A stretch of 64,000 nt of DNA from Lepidodermella squamata (lineage: Eukaryota; Animalia; Gastrotricha), in NCBI GenBank assembly GCA_047495785.1, contig JBLDXI010000020.1, forward strand, positions 2,046,001 through 2,110,000, given 5' to 3'. Positions 1 to 64,000 of this stretch are shown one piece after another (position 1 is the first letter of the stretch; the number at the start of each line of letters is the position of its first letter). The translations under genes were made by a program, and so were the position numbers. The notes under the pieces were generated by a model, which was not told the origin of the DNA, ran no database searches, and saw nothing but the letters and a program-made list of their open reading frames with translations.

Positions 1-287
1 TCATGATTTTTCTAACGTGTGATCACTAAAAAAATGCATTTTATTTGGGCGAGAAGATGATGTAAAAGGGGCCTGGGTAATTTTCACATCCTGGTCGCCA
101 ATTTGCAGGTAAAAATATACAAAAAGACCACTTATTACAGCCTCACTACTATCTAGTCTAATACTACGTAACATTAATACCAACATTTTTCCAAATGTAA
201 GTGCAAGTTTAGGGGCGCCTATGGAACCTGAAACACCGGATATCGCTATCTACGTCACATGGATATCGCGAGAAAATGAATAAATAT

Positions 288-464
288 TATTTATTTATTT
301 ATCTGTGGGTGGGCGACAGAACGACTTGCCTATAATAGAAACAAATGGCGTAAAACTAATAAAATTGTGCACTTAACGTCGAGTGAGTCGATTTTCATTA
401 TAGGCCATTTGTTTCTATTCTAAGGAAGTCGTTCTGTCGCCCACCCACAGATAAATAAATAATA
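288..464. mobile_element. Short MITE-like inverted repeat
   Basis: ~60-bp arms: ttatttatctgtgggtgggcgacagaacgact..aatagaaacaaatggc (~288-349) is the near reverse complement of gccatttgtttctatt..agtcgttctgtcgcccacccacagataaataa (404-464). Confidence 0.75.
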
Positions 465-1969
465 CTATAAATAACGCTAATTTAGACGAAAATTGTTTAA
501 TACGCAGACTGGTCGAAACCGGACCATATTTTGGGTGGAGAGGTTCGAAATGATCATTTGTATTGTCTAAACCGGACTAGTCGTACAAACCGGACCGATA
601 TGGCGGTCTGAGTCCGGTTTCCGGTTAGACATGAAAATGGCCGATTTTACTGAAGATTTTGGAGAAACATCCACGCACCCGGCACCTCAATAAAAAGTGA
701 ATTTTTTTAAATCGGCCAATCACCCGGGATATATTGGCATCGTTCAATCGTTCAATCACATAAAAATGTATGCCTTGAATGATTTGAAAGCTCGGAAAAT
801 GTGTAAAATCCTAAAATCAGCGTTATATTTACCGGTAAATGCTTCGGACTCGGTCCAGTAGGCAATAATCAGGAATTCATCTATCTCGGACCAGTTTGAT
901 ATTTTCGCTGGCGAAGATTCAGCTGATCAACTCTAGCTAAGCTATACGCGCATCGAGAAGTTCCTGCTATTAGGGAACTAAACTGCGGTAGGTTTACAAT
1001 CCAGATTCGGGCTAAAATGTCATTGGCTGGTTTGTCTCCCATCTGAATTGACGAAAACTGTTTGATCTAAATGAATAGCTGAAAACGATCTCACAGAAAA
1101 CGGTGTGCTCAATTCCGGGCCCATTAGTTCCGTCCGGCCTCCAAGCGTCGGTTGCGCAATAAGTCGGAATTAAGCATAATATTTTTACCTGCAACATAAA
1201 AATCTGAGCTTCATCACAGTAAACATATCAGAGGTTCATGCTACATCAGGTAAAGCAACACGGGCGAGTTCCTATTCGTCTTGCTGAGACGAATGAAATA
1301 ATACCAAACGCAAAATATTTTAGATTGAGGTGGCCAAAATTAGGGCAGCCGTTTCTAATTCCGTCCTGGGTGACAACAAAATTAACCATAAATCAAGCTA
1401 AATTCGTCCGGACTTGCAAAGACCGACGCACTCGATAGCCCAATATAACTCCTCGAAATTTATTTCTTCTTCGATTTTTTCAAAAGATTCACTTGGCTGG
1501 CAAAGTGCGACAAACCTAGCCGAAATGAGCGCGAGGTGCTAATTGGGATGTCCATCTTAATCGGAAGTTTTGCCCTGCTTTAAAATCTTCAACGAACCTT
1601 TCAATTTTTTTTATTCGATTTGACCTACTAGCAAATTCAGGTGTGAAATATATCTGCTATTAGATTTCTATTTATGTCTATGGATTTCAGCCTTGATTAT
1701 TTACAACAACTCGCCCTGATCGCGTTGTGGCTAATTCAACCGTTGATGCGGATTAATGATTCGGCGGGGCGTGAATTTTCGAGGATATAGTTCAAACCCT
1801 TGATTCCTATAAGTTATCGCTCGGACTTCGCCAGGCCCAATTATCGTCTAGGGTTCCAAATTATGAGTCCGTAAGTTCGTTTAAACCAAATCCAACCGCA
1901 CTGTTTTTCGGCTACATCTCAGAGACTATTTGAATATTATATTAATGTTATTTAAACAGATTTTGTAAG

Positions 1970-3537
1970 ATGAGTCTCGGCAATGAAAGGAGGCCTATCA
2001 GCCATTGCGCTGAATCTGAGGAATTTTCGACCGACTCGTCCGAATGTAAAAAAATTCAGAAAATTGCTTATTGTCGCCCCATTTTGAAAATCGATCGAAT
2101 GTTAAGCGACGACGTCATGCATGCGGAAACTACTCTGCGCGGCCTTGTCACCGCATCTACTGAACTTTGGCCTTACGTTATCAAGGTATGAAGTCAGCTT
2201 ATTATAGATTTCGTCTTTCCCGAAACCTTTTTATATAGAAAATGCATGAAAGCGCCAAAATAATACCCTAAAATCAAATTACCTCCTCAGATTTAATTGG
2301 GACATTTTTCCAATGTTTTGTAATTCAGAATTTATGGGAAAAACCAAATGATCGTTGATTACTTCCGTTTGATATTTTTCTAAAATACAGGAAAATCTAC
2401 AAAAATAATTTCTTCAATTATTATTTCCAACATTTAGGACATGGAGATGAATGCCCCTGAAATCGACCCGAACATTGACCCCGACCTGCTTTGGAAATCA
2501 GCAATGAGCGATTTCAGGTACACTCTTGGCCCAGCCGCGTCTTTTGCTCGGAAATTGCCTGGTAACGCACTTTTCCAGTTCATTTCAGTATCATCGCTAA
2601 AAGTTCAATTTAAAAAATCTAATTTTAAATTTTGAGATATTTTATGCATAAAATTATCGACATGCAGCATCGCTAATTAACAAAAATTAGCGCAGTTCAA
2701 GTCTTAGAAAACCTGATTTTCGAGGGTATTGTGATGATAGCAGACCCTTTTAGCATCAAATTCGAAACAATCATACCTAATTTTCGCAATTCTCAGGATT
2801 TTCAGTTGTCCCTACATCCGATCGATGTTTTCTATTCAGCCGAGCGTTGGTGCCGCTAATCGTCGCACAAATGTCACTTCCTAAACTGCAATTTCTTCAA
2901 CCATTCTTCGGAATGACAGACACGAGCCGAACAGTATTCTTGAAATTTTTCCCTAATTTCACGGTAAATCAGCTTAATTTTAGAATTATTTTCATTTATT
3001 ATTCCTTATTTTTGTAGCGATTCAGTGACAAAATTGACGAAATTGTCCAGGTCCTGCGGGCATGGAATCCGGTCGATGCCGAGGTTGCGATTCTGGCTTC
3101 TTTCATTTTTTATCAAGGTATTTGAGAAGCAAATATTTACCAAGCGAAATTATTTATGATTTTTCTACAGAAGAGCTTCAGAACTATCTGATTCACCCTA
3201 ATTTGGTGCTTAATATTAAAAAGCGCCTCAAGGTAGTTTTGCAAGCTGTTCAGGGTCGGCTGCCGAACGCTGATCTCAGGGTATTTGAACTCGAAATTAA
3301 TTATAAATGAGTCTTTCCAATCGAATTTATTGTCTCAAGCTGCGTCACTTTATGCACTGCTACGATTTGCTGAGGCTAGTCGATCAGTGCTACCTGGACG
3401 GCGCGACGGAGCTGATGCGTAGCAAAAAATGTATAGCTCAAGACAACGTTTACGCCGAATTGTACGCTCAGCCTAATAAAACCAGCTCAAACAGCCGTTT
3501 CGACCATCTCATCACTTACCTGTCGTCTAGAACGTGA
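1970..3537 (+). CDS. Nuclear receptor LBD-only protein, copy 1 (~304 aa)
   Basis: Exons 1970-2185, 2438-2561, 2797-2963, 3018-3117, 3171-3280, 3340-3537 join in frame. LBD signature FARKLPGFSVVPTSDRCFLF, H8-9 WNPVDAEVAILASFIFY, H10-11 LRHFMHCYDLLR, H12 VYAELY. A possible micro-exon 1863-1870 adds MSPFCK. No zinc finger. Confidence 0.85.
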
Positions 3538-4908
3538 ACATCGTTATTATTTCGCAAAAATCGCTCAAAACAAGAAAAACTCAAATATCTCGAATTGTCG
3601 GAAAGAAATGCGTGGATGTAAATAAAATAATAAGTTGACTAGCCAGCTTAATAATAATCGACAAACAAAATACATTTATTTATCTATCCTACTTTTGAAG
3701 TGCTGCTTGTGCAGGCCTTGACGCCAGGAATAATCAGGAGCATAACATTATTAAAACAAAAACATATAGCGATGCCGTCTAGCGCAAGGGTGTTCGTAAA
3801 CAATAATGGTCAACAAGGCTTTATTGGCTGTGAAAAGTAATTCAGACCAAGGGGCTGCTCTGTCGCATGTAAGAGACAAGCCTTATAATCCGACCTTAAC
3901 GCAGCGCTAAACCAAGTATTATACTTTATAGAGCTACTTGCTTTCAAAAAATTGCACTCCTCGTGGAATAATAATTTAAATAAAATTAGAATTAGTAGGT
4001 CATGTCGCTGGCGGCGTTGAACTATTTAATATGTGCAATGAATCATCAGAATAGCGCGGCCGAAAACACGCATTCCATAACAAGCTTTTGTTCACCTTAA
4101 CACTAAATCTGCACGCGACCTTAAACTCGCTTTCACAAATTCTGTATCCGAGGTCACGTGGCCCTAACCTGCTTATTCACCCTCATGTAAAATTAATCCT
4201 GTTCGATTGATTGCGTGAGATCCTAAATATTAATCGATCATCGACAAACGCGGTGTGTCAATATTCGTTATTCGCCACTTTTATTCATTGATCGAAACAG
4301 CAAAACTCTTCATTTATATAAAACACCTTTGCTAACATCACTCATATTTTAAATTTGTCGAGAAAAATAAGTGCACGAATGCGCTAATTATTTCTTTTTA
4401 GTCTTTGTATTTTTCATATTTTTGTAGTTTAAATTGCCTGTTATTTAGTAATATCTCGAGACTATAGGCCGCCGTGATACTTTTGTATTATATTATATTA
4501 TGAGCAAATAATATAATAAATACACGTCTATAACTAGGTCACGTGTTTTTAAACATGAATTCACGGCGCTGATAGTAATATATGAAGGAGTACACATAGC
4601 ACATGCGCGCTGCTTCATTGATTATTTTTTGCTCTCACGTACAAACACACAGTATAAAATATGTTGTGAAGCTTATTCTCTGGCATTCAGTATACGATGA
4701 AAAACGAGAGGAAAGAAGTAGAATATTCTCCTGGTTTCTAGCCTAGTTTTTTCGTCGCGATATCAGAGTAATTTTTCATCCGCGGCGCATTAGGCTTGAT
4801 TCTAATATCGCACGTGCTTAAAAAAATTGGGTCAAGATCCACAAATTCACCATTTCTCGATTATTCTTCATTATAGAGAAGATTGATTTCGATTAATTTT
4901 TGAACTCA

Positions 4909-6172
4909 ATGCCTGGAAACGGTGATTTGAAACGTCGGAAATCTGATAACGACGCTGTCGATTTTAACGATGAAAACAGCCTTACTTCAGCCATGTCAAC
5001 AGCCTCTTCTCCAGCGGCAGAAAACGACGGCAGGGCAAGCTCTTCGTCCCCGTCTGGGGTGGTTGCATTATGCCGGCCAACCTTACACCAACCGCTGCCT
5101 GACCCTCTTGCTGCCAACAACGAGCGAACCCTCAAAAGTTTGTACGAGGCATGCACGGAACTTAAGGCTTACTCGAGCAATGTAACTATTCAAAAATGAA
5201 TTTTAAGGTGGATTTTTGTGCAATTCTTCTACTAGGAAATGCTGTTGAAAGAAGCAATCCTCGACGACGCCACTAATCTTGATAAAATGTGGCAGAACAG
5301 TATGAAATTGTTCCGCAAAAACACCGAACCCGCCCTTGCCTTTATCCAGCGGCTTCCAGGTTAAATTTCTCAGAACATTCGAGATTTTTTCTATGTTATG
5401 ATGACCTACTTTTTGCCGAACACAATACAGGAGTGCGTGCGATGCCAGATGCCGACCAATACACGTTATTTGCCCAGTCTTTCATACCTTTGATGGTAGC
5501 TCAGCTAGCTGAGCCTGGAATGTCAGACTACGTCTTCTTCGGATTGTCCAAGCAAAATACCAACATTTTTCTCCGGCGATTTCATCAGTATGAAGTGAGT
5601 GCATTTTTAGACCCCATTTTTCACTTGTCAAAACGCTATAATTTATATAGCGCATGCACTAGGTCTTGATCAAATAAAAAAGGGGTTTTAACAAATTTTT
5701 CTCTGGTTACAGCCAGTTAAGAATCAAATGGATGAAATCTGTGGGGTTGTCAAGCAATGGAATCCATCGCCGCCTGAACTTGCGATTCTTCGTGCTTTCA
5801 TTTTCTTCAGAGGTAAGTCGTGACCCAATTATCGCTTATCACTTGATAACGTATTCTGTTCTCCCAGAGGAGCTTGGGAACAATTTGCAAAACGCTGGTA
5901 TGGTTCACATGTTGTCGAATCGGTTGAAATTGGTGCTGCTCAGTGTGTTGGATAAAACGAACGATCGAGATCTGCGCCTGCGTCATTTTATGCGAGCCTT
6001 TGACCTACTTCGATCGGTTTACGACACTTATCTCGAAAGCGCATCATCGTGTTGCAACCACCGCACAGACATTCGTATCGACCCTCTCTACGTCGAACTA
6101 TTTCTGAAAAATCGCATCCCTTCGCGGAAACGAACAGTCGATGGGCAGATAATATTAAAACCTAACGCCTAA
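4909..6172 (+). CDS. Nuclear receptor LBD-only protein, copy 2 (~321 aa)
   Basis: Exons 4909-5181, 5236-5359, 5431-5594, 5713-5812, 5868-6172. Motifs FIQRLPGVRAMPDADQYTLF, WNPSPPELAILRAFIFF, LRHFMRAFDLLR, DPLYVELF. In-frame TAA at 4894 upstream of the ATG. Confidence 0.88.
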
Positions 6173-6673
6173 TTAATCTATATATAATTTAACGATATTT
6201 TCACCTTCTTCTTTTCGCGTATTTCCGGGGGAAAAGATATACTATACTTAAAGAAATACCTCGTTAACAGTTTTCTTTCTGCAAAGCTGATAAAAGTTGT
6301 TGACGATACAAATCGGTTTCAGATTGACGAAAAATAATAAAATAAAATGAGATCGTAGCTGTTTCATTTATTGACACGATTCTGGAGACACAGACAACCC
6401 TTCTGAAAACGGACCAGGCGTCAAATGGCGGCTGCAACCGGGTTAAGAGTGATCAAACAACTGCCAGACAAAAAATCGAGCGTTCATATTTGCATTGCAC
6501 CCTTAGAAAATAATGAGAACACACGTGACGATGAGCGCGCGTTGAATTGGGGTCCCCAGACGCTATGATGAAAGGCGTCCGCTGAAAACATGGTGTTCGT
6601 CTTTAATAAAAACTTGCCCTAATATCAGCTGGTCGGTGCTGGGACAAAGTCTTGCCAAAAACAAAAATAGCGT

Positions 6674-6702
6674 GTGACGTCGACTGATTAGCTTATATAA
6701 AC
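6674..6702 (+). promoter_or_regulatory. Putative core promoter of copy 3 (CRE-like TGACGTC plus TATA box)
   Basis: gtgacgtc at ~6675 and tatataaa at ~6694, ~50 nt before ATG 6748. Confidence 0.4.
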
Positions 6703-6747
6703 TTCCGGTTTTGAACTGAAATTGCGAATTGCATAAAATTAATCGCA

Positions 6748-7850
6748 ATGTTTATTGAAAATACTCCGGATTTAAAGCGGCTTGATACCAAGAAATCCCT
6801 TCCAATGGCCAAAGCTGCATGCATTCAACGACTGCCGAAGCGCAATGGCGTCGACCGATTCAACGTTCAACGAGTTTCGCTACCTGGACCTGTTCAATCT
6901 TCAAAGCCCAGCATTCCATCTATCGATTTTACGGTCCGATCTTTGCTAAGAATGGCCTCTAGCAATATACTTCGACTGGTACGTATTGAAAATTACTGAC
7001 AAAAATATTTTATAGGAAAATAAATGTTTAGGATACGCATCGAGTTCCAACTGAGGGTGAAGATGCAATGAGCTATTTCTTTGACTCGTTTGAAAACGGC
7101 CTCTTTCACATTCGAAATTTCGCTCGTCAATTACCCGGGTTCAACTTGTTGCCGAATGAAGATCGCTGTTCCATGTTTGCGGCTTCAATAATGCCGATTT
7201 TAATCGCTCAACTCGCGTATTCGACTCATCGATCTATTCCTAATTTTTCGAAACTAGCAGAATTTCTCGGCGTTTCACCTGATGCTTTTTCTCAAGTTGA
7301 CGCGGATGTTGAGGAAATTTGTCGAGCGATTTCGAGCTGGAATCCATCGCCAGCAGAATGGGTGCTACTTCAAGCGATGCAATTTTTCCAAGGTTTGACT
7401 TCGTTTTTTCTTCTCAATTTTAAATATTTTATTTTCAATTTTAGAACCAATTAAATTGTTAGCTCTTCGCAACATCGGCGAGGCAGAGGTGATACATCAG
7501 CTTCACGAAAACTACAAATCATTGCTTCTCGAATACCTGAAATCTACACTGAATGATCAGTTCGACTTGAAGGTAGAACAAATATTTTGAACTAGGGCGG
7601 ACAAAAACAAAGTTTATTCTTAAATTTGCAGCTGCGCCATTTTGTCCGTGTTGCCGATCTGTTGCACGTGTTCGCGCTCGACTACGCGAAAATCGCACCC
7701 CAATTATGTCAGTTATGCTGCGATGGCGGCAAAACTGGGTCATCGATTATTACTCACCAACAACATCCATCGACAATTCGCGATGTCCGGGCTCAGAATC
7801 AACTAATTCGGAGTCGAGTTTTCCACGAAATTTATTGCTATTCAATCTGA
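6748..7850 (+). CDS. Nuclear receptor LBD-only protein, copy 3 (~312 aa)
   Basis: Exons 6748-6978, 7032-7392, 7445(or 7463)-7572, 7632-7850. Motifs FARQLPGFNLLPNEDRCSMF, WNPSPAEWVLLQAMQFF, LRHFVRVADLL, VFHEIY. In-frame TGA at 6712. Confidence 0.85.
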
Positions 7851-9869
7851 TAAAGACAGCTAATTTTCTGCTCGAATTTTTCTTATTTACTGAATTCTCA
7901 GAATAAAAAAAATAATTACTACGAAATTGCGTTTTTAACGATCAATCGTCTGATTTCATCGAAGCGTAGTCGAAAAATTTCGTCATATTTATTTAACTGT
8001 AGTGCAGAGTTTCCGTGAAATCTAGACTAAGGCAATAGACCCGTTCATAATCTCCTTTATACCGACTTTTAAAATAATCGACCAAGGACAAATTATTCGC
8101 AAATGTTAGCTATGCGTGGGTAATCGATTGTTTTATAGCTAACATTGGACGTTCGAATAAATAATTTGCCGAACTCTCGCCAATTCCAGATCCATATCTG
8201 AGCCCCTGGTTATACTTCCCTCATCCTCGTTTCCTCAATGCGGTCTCCATGCCTGAGTGCTATAAGATAAATATTATGGCGGCGGCCATCATTCAGGATG
8301 AAATTAATTGGTTTTTGGTTTTATTTGGCAAAGAACCCCCTCTCCTCCCCCTTTCCCCCTACCGTAGGGTGGGGTAAGTTTGGAGATAGGTAACCATGTT
8401 TTTCGAGGAGCAAAAATCAGTCTTTATTCAGAAATTGATTATTTTTGGTACAAAGGTTTGTAAGGCGATTACCGATTCATCTATAAATTTTGGCGATTTT
8501 GCAATTTTTAACCGATTTTTGGCGATTGAAAACATTTATATGAATTAAGTTGGATTGTAGCAAAAAGACGGGGAATTTTTTTTTGCAAACTATTTTCCAA
8601 AAGAATTGTTTACAAAGAAGCTAGACCGTTTTTCGGGTTCATTCCGATTTTGATAGAGTTGAAGACAAATCAGCGCATGTTTTTATGGTTTGTCAAAAAT
8701 AGCAAATGCTGCTAGACGGATGTTGCCTGCTGTTATTATTTAGGGAGCTCGCGTGCTCAAAGTTCTTCTGTTCCTTGTTTTTCACTTTGAAAAAATTGCT
8801 TATAGTTAATAATTTACCTCAATTTTACCAACGTCTTTTTTCTTCAACATTTTATCATTTTTATTTCTGACATTTCTGCAAGCATTTAGCACCGAAAAAT
8901 TATGAAGAAGACAATAATTGTTAGCGAATGTTTAAACAGCTGGAATTTTCTTGAAAATTCTCCGAAAATAACTTTTATCTTTATAACGGCGTAAGAAAAT
9001 GATAGCTAGGTACGTATAACCCACATCTAAGTTCATACTTGGGCTTCAAAACTGTTATGAAACCCATGCTTGAACGAACTACACTTGAACCATCCAAACT
9101 TGAATTGTACTATTGCTAGGGTAAGCACATTAGCGTGCCAACATATTTTCCTTTGTATGAGCTGTTTCTAAGTTACCAGCGTAGGTTTTTGAGGTTTTTT
9201 CGACAAGCTTGGATTTATCTCTAAAATATAAAATCCAACAAACCTGACATCTCTCAACGACCTACCAGCCTTATTCAGCTTATAATTTGTCGTCCGAGTT
9301 GAATGTAGACAACTATAAGTGCGGTTTCTATTAGCGTTCACGGTACGTGAATAATTGCCCAAAATTGAAAAATTGTCCGTTTATTTTGTCACGCGGTTCA
9401 CGGAAAACGGACCTGTCCAATGTAAACTATTTATTTAAGATAGCTATATGGATAGCACTTCGCGCACATCTGATTGAACTTGATTTCCATGTTTTCAAAG
9501 GGGGCGAATATACGAATAAATATGTTGTTGCAACCTATTATTGTCCAATTGGAAAGTGTAACGCGCGCATGTCTATTAGGCGCGTTGTTTTTTAAAACTA
9601 CCTAATATTAACAAACGATGTAGGGGTAAGATAAAATCACACAAAGTGTGTTTACGATTTTGCATTATTATTTTTTGTATCATAGCTCAGTGTATTCATG
9701 TGAGCGCGCGAATGCACGGCGACTTTTCATTCCAGTAGTATCTTAGAGAAAGGCAGGTATAAAGGCACAGGTATTCAACAGCTCTATAGACTTCAATCTC
9801 TTAATTGCTCAGCGCGACCTATATGCTACTTTGTATTATACGTTTATATGCCGTCTATTGCGTGCTAAT

Positions 9870-10444
9870 AATTAATTCGGAATGACTGCTCGTACATATA
9901 TATGTACGCGATTTTTGCTGCTCGTACATATGATATGTACGAGATTTTGGCTGCTCGTACATATATATGTACGCGATTTTTGCTAGTCGTACATATATTT
10001 CAAAAATATTTCTGCTGAACTTTGAAATTAAATGGATTAATCAATTTTGATCGCAAATGTTCCAAATTTTAACCATATGTGCATCGAGGCGTGACCAACC
10101 TCCCCTCAAAGTTTGGCATGCATAGGGTGAATACCCATTATTAGCCAATCTGAAACCCGAAATTACCCGAAGTCGGTAATGTCCGGAACCATAACCGATG
10201 GGCGGGTAAAAGTTTGCAGGTGTGTGGAACCCTGTTAGAGGCATTTGCCCTCAAAAAATGAACTTGCCAGGATTGAAATTGAGTAATTGGCTGAAATTCT
10301 AAGTTTTCATTCGAATATATGTACGACTAGCAAAAATCGCGTACATATATATGTACGAGCAGCCAAAATCTCGTACATATCTTATGTACGAGCAGCAAAA
10401 ATCTCGTACATATATATGTACGACCAGAGTCACTCTAATTAATT
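9870..10444. mobile_element. Foldback-like non-autonomous element with modular palindromic TIRs
   Basis: Arms ~9870-9998 and ~10314-10444 are reverse complements, each built of ~3.5 units of ~32 bp containing the palindrome CGTACATATATATGTACG. Confidence 0.8.
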
Positions 10445-10988
10445 TTAGCTCAAGCCGAGTGACCTTTCTTCCAAAGCAGTATCAAGTCATTATGCAAACA
10501 TGGCATTTCTCGCAGCTTTCGGCAGTCATAGGTCTTCTTCACGAAAAATTTGTTCTAGCTAGAAGCTGCCTTAAAAAATCCACTTTCAGCTTAATCGATC
10601 TAAATTTTCGAATATTGTCTGGAAAGTAGGGCGCGACCACAACTCATAAGTCAATATTCGACACTTGTTAACGTCATTAATTCCTATAACAACGTTGATA
10701 TATTTCATATGGCGCACTCGTGTCCGACTTTAACATGCCGAATCGATCGATCCGAATGTATAGTAAGTATAGAGTTATGTGTATGTGTTTTCGCACTCAG
10801 TTTTGTATATATAATGCATTATTTTACCACTTTACGTGTGGAAGTTGCTCTAGCTACCTTTGCAAATGCGTCGCTTATAAAGCGTGAGAATATTCGATTG
10901 AAATTTGAGTAATGCTTCCGATATTTTCTTATTTTAAATCACTTTTGAATAGATGCTCCACTGTTAGAAAAAATAAGGCCGCAATAAT

Positions 10989-12094
10989 ATGTCTGAAAGA
11001 GAGGATGTCGACGAGAACTCTATCAGGTCAGTGTCGACCCTTTCATCAGCAGATTCGACCGAGTGCGGCCGACCTACCGCAGTTTGTGCCCCATTTCGGG
11101 TCGCCAGCGAAATTAGTTCGATGGCCCATCAAGACGCCATAAATGCCGAGCAAACACTCCACAGGCTGGTTAAAGCATCTCGAGAGCTGGTCACATTAGA
11201 AGGCCCGGTTTGTCCTAATTATTGAAATTGATCTATAAATTTATTGAATTAATTTTCTAGGATATGGTCGGAAGCGTCGGCCTGATGGACCCTAATTGCT
11301 CGCATCTAAAAATGTATGCCGATTTGATGAAAAATTTTCGTCAAACCATCGACCCAGCTATGAGATTTCTCGAACAACTACCAGCTTACTCCGCCCTTGC
11401 GCAACGCGATCGAGCTTTACTATTTTCCCGGTCTTTCCTACCTTTTGTCGTCTGCGAGTTGTGTTTGCCGGCTAATAATAAGAATGCGTTTTTCGGCTTC
11501 AATGAACACAATCGAATGTTGACAATGCGACTCTTCCCCGAGTATGAATTATTCGGCGAGGTTATCGAAGAAATTTGCCATGTTTTTAACATCTGGAAAC
11601 CTACCCAGTTCGAAGTCTCACTTTTACTGGCTCTATTATTTTATCAAGCAGGTTTGTTCCATTATTTATGTGGATTTTTCATTATTTCGAAATTTTTAAA
11701 AAATATTTAAATTAAATTAGTTTAAATATGCATACATATTTTTTAATTTGTTTATTTTGTGTTGATATTTTTAGAACTGGCGAGTGAGCTTGCTAATCGC
11801 GTGATTGTACTCAATGTCATACGCCGTCTGAAACTAGTTCTTGTCTCCTCGTTGTCCCGGTTTGATAGACACACCTCCGATTTACGCCTACGCCATTTTA
11901 TGCGCGCCTACGACCTCATTCGATCGACACCCATCGTGTATCGCGATATTGCTTCAGATATTTTTAACCGGTTACATACCCGACAGCTACCCATCGACCC
12001 GTTATACATGGAACTGTACGTCAAGCAACACCGGGATACTACTCATTTGAATCGGCTATTCGCAGCTTCGCCACGGACTATTGTTCAGTCTTAG
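10989..12094 (+). CDS. Nuclear receptor LBD-only protein, copy 4 (~309 aa)
   Basis: Exons 10989-11207, 11261-11651, 11775-12094. Motifs FLEQLPAYSALAQRDRALLF, WKPTQFEVSLLLALLFY, LRHFMRAYDLIR, DPLYMELY. Confidence 0.88.
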
Positions 12095-12931
12095 CAATAT
12101 AAAAAAAAGATATTTCGTGCAATTAAATTCACGGTAAAATAATAATATTGTATAATATAAAAAAATCGAAACAGCACATGTGGTTCGTTAAACGTTGTTT
12201 TCACTTTTTATTTGATAAAATGAAAATGTCTGCCTGCGACAAAATAAACGAAACAAATATTAATTTTTTTGTTCATTTCGGACACAAGTGTGAGAGCTAA
12301 CCTGCGAGTGATCGATCATAGTTATGAACAACTGTCTCTTGCTAATACTTGGGTCACATAAAATGTCAATTTTCCCAAATTCAAAGCATTTTTCGAATTT
12401 TCTCGAAGCTTTTTTATCGAGGCTTTCGGCCGAACACAACGTTTATTGCATAAAATTTCCCGTCTCTTTAGCTTTCGAATGGCACAAGGTCCGAGGTGAT
12501 TGGAGAAATACTTGAATTTCAAGAAATTTTATAAACAAGGCAGCTCAAATGACAATTTTGTACTCCCTCATATCTCCCTAAACTAAAGACAGATCGGGAA
12601 TAATTGTGCATGGCATTCACATAGCGTTGCTCCCTTGGTTGTTATCGAAAGAAAATGAAGATCCTATAATTGGTTTTTTTGGTCATGGTGAAAATTTTCG
12701 TAATTTTGGACAAAATATAAACATGCGGCTATTCAAAATTCCAATTTTTTCTTAATTTTGAAAAAAACAGGTGATGCGTCATCTGTTCATAATTTTTCCG
12801 AAATTTGACCCGAGGTCAATAAAAACTAAAAATTCACAATGCCCATTCCGTAAATGCGGATGAGCGTCTAATATTACCCGCTAATTGTCCAGCTTTACTC
12901 AAAAATTTTACAATAATCGTGAATCACCTTC

Positions 12932-14590
12932 CCCAGACGAACGCCGGTCATATTACTGTCATATTAAAATACGCTTAAATTCATATTAATCATGCCTTAC
13001 AATACATGTTACATTCATATAGTAAAATGTCCTGAATGTAATATGAATTTCGAGAAAAATTCATATGAATTTTCCGCGAAATTCACATGACATTCATATT
13101 AATCACGCCATTAGAATCATATTAACCAAAAAACCGAATTTCATACGGTTGTCATATGAATAATCAAAAGAAGTGCTCGCCACCTGGGCAACGCCAAGGG
13201 ACACCTACTTGGGGGCTCCAAGGTGACACCCATGTCATCTGGAGGTGAAGGGAATCTTGAGATGGGTTCCAGGTGGCTCAGAACTAAATATGAATAAATC
13301 GAAAGGGATAATTTACTTACGTCGTAGGTCGGAGTCGAACCCGGGTCGCCTTGGCTTGAAGTGCGACGCGCTACCACTAGACCAGGTCGTCGCTATTATA
13401 CGGTGGATGTTAATAGGGGTATATGAGTTTCAAGATTTTTTCCAGTTTTCAAACTTCAGAGGGCAAATCATGTAGCTTGCACTGCTCATAGAGCAGTTGG
13501 AAACAGGTATCCGGTCATCCATGGTACTCACAGGGGGCGCCTAGTATCTATGGTTCCCAGTTCCCAATATCGTTCATTGTATGTTCTGTTTTATTTATTG
13601 CGTTGTATTTATTGGATGCTACTTATAGAGTCTTACTTTTACCGGAACAAAATTTTGAAATATTCAAGGGGCCTAAAGCCACTCATGAACAATTTCAAAA
13701 ATGTAGTGATCAATCAGCATAATTTTAAATAGATTAAATAAATCAGCTATAAATTCAGTGTAAAATTTTGTTTAAGACGCATTCCTCACTATAAGATGCA
13801 TTCAATTCCTGAATTTCGAAGAAATATTCGAAAAGCGACCTTTAGCTTATCTAAAATTAGGTTCCGCAACAGGCAAATTTGGTTCTGCTACAAGATATTT
13901 TCTTATATTTATCAGTCTTTTTGTGTTAATTCTATTCATTACAGAATCGTTCAAATATTAGTTTGGTGTAAAAAATCGCCTAAATAATCAAAACGAGCAT
14001 TTAGAAATTAGTGCATGCGCTGCGAAAATTGCGACTTGGCGCACACAAAAGAAATTTCGAATACTCAAGTTTAATGGCGAAATGAGGCATAGGCGAACCT
14101 CTTTATTTCACACCTACTGGACCTAATAGCAGTACTCAGTATGATCCCAGAGGTTTATCTCACTACTACCAGAAAATTTGTAGAAACTTAAGCATCTTTT
14201 TAATATGAAAAGAAGCGTCTTCTTTCATATGAAGTTTCACATGAATTACAAGCGGCTATGCTCAGAACTTCTAAGAATAGCCGATCATATCAAATCAATA
14301 TTACCGTAGAAGCAACATTTCATATAGTTGCTAGTAATATGACATTCATATGACCGCTACTCGAACATTTCATACTAATTCGTATGTCAGGACAAGAATC
14401 AGAACAATATGAAATTCATATGAATGTAACTTACAAAATTAAATTTTTTTTAATTTTTGCTAAATTTAATACTAATATGATATTCATATGAAAATTACAG
14501 TATTTTTCATACCAGATATCAATTCATATGACAACCTTATGAAACACGTATGAATTTGCCTTGAAAACATATGAACGGCGTTCGTCTGGG
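12932..14590. mobile_element. Non-autonomous DNA transposon, CMC/EnSpm-like
   Basis: 15-bp TIR CCCAGACGAACGCCG / CGGCGTTCGTCTGGG, 2-bp flanking duplication TC, many subterminal (A)TTCATATG(AA) repeats at both ends, no transposase ORF. Confidence 0.8.
13321..13391 (-). pseudogene. tRNA-derived sequence (pseudo-tRNA/SINE-like head) inside the transposon
   Basis: Minus strand has A-box TGGTCTAGTGG and B-box GGTTCGACTCC at tRNA spacing; acceptor and anticodon stems do not pair canonically. Confidence 0.6.
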
Positions 14591-15314
14591 TCGTGAAATT
14601 TCTTTATTTTAAGGCTGATTTTAAACCCCGAAAAACTGGGTTTCGCCCAAAATTACCCTGCTACCATACGGTAATGGAAAATTCTCGCTCTAATAATTAG
14701 TGGTGGACATGCAGTTTTCCACTGACATCATCTTATGCCAATGCGCAGTAGAATTCCAGCAGATGATGCCGCTTTCTATTTTTAGCCAGCCAAGTCACCA
14801 AATTGTCGCACACTAAGCTCGTCGTCTCTTCGATCATTTGTGGACACAAGTCATACCGAGTTGGTCATGCGCCCGCACCTCTTGACACAATTATTATAGT
14901 AACGTGACCTCAAATTTTCCCCTCATTTATTCTTAGCTCACAAAAAATCTAAATTTCAACCATTTCTGTCGCTTTTCTTTTCAAGTTAGCGAAATCAGTG
15001 AAAGAGCACTGAGCCACGGGGGCTCAAATTTCAGAAGCCATCATTATCCCCTTTGGACATTACATCGAGTACAGATAGGTATGAAATAAGCTCTTATTTC
15101 GAATTATAAGCTTTACTTAAAGCGAATGACGTTGAATCATTCAATTATCTTAAAAGTTACTTCTGCCCTAATTTTTGCCTCTAATTGATCGCAGTCTCAC
15201 GTGACTATAAACTTCGAAAATGTGTTTTTTTCACAAAAATGCACCAAAGGCATAAATCTTGTCTATCCTCCCCACAAGATACAACTAAATTTTTTAACTC
15301 ACTGATTTTAGAAA

Positions 15315-16442
15315 ATGCAAGCGAGTAATTCGTCATCAGACTTGGATGCTCGGCAATCTCTTTCCGACGACGAAACTAAGCCTACCCCACCCAGCGCCCG
15401 AGCCATCGTCAAAGCAAACCGTCGAAGTTCAGACACGTCCGAGAACACAAATCTTCCGCAGCGTCGCGAGGCTATCAGTATCGAATCAACAATCCAACGC
15501 CTTATGACCGCTTATGCCGAGTTGAACGCGTACGAACGAGCTGGCCTGATGCCGGAGAGCACCCGCGTAATCTCAGACATGACCCAGTTTGACCACGTGT
15601 CGCTTTGGAAATTAGCCATGACCCGTTTCCGCGAAATTCTCCCGCCCGCTATCACGTTTTGCCGGCAACTCCCCGCCTTCAACGCTATGCCTGTTGAAGA
15701 CAGGTGCAGGCTATTCGCCGATACCGTTCTACCTCTCTATCTAGTACAATCAGCCTGCCGCAAGGTGCCGACTGCTCTTCGAGAGAACTCGTTGATCAGC
15801 TCGAAATCTACATCAATACGGCCGCTTTTCATCGGCTATTTCGAGCCTTACCAACCTCTGGCTGGTATGGTTGATGAAATCGACGCCGCTATTGAAAGTT
15901 GGCAACCTAGCGATGAAGAAATCGTCGTGCTTCTCGGTTTCCTTTTTTACGAAGGTAATTTTTGTTAATTTCGTATCAGCAATTATTTTATTTACATTTT
16001 ATTCAGAGAGTAATGCCGATCTCATGAGCCCTGTTTTAGTGGCAAACATCGCACAGCGCATGAAAAATGTCCTCAATTCAATATTAAATCAAAGAAATGA
16101 TCACGACAACATAAGGGTGGGAAAATAAAAAATCCGCCTTAATAATTATTTATTTGTGTTTTTTTCATTTTATAGCGACGTCATTTCATGCGCGTTTTCG
16201 ACTTGCTGCGGTGTACACAACAATTTGCCGTTGAAGCCACCCAACAGCTGTTCAAAAAGCCCTTGTCGCCGCCCGCGTCAGAACTACACGTCGATCCTGT
16301 GTTTTGGGAAGTCATGGTTCGCCGTCCATTGCCCAGCGATGCAAAAATCATCGAAATTTCCGCAACTGTTGACGCCATTGCTGAGGAGCCTGAGGCGCGG
16401 AAAGGTTCTTTATTTCCATGTCTCTTTCAACTGCTGAAATAA
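15315..16442 (+). CDS. Nuclear receptor LBD-only protein, copy 5 (~338 aa)
   Basis: Exons 15315-15954, 16007-16116, 16176-16442. Motifs FCRQLPAFNAMPVEDRCRLF, WQPSDEEIVVLLGFLFY, RRHFMRVFDLLR, DPVFWEVM. Ends LFQLLK. Confidence 0.88.
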
Positions 16443-16853
16443 CGCTCACATCTGAAATCATCTCAATTTTTATTTATGTTAATCGCCTCCTGCCTTTTTC
16501 TCTCTGTCGACATTGTTGTTATATTATACCAATGACCTTTGCTTGTTTGTTGAGTTTCAATGACCCAAATTGCGTCCAAATCGCAATAATTAACGCCAAG
16601 TCGTTTTATTGCTGAAAGGAGGTGCAATAAAATTGTCACTAATCGAGATCACGCGACTTTTGTTTGTTTAGCAGCTCTAAATGAAGAGGCCTAAAAAGAT
16701 CGCGTGTCAGTTTTTGCCTGGCCGGACGGCACGTGTTTTTTGGAGTTCGCAGACGGGTTCGATAGACCCAATCTTGCGGGTACTCGCATACATTTAAAAA
16801 CAGAAAATTCACGCACAATGTTTTAAATTATTTTATTCCTCCGATAATTCCAA

Positions 16854-19217
16854 ATGAGTAGCCAGCCACACCAACCTAAAAGCTCGACAAATTTTGACCG
16901 CTTCGATGACGAGACCAAGTCTGACTTGAACAATTTACAACAATTACTAGCGTCTAACCCATCGTCTCAACAGCGAGTTCAAATTATGCCGAACACCCAG
17001 GAGGATGTTGCGTTTGAAGCAACGTTAAGGCGACTGGTTAACGCTACTGCCGAGTTCAAAACGTCCCTAGACACCGGCGTGGCATCGGAATCATCGCCGA
17101 CCGATCGCTCGTCTACCTGGCAACGACAGATGGCCTTGTTTCGACATGCCGTGCGGTCAGTCGCCGCTTTCTGCCGCCATTTGCCCGCATTCAGCGCCAT
17201 GCCAATCGACGACAGATGCCGCCTTTTCGCCAACTCGTTTCTGCCGATATTTCTCGGACAACTCGCGCATCAGCCGGCGTCGGTTAGGCAAAAGTCGTTG
17301 TTCTATGCGATGAGTGGACCGCTATCGACGCAACGCCTCGCGTTTCTGTGCCACTTTCCGCAGTTTCAACATTTTATTGTTAAAAGCGAGGACATTTTCA
17401 ACACGTTTGCAGCCTGGAAGCCGTCTGCTGAAGAATCGGCTCTGCTATTCGCCTCGCTGTTCTACCAAGGTCTTTGCTATTTCGCAAAAAATCTCAATTT
17501 TAAACTTTGCTTTTGATCATTTGTCTCAAGTTTTAGCGAATCATTATCATTAACGCCACCGCCAAGGCACGAAAGGGGCTTTTAGGAAGTGATAGGTGAT
17601 CTTCAACTCCGAAGATTCATACTTGAAATGAAGCAAAAACATTTAGTTGAAGGATTTACCATTCGACCGCAGCGGCTTACGGCCTTCGGAATGTATGTAA
17701 ATCCTGTATGAAAAGTTCGGAATACAATGCGAGGGTTATTTTTTCCTCGCGAAATCTAAGCATTTTTTTAGTCTCATCACTGTCGAACTAAACGTCAGTT
17801 CGATTCGCGCCACTTGGTTACCTTCCTTGAAATTATAGGCCTGCCGTGGCATTTTAACAGGAAATTAATCTTTGCCTGTCTCTTTCAACATGTCCTTTTT
17901 CTAGGTCAAAGCCAATGTCCCCTAACGTAGTGGCCATTGATAGAAAATATGAGATGTTGACCCTATCGATTATTGTAGAATGTCAGGAGTCTAATTCCAA
18001 AAAAAATCGCTCCAGATATAAAATCCAGAGTTATAGGTAATGGTTCTCAAACCTTTAAGAGCAATAAAATCCGTGGAACTTTGGTCGGATATTTATGGAG
18101 GCTATTTATTGATGTCGGGATCGTTTCTTCGAATAATAACCACCGAGGCTGTATAGGTAATGCAGGCGCTGTATGGGTACTGCAAAAATCGATTTGCTAT
18201 AAATATCGACTCGAATTTGCTATAAATATTTGGTCGATTCGAAGCAGATTCTAAGAATAGAACTCTCTCTTGTTTTGGCGGATCTATCTTGTCATTTTGT
18301 TATTTTTATTTTTTGTATTCATCAAATTTTTGTAGACAGGAACATTCCTTGGTACTTGAGCTAAAACCTCCGAATTCGGCCGAGTTCGAAAATAGATCTT
18401 CGTTTTCATCATATTCCTCCCTTCAAACGTTGCTTTGCGGTCAAAATCTAGGGCATTTTTATTCACCCAAATTTTATAGGGTAATTTGTCGGAATTCAAC
18501 TGAAAAATGTGCGCGTGTCATCGAAAATGTTTTTGCCAAATGGTTCATTCTCGAGTCAAATATAGCCATGCCCCAATTTTGAAAGAATTTTGACCGGATC
18601 GGCTTACCTAGAAAGGATGGATTGATTTTATCGGTCTTACTTGGAATTTTTCGTGAATTTCGATCACTTCGAAGTTAGTCTTTAAACTTTGAGTTTCCGC
18701 GAACTGTACAAGCCCTTTCAATACCAATTTTAAAATAAATTTTGCTTTATAATCAGTTGCTAATAACTTTTTGTACCCCCTTCAAGACGGCGTGGAAGGC
18801 CTCGTCAATTCGCATCTCGTTCGCAACGTCAGCGAAAGGTTGAAAACAGTCCTCATGGAGTACCTGAAGCGACAAAACGATCTAAATTACTCTCGAGTAA
18901 TATTTCAAGATAATTTTCGAAAAATCATCAATTTTTTATTTCAACAGCTTAATCCTTTGCTGACGGCTTTCGATTTACTGAGGCAAGCCCAGCTGAGTTG
19001 CATCGACGCAAGTTCTAAGGTATACCCGCATTCGAGCGGAGTTCAAGCTTTACCGATCGAACCTCTGTTTTGGGAAATTTTCGTGCGCCGCCCGATGCCG
19101 CCTGGATTCCCGGAACCAACGCTCGACGCTAATAGCACGGCTGCAACTCCGACCCCGAGTTTGTTTCCGAACACAGTGAAACCTAAATTACCTCACTTGG
19201 CTAAATTGTTGGAGTAG
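16854..19217 (+). CDS. Nuclear receptor LBD-only protein, copy 6 (~331 aa)
   Basis: Exons 16854-17469, 18787-18896, 18948-19217. Motifs FCRHLPAFSAMPIDDRCRLF, WKPSAEESALLFASLFY, EPLFWEIF. Ends HLAKLLE. In-frame TAA at 16845. Confidence 0.88.
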
Positions 19218-20806
19218 ACTCTCATTTTATTACTGTATATAAAGAATTAATATTACCAATTTTTGACATTTATCGTAATTTCCGACACTGCTATTGTCCA
19301 TTATGACTTGAAGAAATAAAAACAGACAGGAATTTGGCAAAAAGGCTTTACTACTTTATTTGCTCAACTCAACTTTCTCGCAGTCCGGGTCCGTGGAACG
19401 ATATATTTATTTCTGATTTGTGGGAATCTTCGAAATACATATCCTAATGATTAATATCGCTTTGCTTCCTTTCATTCCGATCTTACTCCGGATCTTTTAC
19501 AAACCTCCATTGAGTCTTTTTGGTTTATTAAATTCGGAGCAGATTTTTCGTAGATTCTCCGAAAACCAGGCTAAAATTGTGCAGTTTTGCTCCAGTAAAA
19601 GCCAGACTTTCATTAATGCGGGCCAAATTGTTCATCGGCTCGCCCCGCCGACTAGTGCGTTGTTACAAATAAAAATATAGTTCAATAGTTGCAACCAGTC
19701 GGACAAAACAAAGCCAGACTTGCGTTACAACGGACCGAATTTTGCATAACAAGGTGCGCCTTGTAAATATATTTTTCAACCAGAGGCTAACCCAGTTTTA
19801 TTGTCATGAAGCGGTCTGTTTTTATTGAGATGGACAAAAAATAAGCAAGTCCGCCTTAATACAAAACGACTTTATTGATAGATCCCGATACGAACTAGTC
19901 GGCCTTCCGGAACGGAAATAGAGCACAAAAGGTCTTTCTTTCTAAAATCGACTGATATAAATCTTTAATTTCAATCCCAGTTTTGTAGACCCTCGTCGAG
20001 AACCTAGAAATTAGAAAATTAGAAAATTCAAAACCGCTTGGAAACTAGGTAACACCCGAGTTTTATGGAAAAATTTCTATAATTTGTGCCCAAACTTTGT
20101 CAATATCTGACCATGTTCTAGCTTTTAGCTAGCGAGCTTTTGTTTCTCGGGCTCTAGACATCCTCAATAATATGGCTGGGCATATTTTGGGACATCTCAT
20201 TTTGACCTGGAATAGCTGAAAACGTAACGACCAGCTTTTTCCGAAACCAGTCCAGTTTGTAGGGAAAGAAATTGGCTATAAAGACCCCAACATTTGCTTC
20301 GAGATCTTCGGAATTCGGGATCTTTTTCCGAAAGTTCCACCTTCAAAGTTGAAAGTGTGAAGTTCCTATATCCTAAACTCCTTTCATTGGGTTTGAAGCA
20401 AATGATAGGAAATCGCCGTCTTGATTCGGAAAAATCGGGCGTTTCGTTTTTCGGCTTCAGGTGTCCCAAACTATTTTTTGTTGGAGGTTTTTAAATTAAA
20501 GGTGCTGGGACTGAAAAACCGGGGTTAAAATGGAAGGAGGTGGGCAAGTTGGTGATTCACCGTTGATTTGAGAAAAAAATTAGCGTATCAACCATATTAT
20601 TTTGTTCCGTTTTCTTTGATGAATCAGACGACCATCTGACACGCCTTTTCTTGTGGTTGGTCTTTCTATAGTGAACTTTGTCTTCAAGCCTTGATTTGCG
20701 TGACCTAATTTTTGTTAGTGGAAACACCTGCAGCAGTTATATCGAATAGGGCCGTATGGCATTTTCAAGGTTAAACACGTCATTTTCAAATTCAAATTTA
20801 AAAATT

Positions 20807-23330
20807 ATGAGTAACAGTCCGTCACAGAAGAAACGAACGTTGTACGATGTCGACGATGATGAGACCAAGGCGGCTATCAAGGAGCTTCAAGAGCGGCTAA
20901 CGCCTCAAAAATCACCTCGCCGCGTGCCGATTTCGCCGAACAGCCAGGAAGAAGCGGCCTATGAATCAATGCTGAGAAGGTTAGTCACCGCTGCGGCTGA
21001 ACTACGCGCCGGTATCGACATGGCCCCGAAATCTGCCTTCGAACCTCCAGTTATCAATGAGGTCTCGCTTTGGCGCAAATCCATGCCGGTATTCCGCGAC
21101 GCTGTTCGAGCTGTGGCGGCTTTTTGCCGGCAATTGCCGGCTTTTGGCGCCATGCCAATAAATGACAAGTGCCGGCTGTTTGCCGACGCCTTTCTACCGA
21201 TTTATCTCGGCCAGTTGGCTGAACAGCCGGCTGCCGTCAGGCAAGGATCGCTATTTTATTTAATGAGTGGCGCGTTATCGCCGAAAAGGCTCGAGTTCTT
21301 GCGACATTTTCCGCAACTAGAAGAGTTGGCGAAGCAAAGCGATGACATACTAATGGCTTTCGCAGCCTGGCGACCGACTAGTGAAGAATTGGCGATACTT
21401 CTAGCGACGTTTCTCTATCAAGGTTATAATTCAAATAATTTTTTGCTCGAATTTCTACCAAATCATTGGTAGCTTAGGTAGTGAAAGGTAAATTTGGATA
21501 AAACAATATTTCTCGAAGTTTAAAAGGTCAGTAATTTTACAAATTTGAGCATGGTGATTCTTGATTTTCTGGGTGATTTTTGGGAATTTCCTATTCATAC
21601 CTGAATTTTAGCAAAATTTGAAGCGAGATCCGCTAACCTTGCATAATTAGCAGGTATGCTTAAGGACGCTCATTTGCATATGCAAAAGTCATGTACGTTA
21701 TAACGTTAGGGTAGAATTTTGGGTAGAGTTTCGATTTTGGGGAAAAAGAAGATGGTGGGACATCAGTTGGTTTTTTTATTGTTGATGACTAAAATAGCGA
21801 CTGAATTCTGGGCGTTCAATAAAACCGTGCATAAGCCATAGATAAATAAAAAAGAGAGATCTGACACGCTAGTACATTTATGTGTGCCGAAATGATTCAT
21901 CAAGAGTTTTTGCTTCTTGGTCGCGTGACCTGAAAATCACTTGTCAACATCACTATAAAAAATACGGCATAATCTACGCAAGTGACAAGTGATTTCGGGT
22001 GGCTACTTCACCTCATTTTATCTCAAAACACACCCCCTTCGATTTTCTCGAAAAAAATAGGGCATGTAGATCTCACCTTCAACTCAACGCTTGTCTAATC
22101 GGAATTTCCGGCCAGGGCATGGTTGTTGGTAGAAAAATTCTGAAAGAATAAGCACGTTTCCGCGCAGTGATTATTATTGCTTTTTCTAGCTTTGTGCAAA
22201 AAATCGCCTGATGAATCACGGCGTCATCTGCAATAATTATGATTCACGCCACCAAAATAACTAGCTATCAGCTCAGCGCCATTAAGTTGATTGCTGAAAT
22301 GTGGAAGGTTTGAAAAATTCTAGAAAAATAACGGAAGGCCGGCCGCAAATTCGGAAAAAATTCAGATATGGCTCGAGTTTGATACTTCAAAATAAAATTA
22401 TTTCAAAAAAAATCGAAGGGGGTGTGTTTTGAGATAAAATGAGGTGAAGTAGCCACCCGAAATCACTTGTCACTTGCGTAGATTATGCCGTATTTTTTAT
22501 AGTGATGTTGACAAGTGATTTTCAGGTCACGCGACCAAGAAGCAAAAACTCTTGATAAATCATTTCGGCACACATAAATGTACTAGCGTGTCAGATCTCT
22601 CTTTTTTATTTATCTATGGCATAAGCTAATTAGGCGTGCACTCTTATGTCCAAATTTACCCGTAACTTCACTAACTTGAATAAAATCAAGGTAAATTTTT
22701 AAACTTCTAGAAATGTTCACTGCCATCGGATATCTGCACTCCTTTTTGCTCCCACAATTTCAAAGTTATATCATTTTTTCCTGATTTTCAAGACCCGAAA
22801 TCATGGATTTAATACGTGAATACCAGGTAGATTAGACGTTATTAATTTGTATTTTCACATGTAATTATTAGTCCCATTAACATAATTTTTTGAATTTCTG
22901 AAGACAGCTTGGATTGTTTGGTTAATCGCAACCTGGTCCAGTCCATCAGCCAGCGTTTGAGGGTCGTTCTGATGGAATTTTTCAGAAGGCGAAAAGATCC
23001 TAATTATTCCAAGGTAAAAGCTTTAAATAATTCCCCCAAATTTTTAATAATTTTGTTTTTTAGTTGCATCAATTCGTTAGCGCGATTGATTTGTTGAGAC
23101 AAGCTCGGCAAATTTGTATCGAAGCTTCGACAGCGCTGTTCCCTGTTAATACCGCGTCGAAGCTGCCTATCGATCCCATCTATTGGGAAATTTTCGTCCG
23201 AAGACCTATGCCGCCTGGCATGCCAGAACCGGTGAAGAAGCCCAGTTCGATAATTCATCTACCTCCATCAGCTTTGTTTCCACGCTCAGCAGACCTTGCC
23301 CTGCCTCATCTTGCTGCTTTGTTGGAATAA
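20807..23330 (+). CDS. Nuclear receptor LBD-only protein, copy 7 (~330 aa; alternative start 20756)
   Basis: Exons 20807-21422, 22904-23013, 23064-23330. Motifs FCRQLPAFGAMPINDKCRLF, WRPTSEELAILLATFLY, DPIYWEIF. Ends HLAALLE. Closest paralog of copy 6. Confidence 0.88.
21837..22618. mobile_element. MITE with ~210-bp TIRs and 8-bp TSD (P/hAT-type) in intron of copy 7
   Basis: Termini CATAGATAAATAAAAAAGAGAG / CTCTCTTTTTTATTTATCTATG; near-perfect arms ~21837-22050 and ~22405-22618; GCATAAGC duplicated at 21829-21836 and 22619-22626. Confidence 0.9.
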
Positions 23331-24741
23331 TTGATTTATTAAGAAATAAATTCAGAAATTTTACTTTTTTTCATCTTCGAGAGAAATAAAGTGATGTAGT
23401 CTAGTTTTAATTTGGCCAAGTGATCAAAAATAGCCTATGGTGACATTTCTAGGTAATTTATTGTAACCTGCTATAATTAGTCAAATGTATGTTACCGAAA
23501 AAGCGATCATTTTCCCCAGTTATAGGAAATAGCCGATTAAATGCCAATACGATGATGCGCGCCATCAAATAATGAGGGTCTGTTGCGGAAACTTATTGCT
23601 AGTGACAGGTGTGCGCTGGACGCGCTCGAGCGTGGTTGATAATTCTTGACACACCGCACTAAAAATTCTGCACAACACAATAATCACCTGTTCGACCTGA
23701 TTCACGCTGACAGCAGCAGCATTGACGTTTTTTCACCTTCAACACACCCGCTCGTCAGTTCAACACTTGTCACTTGCAATTAGCTTAATTACGTATATAC
23801 CATAGTCCCTTTCAGTGTGAACATTTAACAGCTTGAAATTTCGAATATTCAACATTTTTTGTGGATTTTTCGCAATTTTTATTTACCGAGAAGTCTTTTT
23901 TAAAGTCTGTAACCCTCCAAGCTTCGTATTATTACATATTTAGGATCATAATATGGCTTCCCAGCATGATGAGGCTTTGTAATAATAAAATAACAATATT
24001 ATCTATAATAAACACATTTGCCCTCTCAAGCCGCGAATGAAGCGAAAAAAGCCCATCGTTATATAAGGAGTCAGGAACACGTTGTCTGTGTGATGAGCTT
24101 CATTTTCAATCAATCAATTTAATCACTCGAAATAATAATATATAGAAAAAATATCACGCAGGTGCACACGTATGAAATGAACTCTCATTTTTTAAACACT
24201 GTTTCCTTTCGACTACTCGATTTAAGCGCGTCGCGTCTGCTTCCTTTACTACTCGCAAAAATCCAGCTACGCTTTCGCCTCAGCTACTTAACGTATTGCG
24301 AGGTATCGAATTCGCAGACCGACTCTAACCACGACTTTTGCCTCAGCAGCACTCGATTCGCTTCGCAATCACGGGAATTTTTTTAAATAGTTATTTCCTT
24401 CGGATTTGCGCAGATTTTCCGCTTAAAAAAATGAACATTTTTCTTATAGATTTTTAATTGCGAATTTTTAAAAATTCAAATATGACCAGTTTTATTTTCA
24501 GGTTCCTTTTTGTCACATTCTAGGATTTTTTCATTCTGTGTGTCGTAATGCGTGCAAAATAATTACAGCGATTGTGTTCGCACATATGAATAATCACAGT
24601 CAAATCTGGCCTAATCCTTTAATTATATGTCACTTGATGGTGGATCTTTTACGACCGCCGTCGTCTCGATGAAATTCATTACAATTTTTTGCGCTGTCTC
24701 CGCATAGAGTTTTGATCGTATTTTTTAAACATTCTGGAATA

Positions 24742-27215
24742 ATGATCTACAACCAAGACATCATCGACTTCTATCGGCCCTCCAACGCCGTTTCTACATC
24801 ACTGCAGCAAGCGCCTGCAATCGTCCAAAGTTATGGCTCATCTTATCCCACCAGTGGAACTCTTTGTTTGGTTTGTTTACACGCCAAATTCTTGATTTTA
24901 ACGGTACTATTTTGTCCTAAAAGGTGTGTAATTCTCGAAAGCCTTGTCCGAGTGTTCGCAGCAAGCAGCCGACGATTTGCGAGGCCTGCAAGGTGATATA
25001 AAAAAAAATCTGATTAAACTCATCAACCTGTTATTTTTTTTATAGAAATTTTTCCTCCGACATCGCGATCTTAAAGTACAGCAAGGTTTGCAATGTGCAA
25101 CCGGGCGTGGCGATTGCGACGTCACGGTCACGGCCAAACGTCCGTGTTCTTCTTGCCGCCTAGCCAAGTGCTTCAACATCGGCATGCGGTTTGAAGGTTT
25201 TCTTATTGAATTCCAAATTTAGATGAAATAAAATCAACCATAATTTTAGACTACCCAATGCGGACAAAGGCGAGTAAGCGATCTCTGACGGGTAACGTCA
25301 TCTCGCCTTCCCAACTTCGCCAGCAGCAGATGCTTCAAATGCGAGCCGATCAGTCTTACGCCAATACGACACCTGGCGGGTTTTCGATGAGTAAACGAAA
25401 ATCTATTTCGAGCAACAGCGACTCATCACCGCCGAATGACGACCAATACGCAGGAAGCCCGGAAGGTTCTTCTGGCAAAAGTGATTCGCCCGAGCAGGCT
25501 GATTGCGAGTATGACGAAATTTTCGACTTGACGTCAACGGGCGCTGCTGGCCCGTCGTCAGGCAATGCCATGGCGATTGTTTCTATTCCGCAAGGCCTCG
25601 CGCTTACTGGCTTCTGTGAAGATTTGCTTCAAAAATCGTTAAGAGCCCTATCTGAACTATCTGCATTCGAAACAGTTCGTTTTTTAGCCCGCATAATTAG
25701 GGTTTCAGAACATATGCGTGTCTCAGACGGAGCCTTTTTTAGCTGGCGTTTTTCCAATAATTAGGCATTTCAAAATTCTAGACTGATGGCGGGATGAATC
25801 ATTTAAATTAAGTTAATGGGAATGGGAACTTCATCGATCCTTGGGACCTTTTATTTTTAATGCTAAAATCTTCGAATTTGCTAAATTTCGATTTTTCATT
25901 TCGCTAGCTACCTCTCCGGCGTCAGATCGATCGAATTCCCGATGAAAACACATGGTGGCAGTTGAAAATGGAACATTTCCAAGCCGCTGCCAGGAGCGCA
26001 ACGGCCTATGTTCGCCAACTTCCATGTTCGATCCGCCTTAAAAATTATTATTTCCTAAATAAAATTGTAATTTTTTCAGCCTTCACCACAATTCCGTTAG
26101 CTGATCGTCCTGTCCTATTCGCTAATGCTCTGTACCCGTTATTAATCGCCGATTTGGCGCTACCTTCTCAGCCACGTGGCCTATCGTTTCTCGGCATGAA
26201 TGAGCGAAATCGGGCCGAATTTTTGCGGCTTTTCTCCGAATTTCAGATGCTTTACGATGACACGAATCGAATCACCGAAGTTTTCGCGCAATGGTGCCCG
26301 ACCATGTTCGAATTCGCCATCCTTGCCGCTCTGCTATTTTACGAACGTAAGTCATCAAAATTTACATTTCTCGAATTCAAAGCACTTGAAATCGATCAAT
26401 TGAAGTGACAAAATTGTTAGTGAGGCTCTTTTGATCAAACATTCACCCTTTTAATGAAACGGGTCATCATCTACCCATTTCTTCCTAGACAGTTTGGACG
26501 GTTGTGTGAGAATCTAAATTCGGACATTTCGATTTTCACATGACATTTCACGTGATATTATAATTGAGATGAAAATTGATTGATCACTTAATATGAACAA
26601 ATTTTATCGTAAACAGCCTGTTTCCCCGGTCTGCAGTGCGCGGATATGGTCCGGCAGGTTCACGACCAGTTGAAATCCTTACTCCACGTCTACCTGCCGA
26701 AGCAGTGCTCGAACCCGAAACTGGTCAACTGGCGGCTGGAACAGTTCGAAATCGCCTTCAGCATGCTGCGACGCGCCTCGGTCGACCATTGTTTAGCCAT
26801 TGAAATGCTGGCTCGGCGGCGACCGGGTTTCGTGTCGATGAACGACTTGTTCTTCGAAGTTTTCACGCACACGCAACGCGCCATCAGCTTAATGTCCCAG
26901 CAGCGCCAGGACACCCAATCACCGTCGTCAACCGCGTCATCGTCCTCCTCCTCAGGCAGTCCGGGTCATGAAATTAGAGAGCGGCCCTTGGTTCTCGCCC
27001 CACTGCCTCCGCCTCAGCAGTACGCCCCGCAGAATTACCTAGCAACCGGCACGTCCGGGATTGTGTCGAATTTCGACTACAACAGTATTTCCGACAACGC
27101 CAACCCGGATAGTGACGAGACGTACTTGAGTTTTGAGCACGCTTTCAGCCACCCGCCGACTTCAACGAGTAGTGTAACGACGTCATCTTACTGGCAACCG
27201 GCCAGCTATACCTGA
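24742..27215 (+). CDS. Full-length nuclear receptor (atypical C4 DBD with CEACKK P-box plus LBD), ~585 aa
   Basis: Exons 24742-24870, 24924-24992, 25046-25196, 25250-25674, 25908-26025, 26080-26346, 26617-27215 join in frame. DBD CLVC-x16-CEACKKFFLR..CATGRGDC-x9-CSSCRLAKCFNIGM; LBD YVRQLPSFTTIPLADRPVLF, WCPTMFEFAILAALLFY, DLFFEVF. Confidence 0.9.
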
Positions 27216-27477
27216 CATTTCGTATCATCTTGTTTTATTGTGCAATATGGCGTGTCAATTCTGTATGTCCCTTTGTAAATGTCTCCAATTTTTACAACTT
27301 CTCGATAAATTTCGCACAATAAAAAATCATGAATGTATAAACGAAAACTCGGTCAATTTATTTTTTTCTTCTCGCAAAAAGTGTGTATAAAACAACGCGG
27401 TAATAAAGCGGAACAAAAAAGTTGAGCAAAATTATTGAAAAAGCCGGAAATTGACAATAAATGGTGGCGGTGATGAT

Positions 27478-30400
27478 TCACAGTTTGAGGCCGGCGCCTT
27501 TGCTTTTGTCCTCTCGGTAGCAAATCACGTAACGCTGAGCGACTGGAAATGGCGGCGACAGGTGATCCTGAAACATAAAAAATGGTGGGTTAAAAATTGC
27601 AGGTAAAAAAATGAAAATTGAAATTTTATTTAAATTCAAAATAAATTTTAAATTTTAAATTCAGATTTTTTCAATCATTTCTACTGATTTATCGAATCGA
27701 ATTTTTTTCAATCGATAATTAATTTCCACTTTTCAAGGGGACAAAAAATGTACCTCAAAATTTACCGATTAAATTAATTTTAATATTTGTGACTTTAATT
27801 ACCGGGTAGCAATCGTCTTCGAACAGGATTTGGTAAGGGTCGCGAACCCGTCGCGGGGGCCTATCGACGACGCCCTTGTAAAAGCACGTTGTCTGCGGGT
27901 ACAGAGCGAGAACGACCGTTCCAGGTGCGAATAACGAGTCCGCATGCGTCTTTGGATTGGCACGCCACAACGGCAACGGGATAACGCGACGACGGCTGAG
28001 CACGTGAATCCTTATAACACAGGATAATTCGCAAATTTAGAACAAAAACACGCTTCATAATAAAGAGAACTAAATTAGACTGAAATTGCATCGAAAAGTC
28101 AACGTCTGATATCCCTAAAACTATCAACTTTTTTAGGAATAGGAACAGATTAGAACAGAACCGAAAAGAACCGAAATAGGAACAGATTAGTCGAAAATCC
28201 AAGGTTAGAGAAACATAGAAAAATCTCGAAATTAATCGGGAAATTTTATTCGAAAGCTTTTTATGTTGAATATTTTTATCGAAAATTAAGATTTAAAGGT
28301 GGATGGGTGATTTTGATTTTCGAAATTCAGACTCCTGATTTTCCTTCAATTCTGAGAATTTTTACGTGGTGTTTGGCACAGCGCCGTTTCAACCCATGAA
28401 ATTCTTCTCATCCATTTTAAAGTTACCTGATTTTTCATTATGCTAAATTCCACCATCGAATTTTCACTCATTTTTTAATTCAGAGTCTTAAAGACATTTT
28501 TTTCAAAAAATATTTGATCTTAAAAAATCAGGGGTTCGAAATTTAAATTCCCACTGGATTTTTTCGGAGAATTTTCTGAGAAATTTACGATAAACGACTT
28601 TCCGATTAGCTTACTTTCGTTCTTTTGTTTTCTTCTTGACGCCTGACAACGGATTTTGTGTTTAAAAATTTGCTTTATCCAAAAATGAGATTTTTGGATG
28701 TTTAATCACGAAAAGCCTGAAGTCTGGATGATTTTTTAAAAATTAATAAAAAATCCAGCTTAATATAAAAAATTGAATAAAATGAGAAAACGAACTGTTT
28801 TCCATCCTCAGCATCGATATCCACAACTTCGTACTTGCTAGTCGCTTGGTTGAAGCACGAAACCTCAGCTAGAATCCAATTTTCATCCGCATCATCCGCA
28901 TCTTCACTGCGCACCTTCGCCGCGACCATATCGCCCGGCTTCGCTAGGTAGTAAGAATCAACCGATTCGGCTCCGCACAACGGCGGCGGTTCATCGTCCG
29001 GGTCGTTGATCGGCGGAATCCACACGGGAAGGTTTTCAGCCTGGCGCATGAGAAGAGCCATGAGGACACCGCGCCGAATCGGCGGCTGGCCTGTTCCGAG
29101 TGATAGCGAACCCAGGGTGTTGCTACCCGTCGGATTTTGAGGGGTGACGAGGCCTAGACCAGGCGGGGCTGATTCGCGCACGATTTGATTGCACAGGGCA
29201 ATGGCGGATTGGAGAGCCTGTGCTTCGTTTTTCGCCTCATTTAACGCATTAGACAGGAGACTCCTCAGACGAGATCTGGCATAACCTGAAGAAGCCGATG
29301 GCGAGCCTGCCCGGCCTTGACTGCAAAATTGTTGAACAATTTTAATTTCAATATTTTTCAAATTTTTGCATTCATTTTTTATGTTTGTTTTTTTCCAGTA
29401 AGCGCAAAACAGCGCGAACTTGATGCACGATTGAACGTGTGAAAAATTCGATTAAGATGTACAGTAATTGCAAGTTTTATTCAATTAGGGCGCTAATTGT
29501 GACAATTACTAATGGAATTAATAGAACGTCGCCATGCACGTCAATTAGGAATTTTTTTCACGCGTGGAAAATTAGATAAAAATCCCAACCAATAGCGAAA
29601 AGTCGAGCAATAAGAATTCCTGTTGAATTCGGAAAAATCACAACCTTAATTTATGAGCCTGAAAATACGCCTTATTTCGCTGGGTTTATTCGTTTAGCTT
29701 CCTCGAACCCTCAGGTGTGTGGCAAATTTGCCATGTTCGCTCCGAAGACCAATAAATCACTGATTGGCAAAATCGATATCGGTATTTCAGTTCGAAATAA
29801 ACCTCGTAAATTGACCTCAAATATCGAGAAATACGAAAAAATATGTGATAATAAAAAAGACGTCCAACTTGAAAAATCTTATTTAGGAAAGTGTTGGAGC
29901 CTCAAAATCAAGAATCGAACGAAAATCGAAAGCTACAACCCATTAAGCAATCGACACGCGGCTTCATTGCAAACAAAACTTATTTTTTTTGGTATTTACG
30001 CATCGTTGCAACAATTTCTCTGAAATTTTACTATACTGGAACTTTTCCAACATGCCGATTTTGATGAGTCCAAATGTGCCAGGGTCGAACGGCTGATAAC
30101 TGCTACGGAACTCCAAATCAAGGAACAAGTCACCACGGAAGTTGTCAAGCTCAAGTTTGAAGTCGAGTAACTCCAAGCGATTCATCTCAAACAATCCTCG
30201 AGATTTACAAGGATCTTGGATTGATTGTTGATGAAAAATCATCTTTTAAAGGCCAGGGTTATGAAGCCATCAAAGAGGCGTACCTCAGGGCTAATTTTAT
30301 TGTACGCGCCCTCAAAGGGCAATTAGCTGAAACCTTTTGCCACTGTTTGCCCTCTTCTTGAGTATTATTCTAGCATTTGGTCTTCATTTTTGAAAAAAAC

Positions 30401-31225
30401 ATTTTTGCGTTAGATAAGTGCAGTCTTATTTTACGATAATATTCGATCATTTTGGGTCTAAACACCCAGCTGATCGCAACCTTTTTTAGGAAATTCATCT
30501 AATTTTTGTTCATTTTAATTACCAGGATAAAATCGCCTATCATTTATCCGCGATTTTACCAAAAAATAAACAAAATTTACCGGGGAATACCCGAAAAATC
30601 CCGATGGTAACTGGTTCGGTAATTTTCGGTATTTTTACCCAGTTGTACTTAATTTCCCGAGATATTTTTTTTCCAATTGCCAAGTGAAATTCTTCTATTG
30701 CTAGTCTTGTTGCATTTTGAATTATTCCAAGGATTTTGGCCATGAGATATAACTTCGCCTCTCATTTTACAGTTTTTGATTCCTTTTCCGTGTATTTTGT
30801 TTGTTTGCGTTACATATGGGACACGCTGTAGCTCTGATATCTTCTGAATTCTCTGAGATTTTCTGGCAAAAACATGTTATGCTTTTTATTATTTCTTATA
30901 ATATAAAAAATGACTCTTATTGATGCAAGCATACCTACCTATCGGATGTTGAGTTGAGCTTCATTTTAGCGCGCTCAATATTTTCCAACGTATGCACCAT
31001 GCCATCCATTTTTTCCTTCACAGTATTAAGCTGCTTCGACAGCTCTTTCATCGACCGTTGCACCTCATTGGACGCAGCCGGTGACAGGGCTGATGACGGA
31101 GTTTGCGACACTCCGCCGCCCGAGCTCAACAACGATGTCGACGAGGGCGTCGCAGTTATCGAGGCATTTAGCGCTGGCCCGGATTTTTGGTCACCCGGTA
31201 GATCCTGTCTGCGTTTTGTCTTCAT
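27478..31225 (-). CDS. SGF29: SAGA-associated factor 29 (tandem Tudor, CCDC101)
   Basis: Exons 31225-30939, 29320-28796, 28010-27803, 27567-27478. Motifs RRGVLMALL, PPPLCGA, GDMVAAKV, NWILAEV, YEVVDID, LSRRRVIPLP, VLALYPQTTCFYKG, VAQRYVI. Confidence 0.95.
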
Positions 31226-31393
31226 CAATTAAACCCTATAATATCACATTATTGTCATCTTTCAAGGTCATCTTTGTTGTTATCATCTCTTTTCTTTCTT
31301 CCTATTATTAATATTATTGTTATCATTTCAATTTCTCAGACAAAACAAAAAGCCGCGAGGCATTTCATTGTTTATTCACTCTCTCTCTCTCTC

Positions 31394-33679
31394 TCACAAC
31401 GCCGCCGGAACTTTCCTTGCCGCACTGTTAGATGAGGTCACTTTGTGCTCGGCATTGTTCGGCGTCCACGGGCCGGCGCTTTTGTTCGAGTAAAAGTCCA
31501 TCGGATAGTGGTCGCCCTTCCACTCGGTCTGGCCGAGTGCGACCGCAAGTTCGTAAGAGGTCAGCAGTGGCTTGTCGCAAAACGCAGCGCCCCAGTCAAT
31601 GGACAACCGGGGACAAGAAGTCTGAATCCACCTTAAAAAAAAATTATTCAAAATTTTAAATAAATCTTAGGAAATATTTGAAATTTTCAATTATATTTTG
31701 AAAAATTCAAATAAATTTTCGTCGTGATTTTCAGTAAAAGGCCAGGTCATCAATTTCAAAACCCGACGTCATCGCGATATGAAAAATATTTAATTTTCAA
31801 GTGTAACATTTTGAAAATTTGGTTCCGCTAAAATATATATTGTTTCCAATTTTTCGAGGGTGTTCAAAAATTCAGAATTCAATATTTAACCCAAATTCAA
31901 GTGTGTTTGCTTGTCTTCGTCGAGTGTTTTCTTAATGATTTATTGTTTTCCCGCATAAACAAGCCCGTTGGTATATAGGCCGCCGCCGCCGCAAGCTAGA
32001 TAAACAGCTTTTTTTCTAGTCGGTAAACACAAGACACTTTTTCCGTCAAAAATATTTGTGTCTCACTTATACACTAAGCTTTTTCTATGGATGAAAAAAG
32101 TGCAAGCAGCTCAAAAAAACCCAAAAAATTAAAAATTTCAGTTTTTAAGGAGGATTTTTTGGGTCTTCCTGTTAGCGGAACCAAATTTGCTGTGAGCGGA
32201 ACCAAATTTTAGACTTTTTTAGTGCCCTGAAATCACTTTTCGAATATTTATCGCAGGTCAAGATTGGCCAAAATAATTCTAGAAAATTCATCAGTGAATT
32301 CAGCGCAATATTCTATATAAGACGGAGTGTTCAATTCAGAATTTATGCTTAGCCTAAAATTCTTGGAAATATTCAAAAACTGACTCTTGGCATATTTCGA
32401 ACTTGGTTCCGCTACAGCATATTTGGTTCCGATACAGCAAATTTGGTTCCGCTCATCGTAAATTTGATTCCGCTAAAAGATTTTCCGTTTTTTCCATTTT
32501 TTTCTGACTTACACATCAATTCCCTGAAATTGCTGCAAATGTTCCGGGCTGATTTCCGACACCAAAACCGTAACACACTCCTTGCCAGCCTCCTCGATTT
32601 TCCTCTGTAGCCATTTTATAACACCCATCGAGCCTTGCCGGCCCAGGGTGCCTACAACGATGCCAAAAGTTTTAGCCTGGCGAGCTTTTTCGATCGCAAC
32701 ACTCCTCGCCGCGAGAACTTCTTTCGCGCCATATTCTTCGAGGGTCAACTTTTTCGTATACGGGTCGTATTGATAGGTCGGTAGATGCGGGTTGGACAGC
32801 ATCATACCCTCCAAATGAAACCGACCGTCGCCGAAGTATATCAAAATATCAGCATTTTCGGCAAAACGAGGCGCGGTACAGCCTAGAACTTCACCGGGGC
32901 TTAGCGGTCGAGAATGCGCGAAATCCACCTTAAAGCCAAGACTTTCCAGCGCAGGCTTAGCTGCCTGGATGCTATTGACAAATTGAATCGTCGAAAATAG
33001 CACCAATTTTTGGGTCGGTTCAAAGTTAGCTTTCACCAACTCGACAAAATGTTCGTGATCAAAGGCGATTGTCACGAAAACGTACATGACAGTAATACCG
33101 GGCAGCATTTGATCAACCGGCACTAGGCAACTGTGGCCATAGTGGACCAGGAAATCGGCGCCTAGCGCCCGCGCCGTGAAATCATCGACGCAGCAAGCGC
33201 CGTAAACAGCATCACTGAAAGCGACAAAACGCATTGATTTTTTGGTAAAAAAAAATGTCCGGTGCGAAATAAATACCTCAAAATCACACAATCAGCTTGA
33301 GTGAACCTGGATAAATTACAAAATTTCCGGCTGAGCAAAAATCAATTGAATAAGCCGCAGGGTTTACTTTTCAATTATATCTGACAGCGTGCAGGCATAG
33401 ATTTGCAGACCCTCCGGAAATTGAAGAGCAACTTGAGCCAAAATACAAAATGATATATCATACTAATAGGTATAACGCTTTTATTACCCCGAGTCGCGTT
33501 CGCTTTTTGTATGCGCCAAATAGTTTTGTGCACTTCAAAATTATAGTTAGCGGGAAGCTGAAATCGATAAAACCAATCAATAGATTTAACCGATTTTTTT
33601 CTCTATACAAGCTTACCTTTTCCATATATTTACGCAGCTCTTCGTTATTTTTTATCGAGTCTGGGACTTGATTAGCCAT
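31394..33679 (-). CDS. DPH1: Diphthamide biosynthesis protein 1
   Basis: Multi-exon. Motifs [81 protein letters not shown]. Confidence 0.95.
32172..32475. repeat. Small inverted/tandem repeat family (TTAGCGGAACCAAA motif)
   Basis: Two tandem ~21-bp units at 32172 face four inverted units at 32403-32475; a related inverted pair at ~45541 and ~45790-45805. Confidence 0.6.
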
Positions 33680-34345
33680 TGCTGCGAATTTTATATAAAT
33701 CGACCTAATTTCAAAAAGGAAGAAGGTTTGATCCAGTTCCTTCACTTTATTTTCCTCCTCTTCATAATTACGGTACGAATTTTGGCGCAATATACCCCGC
33801 GATTTTTTCCAATAAGTGTGAAAAAAACTTGCCCTCGGACAGGACAAAACACGGCAATGAGACGATGATATGTAAATGAAATAAGAATATACATACATAA
33901 CAACAAGACTGTGGAAAACGAAACAAAAAGCAGCCCACCAAATCATGCATTGCCGATCATTTCCAACATGTAAGCACATATATAACACAACAAATAAGAG
34001 TGTATCATCATCATCAGCAGCAGACAATTCATTTAGTGACGCTCCGATTGACTTGGATTTCTTCACGAGACACAAATATCAATCACAGAATGAATAGAAA
34101 AATGGAGTCGCCTAACAAGATCGCTGTTTTGCACGACGAACAAAAACAAGTACAAGATTCGACTTTGATGCTACGCTACGCTACCTTCATTGAATTGAAA
34201 TAAAAATAATTTGCATTATTATTTGATGGTCGAAATATATGAATCTCTCTTTTTATATCGATAAAATTTCCAACTTGATGACGAAAACCGGTAGATGTAA
34301 ATAAACGGCAATTTTACAAGAATTTTTTTTTGCGAAAATTCCAGC

Positions 34346-36263
34346 TTAAACATCTGTTGAGACCCTGTTGTTTTTATTATGTTGAGCGGCTTCGTTTGCC
34401 TCCAAGGCGGCTAGTGATTGCTCTGTGATGGATTTAACGGCACTTCTTGTTACGTAAGGCGTGTTTGGAGCGCTAGTTGCATCAATCATTGGTATTTCGG
34501 CTGGTGGGTTGAGTAGAGAGCGGCGAGACGTGCTAGCGTCAATCAATTTCGCACGGCTATCGTTACCACCGCCACCGCTAATAGAGTCGGGAAAAACTAC
34601 GATCGGGTCTTGGCAACACTGGTGGGCGGCGCAGTCGGATAACCCGTTGTTTTCTTCGTCTTTCGACGAACAATCGACCAGGCAAGTTCCGTCGGTTTCT
34701 TCCGGGTATAAATCAATAAATTCTGGCTGTAGAGTCAGCGAGTGGATGCCTTCTTGGTGAAAAATGTGCTTAACTGCAGCTGCCACTTTCATATAATCGG
34801 CAGCTTTTGAAACGGCTATATGAACAGTGGCAACCAATCGTTTCGACGTAAGCTAAATACATGAAAAAATCATGATAAGGTGATAACAAGTTTTCAATAA
34901 AATTACCTGCCAGACATGAAGCTCATGAATTGAAGCAATACCAGGTACTTCGTTAACAATTCTTTTACCCAAAGCGTCCGTGCTAACGCCCTGAGGTAGC
35001 GTTTGGAGCAAAATAAGCATAGTATCTTTCACTGGAAAATAATTAGAATTAAAGCTAAGCTCCGAGTCAAATGAAAAACTCACGTATTGACCCACGAGTT
35101 CCGACGACGAAAATCACAACAAGAATTGCTAAAGCTGGATCTGCTAGATGAAAATTTGGTATCTCCGAGCCGTAAAGCCAAATAAAACTCGAGCAAATCG
35201 CGACGACGCAGGCGAAAAATGAACCCGACGTATCGAGCAAGAACGTTCTAAGCCACGCTTTGTTGTAAAGAGGGTGCCCTGCTTTGACAACAGGAACGAC
35301 TGGCTCATCGATCGACATGTGGTGGTTTTGCCAGGAATGTAAGAACTTCGACCACGGGTTTATGTTGAAATAAGGATCAGCGATGAGAGCCTCGGCCTGT
35401 GGGCCTAGAGAATTCGAACAACTGAGCTTGTGCCACAAGTAACCTGGGGTAAAAGGAAAGCAAAGAGGAAATTGCAAGCAGTGTGTCAGTGGCAAGTGCT
35501 GAAAGTTTAATTGATTTAGTAGTCATATAGTTGCTGTCCCCAACACCCTAGTGCCGTCTCGTTCGGCCTGTGAGGGTGGTTATAAATAAAGCAACCCGTG
35601 TAGTTTGATAAATATAGGTATTGGTTCCCTCGTGACAGCAAGCTGCGGTAAAGTGGGAATTTCCGGGCTTTACTTACCATGAAGATGGTACAATAACACC
35701 ACGAAAACCTGCACGACAAGGGCGCCGATGCTCACAAATAGAACTTGGTAGCCGACCAGTCGAGGGTTGTCGTGAGGATCAGTACCTAATAAAACACAGA
35801 TAATAATACACCAGGCCGATAGCGCGCCTGTCACAATACCTGGGTGGCCTTGATGATGAGTGACAGGAACTTCAGTGGTGGTGTATTCGTCAAACCCTTC
35901 AATGCCAGTTTCTGGTAACATGGTTGATGAATTTGACGCGACAGTAAGTTTGACGAACGCTTGCAAGCTCTCAACCAGTACGTTGAAGAACAACCCGAAT
36001 AAGAATATTTGGTTTACAACAGTCCCGATGAGACCTGCGCGGACGAAGCCGAAGGTGTAGATGCTGTCGTCATCGCGAGACGTTGTTTTTTGGAGCATTA
36101 TAAATTCGGTTATGATAGCCACGAAGTTAGAAAATGCAAGACTTGCAATGATGAAAAGAAGAAACGACTCGCATATGTACTTTCCGATTACCACGACAAC
36201 AACCGCAGTGCTAAAAGCGACCGCGGCCGAGAACAGCAATCGTATTCTGGCTTTAACAAACAT
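34346..36263 (-). CDS. Divergent SLC30/CDF (ZnT1/10-like) transporter lacking canonical metal-site residues
   Basis: YTFGFVRAGLIGTVVNQIFL, ADPALAIL, LLQTLP, IHELHVWQ, ATVHI, IFHQEGIHSLTLQPEF; at least 4 exons. Confidence 0.85.
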
Positions 36264-36951
36264 TTTAACACTCTAAGAAAACAAAACAAAACAAATCAAA
36301 AAGAGATAAGAATTAGAAGGACACATGCGATTCACTACGCAAACGGCTGACGATGAAGTATAGGTTTTAAACGTCACTAGCTGTGGTTTCATGTTGGATA
36401 AGGGTAACTCAAAAAAATATGTCTCGCAATTTGCAACACAGCTTTTCCCTTTCGTGTTCTGCGTTCCATTTTTTAGCAATCGGACAAAGAAGAAACGTTG
36501 GGCACATGAGATAGAATTTTTTAGCTTCAGCATAAGTCATACCGCTGACCGCGGCGATCAAGTATGCGGTATACACGGTACAGTTGAGGGTTGAACTCTG
36601 AACTTTCGCGGTTCAAAAAGATTCAAAAAATGGGTCGATCTTAAAATTAATACAAATTGATTTACACACGTTTATAAAACATAATCGTCCAAAAACAATG
36701 AGCTACACAAAATTAAGCGTTAGCAATTGTAAAAATAAATATTTTAAAATATATTTTATCCATGGAATAGGGGGTTGGTAACGAGCCGGTCTTTTGGGGA
36801 ACCTCCCAAGATTGGCATTTGTTGTGGAAGCTGGTCCAGCAGTTTGTCGTTTGACGGACCGACTAGCTTTTGTGAAAAAAATTGTGATATCTTTGCATCG
36901 CGCTGTCTTATATCGGTTTCTTTGTAACTCTAAGAAGGCTTCAAAATCAAA

Positions 36952-38136
36952 ATGGTCCATCTAACTGTCGAGATGCTACAGAGAGGCTTTGCCAATCATA
37001 ATCAACCTCAGGACATAGAACACCTCAGGAAAATAACTCACTTGCAGATTTCAGGACGTGATTTGGAATCTGTCGAATCAGGTACCCTTGATCTTATGAA
37101 TGCTTTCATTCAACACTGAACTTATTCATGTTGTGAATTTACAGATGCTCTAGCTGCTTGCAGAAGCTTGGCTGTTGTATACCTTTACGACAATCGGCTG
37201 GAATTCATTCCAAATTTTCGCCCTGCTAACGCTTTAAATCTGACTCATCTTTATCTGCAGAATAATGCAATCACGCGCATTACTGGTTTGGAGGTATTGA
37301 GAGGATTGACGAAATTATTTCTTGGTGGAAATCAGCTGACTGTTGTCGAGGGTCTCGAGCAATGCAATCAGTTGGAGGAGCTGAGAGTTGAGCGTCAACG
37401 TTTCCCGCCTGGTCACAGCCTTGTCTTCGATCCTCAAACGATAGCTGGGCTTTCGCAGTCATTGCACGTATTGGACGTATCTGGAGACAAGCTTACGTCG
37501 CTATTGCCTCTTGCACAGCTGGCTCAACTGCGTGAATTGTATGCCACTGCCAACGTGATTGAAGAATTCAGAGAGACTGGCGCGCTTTTGGAGAGTAGTT
37601 GGCGGAGGCTTGAGACGTTGGATCTCTCAGGCAATCCGATTTGTCAGCGTAATAAATATCGCGAAAGAGTGATCTACCTAGCAAATTCGTGCTTGAAACA
37701 GCTTGATGGTAAAGAAGTTACCGACGCACAACGGAAGTTTGTTCAGGGATGGCATCAAGCTGCACGCGGCAAAAATCACGATGATAAGATCAAAGGTGAT
37801 AGAACTATGTGGTCGAAGGAGTCCAAGTTCCATCACAGCTCTTCGCTTTGGCAGACACCTCAAACTGCGGCTCAAATTCAGAGCGAAGCTATGTCGCTAA
37901 GAATGCATCCTGAGCCTTCAATTGGATCTCATTACGTCATTCCGGCTATGCCGTTGCGGAACAACACGGTCAAACACCAGGCTAATGTAAAACATGGCAA
38001 AGGATCAGCTCCTGCTGGTCAAGGATTATTCACTCAATTCGCTTCAAGAGATTCTTTTGTTCCTGACCGCGCTGCGCAAATGCAAGAATTGTCGCGTCGA
38101 TTAGATGCTAACGCAAGTTTGTCAGCCAAAGTTTGA
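36952..38136 (+). CDS. PPP1R42: Protein phosphatase 1 regulatory subunit 42 (LRRC67), LRR protein
   Basis: Exons 36952-37081, 37145-38136. MVHLTVEM..RKITHL, YLYDN, NLTHLYLQNN, LFLGGN..VVEGLE, ERQRFPPG..FDPQT, DLSGNPIC..KYRERV..LDGKEV match the recalled PPP1R42 pattern. Confidence 0.88.
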
Positions 38137-38470
38137 CCAGCAGTATTTGTTTGAAGAAAATCTGTACTCGTTGTGCAGAATAGTATTCTTACTCGACTTC
38201 ACAAAATATGTGATAATCAATGTTACCTATTTCTTTATCTGTGATATTTTTTACCCGTTTTCACGACCTTCTTATTGATGTTTTAAAACCGTTTTAGCAT
38301 GATACGTTATACGTATTATAAAATCAAATTCGATTTCGCAGCTTCGTACTTGAGTTGAGGTCCAATTTTTTCGCATCGTATTTTTCTTTGCTCACATGAA
38401 TAATTGAAGAAAATAGCTATTTAATTTCAATTGGCTTTTATTTTTTTATTTTTAGAGTTTTATTATTGGA

Positions 38471-40497
38471 ATGGGTATACGGTGTTGTAGCTGTTTCACA
38501 AATGAACAGAAATTCTATACGGTCATCGCACTAGTTAGCACGTTTTTCGTCGTTGAAATTACGACTGGGTACATTTGCAATTCGCTCGCCCTCATCTCCG
38601 ATGCCTTCCACATGCTATCAGACTTACTCGCTCACATCGTTGGGCTATGTGCAATCAGGGTGAGTGAGAAAATCAGTTTTAGTGAATTTATAATGATTTG
38701 ATGGTGTTAGATTTCGAAAATGCAATCGAAAATCAATACTTTCGGCTGGGCGAGAGCCGAAGTCATGGGTGCATTAGTAAATGCTGTTTTCATGTTGGCG
38801 GTGTGCCTAACCATTGTGCTTGAATCTATTGAGCGATTTATTGAATTGGCCGAAGTCGAGAGGCCAGTTCTGCTGTTAATAGTTGGCGCCGGTGGTCTGC
38901 TAATCAACATCATCGCCTTTTTCCTGTTTATATCCGGCGAAGGCGGTGGACATGGTCACTCGCACGGAGGAGGCGGCGGCGGTCACGGCCATTCGCATGG
39001 CGGTGGTGGCAGCAGTAGCCATGGCCACTCTCACGGCGGAGGTCATAGCCACGGTGGCCACGGCCACTCGCATGGAGAGAAGGACAAGGACAAGGAGAAG
39101 AAAAAGAGCTCCGCATCAGCTAGTCAGATGAATATTGCGGCGGTGCTGCGTCACGTGATCGGAGACGCGCTCGGCTCAGTCATCGTTGTTGTTGTGGCGA
39201 TTTTAATTTGGCAACTGCATGGCCAGAAATGGGTTCTCTACTTGGATCCGGTGCTTAGCCTCTGCCTCGTTATTGTCATGGCCAGTTCTACCTTACCTTT
39301 ATGTGAGTTTCCTGAAAAAAATTGACCTATTAAAATTAAAAGATGAAATCCAATCGTTAAAAGTGAAAAGTGACGCCGCGAGATTTTATGCTGCCATTAG
39401 GGTTAATAAACGACCTACTTTAGTTAACTCTTTCTTGGGGAATTTTAAGCTGAGAAATTCATCAACATTTTCAAAAATTTCAATAGGATCATGCTAGCGT
39501 CTCCACTTTGACCTGAAAAGATAAGACTTATCGGCGAAACTGGACCCGTCTTTCAAATAAGATAGGACTATCCTAGATCTGCAAATTTCTAAAACTTGAG
39601 ATCTATGAGAAGAATTGGATCAGGGCATAGAAACTCCAATTCGGCACACTTTCTACGATTTGCTGAAAAATTGAAAGAATTGACATTGTAAAACATATTA
39701 TTTCAATTTTACTTCGATTTTGCAAAATTTTCGCCAAATAATTCACTAATTTCATTCTTGAATTTGTTTTGGTTTAATAACGTTAATTAATTTTTTATAT
39801 TCTATTTTGACAGTGAAAGAGGCTAGTCAAGTTCTTATGCAACAAGCCCCTCCCGAATATGAGATGGCCGAATTTAGGCAACGTCTCATGAAAAAAATTA
39901 CAGAGCTCGGTGTTTTATCCGTACACGAATTCCATGTTTGGCGCTTAGCTGGAAGCCGCGTTATTGCCAGGTTTTTTCGATTTTTCCTCAAATTATTCGA
40001 TTTTTTTACGATTTATTTCGAATTTTAGCATTCATATAACTTGTCGAGATGTGAATAATTTTATGGAAACGGCCGAGTCGATTCGAGAATTTTTCCACAC
40101 TGAAGGCATTCATTCTGTGACAATTCAGCCGGAAATTGCCGGCGCTAGTGAAGCTGCGTCAAAAATGCTTATTAGCCAGCCGCCACACAATCATCACAGC
40201 CATAATCATAGCCATAATCACGGTCATGGCCACAGCCACGACCATGAGGAACATGAGCACAGCTTTTCAGACCTAGACCAGCCTTGCACTGAAGAGTCGT
40301 GCGCAACCCCAGTGCCTAATCCTAGCAGCACGACTGTAAACGAAAACGCCAACGCCATAGTTAGTTCAAATGGGAACGCTAATAACAATAATAACGATAC
40401 TCGATGCCGATTGACCTGCTCGCCTGATTTGAAGTGCCAATTAGTGACGTGTTGCCCAGCTCCACGGCCTGTAGTGACACCGTCAAATCTACCTTAA
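38471..40497 (+). CDS. SLC30A1: Zinc transporter ZnT1-like (SLC30A1/A10 family)
   Basis: SLALISDAFHMLSD, NTFGWARAEVMGALVN, five GHSHG-type loop repeats, RHVIGDALGS, YLDPVLS, VHEFHVWRL, FHTEGIHSVTIQPE; second His-rich tract in the C-terminus. Confidence 0.88.
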
Positions 40498-43391
40498 CAA
40501 AATTGTTTAGGAAATAATGATAATAATTGTTGACGATTTTTTTCACACACGCTTCATTATTATTATACTACTATGATAGTCGACCATCTATCAATGATCA
40601 GCAGGAAAAAGTGCACTTCATATAACATTTTGGGACATTGTTTTACGCACAAAAATCAGAACGATATTCAAAGCACTGAACCGGGTACAGACTCGGCGTT
40701 TGATATGAAAATAATGTCGTAATTAACTCTTCTGGAATTCGGCTTTTTGCGTGCCGTGTAATCCATGCAATGTGGTTTTCCCACTCGGGAAAACGATATA
40801 ATAAAAGTATTGTCGCGCTGACTCTTGTCATCAAAACATATCGTCGTCTACAACACGAATATATTTGCCGTTGTTTTTGATAATAATAACAGCCAGAAAT
40901 TTGATAAGCAATATATTGTCAGGTTTTACCGGCGTACCTCATGAAATAATGTCTTGATTTTGTTAATGAAACCAAATTAGCTGTTATATATATCTTTCAA
41001 CGTTTCTTCTTCTTGAAAAATTCCTAGCCTTTTTGTCTGCTTTTTCTCGCTCTCTTTGATCGACGGAGACTATATACATATTACTCGTTTAATTGATATT
41101 TGTAATAAAAAATTTGCTATTTCTTTCTTGAGAAAAATCTGATGACACTAGCGATGATGAGAAGAAAATAAAATGGAAATTTAAACCAAATATTTTGCGT
41201 ACATTTTCACTCGTGTCTAAGCAAACAATCATTTTTTTGTGTCGTCGCAATGTTTTTGTTCTCAGCACTGATAAAAGTTTAAGTACATACAGCAGCAGGT
41301 AGGTAGGTAGGTTGAAAGAAAATTTTCCGCTGCGTCACGATGTTTTATTATTATTTTTCTAATCACTAAAGCCAGGCATCGATTAGTCGCGCGGCGAAAT
41401 CGATGCGCTTACCTGGATTATAATACATTTTTAATAGCCGGAGGTAGCTGGTTGGCAAAAAGAAGGACGGCGCTGATCAAATAAAAAGCGTAATAAGTGG
41501 CCAATATATTATATAATTAACGCCGGTTTTTGTAGAAAAAACACTGCGAAGAAAAGCCGTCGAATAAAAGTGATATTATGTAATTACCGTCTGTTTAGGT
41601 GCACTTGTGAAATGTAGCGTAACTGTTGCTATTGTTGTGGAACGGTCAATTTTTGAAACAAAAGAGAAAAAAGCAGGCCTCTTGTGGCGCAGGTGTTGCG
41701 CGCGAACAATAGACGTGGAAATACGCAGCGGTAAAAAATATTATTGCGCGGAGATAACTTTTTGAGCGGCAATTAGCCCGCCTTGATTGGCGGTCCCAGC
41801 GGTCGAAAACACGCGCGAGTGTGTGCGCGTATATACAGGTCTCATTATTAAAAAGCGGCGTTTTATTATTTTTACTACAGCGGTTACCGGGGCTACCTGT
41901 GTAAATTACTATCATCATTATTTCTTGGTACTTGTTACGTGGCTATTTTCCGCCAACTTGAGCCAAGAGAGCGCTACGAGTGATGCCTCGCTAACGCTGC
42001 CTGCGAGTCTTACAACGCGACGCTCTAAATGTTTGCCATCCTATTGCCAATATAAGTTTCGTTAATACATCGTGTATACAGACGCCTACCTGTGGTGGCG
42101 TTTACTACATAACATGTGCGCGCAAAAATACGGGAATACACCTGTTTTTGACGTATTAACGATATAGGTATATATTGTACGCCCTGATGTTGTTATATGA
42201 CAGGGTAATATACAAAACGATGAAAACACGCACACGTCTTTCCCGAATCGCGAAACACATCCACCTTGACAAATGAAAATGGAAAAATGCCCAATTCGCA
42301 CTGATTTACCGCAAATTGACAAAAACCGTCAAATTTTTGAAGAGTTGAAAATTGAAATGTTGTTGAGCTGAAGTACTTCTTGATATTTCCGGAATTTTCT
42401 TATGAAATTGGAACCGATCGGGAAGTAGAATCGAGAACAAAAAAGTGCGTTTAATAATAAAAAAGAGAAACGAGCCAAAGGTTGACTGAGCTGTTCGACA
42501 AAACCAATGAAATGCGGTTTGAAAAAATTAAGGTGGATAAAATTCAGTTCGATCCAACTCGAAATCGATATCCTGCGAGGTTCGGAACGTTTTCAGGAAA
42601 TCGAAGCTGGGGAAATTTATAACCCCAGACTGAAGCTCAGTTAGGGAAGCTCCTAAAATAGAAACTAAGTATTTATAAAAGAAGTACGGGGTTTCCTGAT
42701 TTGGTTGTAAAAAACTGGGAGGGTTCCAACTTGGAACCTACCTGGAACCCAGATTTCACTTGACAGCTTGCTATGATTAGTTATTATTAGCTGCATTTTT
42801 GTCTCAGCATACCCTCAATGTTATATATATTAATAGATGGGGCTGTACATCGCACATGCAGAACAAAGGGGCATAATGATAATATAATAAATGACTATGG
42901 CGCACGTTTATTACTGCGGAGGACAAAGCGGGACCAGGGCGCACACGTTATAACGCGAAACGTGCTCAGCGTAATAATGTGCGTGCGCGTGTTTGACTCA
43001 TACCCCGCCCTGTATTATATTTACCTGCTCGGCAAGTCATTTTCAACGATAAAAAGCGAGCGGCAAGATGCGCTAGATTGAGGTCATGATCACCCATTGT
43101 TTTTGCGATGATGACAATAAAACGGCTCGAGCACGGCTGGTCAGCCTGTGTGCTGTTTTGTTAAATATACAGTAGGAGCAGCGCAGTATAGGTAATAAAT
43201 AGTAGCCACTCTTTAGCAGCGCGTCAAGTTCTGAAGCTAATTAACTCTTTTTAAAACTCACGGCTATTTACCAACCTCGTCATAAACAAAAAAGGCTGAC
43301 CCATTTTAGCGCCACCTTAACCTCACCTTGTTGTCTTGTTATTTTCTCGTCTCGCTAACATTTTGTTATTTTGTTTCGTAGAGACACTAAT

Positions 43392-46300
43392 ATGATGTAT
43401 GAGCCGTATTTCGACCCGCCGTCGTCGCGCATGTCAAAAGCGTCAAAGGCGTGGATAGCCGCGAATTTTGAAGGTCACGCCCCAGCAGCAGCAGCAACGA
43501 TGAGCCGGCAAAATAGTTACCTTACGCCGCAGAATTATCAAACGCCGCGTTTGTTAGCAAGTGATAGGCGAGTGATAGGTCATCCGCCTCACCACCAGCC
43601 GCCTCAGCATCCGCCTCTCGTCGCCTCGACGCCGTACACGCGACAGGTCAGCAATGCGATGAGCGTCTACGCAAACGCGCCGCCTCCATCTCGCTTCAAC
43701 AACGGAATGGCGACGATTTCTTACCACCCGCGTAACCAGCCGGGTGTGACGGCCTCGGCTCGGTATTACCAGCGCGAAGATGCCAGAGCTTTGTGGCAAC
43801 CGCCGCCTGAACAGCGACAACCAGTCGTTGCCTTCAAACAAACGCCGATTTTTTACGAGCCTCAACCTGCGACGCCAGTCTATCACAACACGGCTCCGAT
43901 TTACCAGGACTCAAAGTCGTATTTTAACCCGACTATGCCGGTTAAAAAGCCGCAGATGGGCAAGCACAGGGTCGGCAGTCACCACCAGCTGAATTCATCC
44001 AGTGGTGGCGAGTCTTGCTGCTCCTCGTGTTGTTCGCTGTCCTCGTTTCATGAAGGCCATTCTAAAAAGCCGCAAACTTCGCGACCATTCAACCGTGACG
44101 CTCATAGTGAGTTTTGATTCCACCTCAAAATGTCAGATTTTTTATTCGGTTTTTTTATGAAGATCATAGCTGTGATTCAGCGTCATTTTCCTCGACCTGT
44201 TCAAGCTGTTCGTGTAATAAACCTCGCCCGGCCGCGCCCGTCCCAGCTCCGGTTCCAGCTCAGTACCAGCAGGTCGATACTCGCACTTTGACTCGAAACA
44301 TCCGCAACAGGGCTGAACGGCGGCGAACGATTAGCGGTGTCAGCCCTACCGATCTACTTCAGGCTCAACAAAGCTATCTTTCAAACGAAAATACGCCAAC
44401 GCCGGGACCGGGCGATCGCGACCGGCCTCCATCGGCTGTTTACTGTAACGAAGCGGCTCTATCTGGAACCACTGTGAACAACAGACGGGTTAAAGTTCCT
44501 CCTCGAGTCGTAAAACCAGGTAAATAAATAAATAAATTATTAAGGTAGATTTTTTAATTATTTTTTTATAGGTGACACTCACACTACTAGCAGTCGAGAT
44601 TCAGGAATCGGTGCCAGTGTGACACCGGCGAGTCAAATTGGGACATATTCTCAGGATATGGGCGCCGCTCCATCGAACTACCAACAGAATAATATTTCTG
44701 GCAGTAAACAAACCCTGGTTAAAACATCATCCGGCTCTGATCGAAGCACGGCTTCAAATGTCGTGAAAAACGTTGGGAAAACTATTGTTGTAGCAGGCGA
44801 TGCTGAGCAGAAGGCGACTACAACGCTTTACGCGACCTCGGTTCAGACGCCGACTTCAGTTCGATCGAGTCGAAGCTCGGTGTTTTTACGCCTCGAGGAA
44901 GTTCGGCATAAAAGCTTACCCCAGGGCGAAGCTTTCGCGAGAAATTCTTCGTTCTCTTCAACAGCTTCGTCCTCAGCCTCTAACGCGTTGCGCAATGGGC
45001 CGAACGCGAAGAAATCGGCCGGTGGAAATGTCAGTGTGGGCAACACTGCGACGAAGTGTGTACCTGTAGCTGGGCCGAATGACCGCTACATGTGGGTTGA
45101 TGGTCACTACGACAATGAAGTCGAGGTGAAGCGGTCTTCATCGGTTGTTCATCCGATTCCAACTAACAATGTCGTTGATCCTAAATCTTCGATGCGTGAC
45201 AAGAAAACGGCTTCTCTTTCGCGGAAAAATTCATGTGAGTTTATTCAAATGAATTCATAGTAATTTCTAGACTTGATAGGTAGAGTTTACAAATTTGAAA
45301 TTTTTAGTCGAAATTTCATTGAATAATAATTTCAAATACCGGTAATGTGGGAACTGGCGACTGAACCTTGAATTCACCCTGAATTTTTTACTGTAGCGCT
45401 TAATTGCGTCAGAATGGTATTAAGAACTTTTCTCGATCGCATTATATGTTCCTTCAAATTATTCAAATCCCTGATGCTCCTTATACTTTGATAGTTGGAA
45501 ACCCATAGTATCGGGAAATTAGTTGTATTGGGTGGTTACTTTTAGCGGAACCAGAAATTGAAATGCATTTTACATCTAACAATCAATTCGCCCGTATATG
45601 CGTTTTCAAGATTTTCTCAAAATTAATTATTAATTATGAAAAATCCAAACAAATTACGAAAAAATTATCCGTAAAAAGCTGCTAAATAAGGTAGCATCCT
45701 CTTTTTAAAAACACAGCGGTATCATATTTTAAAAATGATTGAAAAATGACCCTTATTTATATTATTTGCGTTTTGTGCCAAGTTTTGAATTTTGGTTCCG
45801 CTAAAAAAAATAAAAAATAAAAACAAAGTCCGGTAGAATCACTAAAACTATGTCCTCCACCTTTTTTGGGTGGGCAATCATTTAGACTCATTTTTCGCTC
45901 GTTTTACTCGAATTTTTATTCGCATTATAGGATTTGAGCCAACATTGCCGTAGTAGAAAATGTTTACCAAAAGGATCATAATTTTCTTTCCCTTTTTTTA
46001 GTTTTCCGAAATATTCTGACGACGTTGTTCGGAATAAAGCCGAAACAGCATTCCGACGGTGACGCGGATGATCCGAACGTGAATCCGGCGAAACAGCGCC
46101 GGCCCGCCTCTCGCAGTGCCTCGGCCGTGTTCGCCCGCGCGACACTTTCGAAGCAAAACAAGCAGAACGCAAACAACTCGAGCCGGGACTCGAAGCAAAA
46201 GGAGAGTTCACTCGAGCGCAACCGGACGTGGCACGGCCTGAAGCCGTACACAAAAAACAACAAAACAAAGGCGGATATGCGGACAGTCTTCGACTCGGAT

Positions 46301-46774
46301 AGCAATAATAATAATAATAACAATAATAATAACAGCAATAATAACCACAAATCCTCACACCAAAATTTGAGTGCGAAATCGTCGAGTAACAGCAATATAG
46401 CTATTAAGGCGGCGGAAGAAGACGCAAAATCGACGTATACTAGCTTGTCAAAGGACGACGGCTCGTCTACCCTGGGCAGGCAATCGAATCTAGGCGGATT
46501 TTCAACGCTGTCCCGGCCTGTTAGTCGCGGCACTTCTCTAGCGTCCACCTTAAAAACTAGTGCCTCGACGCGAGGCGGGCCGTTGTTTTTGGTGAAACGG
46601 CGAACGAGTAGCGCAACGTTGGTGAACCCAGTCCCACCGGCGGCTCCGGGCGTCAAAGACCCGGATAATCCGAACGAAACGGCTATTATCGCGAATGTCG
46701 AACAGCTGCTAGCCATGGCTCGTGTTCACCCTACTCTTGAGTACGAATGGATTCCGGACGATTATTTCATCTGA
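43392..46774 (+). CDS. Unknown large low-complexity (P/S/N-rich) protein
   Basis: Four long GC-richer ORF segments (~43392-44107, ~44123-44519, ~44572-45234, ~46001-46774) bounded by GT-AG sites; poly-Asn tract; no domain recognised. Confidence 0.7.
46304..46345 (+). repeat. (AAT/AAC)n coding microsatellite, poly-Asn
   Basis: aataataataataataacaataataataacagcaataataac. Confidence 0.9.
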
Positions 46775-47651
46775 GACAAATCATTCATTCGCTCAAATAT
46801 TTGTTTTTAGTTTTAAGGTATATTATACTTATTTGGCTGCAATATCAATATCATCTGCTGCTGGTGTTGTGTGCGGTTCTCTCATTTTTTTACCCGAGAT
46901 TTATTATAATCAAAACTAGCACATCGCTCACTCCTGTTTGCGCGCCTTTCTACAACTTCAAAACGGGGGTTTTGAATAGATTCTATACATTATGAAAGTA
47001 ATTTATTTGTGATGAGATGATGTATCAAAAATAAAACTGCTGTTGTTTTTAACCACTTTCAAAAAATTCAAATTTTTTTGAAAATTTCATATTTTATTAA
47101 TATTTTTAATAATAATAATAATAATAATTCTCCAACGAGTGCCCATCGAGTAAAAAGTTCGAGATAATGAGTAACAAAGTGTGCTACTACACAACATCAC
47201 AACAATCGAAGCCGCGAGAATTCTTTTCATCCTCAGGGCTATTTATTTAGGTTAGAAAATATTTGCACGATATTATAATGAAAAAATCGAACGCTATCCA
47301 CCTTAACAATTTTGCATGTTATTTTTTTAAGGAGGATTTTTTTCCGTTTGACACGCCTCCGAGGCATACAATTAGGCTATTTGATTATTAGTGCTGAGTC
47401 ATCATTAAATATTACGACGTGAAAAGGCAAGATTCATTAGTATATCACATTAGATTTGCGGTAAAAATTGAGATTAATTTATCACGATTGATTATTTTTC
47501 TGTTGCTAAAAAGGTAGTCAAAGGAAGATTTGTTCAATGTGTAATTAATTATTGGTTGAAAAAATCATCACAACTTCAGCAGTGCGAACTAAAAACCAGT
47601 TATTAGGGTTCACACACGCTATCAATATTTTAGGGTGGATACAAAAAAATT

Positions 47652-50600
47652 TCACTGGCGTTTCGATGACGGCGTGTCGAGCGAGTCGGCCACCGTAAAA
47701 CTCGACGATTGCGGGTTGCTGCCGTGCACCTGCTGCTGCCGTTTTCGAGCTTCGATCGTCGACGGCGATAACTCGCGCAGGCCACGTCGCGAAACTCGAA
47801 CTGGCGTTAGCGTGTTGTTGTTGTTGTTCATTGAAGCGTTGTGTTCGATGACGGTCGACACGGTTGACAACTGCTCGGTGGATGAGGCTGGGTTTTGTTC
47901 TACAGGCGGCAGCATGACGTGCGGCGTTCGACGAGCCGATATTAACGTGGCTTCACTCGCTAAAGTATTAAACAAAAATAAAAAAATTAGTCGAATAAAT
48001 TTGAAGTCCAAAAAATAACTGAATCATCAGGTAAATTAACTGAAGGAGAACACCTAGGTATTTAATGGATCTTACGTTTAGCGGACCCATAGGTGCCTGT
48101 TTGGGGACCAATGTTGCCTGTAAGAGCAGAACGATATGTTTCACAGTTGAAATATTAAAAAGTTTGCCACCGCTTAGCTTCAATTAAAATTTTACTACTC
48201 ATTCTTCGAAGCTTAGATTTTGCTCAGGATATAACACGAATTAAATATAACAGAATATCGCCAAATTTTTAGCCGTTAGAGTTTACAAATGTTTGCTTTT
48301 CTAAGCATTTCTACGAATTGAAGTTGGACTGAAATGACCCGAAATTTTACAGATCTCGGGAAAGCCACGCTGTAAGACTAAAAAGCGGCCTCCTTCGTTT
48401 GGATATTGTACCGAATGTTAAGCCTATACAGAATCGTTTCACCTAAATTTTCCATTATTTTTTTTTATTTTTGGTTATTTTTGATTAATTGGAATTCAAG
48501 TCAGACATTCAAGTGACATTTTTGGATTTTGAAGAATTTCGCACGTCGACTTCAACCTTACCTCAAGAAATTTTCTCAAAATTGGGGTTTTAAGAAAATA
48601 AGGATTATTTTACACCAGCTGGGGGTCGCTGGGGTCGCTTGATGATTTTCCTAGAACTTAATTTTGTTCATTTTTGGTCAAATTTCCGGAAAGAATATTC
48701 AAAAATAGCGTTATTATTCGACTGAAAATGCGGTTAAGAGCCAAATTCGTGAAAATATTGAAGACATTCCAGGAAAAACGGTTGTTAATTTGGTGATATT
48801 TTTATAGCTTGGACGCAAAATCTCGGAATTTTGAGCATCTTTTCCGACAGTGAAAAAGAAAAACGAACATTCTTCTAGGGGTAGCAGCCTGGGAAGAATA
48901 TTAGATTTTGGGGTCGACAAGGGTTAGGTGTTAAGAAGCCCTGTTTTGCACCTTCAACAGAGTTTTAGAGAGTAAAAATCGATTTATAATAGGTATCAAT
49001 TTTACAGATCAGCATTACAGCTTCGAGAACCAATATTTAAAAATATTCTAAATATTTAAAAAATTTGTCGAATTCGCATTCGAATTCGTCGGAAATGTTC
49101 TTGGTCTTGCATGGCAATTTCAAGTAATAAATCAGGTAAAATGGGTGACACATAGAGAACATTTTGAAAATTACCTCTGAAAAATGAATTCTTCGAAGTC
49201 GGAGAATCAGCTTGAGCTGCCGAGCCCAGGAAACCGCCGCCACTCGAGCTGTCATGCATCGCTGAACCCGCAGTGCCACCTTTCGGTCCAGCCTTACTAT
49301 TCACATTCTCTTCATTACTCGCCTGGGTGATATTCAACGCAGGCGGCTGTTTCTGCTGCAAACTAGCCGCGGCAACAATACGATTCCTCAAATCATTCGT
49401 CGCCTTTTTCGCAACTTGCAAGTCCCGATTGATTTCCTTACTCAACCTCTGCGCCCGTTCATCGACGCTAACCCGCGTCGAGTTGATATTCGACTCTTGA
49501 AGAGCAGTTTCCAGCGTCCTAACAACTCGATCCTTCTCATGCAGCTGCGTTTCCAACTGCGCGATTTGCAGCTTATTCCGCGACTGGGCGTCGCGTAACT
49601 CGACAATTCGATCGAACAAATGGGCCAATAACTGCCGCGCGTCATCGCCGCTAAGCACCTTCAACTGGTCGTGAACCATAGCCGTGCTCTGCCGAACAGC
49701 TTCAGCCGGCATTTTCGCCTCAACCTCCCCTAAAGCCTCCTGTCGATACTCAAGCGCTTGATCTACAGCATCAATAGCCTCCTCCAACTCGGCTAATCTC
49801 CGCTCTTCAGGCATAGATAGGACGAAACCCGAGGCGAGTCGATCGGCTAGAACCTTCCGTTGAGCGTCCAAATGAGCCCGGCCGGCTTGAAGGGCCGTTT
49901 CATCCGGGATCTGCGATAACTCCTGAGTCAAAGCCTGGGAACTCCTCATTTTTCTCAGGATCAATTTCTCACGCTCGGAGACCATCGCCTCTCGTTTCGC
50001 GAGCAACTCCTGCTGACCGGCTAGTTGCTGCTCCAACTGCCGCAGTTGCTCCCGGGCCGCTGTGACCTTTTCAACCTCATTCTCCAGCCATTGGCGATGG
50101 GTATCAACATCGTCACTGGTCGAATTAGATGGCCGGTTAGATTTTCGCCTAGCACTCACCAATTGATCGGCCCGTTGTCGTAGCATTCGCTCCTGTTGTT
50201 GGGATCTTTCCTCTAATTGACGAATTTTAACCTGATCCTTCTCAACCTCGCGCTCTAATTTCGTCTTTGTGTCCATTTCTTCTTTCAACCGCTTTTGTAG
50301 ATTCGCTTGTTGTTGCTTCAAATTACCGAGCGCGACCTTTAAATCGTCCAATTTAGCAGCGGAGTTTGCCTTCTCGCTCGCCTCGGCTTGCTTCTTTTTA
50401 AGGAGGGACATTTTCTTACGCGCCGCTTCTAATTTCTGCTCGTTATTCTCCGACCGGTCTTGCTCCATTTTCTCGACAACAGCCTGCATTTCGCGTAGTT
50501 CAGCCGCGGTTTGCTCCTTCTCGCGATGCAGCGCTCGGATGATTTCAGCCTGTTCCTGCGCCACTCGGTCCGTCTCGCGGCCTGATCGAACTAGTTGAGC

Positions 50601-53309
50601 GATCAATTGCTCCTTCAACCGAATTTGCGCCTGCAAATCGCCCAGCTGGTCGCTCAACTTGCTCGCCCGATCGCGACTTTCAGCCAGGGCGAGCGCGGCT
50701 TTTGTCGAATTTTGCGTCTTATTCTGCAGGGCTGGGGAGGCGGTCTGGCCTGCTGCGATTTTAGCAGCGATTTTTCGACCCTCCGTCACTTTGTAAGTAC
50801 CCCGGCGACCTTCCTTTAAATTTCCAGCTTTCTCCGCTGGTTCTTCATCGTCGCTTATCGACGGCCCGCTTTCCGCCGATTTTACCAGGACTGAGTCTGA
50901 ATCTTCGAGCCGGGATTGCAGCAGGGCGGACCGGGCTCGAAATGACTGCATAACTTTATCGGCTGAAACAAATGCCGGGCTCGTGTGGACGTGGCGAGAA
51001 ATCGGCCGAGATGCGTTGATTCGCTCCTGAACCGGCACAGATCTCGGTCTTTGGCTCGAGACCGGTAGGATATTCGTCGGACGAAACCGCTGGTAATTGC
51101 CGGTATCACTTCGGGTTTCGGCCTGATTTTCGTCGATTGCCTGGAACATGAGACTAGCTCCGACGTCGATTGATCGAGAAACAAGATTGGCTCGAGCGTT
51201 AAGAGCTTGTTGTTGTTTGGCTCGAAGTTCTGAGACTTCTAGCTCTTTAGAAACCAACATTTGCTGCAAACGCGCAATTTCGCTCGAAAATTTATTAACT
51301 TCCCCTGCCAATTTTTCACGATCTCGCATCTATAATAAATAAATAAATAAAAATTAATTAATTTGAAAAAATTAATTATCCAATTAATTAAAAATTAATA
51401 AAAAAAATAACGTTATTTAGTTAAATAAAATAAAATAAATAATGACTCATTCTTAATTTTAAAATTAAATTTACCGCATCTTCCGCCGTTTTCTCAAGCG
51501 ACCGAATTTGCTTAGCCCGATCCGCGAAAATTTCCTCGTCGCTTTTCAGCTCTTCCTTAGCCCGTTTCAGCTCATCCTCAAGTTTTTTGATAGTTTCACT
51601 GAATATTTCGTCGATATGCTCGGTTGGTAGGGTTGAGTTGCGTAGTTGATCAATAATTCCCAGCCAAGATTTGAACCTCGAATTTTGAGATGTTGACAGA
51701 AGTTGCGCCTGGTCCAGGGCGATCAGTTGCCGGTAAGCTTCCTCAGAAGCAACTCGATACTGAGCACACATAGCGTGTAAACTGCCGATTTTATCTTCCA
51801 GCTCTCTTAGCCGGTTCGATTGGTCATCTGATGAAGAAACAACGTCCTGCCCAACGGCGGCTAGATTAGCCATGACTGTTCTCTGGCGGTTTAGCTCGTC
51901 ACGCAGCGTCATGATTTCGCTTTTCATTGCTTCGAATTTTTTCGTTTGAGCATCTTGGTTTATCACAGGTTTGTTTTTGATATTACGGGCTCGGCTAGCG
52001 TAGTTGAGAGAGTTCAAACTTTCGTCCATGTCTGAATCAGCCGGGCCAATGCAGCAAATCATTAGCGTTTTAGCGTTACCGCCGAGTGAATCTTTCAAGA
52101 GACGAGTAATTTTCGAGTCACGGTAAGGGACATGGGTCGATCTACGACGCGGGTCTGACAAAGCACTGATCACGTTTCCCAACGCCAGAAGTCCGGAATT
52201 TATGTGAACAGATTCTGAACAGAAAATGTAGATTTTTTCTCGAGCTGATTAGTCAAATCTTACCTTTGAATCGGTCGCCAACGTTTTTGGTTCTAGCTGC
52301 GCGCTCACTGCCCGCCAAGTCGACAAAATGAAATTTCGAGCGAATAATGTGATGCATTGTGTTATCTTTTGATATTAAAATTACAGTAAGGAAATGAGCC
52401 ACGAATTGTACTCAGCACTTACTTTGTTGTCCCTCGACAGCATCGACTATGTCATGCTTAACATCCAATTCGCTCATCCAAGTTTGCTCTGATAATTAAC
52501 GAATAAGTGATACAGTTTAGGCAATGATATGAATGTATACCTAGAGTAACTGTGAAAACGGAATGGGATCGACTTGATTGATCATTCATTCCAGTTGCAC
52601 CAGTGTGACGCACCGCTGAGCCTCGGCGCAAACAGGCTATTACTTCAGCTTCATTTGTACACACAACCTCTTCAACTCCGAACAGAACTGTGTTTCCTGC
52701 ATCATCTTCGCGTATGTGAAGGTCTTTGCAGCTAGTGTCTGGTCGAAGCAGATCATGAAGCTCTTCTTTGTATATCTCAATGTAAGACACCCGAATAGAG
52801 TAGACCTTTCCGGCTTTGTGCTAAAAATATTGATTCTAAGATTATGCATCTTCAATGACTGAAGAAATTACCCTCAGTTGATGAAAGAAAGCGGAGATAG
52901 CTCTAGGAACGACACCGAAATGATCATCTTCGTCCGGGTCAAGGACATGGCCTGTCACGGTGTGAGTTTTACCAGATCCCTTTAATTAACAAGGTTAAAC
53001 GTGAAAGACATGAGTAATCGTAAAATTACGCACCGTTTGACCATACGCAAAGACTGTTGCGTTATAGCCTTCCAGAAATCCGTTGACGAGCGGAGTAACA
53101 CAAGCCTCGTATACTTCCACTTGAGTAGACCGGGGCGCAAAAACATAGTCGAAGGAAAAAGTTTTGTCGCGACCAATGATAAGTTGGTTTGTAGCTAAAA
53201 CTAATCTAACACAACTTCGCTCATTTCCAACCTTTTCTCGTTCAACTAGAGGACGAACACGCACAGCGACTTTAACAGCAGTTTCTTCTTCATTCTTGCC
53301 GTTCAGCAT
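47652..53309 (-). CDS. KIF27: Kinesin-4 family KIF27/KIF7-like protein
   Basis: AVKVAVRVRPL, IIGRDKTFSFDYVF, YNATVFAYGQT|GSGKT, SSRSHSVF, FHFVDLAGSE, HVPYRDSKITRLLKDSLGG, long coiled coils, C-terminal VRVSRRGLRELS. Confidence 0.88.
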
Positions 53310-53877
53310 TTTAAGATTTCTAGAAGATAACAAATGATGGATTCCACGTAAATATAAAATATGAAGAATTAGGCATCATCGCAGCTATGGACGAGCCACA
53401 CACCGTTCGAGATAAGACATATCTCCATATTGCATTCCATATTGGGGCCATATTGCACCCTCCTACGCCCGGTGAGGTACAGCCCTGTCTATGATGATTA
53501 CAGCTTTACACTTCGATGAGTTTCGCCGCCGAACTTAATGTGAGGAAAGGAGGATGATCGTAGATTATTGACGGTCGTCCCAGAGCAAATACCTGGGGAT
53601 ACGACAGGCTACGCTTGCATTCTTTAGCACCTACAGCGGGTAACGGGTATATCCGTGTCGATAGCCGTTAATCACCTGTATCATCGCCTCTCCAACATAC
53701 TTCGTTTGGCTTTAACATTAACACCACAAAGCGCATGGCAGACGAGAAGGGGAAGGGGCTTGACTCCTTCAACGGAATAAAACCCTGTTTATGGCTCACC
53801 TCTCTCACGCCCTTTCCTAGCTTTGAAACAAGGTCCTAGATAAGTAAGTATCGAGTACCCAACATGAATTTTACGAA

Positions 53878-53941
53878 TGAATCAGCTAGCAGCTCATCGC
53901 GGAGGATTACATTTTTCATGGGTTGCAAACGTTAGCGTCCT
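53878..53941. repeat. 64-bp direct repeat (left copy, putative TSD)
   Basis: tgaatcagctagcagctc...gcaaacgttagcgtcct, identical to 58041-58104. Confidence 0.95.
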
Positions 53942-54083
53942 ATTCTATTCGTTCCATTTATTTCCACAGCACCGTCGATGAATTAATCAATATTAATTAA
54001 ACATATATATGGGGGAAAAAAGAAAAACAGACAATTGTAGCCAGGTTAATAAATGAAAAAACAATTACCTGCCTATCACATGA

Positions 54084-57000
54084 TTAAGCAGGGATAGTAT
54101 TATACTTGTTAATTTTTTCTACTTCTCGTAACCAGGATAAGAGTGATAACATTTCCGGTTCTTTATCTAGATCAGTGTAGAAGAATATTTTTTCGAAATA
54201 ATTATAGGCATTGCTAGGGATATTTGCACGTTTATTTTTAGTCGACATGTTGGCCGAATCGCAGGACGACAGGTAGTGTACCAGCATGTGCCAACTGTCC
54301 AAAGCTGGGTTCACCGGCGAATTGCAACGTAAGCATTTGCCAGATGAAATATATATCATAGGTTTGAAGGTAGAGTTACACCTGATCCGCAATAATGTGT
54401 TAACGAGCGGGCGGGGTAGGAGGCGGCTGTAGTCGACCAGAATCGATGGTTTTTTAACCAGTGAGACGTCGTATGGGGAGCAAGAAATGTGGAGGGCCAT
54501 GCGTTCATGACATTCAGCTCTCGATAATTCAAATAAGGCACGCTTGACTAGGTCAATCTTGATGTGCACTGGGCAACCCGCTTCGAGCAACCAACTGAGG
54601 TTCAACTTTTCCAGCTCGCGCCGTCCTTTGATGAGAAGATTACGGGTGGGTTGAGAAAGCTGTCGGAGGTTAAGCATGGCATGGTGAAGTAGAGTATTTT
54701 CAGCGGACGATTGCATCTTGAACAACATACGTAGTGCGGCAATGACTCTGGCCTGGGCTGGCGAGACCAATTTGAATTCGGTGTCGATCAGGTCATGGCT
54801 GGTAGAGATGGGAAGATTAAATGCTTTTTTAATGAATCGCGAATGACTGGGCGGCGAGGATGAAGGAGTGAACAAACCCCATATTTCAGCACCGTGCGTG
54901 TAGGTGGATAGAACGCAGGTGTTATATAATTCACGAATATTTTCCGGTGACATATCGTTGAAATGATGAAAAAGAGTGGGAACTATACCAATAGCACGCT
55001 GGATTTTCATGGCCGCGTGTTTGATGGCGCCGCTGTAAAGTAGCCTGTCCGATACGATGATACCCAGGTAAGTGAAATCTCGAACAACTTCGAGTTGTGC
55101 ACCTTCGTATGAGACTTCAGTGTTGATGGGATCAAAGCTTTTATGAAAAACCATGACTTTAGTCTTCTTAACATTTACCGTCAGCTCATTCGCCGCCGAA
55201 TAACAGCTCAGTTTGTACAGGTACTTTTGAAGTTCGATAGCTCGATAGGCAAAAAACACAAGGTCATCGGCGTACAAGATAACCCGGATAGTGAGAAGAC
55301 CAAGCGGAAGACCTTTGCACTGTAGTTTAGCGAACTCGTCGACGATATCGTCGATAAATAGCGTGAACAAGAGAGGCGAGAGCGGATCTCCCTGTTTGAC
55401 GCCGCGATTAAGGGGAAAAGAATCGGTTACATCACCATTGACCAAGATCGACGCTCGGCAGTTAGAGTACATATTGGCAATTATTCGAACGAAGCCCTCA
55501 GGAATACCACGCTGGCGAAGTTTTTTCAGCAGTAACTGATGATTGATCGTGTCAAACGCGCTAGTGTAGTCGACGAAACAGGCGTAGACAGGGACGCCAC
55601 GCTCTACCTCTGGAGCTAAACCGCAATGAAGAACTGTAGCGCCATCGTTAGTGGATAAACCGGATTGGAAACCAAATTGCTCAACGTTCAGAGGGCGGCC
55701 CGCTTTGGAATCGGGATGAAGCCACGCACGGAGCCTGGAGTCTAGGATTTTAGAGAAGAGCTTTGCGACGCACGGCTGCAAAGAGATAGGACGGTAGTTG
55801 CCGACGTTGTTAGCATCCCCCTTTTTGAACACAGGAGTGATCAAGGAAGTCTTCCACTCCTCTGGGTATGTCCCTTCAGAGATTATTTTCGAATAGAGCA
55901 CTGAGAGGTAAGGAGCCATTAGGGTGATTTCGTCATTTATGTTTGAAAATTTCACACCATCGAGACCAGCGGCAGATGAGAGGTTACAGTCCTTCAGATT
56001 CTCAATTATCTCTTCTTGCGTTACAGGCGAGAGCAGAATGGCGATACCGATTACCGAGTCATTCCCATCAGCAGGAGTTTCGACATCGCGATTATTAAAA
56101 GCAAGTTGGGAGGCAAAAATATTTTTGAAATGAGCGAAAAATTCAGCTGGCGACGGAGTGATCACATTTAGTTTATCTTTCTTTTTCAGACGCCAGACAG
56201 AGTTCGGGGATTTTACAATCGAGTCAAAAGTTGACTTATCTTTGTTGCAGAGGTCGGTCGGGCGGGTTTTCGGCTGGCCATGTTGGCTAGAGCGGATCAC
56301 TGCGGCTTCCCTGGCAATACTTGATAACAATGCCGCCATTTCATTCGCGTGCAGCTTGTCGCAGTGGCTTGACGAGATTGGCAGATTCTTTCTCAAAACA
56401 TAATTGAACTTGGTTTTGTCGAGTTTCGGGCGCTTCTGTGACAGTTCAGGGCGTTTTATTGACGCTACTATCCACGTGTGGTCTGAGCGGACACCAGAGT
56501 GGTTGGGGGGAGCAAAGTCCCCCACTTCGAAATGGGAGACTAGTCGCAACAGAGACACGTTCGAGAATGCGTAGTCAATGACTGAGCCATTTTGGTGAGC
56601 AGCTGACCAGTGGGTACATTTGCCGGCTAAATCAGGTGCAACCCTGCCGTTGAGGATTATAAGATTGGAATAGTTAATAAATGACATAAATGCATCGAGA
56701 TCACTAGACGTATTGGCTGTTTCCTGAGACTTGCGAGTGCCCAATTGTAACGGGGAAATCAGTTCAGGGGGTACTTCTAGCTGTTCACCAATGCGCTTGT
56801 TCATGTCCCCCAAAACCAACAGACGAAATTCAGACTGGTATTTACAAGACATTGTCAATATATCATCAGTAAGTTTTTCGAAAAGATTATCTAGCCCAGG
56901 TGGGATATAGACAAAGCAGACAACAAAACGGACTGGGTCAGTTATTTCCACAAATATCCAGTTTTGAGTTTTGAGCAAGACAGACGATTTGAACAGATTG

Positions 57001-57218
57001 CTAGAGTATAGAACGAAGCCCCCAGACAGGCCAGAGGTATCGGTATTGAGCTTAGCAGGTACAGTCACATTAGAAAAGTTGTCAATTGTAGGGGGTGACC
57101 ACGAATCATCCTTGCGAGTTTCAGTTACAACAAAGAAATGACATATTGAGCTTAGATAGCTAATAAAAGGTGATTTAATAGTTGAATATCCATTTAGGTT
57201 CCAGTAGCCACACAACAC
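54084..57218 (-). CDS. LINE ORF2: AP-endonuclease, reverse transcriptase and C-terminal Cys/His motif
   Basis: WNLNG, ET, GDMN, SVIDY, SDH (APE); NYRPISL, QFGF, GVKQGDPLSP, YADD, YLGI (RT); CLRC..H...C. Track start is GTG, not ATG. Confidence 0.95.
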   Translation of the reverse strand: MLCGYWNLNGYSTIKSPFISYLSSICHFFVVTETRKDDSWSPPTIDNFSNVTVPAKLNTDTSGLSGGFVLYSSNLFKSSVLLKTQNWIFVEITDPVRFVVCFVYIPPGLDNLFEKLTDDILTMSCKYQSEFRLLVLGDMNKRIGEQLEVPPELISPLQLGTRKSQETANTSSDLDAFMSFINYSNLIILNGRVAPDLAGKCTHWSAAHQNGSVIDYAFSNVSLLRLVSHFEVGDFAPPNHSGVRSDHTWIVASIKRPELSQKRPKLDKTKFNYVLRKNLPISSSHCDKLHANEMAALLSSIAREAAVIRSSQHGQPKTRPTDLCNKDKSTFDSIVKSPNSVWRLKKKDKLNVITPSPAEFFAHFKNIFASQLAFNNRDVETPADGNDSVIGIAILLSPVTQEEIIENLKDCNLSSAAGLDGVKFSNINDEITLMAPYLSVLYSKIISEGTYPEEWKTSLITPVFKKGDANNVGNYRPISLQPCVAKLFSKILDSRLRAWLHPDSKAGRPLNVEQFGFQSGLSTNDGATVLHCGLAPEVERGVPVYACFVDYTSAFDTINHQLLLKKLRQRGIPEGFVRIIANMYSNCRASILVNGDVTDSFPLNRGVKQGDPLSPLLFTLFIDDIVDEFAKLQCKGLPLGLLTIRVILYADDLVFFAYRAIELQKYLYKLSCYSAANELTVNVKKTKVMVFHKSFDPINTEVSYEGAQLEVVRDFTYLGIIVSDRLLYSGAIKHAAMKIQRAIGIVPTLFHHFNDMSPENIRELYNTCVLSTYTHGAEIWGLFTPSSSPPSHSRFIKKAFNLPISTSHDLIDTEFKLVSPAQARVIAALRMLFKMQSSAENTLLHHAMLNLRQLSQPTRNLLIKGRRELEKLNLSWLLEAGCPVHIKIDLVKRALFELSRAECHERMALHISCSPYDVSLVKKPSILVDYSRLLPRPLVNTLLRIRCNSTFKPMIYISSGKCLRCNSPVNPALDSWHMLVHYLSSCDSANMSTKNKRANIPSNAYNYFEKIFFYTDLDKEPEMLSLLSWLREVEKINKYNTIPA

Positions 57219-57242
57219 GTCCGACGGGCTGCGGAAAAAGTC

Positions 57243-57971
57243 CTACGTGCGCTTCACAAAATGCGAGTCGAAAGACTCCGGGGTTTCAAGTGTTTGCACC
57301 ACTTTAAAGCTGGCACCATCAGCGACTGCAGCGAACCGCCCAACCACGGCGCCATCTTTGGTCAGCTGAATTCGATTACGGCGGATCAGAAAGAGGTCGC
57401 AGGCTTCATCCTGCTTGGATTTGATACCGTGGTCATACAACTTCTTCCGCATGTCGCGGTTCTGGTCGGACAGCCACGGTCTGATTTTTACGGCTTTATC
57501 ATCTTCAGGTATTGCCTTGATAACTTCGGATATTTTCCCTCGGAGAAGCGTTGAATCATTAGGTATGATGTGGATAGGTCTCGGTCTGGGAGGGTCGCCA
57601 CCAGCCACAGCAGCTCTCGGCTTGCCCATTCGTCGGACCTTGAACTTCTTGTCCTTGAGGAGGGGGATTAACTTTACAATTTTCTCCTTTAGCTTTTTTC
57701 CGTCGTCATCGTCGTCGATTTCCTCAACGTTGTTTACAACGACCGTATCCTTGTTGGCCTCATCTTTGGCTTTTTGCTCCACGGTTTTTGAGACGGTAAT
57801 GAGGGTTTGCAGCGATTTCGATACCCCAGCTAGAGTCTCTTCGTTGTTGATCAGTTTACTAATCAATTTCTCTTTATCCGCAACTTGTGCTTGGAGCTGG
57901 AGACAGTAGTCGATGACTTGCGCTTTGTCCATTTTCTCCAAAGCCTTCCTGGATATCGGTATCTCTGCCAT
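57243..57971 (-). CDS. LINE ORF1 (coiled coil plus RRM-like)
   Basis: N-terminal heptads, then VVVNNVEE..RRMGK..RPRPI..IRPWLSDQNRDMRKKL, typical of LINE ORF1p. Confidence 0.85.
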   Translation of the reverse strand: MAEIPISRKALEKMDKAQVIDYCLQLQAQVADKEKLISKLINNEETLAGVSKSLQTLITVSKTVEQKAKDEANKDTVVVNNVEEIDDDDDGKKLKEKIVKLIPLLKDKKFKVRRMGKPRAAVAGGDPPRPRPIHIIPNDSTLLRGKISEVIKAIPEDDKAVKIRPWLSDQNRDMRKKLYDHGIKSKQDEACDLFLIRRNRIQLTKDGAVVGRFAAVADGASFKVVQTLETPESFDSHFVKRT

Positions 57972-58040
57972 GATCGTACACAGTACTTATATAAACGTCT
58001 CCTATCTCAGAAAATTTAATATTCAATCGCAGATATTTCC

Positions 58041-58104
58041 TGAATCAGCTAGCAGCTCATCGCGGAGGATTACATTTTTCATGGGTTGCAAACGTTAGCG
58101 TCCT
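58041..58104. repeat. 64-bp direct repeat (right copy, putative TSD)
   Basis: Identical to 53878-53941. Confidence 0.95.
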
Positions 58105-61100
58105 TAGATTTCCCATAATCGACCGTAAATATTGATATGAATAATTTTGTTACAAAAATTAAAAATTAAATGACGTCCGAAAATATATTTGTAAATTTAA
58201 GGCAGCCATTTGCCGCAGTGTTAAGGCATCGCGGCTCGCTTTTTTTTCTCAAGTTTCTTTGGTTTTGTTTGACTTCGCCGTCATTGCTGAAAAACTGCGA
58301 GAGACTCTGAGTCCCGCTCTATTGCTATGACACTCTCGGAGTTGATGACAAGAAGTAGAACGTTAAAGAGTCAGTCAACAAGGCGCCCTGAGTGAGGGGG
58401 TGATGGAAAAGATTTACTTCGATCCATGCCTTTAGGATTCTTCCCCGATTCTTCCTTAGACTTAGCACCCAAACTTAGCGCCACATTAATTGGTAACATC
58501 GGCATTGGCCTCAAATTCAGAGGTAGGAGTAACATTGAATACAAGTGCAAGGCAAAATAAAATTCGTTCCAGAAATCAGCAATATGAACAGCCAGAAGCC
58601 AGCTGATGTTAATTTTCAACATCGCACAGCTCACGGGCACCGTAATATATTTCTGTATAAGCCGACGTCAGCTTGCGCTATTCTAAGCTAACACGGGTAG
58701 ATTTTGGCTGCCTAACTAGAAGTACTTTGTCGCTAATTTGTCTTCATTGAGCTGTTTGCATATTCAGTGTGATGAAAGAATGCAAATCATCTGGCCATTG
58801 CTGTCCAGAGAATTCTTCAATTCATAATATTGAAAACAACATGACAGAAAAGTCAAGGCATAATTGCCGATGCGCTGCTGCGACAAGATTTTTTGAATCT
58901 TAAATTCATAAAAACTTGACTTCTCCGGCTTGTTCAGCTAAAGTATAAAGTAGAATAACTGGGGAAAAAAAAGAAAAATTCACGCTTGTTCTTGTCTTTA
59001 TTATGGTTTATCTAAGAAGCCGCCCGTTTTATGACTGAAGTTGCCGCCAGATAAACTATTATCTTACTGATAGATGGTGCATTATTATACCCCGTTCTCA
59101 CGCATTATTTTCGCTTCAGACTTCACAGAAACGATCACCTACACAAAAAAATCGATGGTTTTTGGATGGCCTTTCAGGATCTGGCTAATATTTCTCGCTG
59201 ACGAACGCGCGTGCGTTTCACGTGGGTCTACAAGAAGAAGATGTTTTTCTTGACGTCGAATTCTTGCAGATTTTTTTATCCAAAATAATTGGCTCAATTA
59301 CGGCGAAAATTGACAAAAAACTGACATTTTCAAATTTCACTCACATGTTCGCGTAGGATTCAAGCCACAAAACTAATTAAAAGATACTCGGGCGATTTTT
59401 TATGCGTTGACAAGTTCACCCGTGTTTAAATCAAATTTGAAAGTTCGCTTCCGACTTCTCTTTAGCGCGCAACATCACTTCAACCTCAAATCGCCTATAG
59501 ACATCACAAAATTATTATGATTGTTTGAGTGATCTTGTCGGCAAACAAGTCTACAAAATTACCTGGCAGCGATAAGGTTTTGATGATATGATTATAACAA
59601 AAAGTATTGCACCGTGTTTGTCCGTGGGCGTACACTTGCATAACATGGCGGAACTCGAGCCATACGGGGGTCAATACTACACAGAACCAGGCCTAATACA
59701 ACAATAGGTCGCGCCGAGTTTCCTCTTAATCGCGCCGTTTTTTTCCATTAAGCTGCGTTGGGCGCGCACACCGCTCTCTTTTTTCATGAGTCACCCTGGC
59801 TATTAAGTAAGTGATCGCCCTATGACTTTTTCATACTTGAAATCAGCACGAAGTGGCATTTTTATTTGAATTGGCTTACGCTTTTACTGCGCGTGGGTTA
59901 CAACTTGGCTTAAAAGCCGGCTGAAAAAACGCACCTTAATCAAAACTCCTCCGCCTAAAAACATTTAGTACTGGCGAAGCCCTGCCCTCTACGCTATATG
60001 CAGAGAATAAACGGGAGCAAAACTCTTGTCACATGCATTCCTGAACTCAAGTAGTCCTAATTTTCGGGGCAGAGGAACCACGCATATACTTCATTCGTAT
60101 ATTACGCGACTGGCGACGCGTGAAAAACTAATAAGCCGCGGCTGAAGATGACATAAAGTGCCTCAATCTAGAATCTAGACAGTTTTATTATCTCTCTTTT
60201 TACTGATTACGACTTCCCTTGGGTAAATTTTATATATATATACGTGAAAAGCGACCACCCACCTCGATTTATTACTCTGATTTTTCGATATTATCATGAC
60301 TCATGATATTACTGGCTTCTGCACCTTTAAAGACTCGGGATTATGCGGCCACTGAATGATAGCTTCGCTTTGTAGATGACAGTCGGTGTAAAATGAATAT
60401 TTATAGATTTTTCTTAATGTGTTTTCCGGTTCCTCTATTTCCTGATTCTTATCCGACTATTTTTAAGGCTGATTTTCGCTCTCATCCAGCTGGACATATC
60501 GGCTTAAAACGCCCTCCTCCCACTCATCTTCTTTTATAAATGACGCGCGCGTATCGGTAAATAAAAGTTCTTGAAGGCGAAGGTATAATTTTTCTCAAAA
60601 TTTTTTATTTACATAATTTTTCATGTGAGTGTAAATTTATTAGCCGCGCATGTAAGAAACCCTGAGGCCTACGGGCGTAGGAAACGATTGCGTTAAGGAT
60701 TTTTTCATTGGGGTAAATAAAATCATCTAGCGCGGAAAAGCGAGCCATTTTAATTGAGACGCAAATAAACCCTTACGCGCGAATAATAAAAAACTTCTTC
60801 AGGTGAAATCGATATACCCATAGTTTCAAACGAGCGCGGCGGAAAAATTAGAGAGAGAGAATGAATCCAGCTCAGGATTTATTAGGCTCTTTATTATATA
60901 TAATTATATAAATGCCTGGTCCGACGCCCTAAAAATCCCACGCAGAAAAGTTTTTTTTTCACCGCGTTTCAAGTGATGAGTGATTTTTATGACGTTAATA
61001 TCACCGTCCAGTGTTTACCTGTCACCTAAGTGTAGGCACTCTTGCGTAGGTATCGAATCATAATGTCAACCGGAAAAGATTATTTAAAAACATTACCTGA

Positions 61101-61178
61101 AAAACGACGGTCCATTTTATTTCCCAGATTTCATATTACAGCTTGAATTTTATTTCATCATTTAGTTATTTTTAAATT

Positions 61179-61675
61179 ATGTTGGTGCAGCGTTTCAACT
61201 TTTTTCATGTTGCCGCTCTTCTTGTCGGCGCCATTGCCGTTGTCCTACTAGTTGCTGTTGATACAACTGAAGCTGAGGAGTTCGCACCCTTCCCGGGCTG
61301 CCGCATCATTCAGACACTCTGTGTTAAACCCCTACAACCATGCACCAAAATTGTCTGCGATCGAGGTAGCCGACTATCGGCTCTTCAGGGTGCCGATATG
61401 GAACCAAGTTCGTATTTTTTAAAGAAATTCTTAATTTTTATTAATAATTTTGTCTCTCAGCTTCGCCAAAGCGTTCAAAGCCAACTTTCATGCGGCTCGG
61501 CAAGCGAGCGGCAAATTTTATGCGATTTGGCAAGCGCGCGTCGAACTTTATGCGATTCGGCAAGCGATCCGAGACCTTCCTACAGCCACTGTTGATCGAA
61601 ACCGACGTCGAAGATGATGGCAATGCGGCGGACAACCGAGCGCCACTGATTGGCATCACGTACGGCATGCGTTGA
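61179..61675 (+). CDS. FMRFamide-like neuropeptide precursor
   Basis: Exons 61179-61407, 61461-61675. Signal peptide, 4-Cys segment, then KR-SKPTFMRL-GKR-AANFMRF-GKR-ASNFMRF-GKR. Confidence 0.92.
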
Positions 61676-64000
61676 TCAAAAGCGGGACACGTTATATTTT
61701 TACTACCACCCTCACTTGTAAATAATATAAAATAAGACCGTCGTACATTTTTCTTAACCATCATTTTTTCAACAGCAATCGTTTAATATCATCAATAAAA
61801 ATTTCGGCTCGAAAAAATGCAATCAAAAGTTATGGTTAAGAAATTTTAGTTATAAAAACATCTCATGATCTCAATTTTTAGCTCTTGGTTATATTAAAAG
61901 TAATAATTTAATTAGTTTTCTCAACAAGCTAATAGCGATAAAGTTTTGTGAATATTGAGGCGTTTGGTTGAGTGAAAAAAGATGATGATGATGATGACAG
62001 TGATGATGTCTAGTCGCTTTCTGTTGGGCCTAATAAAAAGTCTGTTTTCGAACTAATCTTGTATGATCGATTTTTTGTAGAGAGAAAAAACGAAAAACAG
62101 GGACAATTATGCTGATTTTAGCAGATGGAAACTGATTGAACCGCAATTACTGGACAATTTGGGGCCGCTGAAAGATGAAAAACGATAACCGATGAATAAT
62201 TTATTATCAACTGCTATTTGAGTGTTACAATTTTTTTTTGAACTGATGAGTGCCGCCTTCATCATTCATATTTTTTTCAGCCTCTCTTCAAGATAAAATC
62301 ACGAAATCCACGCATTATATCAACTTTTTAGACAATTTCGTCATCATCATTTGCGATGATTGTTTATACTAAAGCACAAAGACTTTTAATTCGCAAATGT
62401 AGATGCTTTATTAGCGATAATTCAATCACAGCACGCTTGCACTGGGCCATCATAACGACAAGTTGACCCGCGCTTAAATTTTGTCAAAGTTCACGCGTCG
62501 CGCACTAATTTCCCAATAGTCAATCATGATGATGGTTGGCTGAAGAGAATAATTGTATATAAAAGTCCCAGATTGCCTTCAGATTCTGCGTATATACCAG
62601 AATAATACATTGTATAGCGCCGTTTTTTTTTTTATCAACTGGGGCTAAATGACCAGCGCTAATAATAGTAATAATAATATTCAATTTCTTCATCTTGACT
62701 GCTAGTCGATATTGTTGTACTCTAATACTATAGGGCTATTTTGATAAATACAATAAAAATAAGTATACCGATGATACTGATAAGTCGGCGAACTTCCGCT
62801 GAACGATGAATGAATTGTTGAAATCGAATTTTGAAAATGTACCCACGCGCTTTTTTATCATCATCATCGCCATCAGCTATACTTATGCAATTTGTTGTTC
62901 TGTTTTGTATTTTAACGTTAATAGGGCGCTAACATCCATAATAGTATAGTCAATCTAACGATCGTAATATGACGGGCTGTATTTTTTATATCTGTGTATA
63001 ATATTTTATTCTGCAAAATTTATAAAAATTATTAGAATGCCGCTGATATCATTTTTATTTGCTGCGCACTAAAATTTGCGAAAATAATCGCAAAAATTGG
63101 TAACTAGAGCAGATCAATGACATCTGCAGTTAATTCGTCATTAAGGTGGCTATTCAAGTGGCGTTCCCTCTAGTCCTGAGGGAAGAACCTGGTCATTTCC
63201 GCGTAACATCAATGATGCGTATTTCGTATATGATGATTCATGTAAGTTTTTATGATATATAAATCGAAGCGATTAGGCTACTATCCTTGTTATAGTCTTA
63301 CCTCGTGTTCATTACCTAGGGGATCGCTATAAATAAAATATTATCAATATTATATTTTCTTTCTATATTTTCTATATTTTCTGCTATTATATTTTCTTTT
63401 TTAGAAATCGAAAGATTTCCCCAAAGATCTGAGTAAATTATCTTCCTTAATCTCGATTTTCCACCGTAAAACGGCTCATTTTTGCATGAATGAACTTGCC
63501 ACCTGTTATTGTATGATGAGTCATCAGGAAAGAATATTCGCGAATTTCACGCATCCCTTATTATTGTCTCCTGTAAGACATTAATAAAAAATATCTTACT
63601 CTCTATAATATTCGAAACACTTGTATTTTCAGTGCAAGCGGTAAAAAAAACGTTACATTTTGATGTGATTACCTCTTGAATTGTGATTACTCATCCTCTT
63701 ATTCTTTTGTCCATCATTTTTAGTTATTTTTAGGCGGCCAAGCGAGGCGATGTCTAGCATCTGTAGTTACAGTGCCAAAAAATCTACGCCCATTGTGCCC
63801 CTTGCCTCAAGTGGCTCTCGTCAGTTTTTACTGCGGAATAATTCTGCGAAATATTTTCGCCGTGACCTCCACACAAACAATAACCGGAAAAGTTGTCATT
63901 TTAGAACATCAGACTCATTCGATGCAGTTGAATTGACATGTATAGACGGCGGGGTTTCGCCGTGGTGCCACCATCACATGGGCTTATTGACCCTGAAGCA

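Follow-up and report, generated by a model that had tools for sequence, protein, structure and literature searches.

A tandem array of DBD-less receptor genes beside a DBD-bearing relative

The locus is a 64-kb stretch of DNA from Lepidodermella squamata, an animal with small introns (GCA_047495785.1 JBLDXI010000020.1:2046001-2110000; hereafter the window, with positions counted from its first letter). On its + strand lie seven genes (c1–c7, 1970–23330) that encode a ligand-binding domain (LBD) and no DNA-binding domain (DBD), followed by an eighth gene, g8, which bears a DBD (Table 1). Models of all eight genes were built by hand with GT-AG introns, and those of c1–c7 gave seven uninterrupted + strand coding sequences of 304–347 aa. 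A first-pass annotation of this DNA had described seven same-strand genes giving intact DBD-less proteins of ~304–338 aa; the open frames are upheld, with lengths as given here. The seven-gene array beside g8 is confirmed as real.

Table 1. Features of the receptor locus. HMM, score against the independent 2DBD-NR LBD profile.
Feature	Span	Strand	Structure	Exons or position details	AF-2 core	C-terminal LxxLL	HMM (bits)	Basis
c1, DBD-less LBD gene	1970–3537	+	304 aa, 5 introns	1970-2185, 2438-2561, 2797-2963, 3018-3117, 3171-3280, 3340-3537	VYAELY (3448-3465)		73.9	hand-built model
c2, DBD-less LBD gene	4909–6172	+	321 aa, 4 introns	4909-5181, 5236-5359, 5431-5594, 5713-5812, 5868-6172	LYVELF (6086-6103)		93.5	hand-built model
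c3, most divergent DBD-less copy	6748–7850	+	312 aa, 3 introns	6748-6978, 7032-7392, 7445-7572, 7632-7850	VFHEIY		33.1	hand-built model
c4, DBD-less LBD gene	10989–12094	+	309 aa, 2 introns	10989-11207, 11261-11651, 11775-12094	LYMELY		59	hand-built model
c5, non-coding 5'UTR exon	14984–15078	+		spliced to 15312 over intron 15079-15311				RNA contig
c5, DBD-less LBD gene	15315–16442	+	338 aa, 2 introns	15315-15954, 16007-16116, 16176-16442; 3' end near 16644	VFWEVM	LFQLL (16422-16436)		model; both introns RNA-confirmed
c6, DBD-less LBD gene	16854–19217	+	331 aa, 2 introns	16854-17469, 18787-18896, 18948-19217	LFWEIF	LAKLL (19197-19211)		model; intron 18897-18947 RNA-confirmed
c7, DBD-less LBD gene	20756–23330	+	347 aa, or 330 aa from second ATG at 20807	20756-21422, 22904-23013, 23064-23330	IYWEIF	LAALL (23310-23324)	69.7	hand-built model
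Foldback element	21829–22626			within the 1481-nt intron of c7				
g8, DBD-bearing relative	24742–27215	+	579 aa, 7 exons	24742-24870, 24924-24992, 25046-25196, 25250-25674, 25926-26025, 26080-26346, 26617-27215	LFFEVF		80.5	hand-built model
g8 DBD (single, divergent)	24865–25156	+						zf-C4 match and motif

LBD signature and predicted fold

All seven DBD-less proteins carry the H3 signature F..xLPxF...D..LF, the W.P..E motif and FYQ/E, together with an H12 core of the hydrophobic-x-E-hydrophobic type that keeps the AF-2 Glu, in agreement with the earlier description of a full set of LBD landmarks. At the charge-clamp position of H3, Lys is replaced by Arg in most copies, by Gln in c2 and by Glu in c4, and c3 has an insert of roughly 26 aa ahead of H12. 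An LxxLL motif stands at the extreme C-terminus of c5, c6 and c7 only; comparison of the C-terminal ends revealed no conserved terminal motif in c1–c4.

In a Pfam scan of exon pieces of c2–c7 and g8, c3 (exon 2; 8.5e-9, 35.6 bits), c4 (1.1e-6, 28.7 bits) and c6 (2.5e-7, 30.8 bits) exceeded the Hormone_recep (PF00104) gathering score of 23.5 bits, a c7 piece scored 18.9 bits, under that threshold, and PF00104 matched none of the pieces from c2, c5 or g8. An independent LBD HMM made solely from 19 foreign 2DBD-NR LBDs matched the eight spliced proteins across nearly the whole domain with 33–93 bits; since 1600 shuffled controls reached at most 6.6 bits, the LBD match is far above chance. Searched against PDB sequences, the family profile matched only nuclear receptor LBDs (RARa at 9e-6, RORg and Rev-erb-b), and its alignment to LBDs from DBD-bearing receptors runs over the full length, from H1 to H12.

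For c6, AF2 modelling of H1–H8 (154 aa) with an input alignment that includes bona fide receptors gave a pLDDT of 90.1 and a pTM of 0.84, an earlier model from a shallow alignment having been uninformative. The top 50 Foldseek matches of this model in the PDB were all nuclear receptor LBDs (probability 1.00, TMq about 0.70), with E-values from 3.7e-3 upward and none down to 1e-3. The helical-sandwich LBD fold is thereby predicted for c6 H1–H8, and H9–H12 of the copies are putatively placed by profile alignment. By their LBD, c1–c7 belong to the nuclear receptor superfamily.

Absence of a DBD and separate transcription units

A regular-expression search of the 64 kb found no nuclear receptor-type zinc-finger motif outside g8, and tblastn found nothing similar to the g8 DBD elsewhere in the window, the genes, flanks and introns of c1–c7 included, as expected from the earlier claim that the copies lack zinc fingers. 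The zf-C4 domain (PF00105) of canonical nuclear receptors is present in g8 and absent from c1–c7, which have an LBD-only architecture, as in NR0B, evident for c5 also from its mRNA structure. Each of the seven copies has an in-frame stop 2–10 codons 5' of its ATG (5 codons in c2); the first-pass annotation had noted such stops in copies 2, 3, 4 and 6.

RNA contigs from run X1 confirm three predicted introns, two in c5 and one in c6. In addition, an RNA-type contig of this run joins 15075 to 15309 (GT..AG, cut +3), corresponding to the c5 5'UTR splice. The 5'UTR exon ends ...TAC AGA TAG, placing an in-frame stop two codons 5' of the ATG in the spliced mRNA, and because of this TAG the c5 mRNA encodes a DBD-less protein. 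At the 3' end, an AATAAA occurs at 16626, the RNA contig ends at 16644, and the polyA site lies 210 nt before the c6 ATG. Run X1 contigs also cover the c6 exons, with zero depth across 17500–18099; the junction of the 1317-nt c6 intron is not among the listed joints, the RNA-confirmed intron being the downstream one. At least c5 and c6 are thus transcribed and correctly spliced, and the array genes are separate transcription units, as seen in c5, which has a 5'UTR exon and a polyA site to itself.

These data bear on whether the models are incomplete, the LBD units being cis- or trans-spliced to DBD exons upstream or outside the window and the genes therefore being ordinary receptors. RNA documents the 5' end of c5 only, just 1.97 kb of the window lies upstream of c1, so that a c1 5' exon could fall beyond it, and library gene calls that had seemed DBD-less (P0076) proved to have upstream DBD exons. 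We nevertheless consider such splicing very unlikely, given the stops before all seven ATGs, the non-coding c5 upstream exon, the c5 polyA site ahead of c6 and the lack of any other DBD-like sequence in 64 kb; for c2–c7, moreover, an upstream DBD exon would need to skip whole genes.

g8 and family placement

The single DBD of g8 (Pfam zf-C4 3.5e-7, 31 bits, exon 25046-25195) has a first finger of the form C-x2-C-x16-C-x2-C, with the P-box CEACKK and split by a predicted 53-nt intron (24871-24923), and a second finger of the form C-x7-C-x9-C-x2-C, followed by a hinge of some 120 aa that contains no Cys. A g8 orthologue from a related organism was found in metagenomes (P0002, LBD identity 75%) on a syntenic contig (L005), where the second-finger exon is conserved. 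Another relative, P0062, likewise has a long first finger (C-x2-C-x14-C-x2-C, P-box CEACQK). Three intron positions and phases are common to g8 and the copies, namely after H1 in phase 0 (g8 and c1–c4), after QLP in phase 1 (g8, c1 and c2) and after FYQ/E in phase 1 (g8 and all seven copies), which bears out the earlier portrayal of g8 as a DBD-bearing gene with a kindred LBD and the same intron sites.

Among 66 matches of the library search, 18 are canonical 2DBD-NRs. The family profile gave 36–48 bits for 2DBD-NR relatives, up to 60 bits for a truncated gene call whose cluster-mate has two DBDs, and 29 bits or less for any solved nuclear receptor LBD; HR96 is absent among the named matches of this family search, and no NR0B link emerged from the profile searches. 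In a tree confined to this profile's matches, with no NR0B or other nuclear receptor subfamilies, the window genes and the canonical 2DBD-NR clade lie on opposite sides of a 100/99 split. The tandem DBD pair of 2DBD-NRs (CEACKK + CEGCKG) was not found, g8 having one DBD and c1–c7 none. Sequence comparison suggests that the nearest LBDs are those of 2DBD-NR/NR7 and of an undescribed single-DBD clade with a CxAC P-box, and that the family is a fast-evolving receptor clade allied to 2DBD-NR/NR7.

An array that arose instead by expansion of bilaterian NR0B (DAX-1/SHP), with no independent DBD loss, would share the LBD-only architecture and the LxxLL of three copies, and a language-model feature search put an NR0B2 cluster second (0.96), a lead only, as query length and architecture may drive this rank. 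On indirect evidence this origin appears highly improbable: the profile and tree neighbours are DBD-bearing CxAC-P-box receptors and 2DBD-NRs, three intron positions are common with g8, and no NR0B chain occurs among the 60 listed PDB matches. Structures of DAX-1 and SHP exist in the PDB.

Duplication history and selection

In the tree, six of the seven copies form one well-supported clade (98/97), sister to g8 plus P0062, which is a DBD-bearing metagenome receptor. The remaining copy, c3, has a long branch and an uncertain placement, and an AU test does not reject a monophyletic group of seven (p = 0.24), in line with the local duplication of g8-related copies proposed in the first-pass annotation. 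These results fit a single loss of the DBD and, after it, ancient duplication in tandem, which is also the simplest history. In an ancestor with a single DBD, resembling g8, the DBD exons would have disappeared together with part of the hinge, and a new start codon would have arisen; the resulting DBD-less gene would then have been copied locally many times, long enough ago for synonymous sites to be saturated.

Pairwise identity among the copies is 21–53% (53% between c7 and c6). For all paralogue pairs pS is at least 0.70 and pN 0.30–0.59, with the ORFs still intact. Between c5 and its counterpart in another strain, 14 changes are synonymous and 1 is non-synonymous, where the site ratio would lead one to expect about 1:3.3, far from the dN/dS near 1 that had been raised as a concern; strong purifying selection acts on c5. 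A search of 1.84 billion representatives returned no close orthologue for any of the DBD-less copies, whereas g8 has one. That search result, together with the divergence, long branch and remodelled C-terminus of c3, is what might be expected of decaying receptor duplicates or transcribed pseudogenes. We give this possibility very little credence, as seven ORFs remain open despite saturated synonymous sites, motifs and intron phases are retained, c5 shows the substitution pattern given above, and c5 and c6 transcripts are spliced. The seven copies are apparently functional.

Proposed mode of action

We consider it likely that the old paralogous LBD-only genes of the array, with g8 downstream, arose by DBD loss and subsequent radiation and that their products act as modulators of DBD-bearing receptors. 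Each of c1–c7 encodes an LBD with a short variable N-terminal tail. Lacking DNA binding of their own, the proteins are therefore most likely LBD-only modulators, with g8 or other receptors in the genome as candidate partners. They may act by LBD–LBD heterodimerisation or by competing for coregulators via the conserved AF-2 surface, and the terminal LxxLL of c5–c7 could dock in the AF-2 groove of another receptor, like the NR boxes of SHP/DAX-1. We infer a role as heterodimer partner, decoy or coregulator mimic by analogy, the precedents being NR0B (PMC13012086) and the HR96-LBD genes (PMC10435515).

The copies might instead work without receptor partners, as soluble binders or buffers of lipids or small molecules, or as pure coregulator sponges via AF-2/LxxLL. 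A complete LBD with the AF-2 Glu in 7/7 copies would suit such a role, 21–53% identity fits diversified ligand pockets, and dimerisation of the copies is itself a prediction from analogy. Known DBD-less receptors, however, work through other receptors (NR0B; proposed for HR96-LBD), and the H9–H10 region aligns with canonical receptors, so we regard partner-free action as rather unlikely.

An extension of the modulator reading, which we put forward tentatively and with low confidence, is that of a split modular system, in which g8 would be one DNA-binding subunit, to be paired, like other receptors of the genome, with seven diverged LBD-only subunits that are each expressed individually, the LxxLL of c5–c7 being a built-in NR box, in an NR7-related lineage that lost first one of two DBDs and then the other. 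Separate, combinable polypeptides would in that case carry ligand sensing and DNA targeting.

Comparison with known systems

The closest parallel is in Tetranychus urticae, where 47 DBD-less HR96-LBD genes, some of them in tandem, exist beside 8 canonical HR96 genes, with function addressed by RNAi and eQTL mapping and LBD-dependent dimerisation proposed (Ji et al. 2023, PMC10435515). Both cases are lineage-specific, at least partly tandem radiations of LBD-only genes that coexist with DBD-bearing paralogues. The parent in the mite is HR96/NR1J, whereas here, in another animal, it belongs to a 2DBD-NR-related CEACKK-type clade; function in the mite was shown experimentally, while the present array, known from sequence and RNA contigs, unites seven copies that have diverged deeply, three with a C-terminal LxxLL.

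NR0B (DAX-1/NR0B1, SHP/NR0B2) resembles the array in being LBD-only; its LxxLL-type NR boxes dock on DBD-bearing receptors in a partner/repressor role that for the array is predicted. The NR boxes of DAX-1 and SHP are N-terminal or internal, whereas here LxxLL forms the very C-terminal end of just three copies. In contrast to a tandem array, NR0B is an old gene in one or two copies, and the sequence relatives here are 2DBD-NR-like. Spiralian nr0b1/2 genes exist, in oyster (CgNR0B, PMC4070562) and Platynereis (PMC13012086), and with the 47 mite genes (PMC10435515) they show that the first-pass framing of LBD-only receptors as otherwise a matter of vertebrate NR0B was overstated.

Two-DBD receptors (2DBD-NR/NR7) carry the P-box signature CEACKK in their first DBD (Wu and LoVerde; PMC1810520, PMC10497141). 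Among the named relatives they give the best LBD scores, and g8 has the same P-box, but with one DBD and a first-finger loop of 16 residues versus 13; the window genes also fall outside the canonical clade. In the ctenophore Mnemiopsis, two nuclear receptors without a DBD, possibly ancestral, are likewise LBD-only (PMC3038971). These are two genes in a non-bilaterian, whereas the array points to derived loss within a DBD-bearing clade, then radiation. Nematode supplementary nuclear receptors (supnrs) are HNF4-derived and typically retain the DBD; their explosive, tandem, fast-diverging and lineage-specific expansion is similar, their origin and DBD retention are not. Expansion of DBD-less receptors is thus a concept already known from the spider mite, NR0B and ctenophores, and what appears new here, judged from the sequences, is an array of seven DBD-less copies from a 2DBD-NR-related CEACKK-type clade.

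Results

A tandem array of seven LBD genes next to a DBD-bearing relative

The window has the look of a compact animal genome, with ~40% G+C and short GT-AG introns of mostly 50–60 nt. Within 1970–27215, we rebuilt eight plus-strand gene models by joining open segments at canonical splice sites, with positions backed by homology between the copies. The models agree with the coordinates and protein lengths of the first-pass annotation: seven genes (c1–c7) encode nuclear-receptor ligand-binding domain (LBD) proteins, and an eighth (g8) downstream also carries a DNA-binding domain (DBD). Whole-LBD alignment of all eight proteins gave 21–53% identity, with c6 and c7 forming the closest pair (53%). 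Comparison of intron phases bore out the proposed kinship of g8 with the array: an intron after FYQ/E (phase 1) is common to all eight genes, one after helix H1 (phase 0) to c1–c4 and g8, one after 'QLP' (phase 1) to c1, c2 and g8, and one before LRHF (phase 0) to c1, c3, c5, c6 and c7. The H12 AF-2 core is likewise retained in all eight proteins, including the glutamate that had been listed as an LBD landmark.

Features of the window (X1, RNA-like sequencing run)
Feature	Position	Strand	Description
c1	1970–3537	+	304 aa, no zinc finger
c2	4909–6172	+	321 aa, no zinc finger
c3	6748–7850	+	312 aa, no zinc finger
c3–c4 spacer foldback	9883–10427		114-nt inverted arms, 97% complementary
c4	10989–12094	+	309 aa, no zinc finger
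'Opposite strands' joint	14964–15262		just upstream of c5
c5 additional 5' exon	~14984–15078	+	joined to 15312 (X1 contig)
c5	15315–16442	+	338 aa, no zinc finger
DDETK motifs	15366–15380; 16905–16919; 20855–20869		c5; c6; c7
c5 introns	15955–16006; 16117–16175	+	confirmed by X1
c6	16854–19217	+	331 aa, no zinc finger
'Opposite strands' joint	18188–18655		inside long c6 intron
c6 intron	18897–18947	+	confirmed by X1
c7	20756–23330	+	347 aa (330 aa if second ATG, 20807), no zinc finger
c7 intron foldback	21829–22626		230-nt arms, 97% complementary, 338 nt apart
g8	24742–27215	+	579 aa: DBD, Cys-free hinge of ~120 aa, related LBD
SGF29-like	28702–29361	-	
DPH1 (diphthamide synthase) exon	32509–33291	-	
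Zinc transporter	34346–36263	-	cation-efflux (ZnT-like)
LRR gene	37168–38136		
ZnT-like gene	38720–40497	+	cation-efflux
Retrotransposon	54084–57971	-	1044-aa ORF, 242-aa ORF1 before it

The variable N-terminal tails of c5–c7 share a DDETK motif, which occupies residues 18–22 in c5 and c6; counting c7 from its second ATG gives a nearly equal offset, suggesting that translation of c7 starts there. The foldback element contained in the 1481-nt intron of c7 is probably the cause of its length, compared to the usual 50–60 nt. The arms of the other foldback, in the c3–c4 spacer, are made of ~32-nt tandem units (TGCTCGTACATATATATGTACG...). Elsewhere in the window, the two ZnT-like genes flank the LRR gene, the plus-strand one having a long His/Gly-rich loop with HGHSHGGGG repeats, and an intact-looking retrotransposon is present whose larger ORF, read by eye, looks like an endonuclease plus reverse transcriptase.

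The copies have LBDs and lack DBD remnants

In six-frame regular-expression scans and a permissive tblastn search with the g8 DBD, receptor-type zinc fingers were found in g8 only. These scans, run over all 64 kb, detected no DBD traces in the 3-kb spacers or in the long c6 and c7 introns, and neither a hidden second DBD in g8 nor DBD remnants upstream of the copies. An in-frame stop lies 2–10 codons upstream of the ATG in all seven DBD-less copies, extending the earlier observation for copies 2, 3, 4 and 6. The first finger of g8 has the spacing C-x2-C-x16-C-x2-C with a CEACKK P-box, and the exon encoding its second finger is a match to Pfam zf-C4 (3.5e-7).

Pfam also supported the LBD assignment: individual exons of c3, c4 and c6 exceeded the Hormone_recep gathering score, and c7 scored below it. 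In the same scan, which took in exon pieces of c2–c7 and g8, those of c2, c5 and g8, being shorter, gave no match. We then compared the eight spliced proteins with a window-independent HMM of 252 positions, made from 19 canonical two-DBD receptor (2DBD-NR) LBDs of other organisms. Scores ranged from 33.1 bits (c3) to 93.5 bits (c2), against a maximum of 6.6 bits among 1600 shuffled controls. Nearly all 252 positions were covered in five proteins, reaching 244–249, and the matches of c5, c6 and the main one of c3 end near position 226. Conversely, the family H1–H12 profile aligned end to end with LBDs of DBD-bearing receptors.

A profile of the family alignment of H1–H8 pieces, searched against all PDB chain sequences, listed only receptor LBDs, with RAR-alpha best (9e-6), followed by ROR-gamma and Rev-erb-beta. 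An AlphaFold model of the c5 H1–H8 piece from an 8-row alignment (pLDDT 66) gave meaningless Foldseek/VIA-align matches and was dropped in favour of a 57-row alignment. With the latter, the c6 H1–H8 piece reached pLDDT 90.1 and pTM 0.84, and receptor LBDs made up all of the 50 top-ranked Foldseek matches among PDB structures (probability 1.00; TM ~0.70 by query length). The E-values were modest (3.7e-3 at best), since the query covers only part of the domain.

Family relationships and phylogeny

With the H1–H8 profile as query, exhaustive HMMER searching across 1.84 billion representatives returned 66 proteins at E <= 1e-3 and none at 1e-30. Canonical two-DBD receptors (P-box pair CEACKK + CEGCKG) made up 18 of the 66; their LBDs scored 36–48 bits, compared to 29 bits for the best solved receptor LBD, and P0008, a truncated call whose cluster-mate has two DBDs, scored 60 bits. 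The nearest matches are unnamed proteins on ENA metagenome contigs of small-intron animals. These nearest matches (P0009, P0014, P0015 and P0062) have one divergent DBD each with a CxAC-type P-box, and cestode proteins are also present. By its CEACKK P-box and zf-C4 match, the g8 DBD fits this CxAC-type single-DBD clade.

Maximum-likelihood LBD trees took in only matches of our own profile, NR0B sequences (the LBD-only receptors DAX-1/SHP) not being among them, and hence cannot alone place the family among nuclear-receptor subfamilies. The expected monophyly of the seven copies stood for c1, c2, c4, c5, c6 and c7, which form a single clade (support 98/97) sister to g8 plus P0062 (87/78); c3, on a long branch, could not be placed, and forcing all seven together costs 1.7 lnL (AU p = 0.24). 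A 100/99 split sets the window genes, together with the CxAC-type receptors, apart from the canonical two-DBD clade. Such a topology fits a single DBD loss in a g8-like ancestor, then tandem duplication. In a language-model feature search, an NR0B2 cluster was listed second; this is a lead only, which query length and architecture may drive.

Transcription and selection

Our RNA comparison covered window 14300–20299, the c5 and c6 region. Run X1 was RNA-like, with depth over exons and none within the long intron of c6. Its spliced contigs confirmed three introns, and at least two copies are thus expressed. An X1 contig added a 5' exon to c5, closing with an in-frame TAG that precedes the ATG by two codons; therefore, the c5 mRNA is unable to encode an N-terminal DBD, and the splicing to an upstream DBD exon that the first-pass annotation had allowed for does not occur in this transcript. 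The possibility of c5 and c6 being one transcript was ruled out, since the c5 contig has its own end at 16644, just past an AATAAA at 16626, with the c6 ATG 210 nt further on. X1 also contained 'opposite strands' joints at low depth (2.5–4.3), which may reflect hairpin transcripts, antisense transcripts or contig-assembly artefacts.

Between the window and the strain(s) of runs X1 and X2, c5 has 15 coding differences, 14 synonymous and one non-synonymous. Given 779 non-synonymous and 235 synonymous sites, this yields a pN/pS of ~0.02, showing strong purifying selection on c5 rather than the dN/dS near 1 that had been named as counter-evidence. For c6, the differences listed (2 and 2) are too few to judge. 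Paralogue pairs have a pN of 0.30–0.59 and a saturated pS of 0.70–0.87 in every pair, making dN/dS among them unusable and indicating that the duplications are old. A pseudogene reading of the copies is hard to reconcile with seven frames of ~310 codons that remain uninterrupted and preserve both motifs and intron phases. The array is genuine, expressed at least in part and subject to constraint.

Relatives in other organisms

The library protein P0002 is an orthologue of g8, with 75% identity across 77 residues. A cluster-mate of P0002 on the ENA metagenome contig L005, syntenic with the window, retains the second zinc finger. The order g8, SGF29-like, DPH1, zinc transporter is conserved between window 27750–36300 and L005, at 68–84% exon DNA identity, so that metagenome contains DNA of a related animal. 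L005 begins within the g8 orthologue, the array-side upstream sequence lying beyond it. The DPH1 exon reached identities of at most 54–57% against 5.8 billion proteins, with animals, fungi and a choanoflagellate tied; the host must belong to a lineage that has been sampled poorly or evolves fast.

Orthologues of c1–c7 were found neither by a word-indexed search with c6 exon 1, which gave zero matches, nor by the profile search of 1.84 billion representatives; relatives surfaced only in the latter, exhaustive search. The count of DBD-less relatives in the protein library is unreliable because prokaryote-style gene calls begin past the DBD: the P0076/P0013 gene has CEACK|KFF DBD exons directly upstream of the called part, and the P0025 call begins within the second finger. 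Apparent DBD-less library proteins are thus mostly gene-calling artefacts. After a 17-kb locus search, only the P0003 gene remained DBD-less. This single-copy gene of a small-intron animal, found on metagenome contigs L001–L003 (~6328–7452 in L001), has three exons, an in-frame stop before its ATG and a 297-aa product with a related LBD. Its intron positions at H1 and FFN|K are shared with the window genes, but it falls outside their clade and is possibly a further DBD-less member of the wider clade. Another library match, P0007 of the oribatid mite Medioppia subpectinata (3384 aa), contains two CESCKAFF P-boxes along with roughly a dozen weak stretches of LBD, and is probably a tandem receptor/LBD gene array fused by annotation.

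Discussion

The proteins of c1–c7 would be unable to bind DNA. They keep a complete, AF-2-containing LBD, whose H9–H10 region aligns with that of canonical receptors. The best-supported model, which we infer from these features, is that they modulate DBD-bearing receptors via heterodimerisation or coregulator competition, in the manner of other LBD-only receptors; g8 is suggested as a partner from adjacency only. Three copies end in an NR-box-like LxxLL (c5 LFQLLK, c6 LAKLLE, c7 LAALLE), preceded by an (S/A)LFP island that is conserved although the rest of the tail varies, and the LxxLL motif may dock in the AF-2 groove of another receptor or fold back on its own. Seven old, intact and diverged copies with an adjoining DBD-bearing relative make a compact natural test bed for LBD-only modulation of receptor networks, and the locus allows one to test whether the C-terminal LxxLL arose convergently with the NR boxes of SHP/DAX-1.

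Nuclear-receptor surveys commonly detect genes via the DBD, with PMC8363021 and PMC10497141, for example, classifying by it, and LBD-only members are therefore systematically missed. The first-pass annotation had framed such receptors as a vertebrate NR0B matter, which proved too narrow: NR0B orthologues are present in oyster (PMC4070562) and Platynereis (PMC13012086), ctenophores have receptors without a DBD (PMC3038971), and in Tetranychus urticae the 8 canonical HR96 genes are accompanied by 47 HR96-LBD genes that lack a DBD (PMC10435515), of which the tandem pair HR96-LBD-1a/b controls detoxification genes, as shown by RNAi (PMC10435515). A lineage-specific DBD-less radiation is, as a concept, therefore already published. 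New here are the parent lineage, which is 2DBD-NR-related and of CEACKK type, the seven-gene array kept beside a DBD-bearing relative, and the subclass with a C-terminal LxxLL; in the open-access literature we found no description of DBD-less derivatives of the 2DBD-NR lineage. DBD loss followed by radiation recurs as receptor families expand, and the array appears to be a further independent origin of DBD-less receptors, from a 2DBD-NR-related lineage, besides NR0B, the spider-mite HR96-LBD genes and the ctenophore receptors.

Follow-up and report, generated by a model that had tools for sequence, protein, structure and literature searches.

The window analysed here, 64,000 nucleotides of contig JBLDXI010000020.1 from the gastrotrich Lepidodermella squamata, contained a tandem array of DBD-less NR genes as well as a DBD-bearing relative, gene 8 (Table 1). 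The gene models for copies 5, 6 and 7 were built by hand. Each of them had three exons, canonical GT-AG introns, identical phases and a middle exon of 110 nt, and the model of copy 5 contained a single stop. The open frames of the DBD-less copies began at ATG, with no NR exon upstream. At the protein level, copies 6 and 7 were 53% identical, and copy 5 shared 34-35% identity with these two. Leucine accounted for 10-12% of the residues in the three proteins. A DDETK motif near the N-terminus was conserved in copies 5-7 and represented a further lineage-specific short motif. An N-terminal LQQLL, on the other hand, was present only in copy 6 (16935-16949) and had no conserved counterpart in copies 5 and 7.

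Table 1. Genes and C-terminal features of the receptor array, in window coordinates
Feature	Coordinates	Strand	Remarks
Copy 1, weaker equivalent H-LITYL	3505..3522	+	translation
Copy 4, weaker equivalent H-LNRLF	12044..12061	+	6 residues into a 21-residue tail, 10 more residues after
Copy 5 gene, LBD-only NR, 338 aa	15315..16442	+	exons 15315-15954, 16007-16116, 16176-16442
Copy 5 helix 12 (AF-2 core), DPVFWEVMVRR	16293..16325	+	fits hydrophobic-hydrophobic-x-E-hydrophobic-hydrophobic
Copy 5 post-helix-12 tail, F-domain-like, 38 aa	16326..16439	+	end SLFP-C-LFQLL-K
Copy 5 LxxLL, LFQLL	16422..16436	+	Pro at -2, one residue then stop
Copy 6 gene, 331 aa	16854..19217	+	exons 16854-17469, 18787-18896, 18948-19217
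Copy 6 helix 12, EPLFWEIFVRR	19059..19091	+	
Copy 6 tail, 41 aa, 24% Pro	19092..19214	+	transcribed through stop
Copy 6 LxxLL, LAKLL	19197..19211	+	
Copy 7 gene, 347 aa	20756..23330	+	exons 20756-21422, 22904-23013, 23064-23330
Copy 7 helix 12, DPIYWEIFVRR	23172..23204	+	
Copy 7 tail, 41 aa, 24% Pro	23205..23327	+	
Copy 7 LxxLL, LAALL	23310..23324	+	
Gene 8, DBD-bearing relative	24735..27215 (start approximate)	+	zinc-finger exons ~24921-24992, 25046-25195; LBD ~25908-26880 (spliced)

Contigs of the public run X1, whose RNA nature was a tool's guess, were confined to exons of copies 6 and 7. They lay on exons 1-3 of copy 7, and the GT..AG joint 18896>18948 of copy 6 was visible in them. Moreover, they were unbroken across both stops (19032-19327 in copy 6 and 23150-23364 in copy 7) and continued into the 3' UTR. 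Since X1 covered the last exons straight past the stop, the LxxLL motif is the true C-terminus of copies 6 and 7.

The domain shared by these proteins was recognisable as an NR LBD. Exon 1 of copy 6 scored 30.8 bits (E 2.5e-07) for the Pfam family PF00104 (Hormone_recep), whose cut-off is 23.5 bits, and copy 7 matched it below the cut-off (18.9 bits, E 0.0011). A profile of six genes searched against the PDB retrieved the LBDs of RARalpha, Rev-erb-beta, LXR, ROR and Nurr1, with E values from 1e-5 to 7e-4. The helix 3-5 signature FCRQLPAF..D.CRLF aligned to FAKQLPGF..DQ..LL, and the patterns of helix 10/11 and helix 12 were visible in the alignment of copies 5-7. The helix-12 cores read LFWEIF, IYWEIF and VFWEVM, and their Glu was invariant in all eight genes. 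Judged from these matches, the LBD of the DBD-less copies is complete and places them in the NR superfamily. At the helix-3 clamp, the Lys of RARalpha FAKQLPGF was aligned to the Arg of FCRQLPAF; the residue aligned to the second clamp Lys, in helix 4, was Ala. Thus, two parts of a coactivator groove, the helix-12 Glu and the helix-3 clamp Arg, appear to be present in copies 5-7. Elsewhere in the array the helix-3 clamp residue was Arg in copies 1 and 3, Gln in copy 2 and Glu in copy 4, and the presence of the tail motif did not track it.

The neighbouring gene 8 was the closest relative of the DBD-less copies (38% identity to copy 7 over the aligned region) and had a P-box of the CEACKK type. 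As the sequence-only reading had stated, it lacked the LxxLL tail and ended instead in about 130 residues rich in Ser, Pro and Gln. Neither a tblastn search that used the DBD of gene 8 as query nor a regular expression for zinc fingers detected another DBD in the 64 kb window. Copies 5-7 were thus shown to be expressed LBD-only NRs and local duplicates of a gene-8-like receptor, with the X1 transcript evidence covering copies 6 and 7.

The sequence-only reading had drawn attention to a C-terminal LxxLL in copies 5, 6 and 7, and direct translation agreed with its positions. With the last residue and the stop included, the motif read LFQLL-K in copy 5 (16422-16442), LAKLL-E in copy 6 (19197-19217) and LAALL-E in copy 7 (23310-23330). 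Its placement after helix 12 was also borne out, since in the spliced models it lay 38-41 residues downstream of this helix. All three proteins therefore finished in P-x-LxxLL-[K/E] with the L-x-x-L-L core of the NR box. Two details of the earlier description had to be narrowed. An LFP was indeed found before the motif in every copy, but it was adjacent only in copy 5, and in copies 6 and 7 it stood 9-10 residues further upstream, so that the neighbouring element truly common to the three was the Pro at -2. Likewise, the linker was rich in Pro in copies 6 and 7, but hardly in copy 5 (11%). The tails of copies 6 and 7 were identical at 21 of 41 residues, and these were clustered in the islands PMPPG-PEP, SLFP and LPHLAxLLE, which were conserved in the copy 6 tail.

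Two more distant members of the array carried weaker versions of this element. Degenerate equivalents had been proposed in copy 4 (H-LNRLF) and in copy 1 (FDHLI, 3499-3513), and both were present; in copy 1, however, H-LITYL offered the better register. Copies 1 and 4, whose identity to copy 7 in the motif-bearing exon was about 25%, retained H-L-x-x-hydrophobic-hydrophobic. Because of this weaker form in copies 4 and 1, the tail motif is probably older than the array.

Copies 5-7 are old paralogues: synonymous sites between them were saturated (pS 0.60-0.91), and pN in the tail was 0.42-0.67. This saturation made the dN/dS ratio unusable and was itself used as the argument: given saturated synonymous sites and such a tail pN, the tail residues still shared by the copies reflect constraint rather than recency. 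The three Leu of the motif were invariant although their codons differed, with CTC/CTG in copy 5 and TTG/CTT in copies 6 and 7. Between strains, the changes 19199 G>A (TTG>TTA) in the LxxLL of copy 6 and 23321 G>A in that of copy 7 were both silent, and among the coding changes listed 7 of 10 were silent and 3 of 10 altered the protein (with a CC>TT pair taken as a single change). The window contained 723 stop-to-stop frames with a length of 40 aa or more, and in 4 of them an LxxLL fell within the last seven residues. Three of these four were copies 5-7, which left a background of one in about 720 other frames. With conservation read from paralogues of one genome and from near-identical strains, the last eight residues, P-x-L-x-x-L-L-[E/K]-COOH, are a short linear motif clearly maintained by purifying selection.

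The expectation that the motif would be kept despite divergence of the linker held among the paralogues, but protein and metagenome searches returned no orthologues in which it could be followed further. Database word searches gave no match, either with exon 1 of copy 7 or with the tail exons of all three copies in alignment, and two scans of metagenome loci returned nothing. A profile search that ran exhaustively through 1.84 billion representatives yielded 61 matches, with identities to copies 5-7 of up to about 30% over the well-aligned stretches (a few very short alignments excepted). Many of them carried DBDs, none had a C-terminal LxxLL, and the best was a 77-aa metagenome fragment from a relative of gene 8. 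The contigs of one distant fragment were under 1 kb and gave no readable tail. Rfam families had no match in the window.

LxxLL helices dock in the AF-2 coactivator groove of NRs. In known NR boxes a Pro at -2 and a polar or charged residue behind the LL are common, and the position immediately preceding the first Leu may be His or Pro. The tail LxxLL of copies 5-7 would most likely form a two-turn amphipathic helix that docks in an AF-2 groove as NR boxes do. The terminal helix would, however, have room for only about 7-8 residues. From the sequence we considered such docking the best explanation, though at somewhat less than an even chance. The motif would be tethered by 30-35 flexible residues right beside its own groove. 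Since this tether sits next to a groove with the helix-3 Arg and the helix-12 Glu, self-docking was our first guess, either in cis or across a dimer, and it would render the protein insensitive to coactivators. As a second option, the motif may dock on a different receptor, gene 8 for instance, with SHP-like blocking. If docking takes place at all, the cis form would be somewhat favoured, with the trans form still holding a good share.

A partner other than the groove was only a little less probable, and still doubtful as a reading in its own right. LxxLL is short and serves many non-receptor partners too, such that the tail may dock on an LxxLL-binding domain of a coregulator or of a factor for export or sorting. 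The tail may instead act as a structural "helix 13" that stabilises its own LBD, in the way that C-terminal extensions of steroid receptors pack on their own LBD and stabilise it. The evidence for selection says that the residues matter and not what they bind, the SLFP and PMPPG-PEP islands suggest several contact points along the tail, and DDETK indicates that these proteins hold other lineage-specific short motifs. Against this, the only recognisable domain of the proteins is the LBD, which is the best-known LxxLL binder. Two specific versions were rejected because their patterns were not common to all three copies: a reversed nuclear-export pattern fitted copy 7 but not copies 5 and 6, and a final E/K does not fit the C-terminal motifs bound by PDZ-type partners. 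Should the partner prove to be another one, the tail would still show cleanly how selection keeps a short motif in a receptor F domain, and little is known of what such domains do.

It was improbable that the LxxLL has no specific function and is a Leu-rich end that survived by chance from the ancestor of copies 5-7. The Leu content of these proteins, the small sample of three genes with two close paralogues among them, and the choice of the motif after the fact would all favour this reading, and the columns invariant in all three tails (9 of about 41) were not obviously more frequent than in the LBD. But at saturated synonymous distances unconstrained residues should have been randomised, and here the Leu codons differed while the residues did not. 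In addition, the distance to the stop was fixed in copies 5-7, and copies 1 and 4, which are far more diverged, had related motifs. An artefact of the gene models, in which a further exon or alternative splicing would put the real C-terminus elsewhere or the genes would be pseudogenes, was very improbable: hand-made models and transcript evidence from copies 6 and 7, in a run taken as RNA on a tool's guess, would allow it, but X1 depth was exon-only with a GT..AG joint and contigs that crossed both stops, all three models were intact with canonical splice sites, and the variants were mostly silent.

Returning to docking in the AF-2 groove, the most far-reaching version describes copies 5-7 as a lineage-specific NR class in which the DBD was lost and a tethered pseudo-coactivator acquired, a built-in, ligand-gated blocker that evolved independently of SHP and DAX-1. 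We regarded this full scenario as unlikely. In it, the C-terminal LxxLL would occupy its own AF-2 groove until a ligand or a dimer partner repositioned helix 12, and the LxxLL would then be released or swapped into the groove of a partner receptor, candidates for which are gene 8 or one of the many expanded receptors of this genome. If true, LBD-only LxxLL silencers, known mainly from vertebrate SHP and DAX-1, would have been invented independently with the box behind helix 12, and the change from duplicated receptor to groove blocker would be a recurrent evolutionary route, here in an invertebrate with a hugely expanded receptor family. Such proteins would also offer a compact natural model for self-occupancy of the AF-2 surface.

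Several known systems resemble parts of this arrangement. NR0B is a vertebrate-centred group, and the boxes of SHP and DAX-1 are N-terminal or lie within the LBD. SHP (NR0B2) and DAX-1 (NR0B1) are LBD-only NRs that use LxxLL-type motifs to fill the AF-2 groove of other receptors (PMC3346990). Copies 5-7 share with them the combination of an LBD without a DBD and an LxxLL, but their conserved box stands after helix 12 at the C-terminus. A protein-language-model search with the exon-1 piece of copy 7 placed it nearest to an NR0B2-named cluster (score 0.95), which served as a lead only. There was no NR0B chain among the 60 best PDB profile matches, where NR1 and NR4 LBDs matched best. Membership of copies 5-7 in NR0B was rejected, since an NR1-type LBD matched best, gene 8 was the nearest relative and the box was elsewhere. 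Of the proposed SHP/DAX-1 likeness, the analogy of architecture thus stood and kinship and box position did not; any such likeness would be convergent. An SHP/DAX-1-like or self-docking role remained plausible as a hypothesis.

The NR boxes of p160/SRC coactivators have the same LxxLL core as copies 5-7. In contrast, coactivator boxes are internal and usually several, whereas each of these copies has one box followed by a single residue and a free carboxylate.

The F domains of ERalpha, HNF4alpha and RARalpha are C-terminal extensions that modulate or block the coactivator surface, although to our knowledge none of them has been described as ending in a canonical LxxLL, and a full-text literature search gave no case of an F domain with an intramolecular LXXLL. 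In RXR tetramers (PMC5520057), in COUP-TFII and in ER bound to an antagonist, helix 12 of the receptor itself occupies the groove and modulates or blocks the coactivator surface. In these cases, as with the tails of copies 5-7, the element is a C-terminal extension or a helix of the receptor itself.

The androgen receptor offers a precedent for a receptor that carries its own NR-box-like helix. In its N/C interaction, the receptor's own FxxLF docks in its own AF-2 groove and competes with coactivators. The LFQLL of copy 5 resembles the FQNLF of this receptor. However, the androgen receptor is a full receptor with its motif in the N-terminal domain, whereas that of copies 5-7 stands at the extreme C-terminus of proteins without a DBD.

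Copies 5, 6 and 7 of the nuclear-receptor array encode LBD-only receptors with an F-domain-like tail, at whose C-terminus a P-x-LxxLL-[E/K] motif was shown to be both selected and expressed. Their proteins ended in LFQLL-K, LAKLL-E and LAALL-E, respectively, with a stop codon immediately after, at exactly the coordinates claimed in the sequence-only reading (16422-16436, 19197-19211 and 23310-23324). The tail after helix 12 was 38-41 residues long. It had been described as a Pro-rich linker, which held for copies 6 and 7 (24% proline) but hardly for copy 5 (only 11%), and the LFP said to precede each motif occurred in all three copies, although at varying distance. What all three shared next to the motif was a proline two residues ahead of the first leucine (P-C-LFQLL-K, P-H-LAKLL-E and P-H-LAALL-E). 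Of the weaker equivalents proposed earlier, that of copy 4 was present (T-H-LNRLF), and copy 1 had one too, but D-H-LITYL was a better register than FDHLI. Thus, His-Leu-x-x-hydrophobic-hydrophobic followed soon after helix 12 in five of the seven copies, and the motif appears to predate copies 5-7. Copy 2 had no such motif, copy 3 reached its stop right after helix 12, and the DBD-bearing relative (g8) lacked the motif as claimed, its tail being long and Ser/Pro/Gln-rich.

Copies 5, 6 and 7 (338, 331 and 347 aa) shared one three-exon layout: all splice sites were canonical, the phases agreed, and the middle exon measured 110 nt. Exon 1 encoded a ~65-residue N-terminal region followed by helices 1-8, exon 2 helix 9, and exon 3 the remaining helices (10/11 and 12) together with the tail. 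Three results supported the identity of the encoded domains as nuclear-receptor LBDs. Pfam PF00104 matched copy 6 above and copy 7 below the cut-off; a six-gene profile matched the solved LBDs of RARalpha, Rev-erb-beta, LXR, ROR and Nurr1 (E 1e-5 to 7e-4); and the classical LBD signature was recognizable, with FAKQLPGF..DQITLL of RARalpha aligned with FCRQLPAF..D.CRLF, and with the pattern hydrophobic-hydrophobic-W-E-hydrophobic-hydrophobic in helix 12.

The otherwise divergent N-terminal region contained a conserved acidic DDETK (15366-15380, 16905-16919 and 20855-20869), which the strain variant 20868 A>G turned into DDETR in copy 7. Copy 6 alone had a second, N-terminal LxxLL (LQQLL, 16935-16949); the aligned position was LQERL in copy 7, and copy 5 had nothing alike. 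Splice-acceptor-like ttttag or tgtaag lay 0-3 bases 5' of the ATG in copies 5 and 1 (15230-15314 and 1890-1969) and was less clear in copies 6 and 7; in the former two it was consistent with spliced-leader trans-splicing. In intron 1 of copy 7 (21800-22600), the depth of X2, a DNA run from another sample, rose from ~60-100 to 1,700-13,000 with many loose ends, marking a repeat or mobile element of high copy number.

The window DNA was eukaryotic, with short GT-AG introns and ~40% G+C. Seven co-oriented LBD genes, followed by g8, occupied 2-27 kb of the + strand. Copies 5-7 had been called DBD-less, in agreement with tblastn using the g8 zinc-finger exons and a six-frame regex scan, which found no second DBD in the 64 kb; tblastn with copy 7 found no more LBD copies downstream. 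The gene directly downstream of the array encoded an SGF29 tudor-like domain, and SGF29 is one of the subunits that make up the SAGA coactivator complex; this neighbourhood may be a coincidence.

Features of the receptor array and its surroundings
Feature	Coordinates	Strand	Remarks
Copy 5	15315-16442	+	
Copy 6	16854-19217	+	
Copy 7	20756-23330	+	
g8	~24735-27215	+	
g8 DBD	24921-25195		CEACK-K P-box, intron-split; first finger oddly spaced; only DBD of the window
SGF29 tudor-like domain gene	28702-29361	-	Pfam E 5.6e-08
Diphthamide-synthesis gene	32509-33291	-	
Cation-efflux (ZnT-type) transporter gene	34346-36263	-	His-rich loop
Leucine-rich-repeat gene	37168-38136		Flanked by the divergently oriented ZnT-type pair
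Cation-efflux (ZnT-type) transporter gene	38720-40497	+	His-rich loop
Kinesin gene	49056-53333	-	
Non-LTR retrotransposon, seemingly intact	54084-57971	-	242-aa ORF1 ahead of a 1,044-aa ORF with a reverse transcriptase domain (E 3.8e-31)

Outside this genome, no close relative of copies 5-7 was apparent within the searches made. Neither exon 1 nor the tail exon gave any match in word searches, and metagenome locus scans found nothing. An exhaustive profile search gave 61 matches (mostly metagenomic, one from a tapeworm, many of them large DBD-bearing proteins), all at most ~30% identical to copies 5-7 save a few very short alignments; none of the 61 had an LxxLL end, and their post-helix-12 tails were mostly short. 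The best match was a g8-relative fragment (~57-68% protein identity) on an ENA metagenome contig (L001), indicating that a related animal was present in the environment sampled; at 759 bases, the contig was too short to show neighbouring genes.

LxxLL helices are classical ligands of the AF-2 groove. The motif might therefore dock into an AF-2 coactivator groove, as the sequence-only reading plausibly proposed. It is held on a flexible tether of 30-35 residues beside its own groove; provided that this groove accepts LxxLL, local concentration would favour docking of the motif on its own protein, either in cis or between dimer partners. A second option would be docking on g8 or another receptor, as SHP does. 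Groove docking was quite possible while falling somewhat short of probable. The groove had kept the Glu of helix 12 and, in helix 3, a basic clamp residue; counting against docking, the helix-4 clamp Lys was aligned with Ala, and the helix-3 clamp residue did not co-vary with motif presence over the seven copies. That the motif serves another partner or another surface was a lesser but serious possibility.

A motif without specific function was improbable. Four lines of evidence set the C-terminal LxxLL of copies 5-7 apart from chance. The window has 723 stop-to-stop frames of 40 aa or more; LxxLL occurred within the last seven residues in four, three of them being copies 5-7. These copies are old paralogues (34%, 35% and 53% full-length identity) with saturated synonymous differences (pS 0.60-0.91), so that unconstrained residues were expected to be randomised. 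Nevertheless, 21 of 41 tail residues were identical between copies 6 and 7, in the islands PMPPG-PEP, LFP and LPHLA-LLE, and SLFP and three leucines were common to all three copies. The leucine codons differed, with CTC/CTG/CTG used by copy 5 and TTG or CTT/TTG/TTG by copies 6 and 7, indicating that the amino acid was kept through silent change. Strains were compared using contigs from two other samples, X2, which differed by ~2% in non-coding DNA, and X1, a public run. Of the ten coding differences listed (taking a CC>TT pair as a single change; 77 further differences lay beyond the list), seven were silent and three protein-changing, and both within motifs (19199 and 23321) were silent leucine changes. 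Judged from these comparisons, the motif residues are under selection.

A gene-model artefact was very improbable. X1 was guessed to be RNA, though its behaviour was RNA-like: its contigs sat on exons, with zero depth over most intron and intergenic sequence and traces elsewhere, and it showed the GT..AG joint 18896>18948 predicted by the gene model. Within the 6,000-base stretch compared, which left copy 5 outside, contigs ran continuously from exon 3 over the stop into the 3' UTR (19032-19327 for copy 6 and 23150-23364 for copy 7), and in the transcripts observed the open frame thus truly ended with the motif. Several low-depth "opposite strand" joints looked like assembly artefacts and were disregarded.

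Beyond the sequence-only reading, the motif probably predates copies 5-7, shares a proline at -2, and consists of selected and transcribed residues. The proposed likeness to SHP and DAX-1 extended to architecture and nothing more: NR0B membership was rejected because the kin of copies 5-7 were g8, with its CEACKK-type P-box, and NR1-type LBDs, and the box of SHP and DAX-1 is N-terminal or internal, whereas the conserved box here was C-terminal. A literature search found no F domain ending in an intramolecularly docking LxxLL. The closest mechanistic precedents were the N/C interaction of the androgen receptor, whose FxxLF docks on the receptor itself, in cis or across a dimer, and antagonist-bound or tetrameric receptors whose helix 12 fills the groove.

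What the first reader, a model, noticed from the sequence alone, without database searches (positions are those of the whole stretch)
24862..25196. Single atypical DBD with the CEACKK P-box associated with two-DBD nuclear receptors
Seen: spliced DBD CLVCNSRKPCPSVRSKQPTICEACKKFFLRHRDLKVQQGLQCATGRGDCDVTVTAKRPCSSCRLAKCFNIGM. Spacing is x16/x17/x6 instead of the canonical x13/x15/x5, HYG is lost, the first loop has an extra Cys, and no second DBD follows. From recall, CEACKK is the P-box of the first DBD of 2DBD-NRs described in Schistosoma and other invertebrates. Inference: the locus may record a 2-DBD to 1-DBD to 0-DBD reduction series, with altered DNA specificity.
Basis: partly seen in the sequence, partly recalled or inferred. 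Interest (0 to 1): 0.72.

Follow-up and report, generated by a model that had tools for sequence, protein, structure and literature searches.

The report
One-DBD offshoot of two-DBD receptors
This is an intact, expressed hormone-receptor-type gene whose single DNA-binding domain carries the DNA-reading helix so far reported only from the first domain of the rare two-domain receptors, and whose ligand-binding domain groups among those receptors, so it most likely descends from one that lost a DNA-binding domain.

Summary
A 7-exon, 585-aa nuclear receptor gene lies at 24742-27215 (+). It has one DBD with spacing x16/x17/x6, no HYG, an extra Cys in loop 1 and P-box CEACKK. An LBD with an AF-2 motif follows.

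- **Expression and constraint:** RNA-like contigs show five of the six introns. In a close relative, 21 of 22 listed coding differences are synonymous.
- **Single DBD:** no second DBD or relic of one is detectable.
- **A family, not a one-off:** at least 13 single-DBD paralogs share its hallmarks: KK-ending P-box, KFFLRNR, x6 D-box and the intron after the P-box.
- **DBD origin:** the N-terminal half scores as first-DBD (D1) type. Both introns in that half sit where they do in D1 of a true two-DBD receptor of this genome (L022).
- **DBD tree:** family plus D1s split from all second DBDs and ordinary receptors (99/90). A split survives removal of the P-box columns (98/100).
- **LBD tree:** the LBD core nests inside the two-DBD clade, sister to L022. 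The AU test rejects placing it outside (p 0.03).

Caveats: the zinc-finger-II half cannot be assigned to D1 or D2. A family-with-D2 tree is not rejected (p 0.08). DNA specificity is untested.

The scan had already noted two-DBD arrays elsewhere in this genome and the DBD-less array beside this gene.

The parts
24742..27215 (+). Whole coding region of the receptor gene ('NRw'): 7 exons, 585 aa, laid out as A/B, DBD, hinge, LBD, F tail
   Evidence: Open frame across all junctions with a single terminal stop. Five introns are seen as GT..AG joints in RNA-like contigs.
24742..24870 (+). Exon 1: 41-aa A/B region plus the first Cys of zinc finger I (ends ...LCL)
   Evidence: X1 shows a joint to exon 2.
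24871..24923 (+). Intron 1 (53 nt, phase 0), which splits Cys-x | x-Cys of the first Cys pair
   Evidence: RNA joint. The same position and phase occur in D1 of the 2DBD gene L022 (LCM|VCNRK versus LCL|VCNSRK).
24924..24992 (+). Exon 2: zinc finger I with a 16-residue loop, an extra Cys, and CEACK of the P-box
   Evidence: The family zinc-finger-I HMM scores it at 29 bits. No difference from relative X2 is listed in this exon.
24993..25045 (+). Intron 2 (53 nt, phase 0), directly after the P-box CEACK. It is inferred and was not seen in RNA.
   Evidence: GT..AG ends and a stop if read through. The same intron is found in 10 paralogs and in D1 of L022, L023a and L027.
24978..25048 (+). P-box CEACKK (aa 62-67), interrupted by intron 2
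   Evidence: The literature gives this P-box for D1 of 2DBD-NRA only.
25046..25196 (+). Exon 3: rest of the recognition helix (KFFLRHR), a 17-residue spacer, zinc finger II and GMRFE
   Evidence: Pfam zf-C4 at 31 bits. All three listed differences in relative X2 are synonymous. The syntenic ortholog is 58% identical and keeps every Cys.
25094..25117 (+). D-box with six residues between the Cys (CATGRGDC) instead of five
   Evidence: It is shared as C-x-TG-x3-C by most of the single-DBD paralogs compared and by the ortholog.
25250..25674 (+). Exon 4: Ser-rich hinge holding only two Cys and no second DBD. The conserved FDLTST motif is at 25522-25539 and LBD helix 1 begins near 25612.
   Evidence: Introns 3 (25197-25249) and 4 (25675-25907) are seen as RNA joints.
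25908..26346 (+). Exons 5 (25908-26025) and 6 (26080-26346): the LBD core, helices about 1-6, including LPSF...DR..LFANALYPLLIA
   Evidence: RNA joints for introns 5 and 6. The profile and tree place this core among 2DBD-NR LBDs.
26617..27215 (+). Exon 7: the C-terminal half of the LBD, then an S/P/Q-rich F tail of about 110 aa ending near SSYWQP (27183-27200) and the stop codon
   Evidence: A search of 1.8 billion representatives found one relative, the ortholog fragment P0001.
26847..26864 (+). AF-2-type motif LFFEVF (aa 464-469)
   Evidence: It is conserved as LFHEVF in the ortholog.

Best explanation
NRw is a functional, expressed nuclear receptor. It descends from the two-DBD receptor subfamily (2DBD-NR, NR7) but has only one DBD.

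**What the DBD is.** Its first zinc finger, its DNA-reading helix (P-box CEACKK followed by KFFLRHR) and both introns in that half are those of the first DBD (D1) of two-DBD receptors. The second DBD (D2) is gone without trace. The loss happened before a family of at least 13 single-DBD genes radiated in this genome. The DBD-less genes next to NRw are further reduced members of the same family.

**How it most likely works (inferred, not shown).**
- It acts like an ordinary one-DBD receptor.
- One zinc module reads a half-site through the EACKK helix. By the P-box rule for Glu/Lys-type boxes, the half-site is probably AGGTCA-like.
- The LBD, with its AF-2 helix, recruits co-regulators and provides dimerisation, as shown for the LBD of Schistosoma 2DBD-alpha.
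- The lengthened loops (x16, x17, x6) and the loss of HYG should change backbone contacts and the DBD dimer interface rather than the fold.
For: **Gene and constraint**
- The 585-aa frame is intact.
- X1 contigs are spliced and have zero depth in the introns.
- 21 of 22 listed coding differences from a close relative are synonymous, and all indels lie in introns.
- A syntenic ortholog on metagenome contigs keeps zinc finger II, the x6 D-box, the LBD and AF-2.

**One DBD only:**

**D1 nature of the N-terminal half**
- D1 HMMs score it at 28.6 and 27.7 bits, against 11.4, 11.4 and 15.2 bits for D2 and other receptors. All 13 family members score highest with the external-D1 model (D1 of L001 plus D1s from other species).
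- Mytilus D1 likewise has a Cys in place of HYG, and KKFFMR.
- The introns at Cys-x|x-Cys and after the P-box K match D1 of L022. The D2s examined have no intron after their P-box.

**Trees**
- DBD tree: {13 D1 + 13 family} split from {13 D2 + 17 other NRs} at 99/90.
- With the 11 P-box/helix columns removed, {12 family + 9 D1} still holds at 98/100.
- Placing NRw with D2 and the others is rejected, p 0.002.
- LBD-core tree: the family (98/98) is sister to 2DBD gene L022 (90/85), inside this genome's 2DBD clade (97/92). NR1-type outgroups lie apart.
- A 2DBD clade that excludes the family is rejected, p 0.026.

**Profile searches**
- A family-only LBD profile picks 2DBD LBDs, both own and from Mytilus and Mesocestoides. 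About 95 other NR references do not appear among its 45 best non-family matches.
- Genome-wide, it matches L022 and L001 but none of the seven canonical NR loci I checked.

**Literature:** CEACKK is reported only for D1.
Against: - The zinc-finger-II half carries no D1 signal. It scores best with generic NR models, its single best match is the D2 of L026, and its tree is unresolved.
- Whole-domain D1 versus D2 HMM scores are mixed across the family.
- A family-plus-D2 clade is not rejected (p 0.08), nor is D1 as a clade excluding the family (p 0.28).
- The alignments are short (68 and 91 columns), and long branches meet in the DBD trees.
- The reference set lacks NR2A/B/F, NR3 (including ERR), NR4, NR5 and NR6 LBDs.
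- Intron 2 has no direct RNA support.
- Zinc finger I of the ortholog was not recoverable.
- Zinc binding, DNA binding and dimerisation are all untested.
Confidence: 0.68

Rival explanations
1. The single DBD is a D1/D2 chimera. An in-frame deletion inside a two-DBD ancestor fused D1's zinc finger I and recognition helix to D2's zinc finger II, removing the D1 finger II, the linker and the D2 finger I in one step.
For: - The N-terminal half is clearly D1-type. The C-terminal half is not.
- For the C-terminal half, the top five non-family matches across the family are 26 D2, 33 other receptors and only 6 D1.
- NRw's best C-half match is the D2 of L026, which has the same six-residue C-x-TG-x3-C D-box.
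- A family-plus-D2 tree is not rejected (p 0.08).
- The family ends in GM like D2 and ordinary DBDs, unlike most D1s of this genome.
Against: - The tree of the C-terminal half is an unresolved polytomy.
- External D1 and D2 models score NRw's C-half equally, at 23.1 versus 22.2 bits.
- The D1 second fingers of this genome's 2DBD genes are so diverged (at most 5.6 bits) that retained ancestral features in the family explain the pattern equally well.
- External D1s (Mesocestoides, Mytilus) also have CR..KC, and in Mesocestoides GM.
- No D2-type C-terminal extension (GRH..R) follows the DBD.
Confidence: 0.15
2. This is P-box convergence. NRw and its family expanded from an ordinary one-DBD receptor (for example an NR1 or NR2 type, or ERR with EACKA) and acquired CEACKK independently.
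For: - P-boxes vary within the family (CEACKK, CDACKK, CDSCKK, CSACKK, CETCKK and others), so this helix evolves quickly.
- Zinc finger II looks generic.
- An intron after the P-box also occurs in other receptor subfamilies (my own knowledge, not tested here).
Against: - The D1 grouping survives removal of the P-box and helix columns (98/100).
- The LBD nests within the 2DBD clade, and a position outside it is rejected (p 0.026-0.029).
- A family-only profile finds 2DBD LBDs and none of about 95 other receptors among its 45 best non-family matches.
- The unusual Cys-x|x-Cys intron is shared with L022 D1.
- Exon 6 finds no solved LBD in the PDB, which holds many ERR, NR1 and NR2 LBDs.
Confidence: 0.07
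3. The family is an old one-DBD lineage that never had D2. It would be sister to, or the donor of, D1 of the two-DBD receptors.
For: D1 as a clade excluding the family is not rejected on the DBD (p 0.28). The trees are unrooted.
Against: - The LBD is nested inside this genome's own 2DBD radiation, closer to L022 and L001 than the flatworm and mollusc 2DBD-NRs are (97/92).
- All 2DBD LBDs as one clade excluding the family is rejected (p 0.026).
- The two 2DBD-NR papers describe no such one-DBD CEACKK receptor in other animals.
Confidence: 0.05
4. NRw is a decaying or non-functional copy whose odd spacing reflects relaxed constraint.
For: The loop lengths are atypical, HYG is lost, and Pfam Hormone_recep does not hit the individual LBD exons.
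Against: - The frame is intact, the transcripts are spliced, and substitutions are 21 synonymous to 1 non-synonymous.
- The ortholog keeps every zinc-finger-II Cys, the D-box length, AF-2 and a C-terminal motif.
Confidence: 0.03

Closest known systems
2DBD-NRA (NR7A) receptors of flatworms, molluscs and rotifers, e.g. the Schistosoma mansoni 2DBD-NRs, Mesocestoides corti (P0006) and Mytilus (P0008)
   Same: - P-box CEACKK followed by KFF-x-R, as in their first DBD.
- Cys in place of the HYG Tyr/Gly region in the mollusc D1.
- The LBD core groups with theirs.
   Different: - Only one DBD. There is no CEGCKG/FFRR second DBD and no short inter-DBD linker.
- Loops are lengthened (x16/x17/x6).
- The LBD is very diverged, with no Pfam or PDB hit per exon.
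L022 (G000:C2:2591500-2594000), a true two-DBD receptor of the same genome
   Same: - Sister to the family in the LBD tree (90/85).
- Its D1 has the same two introns and the same start (LCM|VCNRK versus LCL|VCNSRK).
- Extra Cys-Pro in loop 1, and a K-F-[FY]-x-R-N-R helix.
   Different: L022 keeps D2 (CEGCKG, GFYRR) in the same 598-aa open frame. Its D1 P-box is CGACKK, and its D1 finger II is far more diverged.
Single-DBD paralogs of this genome (loci L002-L011 on C20, C21, C30 and C54)
   Same: - KK-ending P-box (exact CEACKK in 5 of the 14 sequences read, NRw included) and KFFLRNR.
- D-box C-x-TG-x3-C and CRLAKC..GMR.
- The intron after the P-box, and the LBD core.
   Different: - Most have a 13-14-residue loop 1 with RCG where HYG would be. 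NRw has a 16-residue loop with the Cys elsewhere.
- Identity is at most 57% in the DBD and 40% in the LBD core. NRw has no close paralog.
Estrogen-related receptors (NR3B), P-box EACKA
   Same: The P-box differs by one residue. The paper itself notes the similarity.
   Different: - ERR DBDs rank low among the solved-structure matches of exon 3 (E about 5e-3).
- The LBD exon finds no solved ERR LBD.
- No ERR sequence was in my trees.
DBD-less receptors (vertebrate NR0B: DAX-1, SHP)
   Same: The neighbouring genes of the array are LBD-only members of NRw's family. The locus therefore pairs a DNA-binding receptor with possible non-DNA-binding partners.
   Different: There is no sequence relationship to NR0B. 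NRw itself has a DBD. Any partnership is untested.

Membership tests
Nuclear receptor superfamily | zf-C4 DNA-binding domain with two Cys4 zinc modules | tested here: met
   Exon 3 hits PF00105 at 31 bits against a cut-off of 21.1. All eight ligand Cys plus the ninth are present. The spacing is non-canonical.
Nuclear receptor superfamily | Ligand-binding domain (PF00104 fold) with an AF-2 helix | tested here: inconclusive
   - No Pfam hit for any single LBD exon, and no PDB hit for exon 6.
- A profile of the LBD core matches the LBDs of PF00104-bearing 2DBD-NRs P0007-P0009 at 18-26 bits (family-only profile) and 78-85 bits (iterated profile).
- An LFFEVF motif sits at the expected place.
- The joined LBD was not scanned or folded.
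2DBD-NR (NR7) by architecture | Two tandem DBDs before one LBD | tested here: not met
   Only one DBD, and no relic of a second on either strand of 24000-27400 or anywhere in the window.
2DBD-NR (NR7) by architecture | Second DBD with P-box CEGCKG followed by FFRR | tested here: not met
   Absent.
2DBD-NR (NR7) by descent | First-DBD P-box CEACKK | tested here: met
   aa 62-67. The literature gives this as the D1 hallmark.
2DBD-NR (NR7) by descent | DBD groups with D1 rather than with D2 or other receptors | tested here: met
   - Split at 99/90, and 98/100 without the P-box columns.
- NRw with D2 and the others is rejected, p 0.002.
- The signal lies in the N-terminal half only. Family-plus-D2 is not rejected (p 0.08).
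2DBD-NR (NR7) by descent | LBD groups with 2DBD-NR LBDs | tested here: met
   Nested in the 2DBD clade, and exclusion from it is rejected at p 0.026. Profile evidence agrees. The outgroups were limited to NR1-type receptors.
Nematode supplementary receptors (HNF4-derived expansion) | Nematode host, with DBD and LBD affinity to HNF4-derived NHRs | tested here: not met
   - No SL1 spliced-leader sequence in the 121-Mb genome.
- The nematode NR references do not appear among the 45 best non-family matches of the family LBD profile.
- The genome has a canonical CEACKK/CEGCKG 2DBD-NRA.
ERR (NR3B) | P-box EACKA with an ERR-type DBD and LBD | tested here: inconclusive
   The P-box differs at its last residue. 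ERR DBDs are weak PDB matches, and exon 6 finds no ERR LBD. No ERR sequence was included in the trees.

The most novel reading that the evidence does not exclude
The single DBD is a natural D1/D2 chimera made by one in-frame deletion between the two DBDs of an ancestral two-DBD receptor. It puts the D1 recognition helix on a D2 second finger. The resulting one-DBD receptors, together with the DBD-less paralogs beside them, form a lineage-specific network of DNA-binding and non-binding partners.
Probability: 0.12. Interest if true: 0.75.

Novelty: new variant of a known kind. Interest (0 to 1): 0.6.

Why it matters
The 2007 paper on two-DBD receptors calls CEACKK unique to their first DBD, and the 2023 review lists four receptor architectures: DBD plus LBD, DBD only, LBD only, and two DBDs plus LBD. 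Neither describes a one-DBD derivative that keeps the D1 helix.

This gene and its family show that the rare two-DBD architecture can be undone. D1 can then persist as the sole DNA-binding module under purifying selection.

That offers a natural experiment for a question open since 2006: what the first DBD binds on its own, and why two DBDs are needed. In one genome one can compare D1 alone (NRw), D1 plus D2 (L022, L001) and no DBD (the neighbours).

Tried and rejected
**Organism identity was not established.**
The rotifer sequence is unverified, so its absence means little.
- An intronless HSP70 found nothing above 83% identity, and no named species above 78%.
- The protein atlas gave no useful taxon.
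- The canonical 2DBD-NR of this genome is 48% identical to a cestode protein and 43% to a mussel protein.

**Relatives of NRw**
- Exon 7 against 1.8 billion representatives gave only the ortholog fragment P0001. The other three hits were low-complexity matches.
- Two scans of JGI metagenome contigs found no further ortholog.
- A look-up of the ortholog's hinge ORF found no contig reaching zinc finger I.

**Analyses that did not discriminate**
- Solved structures: exon 3 matches many receptor DBDs without a clear preference, and exon 6 matches none.
- Whole-domain D1 versus D2 HMM scoring is mixed.
- The tree of the zinc-finger-II half is unresolved.
- The AU test after dropping the P-box columns did not finish in time.

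**A lead considered and dropped.** I considered FDLTST in the hinge as a relic of the FDFTK(I/V)PC motif before D2. It more likely matches a D-F-[IL]-D-[IV]-[TD] hinge motif that lies after D2 in L023a and L026.

The joined 585-aa protein and the joined DBD were not sent to Pfam, PDB, database, structure or complex tools. Those searches were done exon by exon, by reference. Exons were joined only inside local scripts, for codon effects, coordinates and the NRw row of the alignments and trees.

No complex prediction was run.
Full report
**1. The gene**

Reading 24300-28800 and translating in three frames gives a + strand gene of seven exons: 24742-24870, 24924-24992, 25046-25196, 25250-25674, 25908-26025, 26080-26346 and 26617-27215. 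Joined, they form one frame of 585 codons with a single terminal stop, and every intron is GT..AG.

Contigs of run X1 lie only on the exons, with depth zero in intron bins and upstream of the gene. They carry GT..AG joints for introns 1, 3, 4, 5 and 6, so X1 behaves as RNA and the gene is transcribed and spliced.

Intron 2 (24993-25045) was not seen as a joint. One X1 contig folds back on itself there, which looks like an assembly artefact. The intron rests on four points:
- its splice signals;
- its 53-nt length, the same as introns 1 and 3;
- a stop codon if it is read through;
- the same intron in ten paralogs.

Run X2 is DNA of a close relative. All its listed indels fall in introns, and 21 of its 22 listed coding substitutions are synonymous, including all three in the zinc-finger-II exon. 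Eight further differences were not listed by the tool.

**2. The observation**

The DBD spans aa 42-116 (nt 24865-25195). It reads Cys-x2-Cys, 16 residues, CEAC, 17 residues, Cys-x6-Cys, 9 residues, Cys-x2-Cys-x4-Cys. It has a tenth Cys in loop 1 and no HYG.

- Exon 3 alone passes the Pfam zf-C4 threshold, at 31 bits against 21.1.
- No second DBD exists. D1, D2 and general DBD models find nothing else above 7 bits on either strand of 24000-27400.
- Family-specific models find nothing else above 9 bits in the whole window.
- Downstream come a Ser-rich hinge, an LBD whose core reads LPSF..., DR..LFANALYPLLIA, and an LFFEVF AF-2-type motif, then an S/P/Q-rich tail.

**3. The genome context**

The genome is 121 Mb, with at least 150 scored zf-C4 matches out of 438 candidates. 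It is an animal with roughly 53-nt introns that I could not name.
- It has no nematode SL1.
- Its proteins have no close named relative. HSP70 reaches at most 78% identity to a named species.

The genome holds a canonical two-DBD receptor at C17 (L001), with CEACKK in D1 and CEGCKG-FFRR in D2 in one open frame. L001's best named matches are cestode (48%) and mussel (43%) 2DBD-NRs. It also holds many diverged two-DBD genes: L022, L023, L024, L027, L028 and L029. Earlier notes of this scan had reported such arrays.

**4. NRw belongs to a family of one-DBD receptors**

Its zinc-finger-II exon and LBD exon 6 find paralogs on C20, C21, C30 and C54. In the ten loci I fetched, the single-DBD genes share these features:
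- a P-box ending in KK (exact CEACKK in 5 of the 14 sequences read, NRw included);
- KFFLRNR after the P-box;
- RCG where HYG would be;
- a six-residue D-box of the form C-x-TG-x3-C;
- CRLAKC..GMR;
- a phase-0 intron right after the P-box Lys.

None has a second DBD between its DBD and its LBD. The seven LBD-only genes upstream in the window belong to the same LBD family.

A genome-wide profile search shows the family is larger still. It finds eight tandem LBD cores on C6 and three on C30.

**5. Which DBD is it?**

[quoted passage not shown] All five searchable papers with the string are in that context.

External D1s read CEACKKFFMR[HSN], and the mussel D1 has Tyr-Cys-Gly in place of HYG. The extra loop Cys and the KKFF-x-R helix are therefore D1 traits.

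Splitting the domain after KFF-x-R gives two different answers.

*N-terminal half.* In all 13 family members it scores highest with the external-D1 model (D1 of L001 plus D1s from other species). For NRw the scores are 28.6 bits (external D1) and 27.7 bits (own D1), against 11.4, 11.4 and 15.2 bits for D2 and other receptors.

Both introns of this half are shared with D1 of the true two-DBD gene L022.
- The unusual one inside the first Cys pair reads LCM|VCNRK in L022 and LCL|VCNSRK in NRw.
- The other follows the P-box Lys.
- D2s of this genome have no intron after their P-box.

*Whole-domain ML tree (68 columns).*
- It splits {13 D1 + 13 family} from {13 D2 + 17 other receptors} at 99/90.
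- After removing the 11 P-box and helix columns, NRw still sits in a 98/100 set of 12 family members plus 9 D1s. The grouping is therefore not just the P-box.
- AU tests reject NRw with D2 and the others (p 0.002). They do not reject the whole family with D2 (p 0.08), or D1 as a clade by itself (p 0.28).

*C-terminal half (zinc finger II).* It carries no D1 signal.
- It scores best with generic receptor models.
- Its best single match is the D2 of L026, which has the same six-residue D-box.
- Its tree is a polytomy.

So the recognition half is D1. The origin of finger II is open: either retained ancestral D1 features or a D1/D2 fusion.

**6. The LBD**

Exon 6 alone finds, outside the family, only the two-DBD genes L022 and L001 among my loci and references.

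A profile built only from NRw, the DBD-less neighbours and four one-DBD paralogs ranks hits as follows:
- L022 at 49.5 bits;
- L001 at 44.3 bits;
- the mussel and cestode 2DBD-NRs at 18-26 bits;
- none of about 95 other references (E78, E75, NR1D, NR2C1, RAR-like, HR3, EcR/LXR-like and nematode receptors) appears among its 45 best non-family matches, which end at about 8 bits.

Genome-wide, the same profile matches L022 and L001 but none of the seven canonical receptor loci I checked.

The ML tree of the core (91 columns) shows:
- the family as a 98/98 clade;
- sister to L022 (90/85);
- inside this genome's two-DBD clade (97/92);
- then the cestode and mussel 2DBD-NRs;
- NR1-type outgroups apart (99/97).

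Forcing all two-DBD LBDs into a clade that excludes the family is rejected (p 0.026).

The outgroups were NR1-type only, and the alignment is short. This is good evidence, not final.

**7. Conservation elsewhere**

Exon 7 has one relative among 1.8 billion representative proteins. That relative lies on metagenome contigs (L012, L013) whose downstream genes are collinear with the window at about 80% identity, so it is an ortholog.

The ortholog keeps several features:
- KFFIRHRD;
- every finger-II Cys and the six-residue D-box;
- the LBD core, at 56-79% identity;
- AF-2;
- a hinge motif, FDLTST;
- a C-terminal SSYW-x-P motif.

Its finger I lies beyond the contig ends.

**8. Reading**

*Shown:*
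- an intact, spliced, constrained one-DBD receptor;
- a D1-type recognition half;
- an LBD nested among two-DBD receptors;
- membership of a one-DBD and no-DBD family.

*Inferred:*
- the ancestor had two DBDs and lost one before the family radiated;
- the protein binds an AGGTCA-like half-site through the EACKK helix, by the classical P-box rule;
- it dimerises and recruits co-regulators through its LBD, as shown for the LBD of Schistosoma 2DBD-alpha.

- the two-DBD stage is not at this locus;
- the order of DBD loss within the family is unresolved;
- altered specificity is untested.

**9. Novelty**

The two 2DBD-NR papers describe no one-DBD receptor with the D1 helix, and the other papers holding the string were not read for this. 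This is a new variant of a known kind. It is worth a specialist's attention because it isolates D1 in nature.

Noticed in passing
L012:122-1752 and L013:71-757 (ENA metagenome contigs): Syntenic ortholog of NRw from an uncultured relative. Its exons 3 and 4 are fused, with no intron after the DBD. The downstream diphthamide-synthase and ZT_dimer genes are collinear with window 27.8-36 kb at about 80% identity.
   Followed up: partly
window 25522-25539; L012 about 500-560: The hinge motif FDLTST is conserved between NRw and its ortholog, while the surrounding hinge is only 26% identical. Similar D-F-[IL]-D-[IV]-[TD] motifs sit in the hinge after D2 of two-DBD genes L023a and L026.
   Followed up: partly
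window 27183-27200; P0001 C-terminus: The C-terminal motif SSYW-[QE]-P is conserved between NRw and the ortholog, at the end of an otherwise low-complexity tail. NRw has no terminal LxxLL like that reported for its DBD-less neighbours.
   Followed up: no
G000:C6:418091-438050 and G000:C30:670644-674078: Eight and three tandem matches to the family's LBD core (49-81 bits). No zf-C4 hit at these places appears in the lists I saw, so they may be further DBD-less arrays.
   Followed up: no
L026 (G000:C17:2899500-2902000): A D2-type DBD (CEGCKG, GFYRR) with a six-residue D-box CLTGQNDC, like that of the one-DBD family. It is the best single match of NRw's zinc finger II. I did not establish whether it has a D1.
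   Followed up: partly
L028 (G000:C54:2580000-2589999): In the tandem two-DBD genes, D1 has a 25-residue loop 1 and P-box CEACRK, and it lacks the sixth Cys (C-E-H...). D2 is split by an intron inside loop 1, a position different from the D1 introns.
   Followed up: partly
window 54084-57218 (-) and 49056-51329 (-): A 1044-aa open frame with a reverse-transcriptase domain (RVT_1, 109 bits), which is a retroelement. Also a 757-aa exon of a KIF21/KIF7-like kinesin.
   Followed up: no
G000 contig pairs C25/C26, C15/C105, C28/C33, C26/C49, C31/C48: Many zf-C4 hits occur as pairs with identical scores on two contigs. This suggests uncollapsed haplotypes or very recent segmental duplications, so receptor counts for this genome are inflated.
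   Followed up: no
window 24961/25118, run X1: One RNA-like contig joins exon 2 to exon 3 on opposite strands (a fold-back). I take it for an assembly artefact. It is the reason the exon 2/3 junction has no direct support.
   Followed up: no
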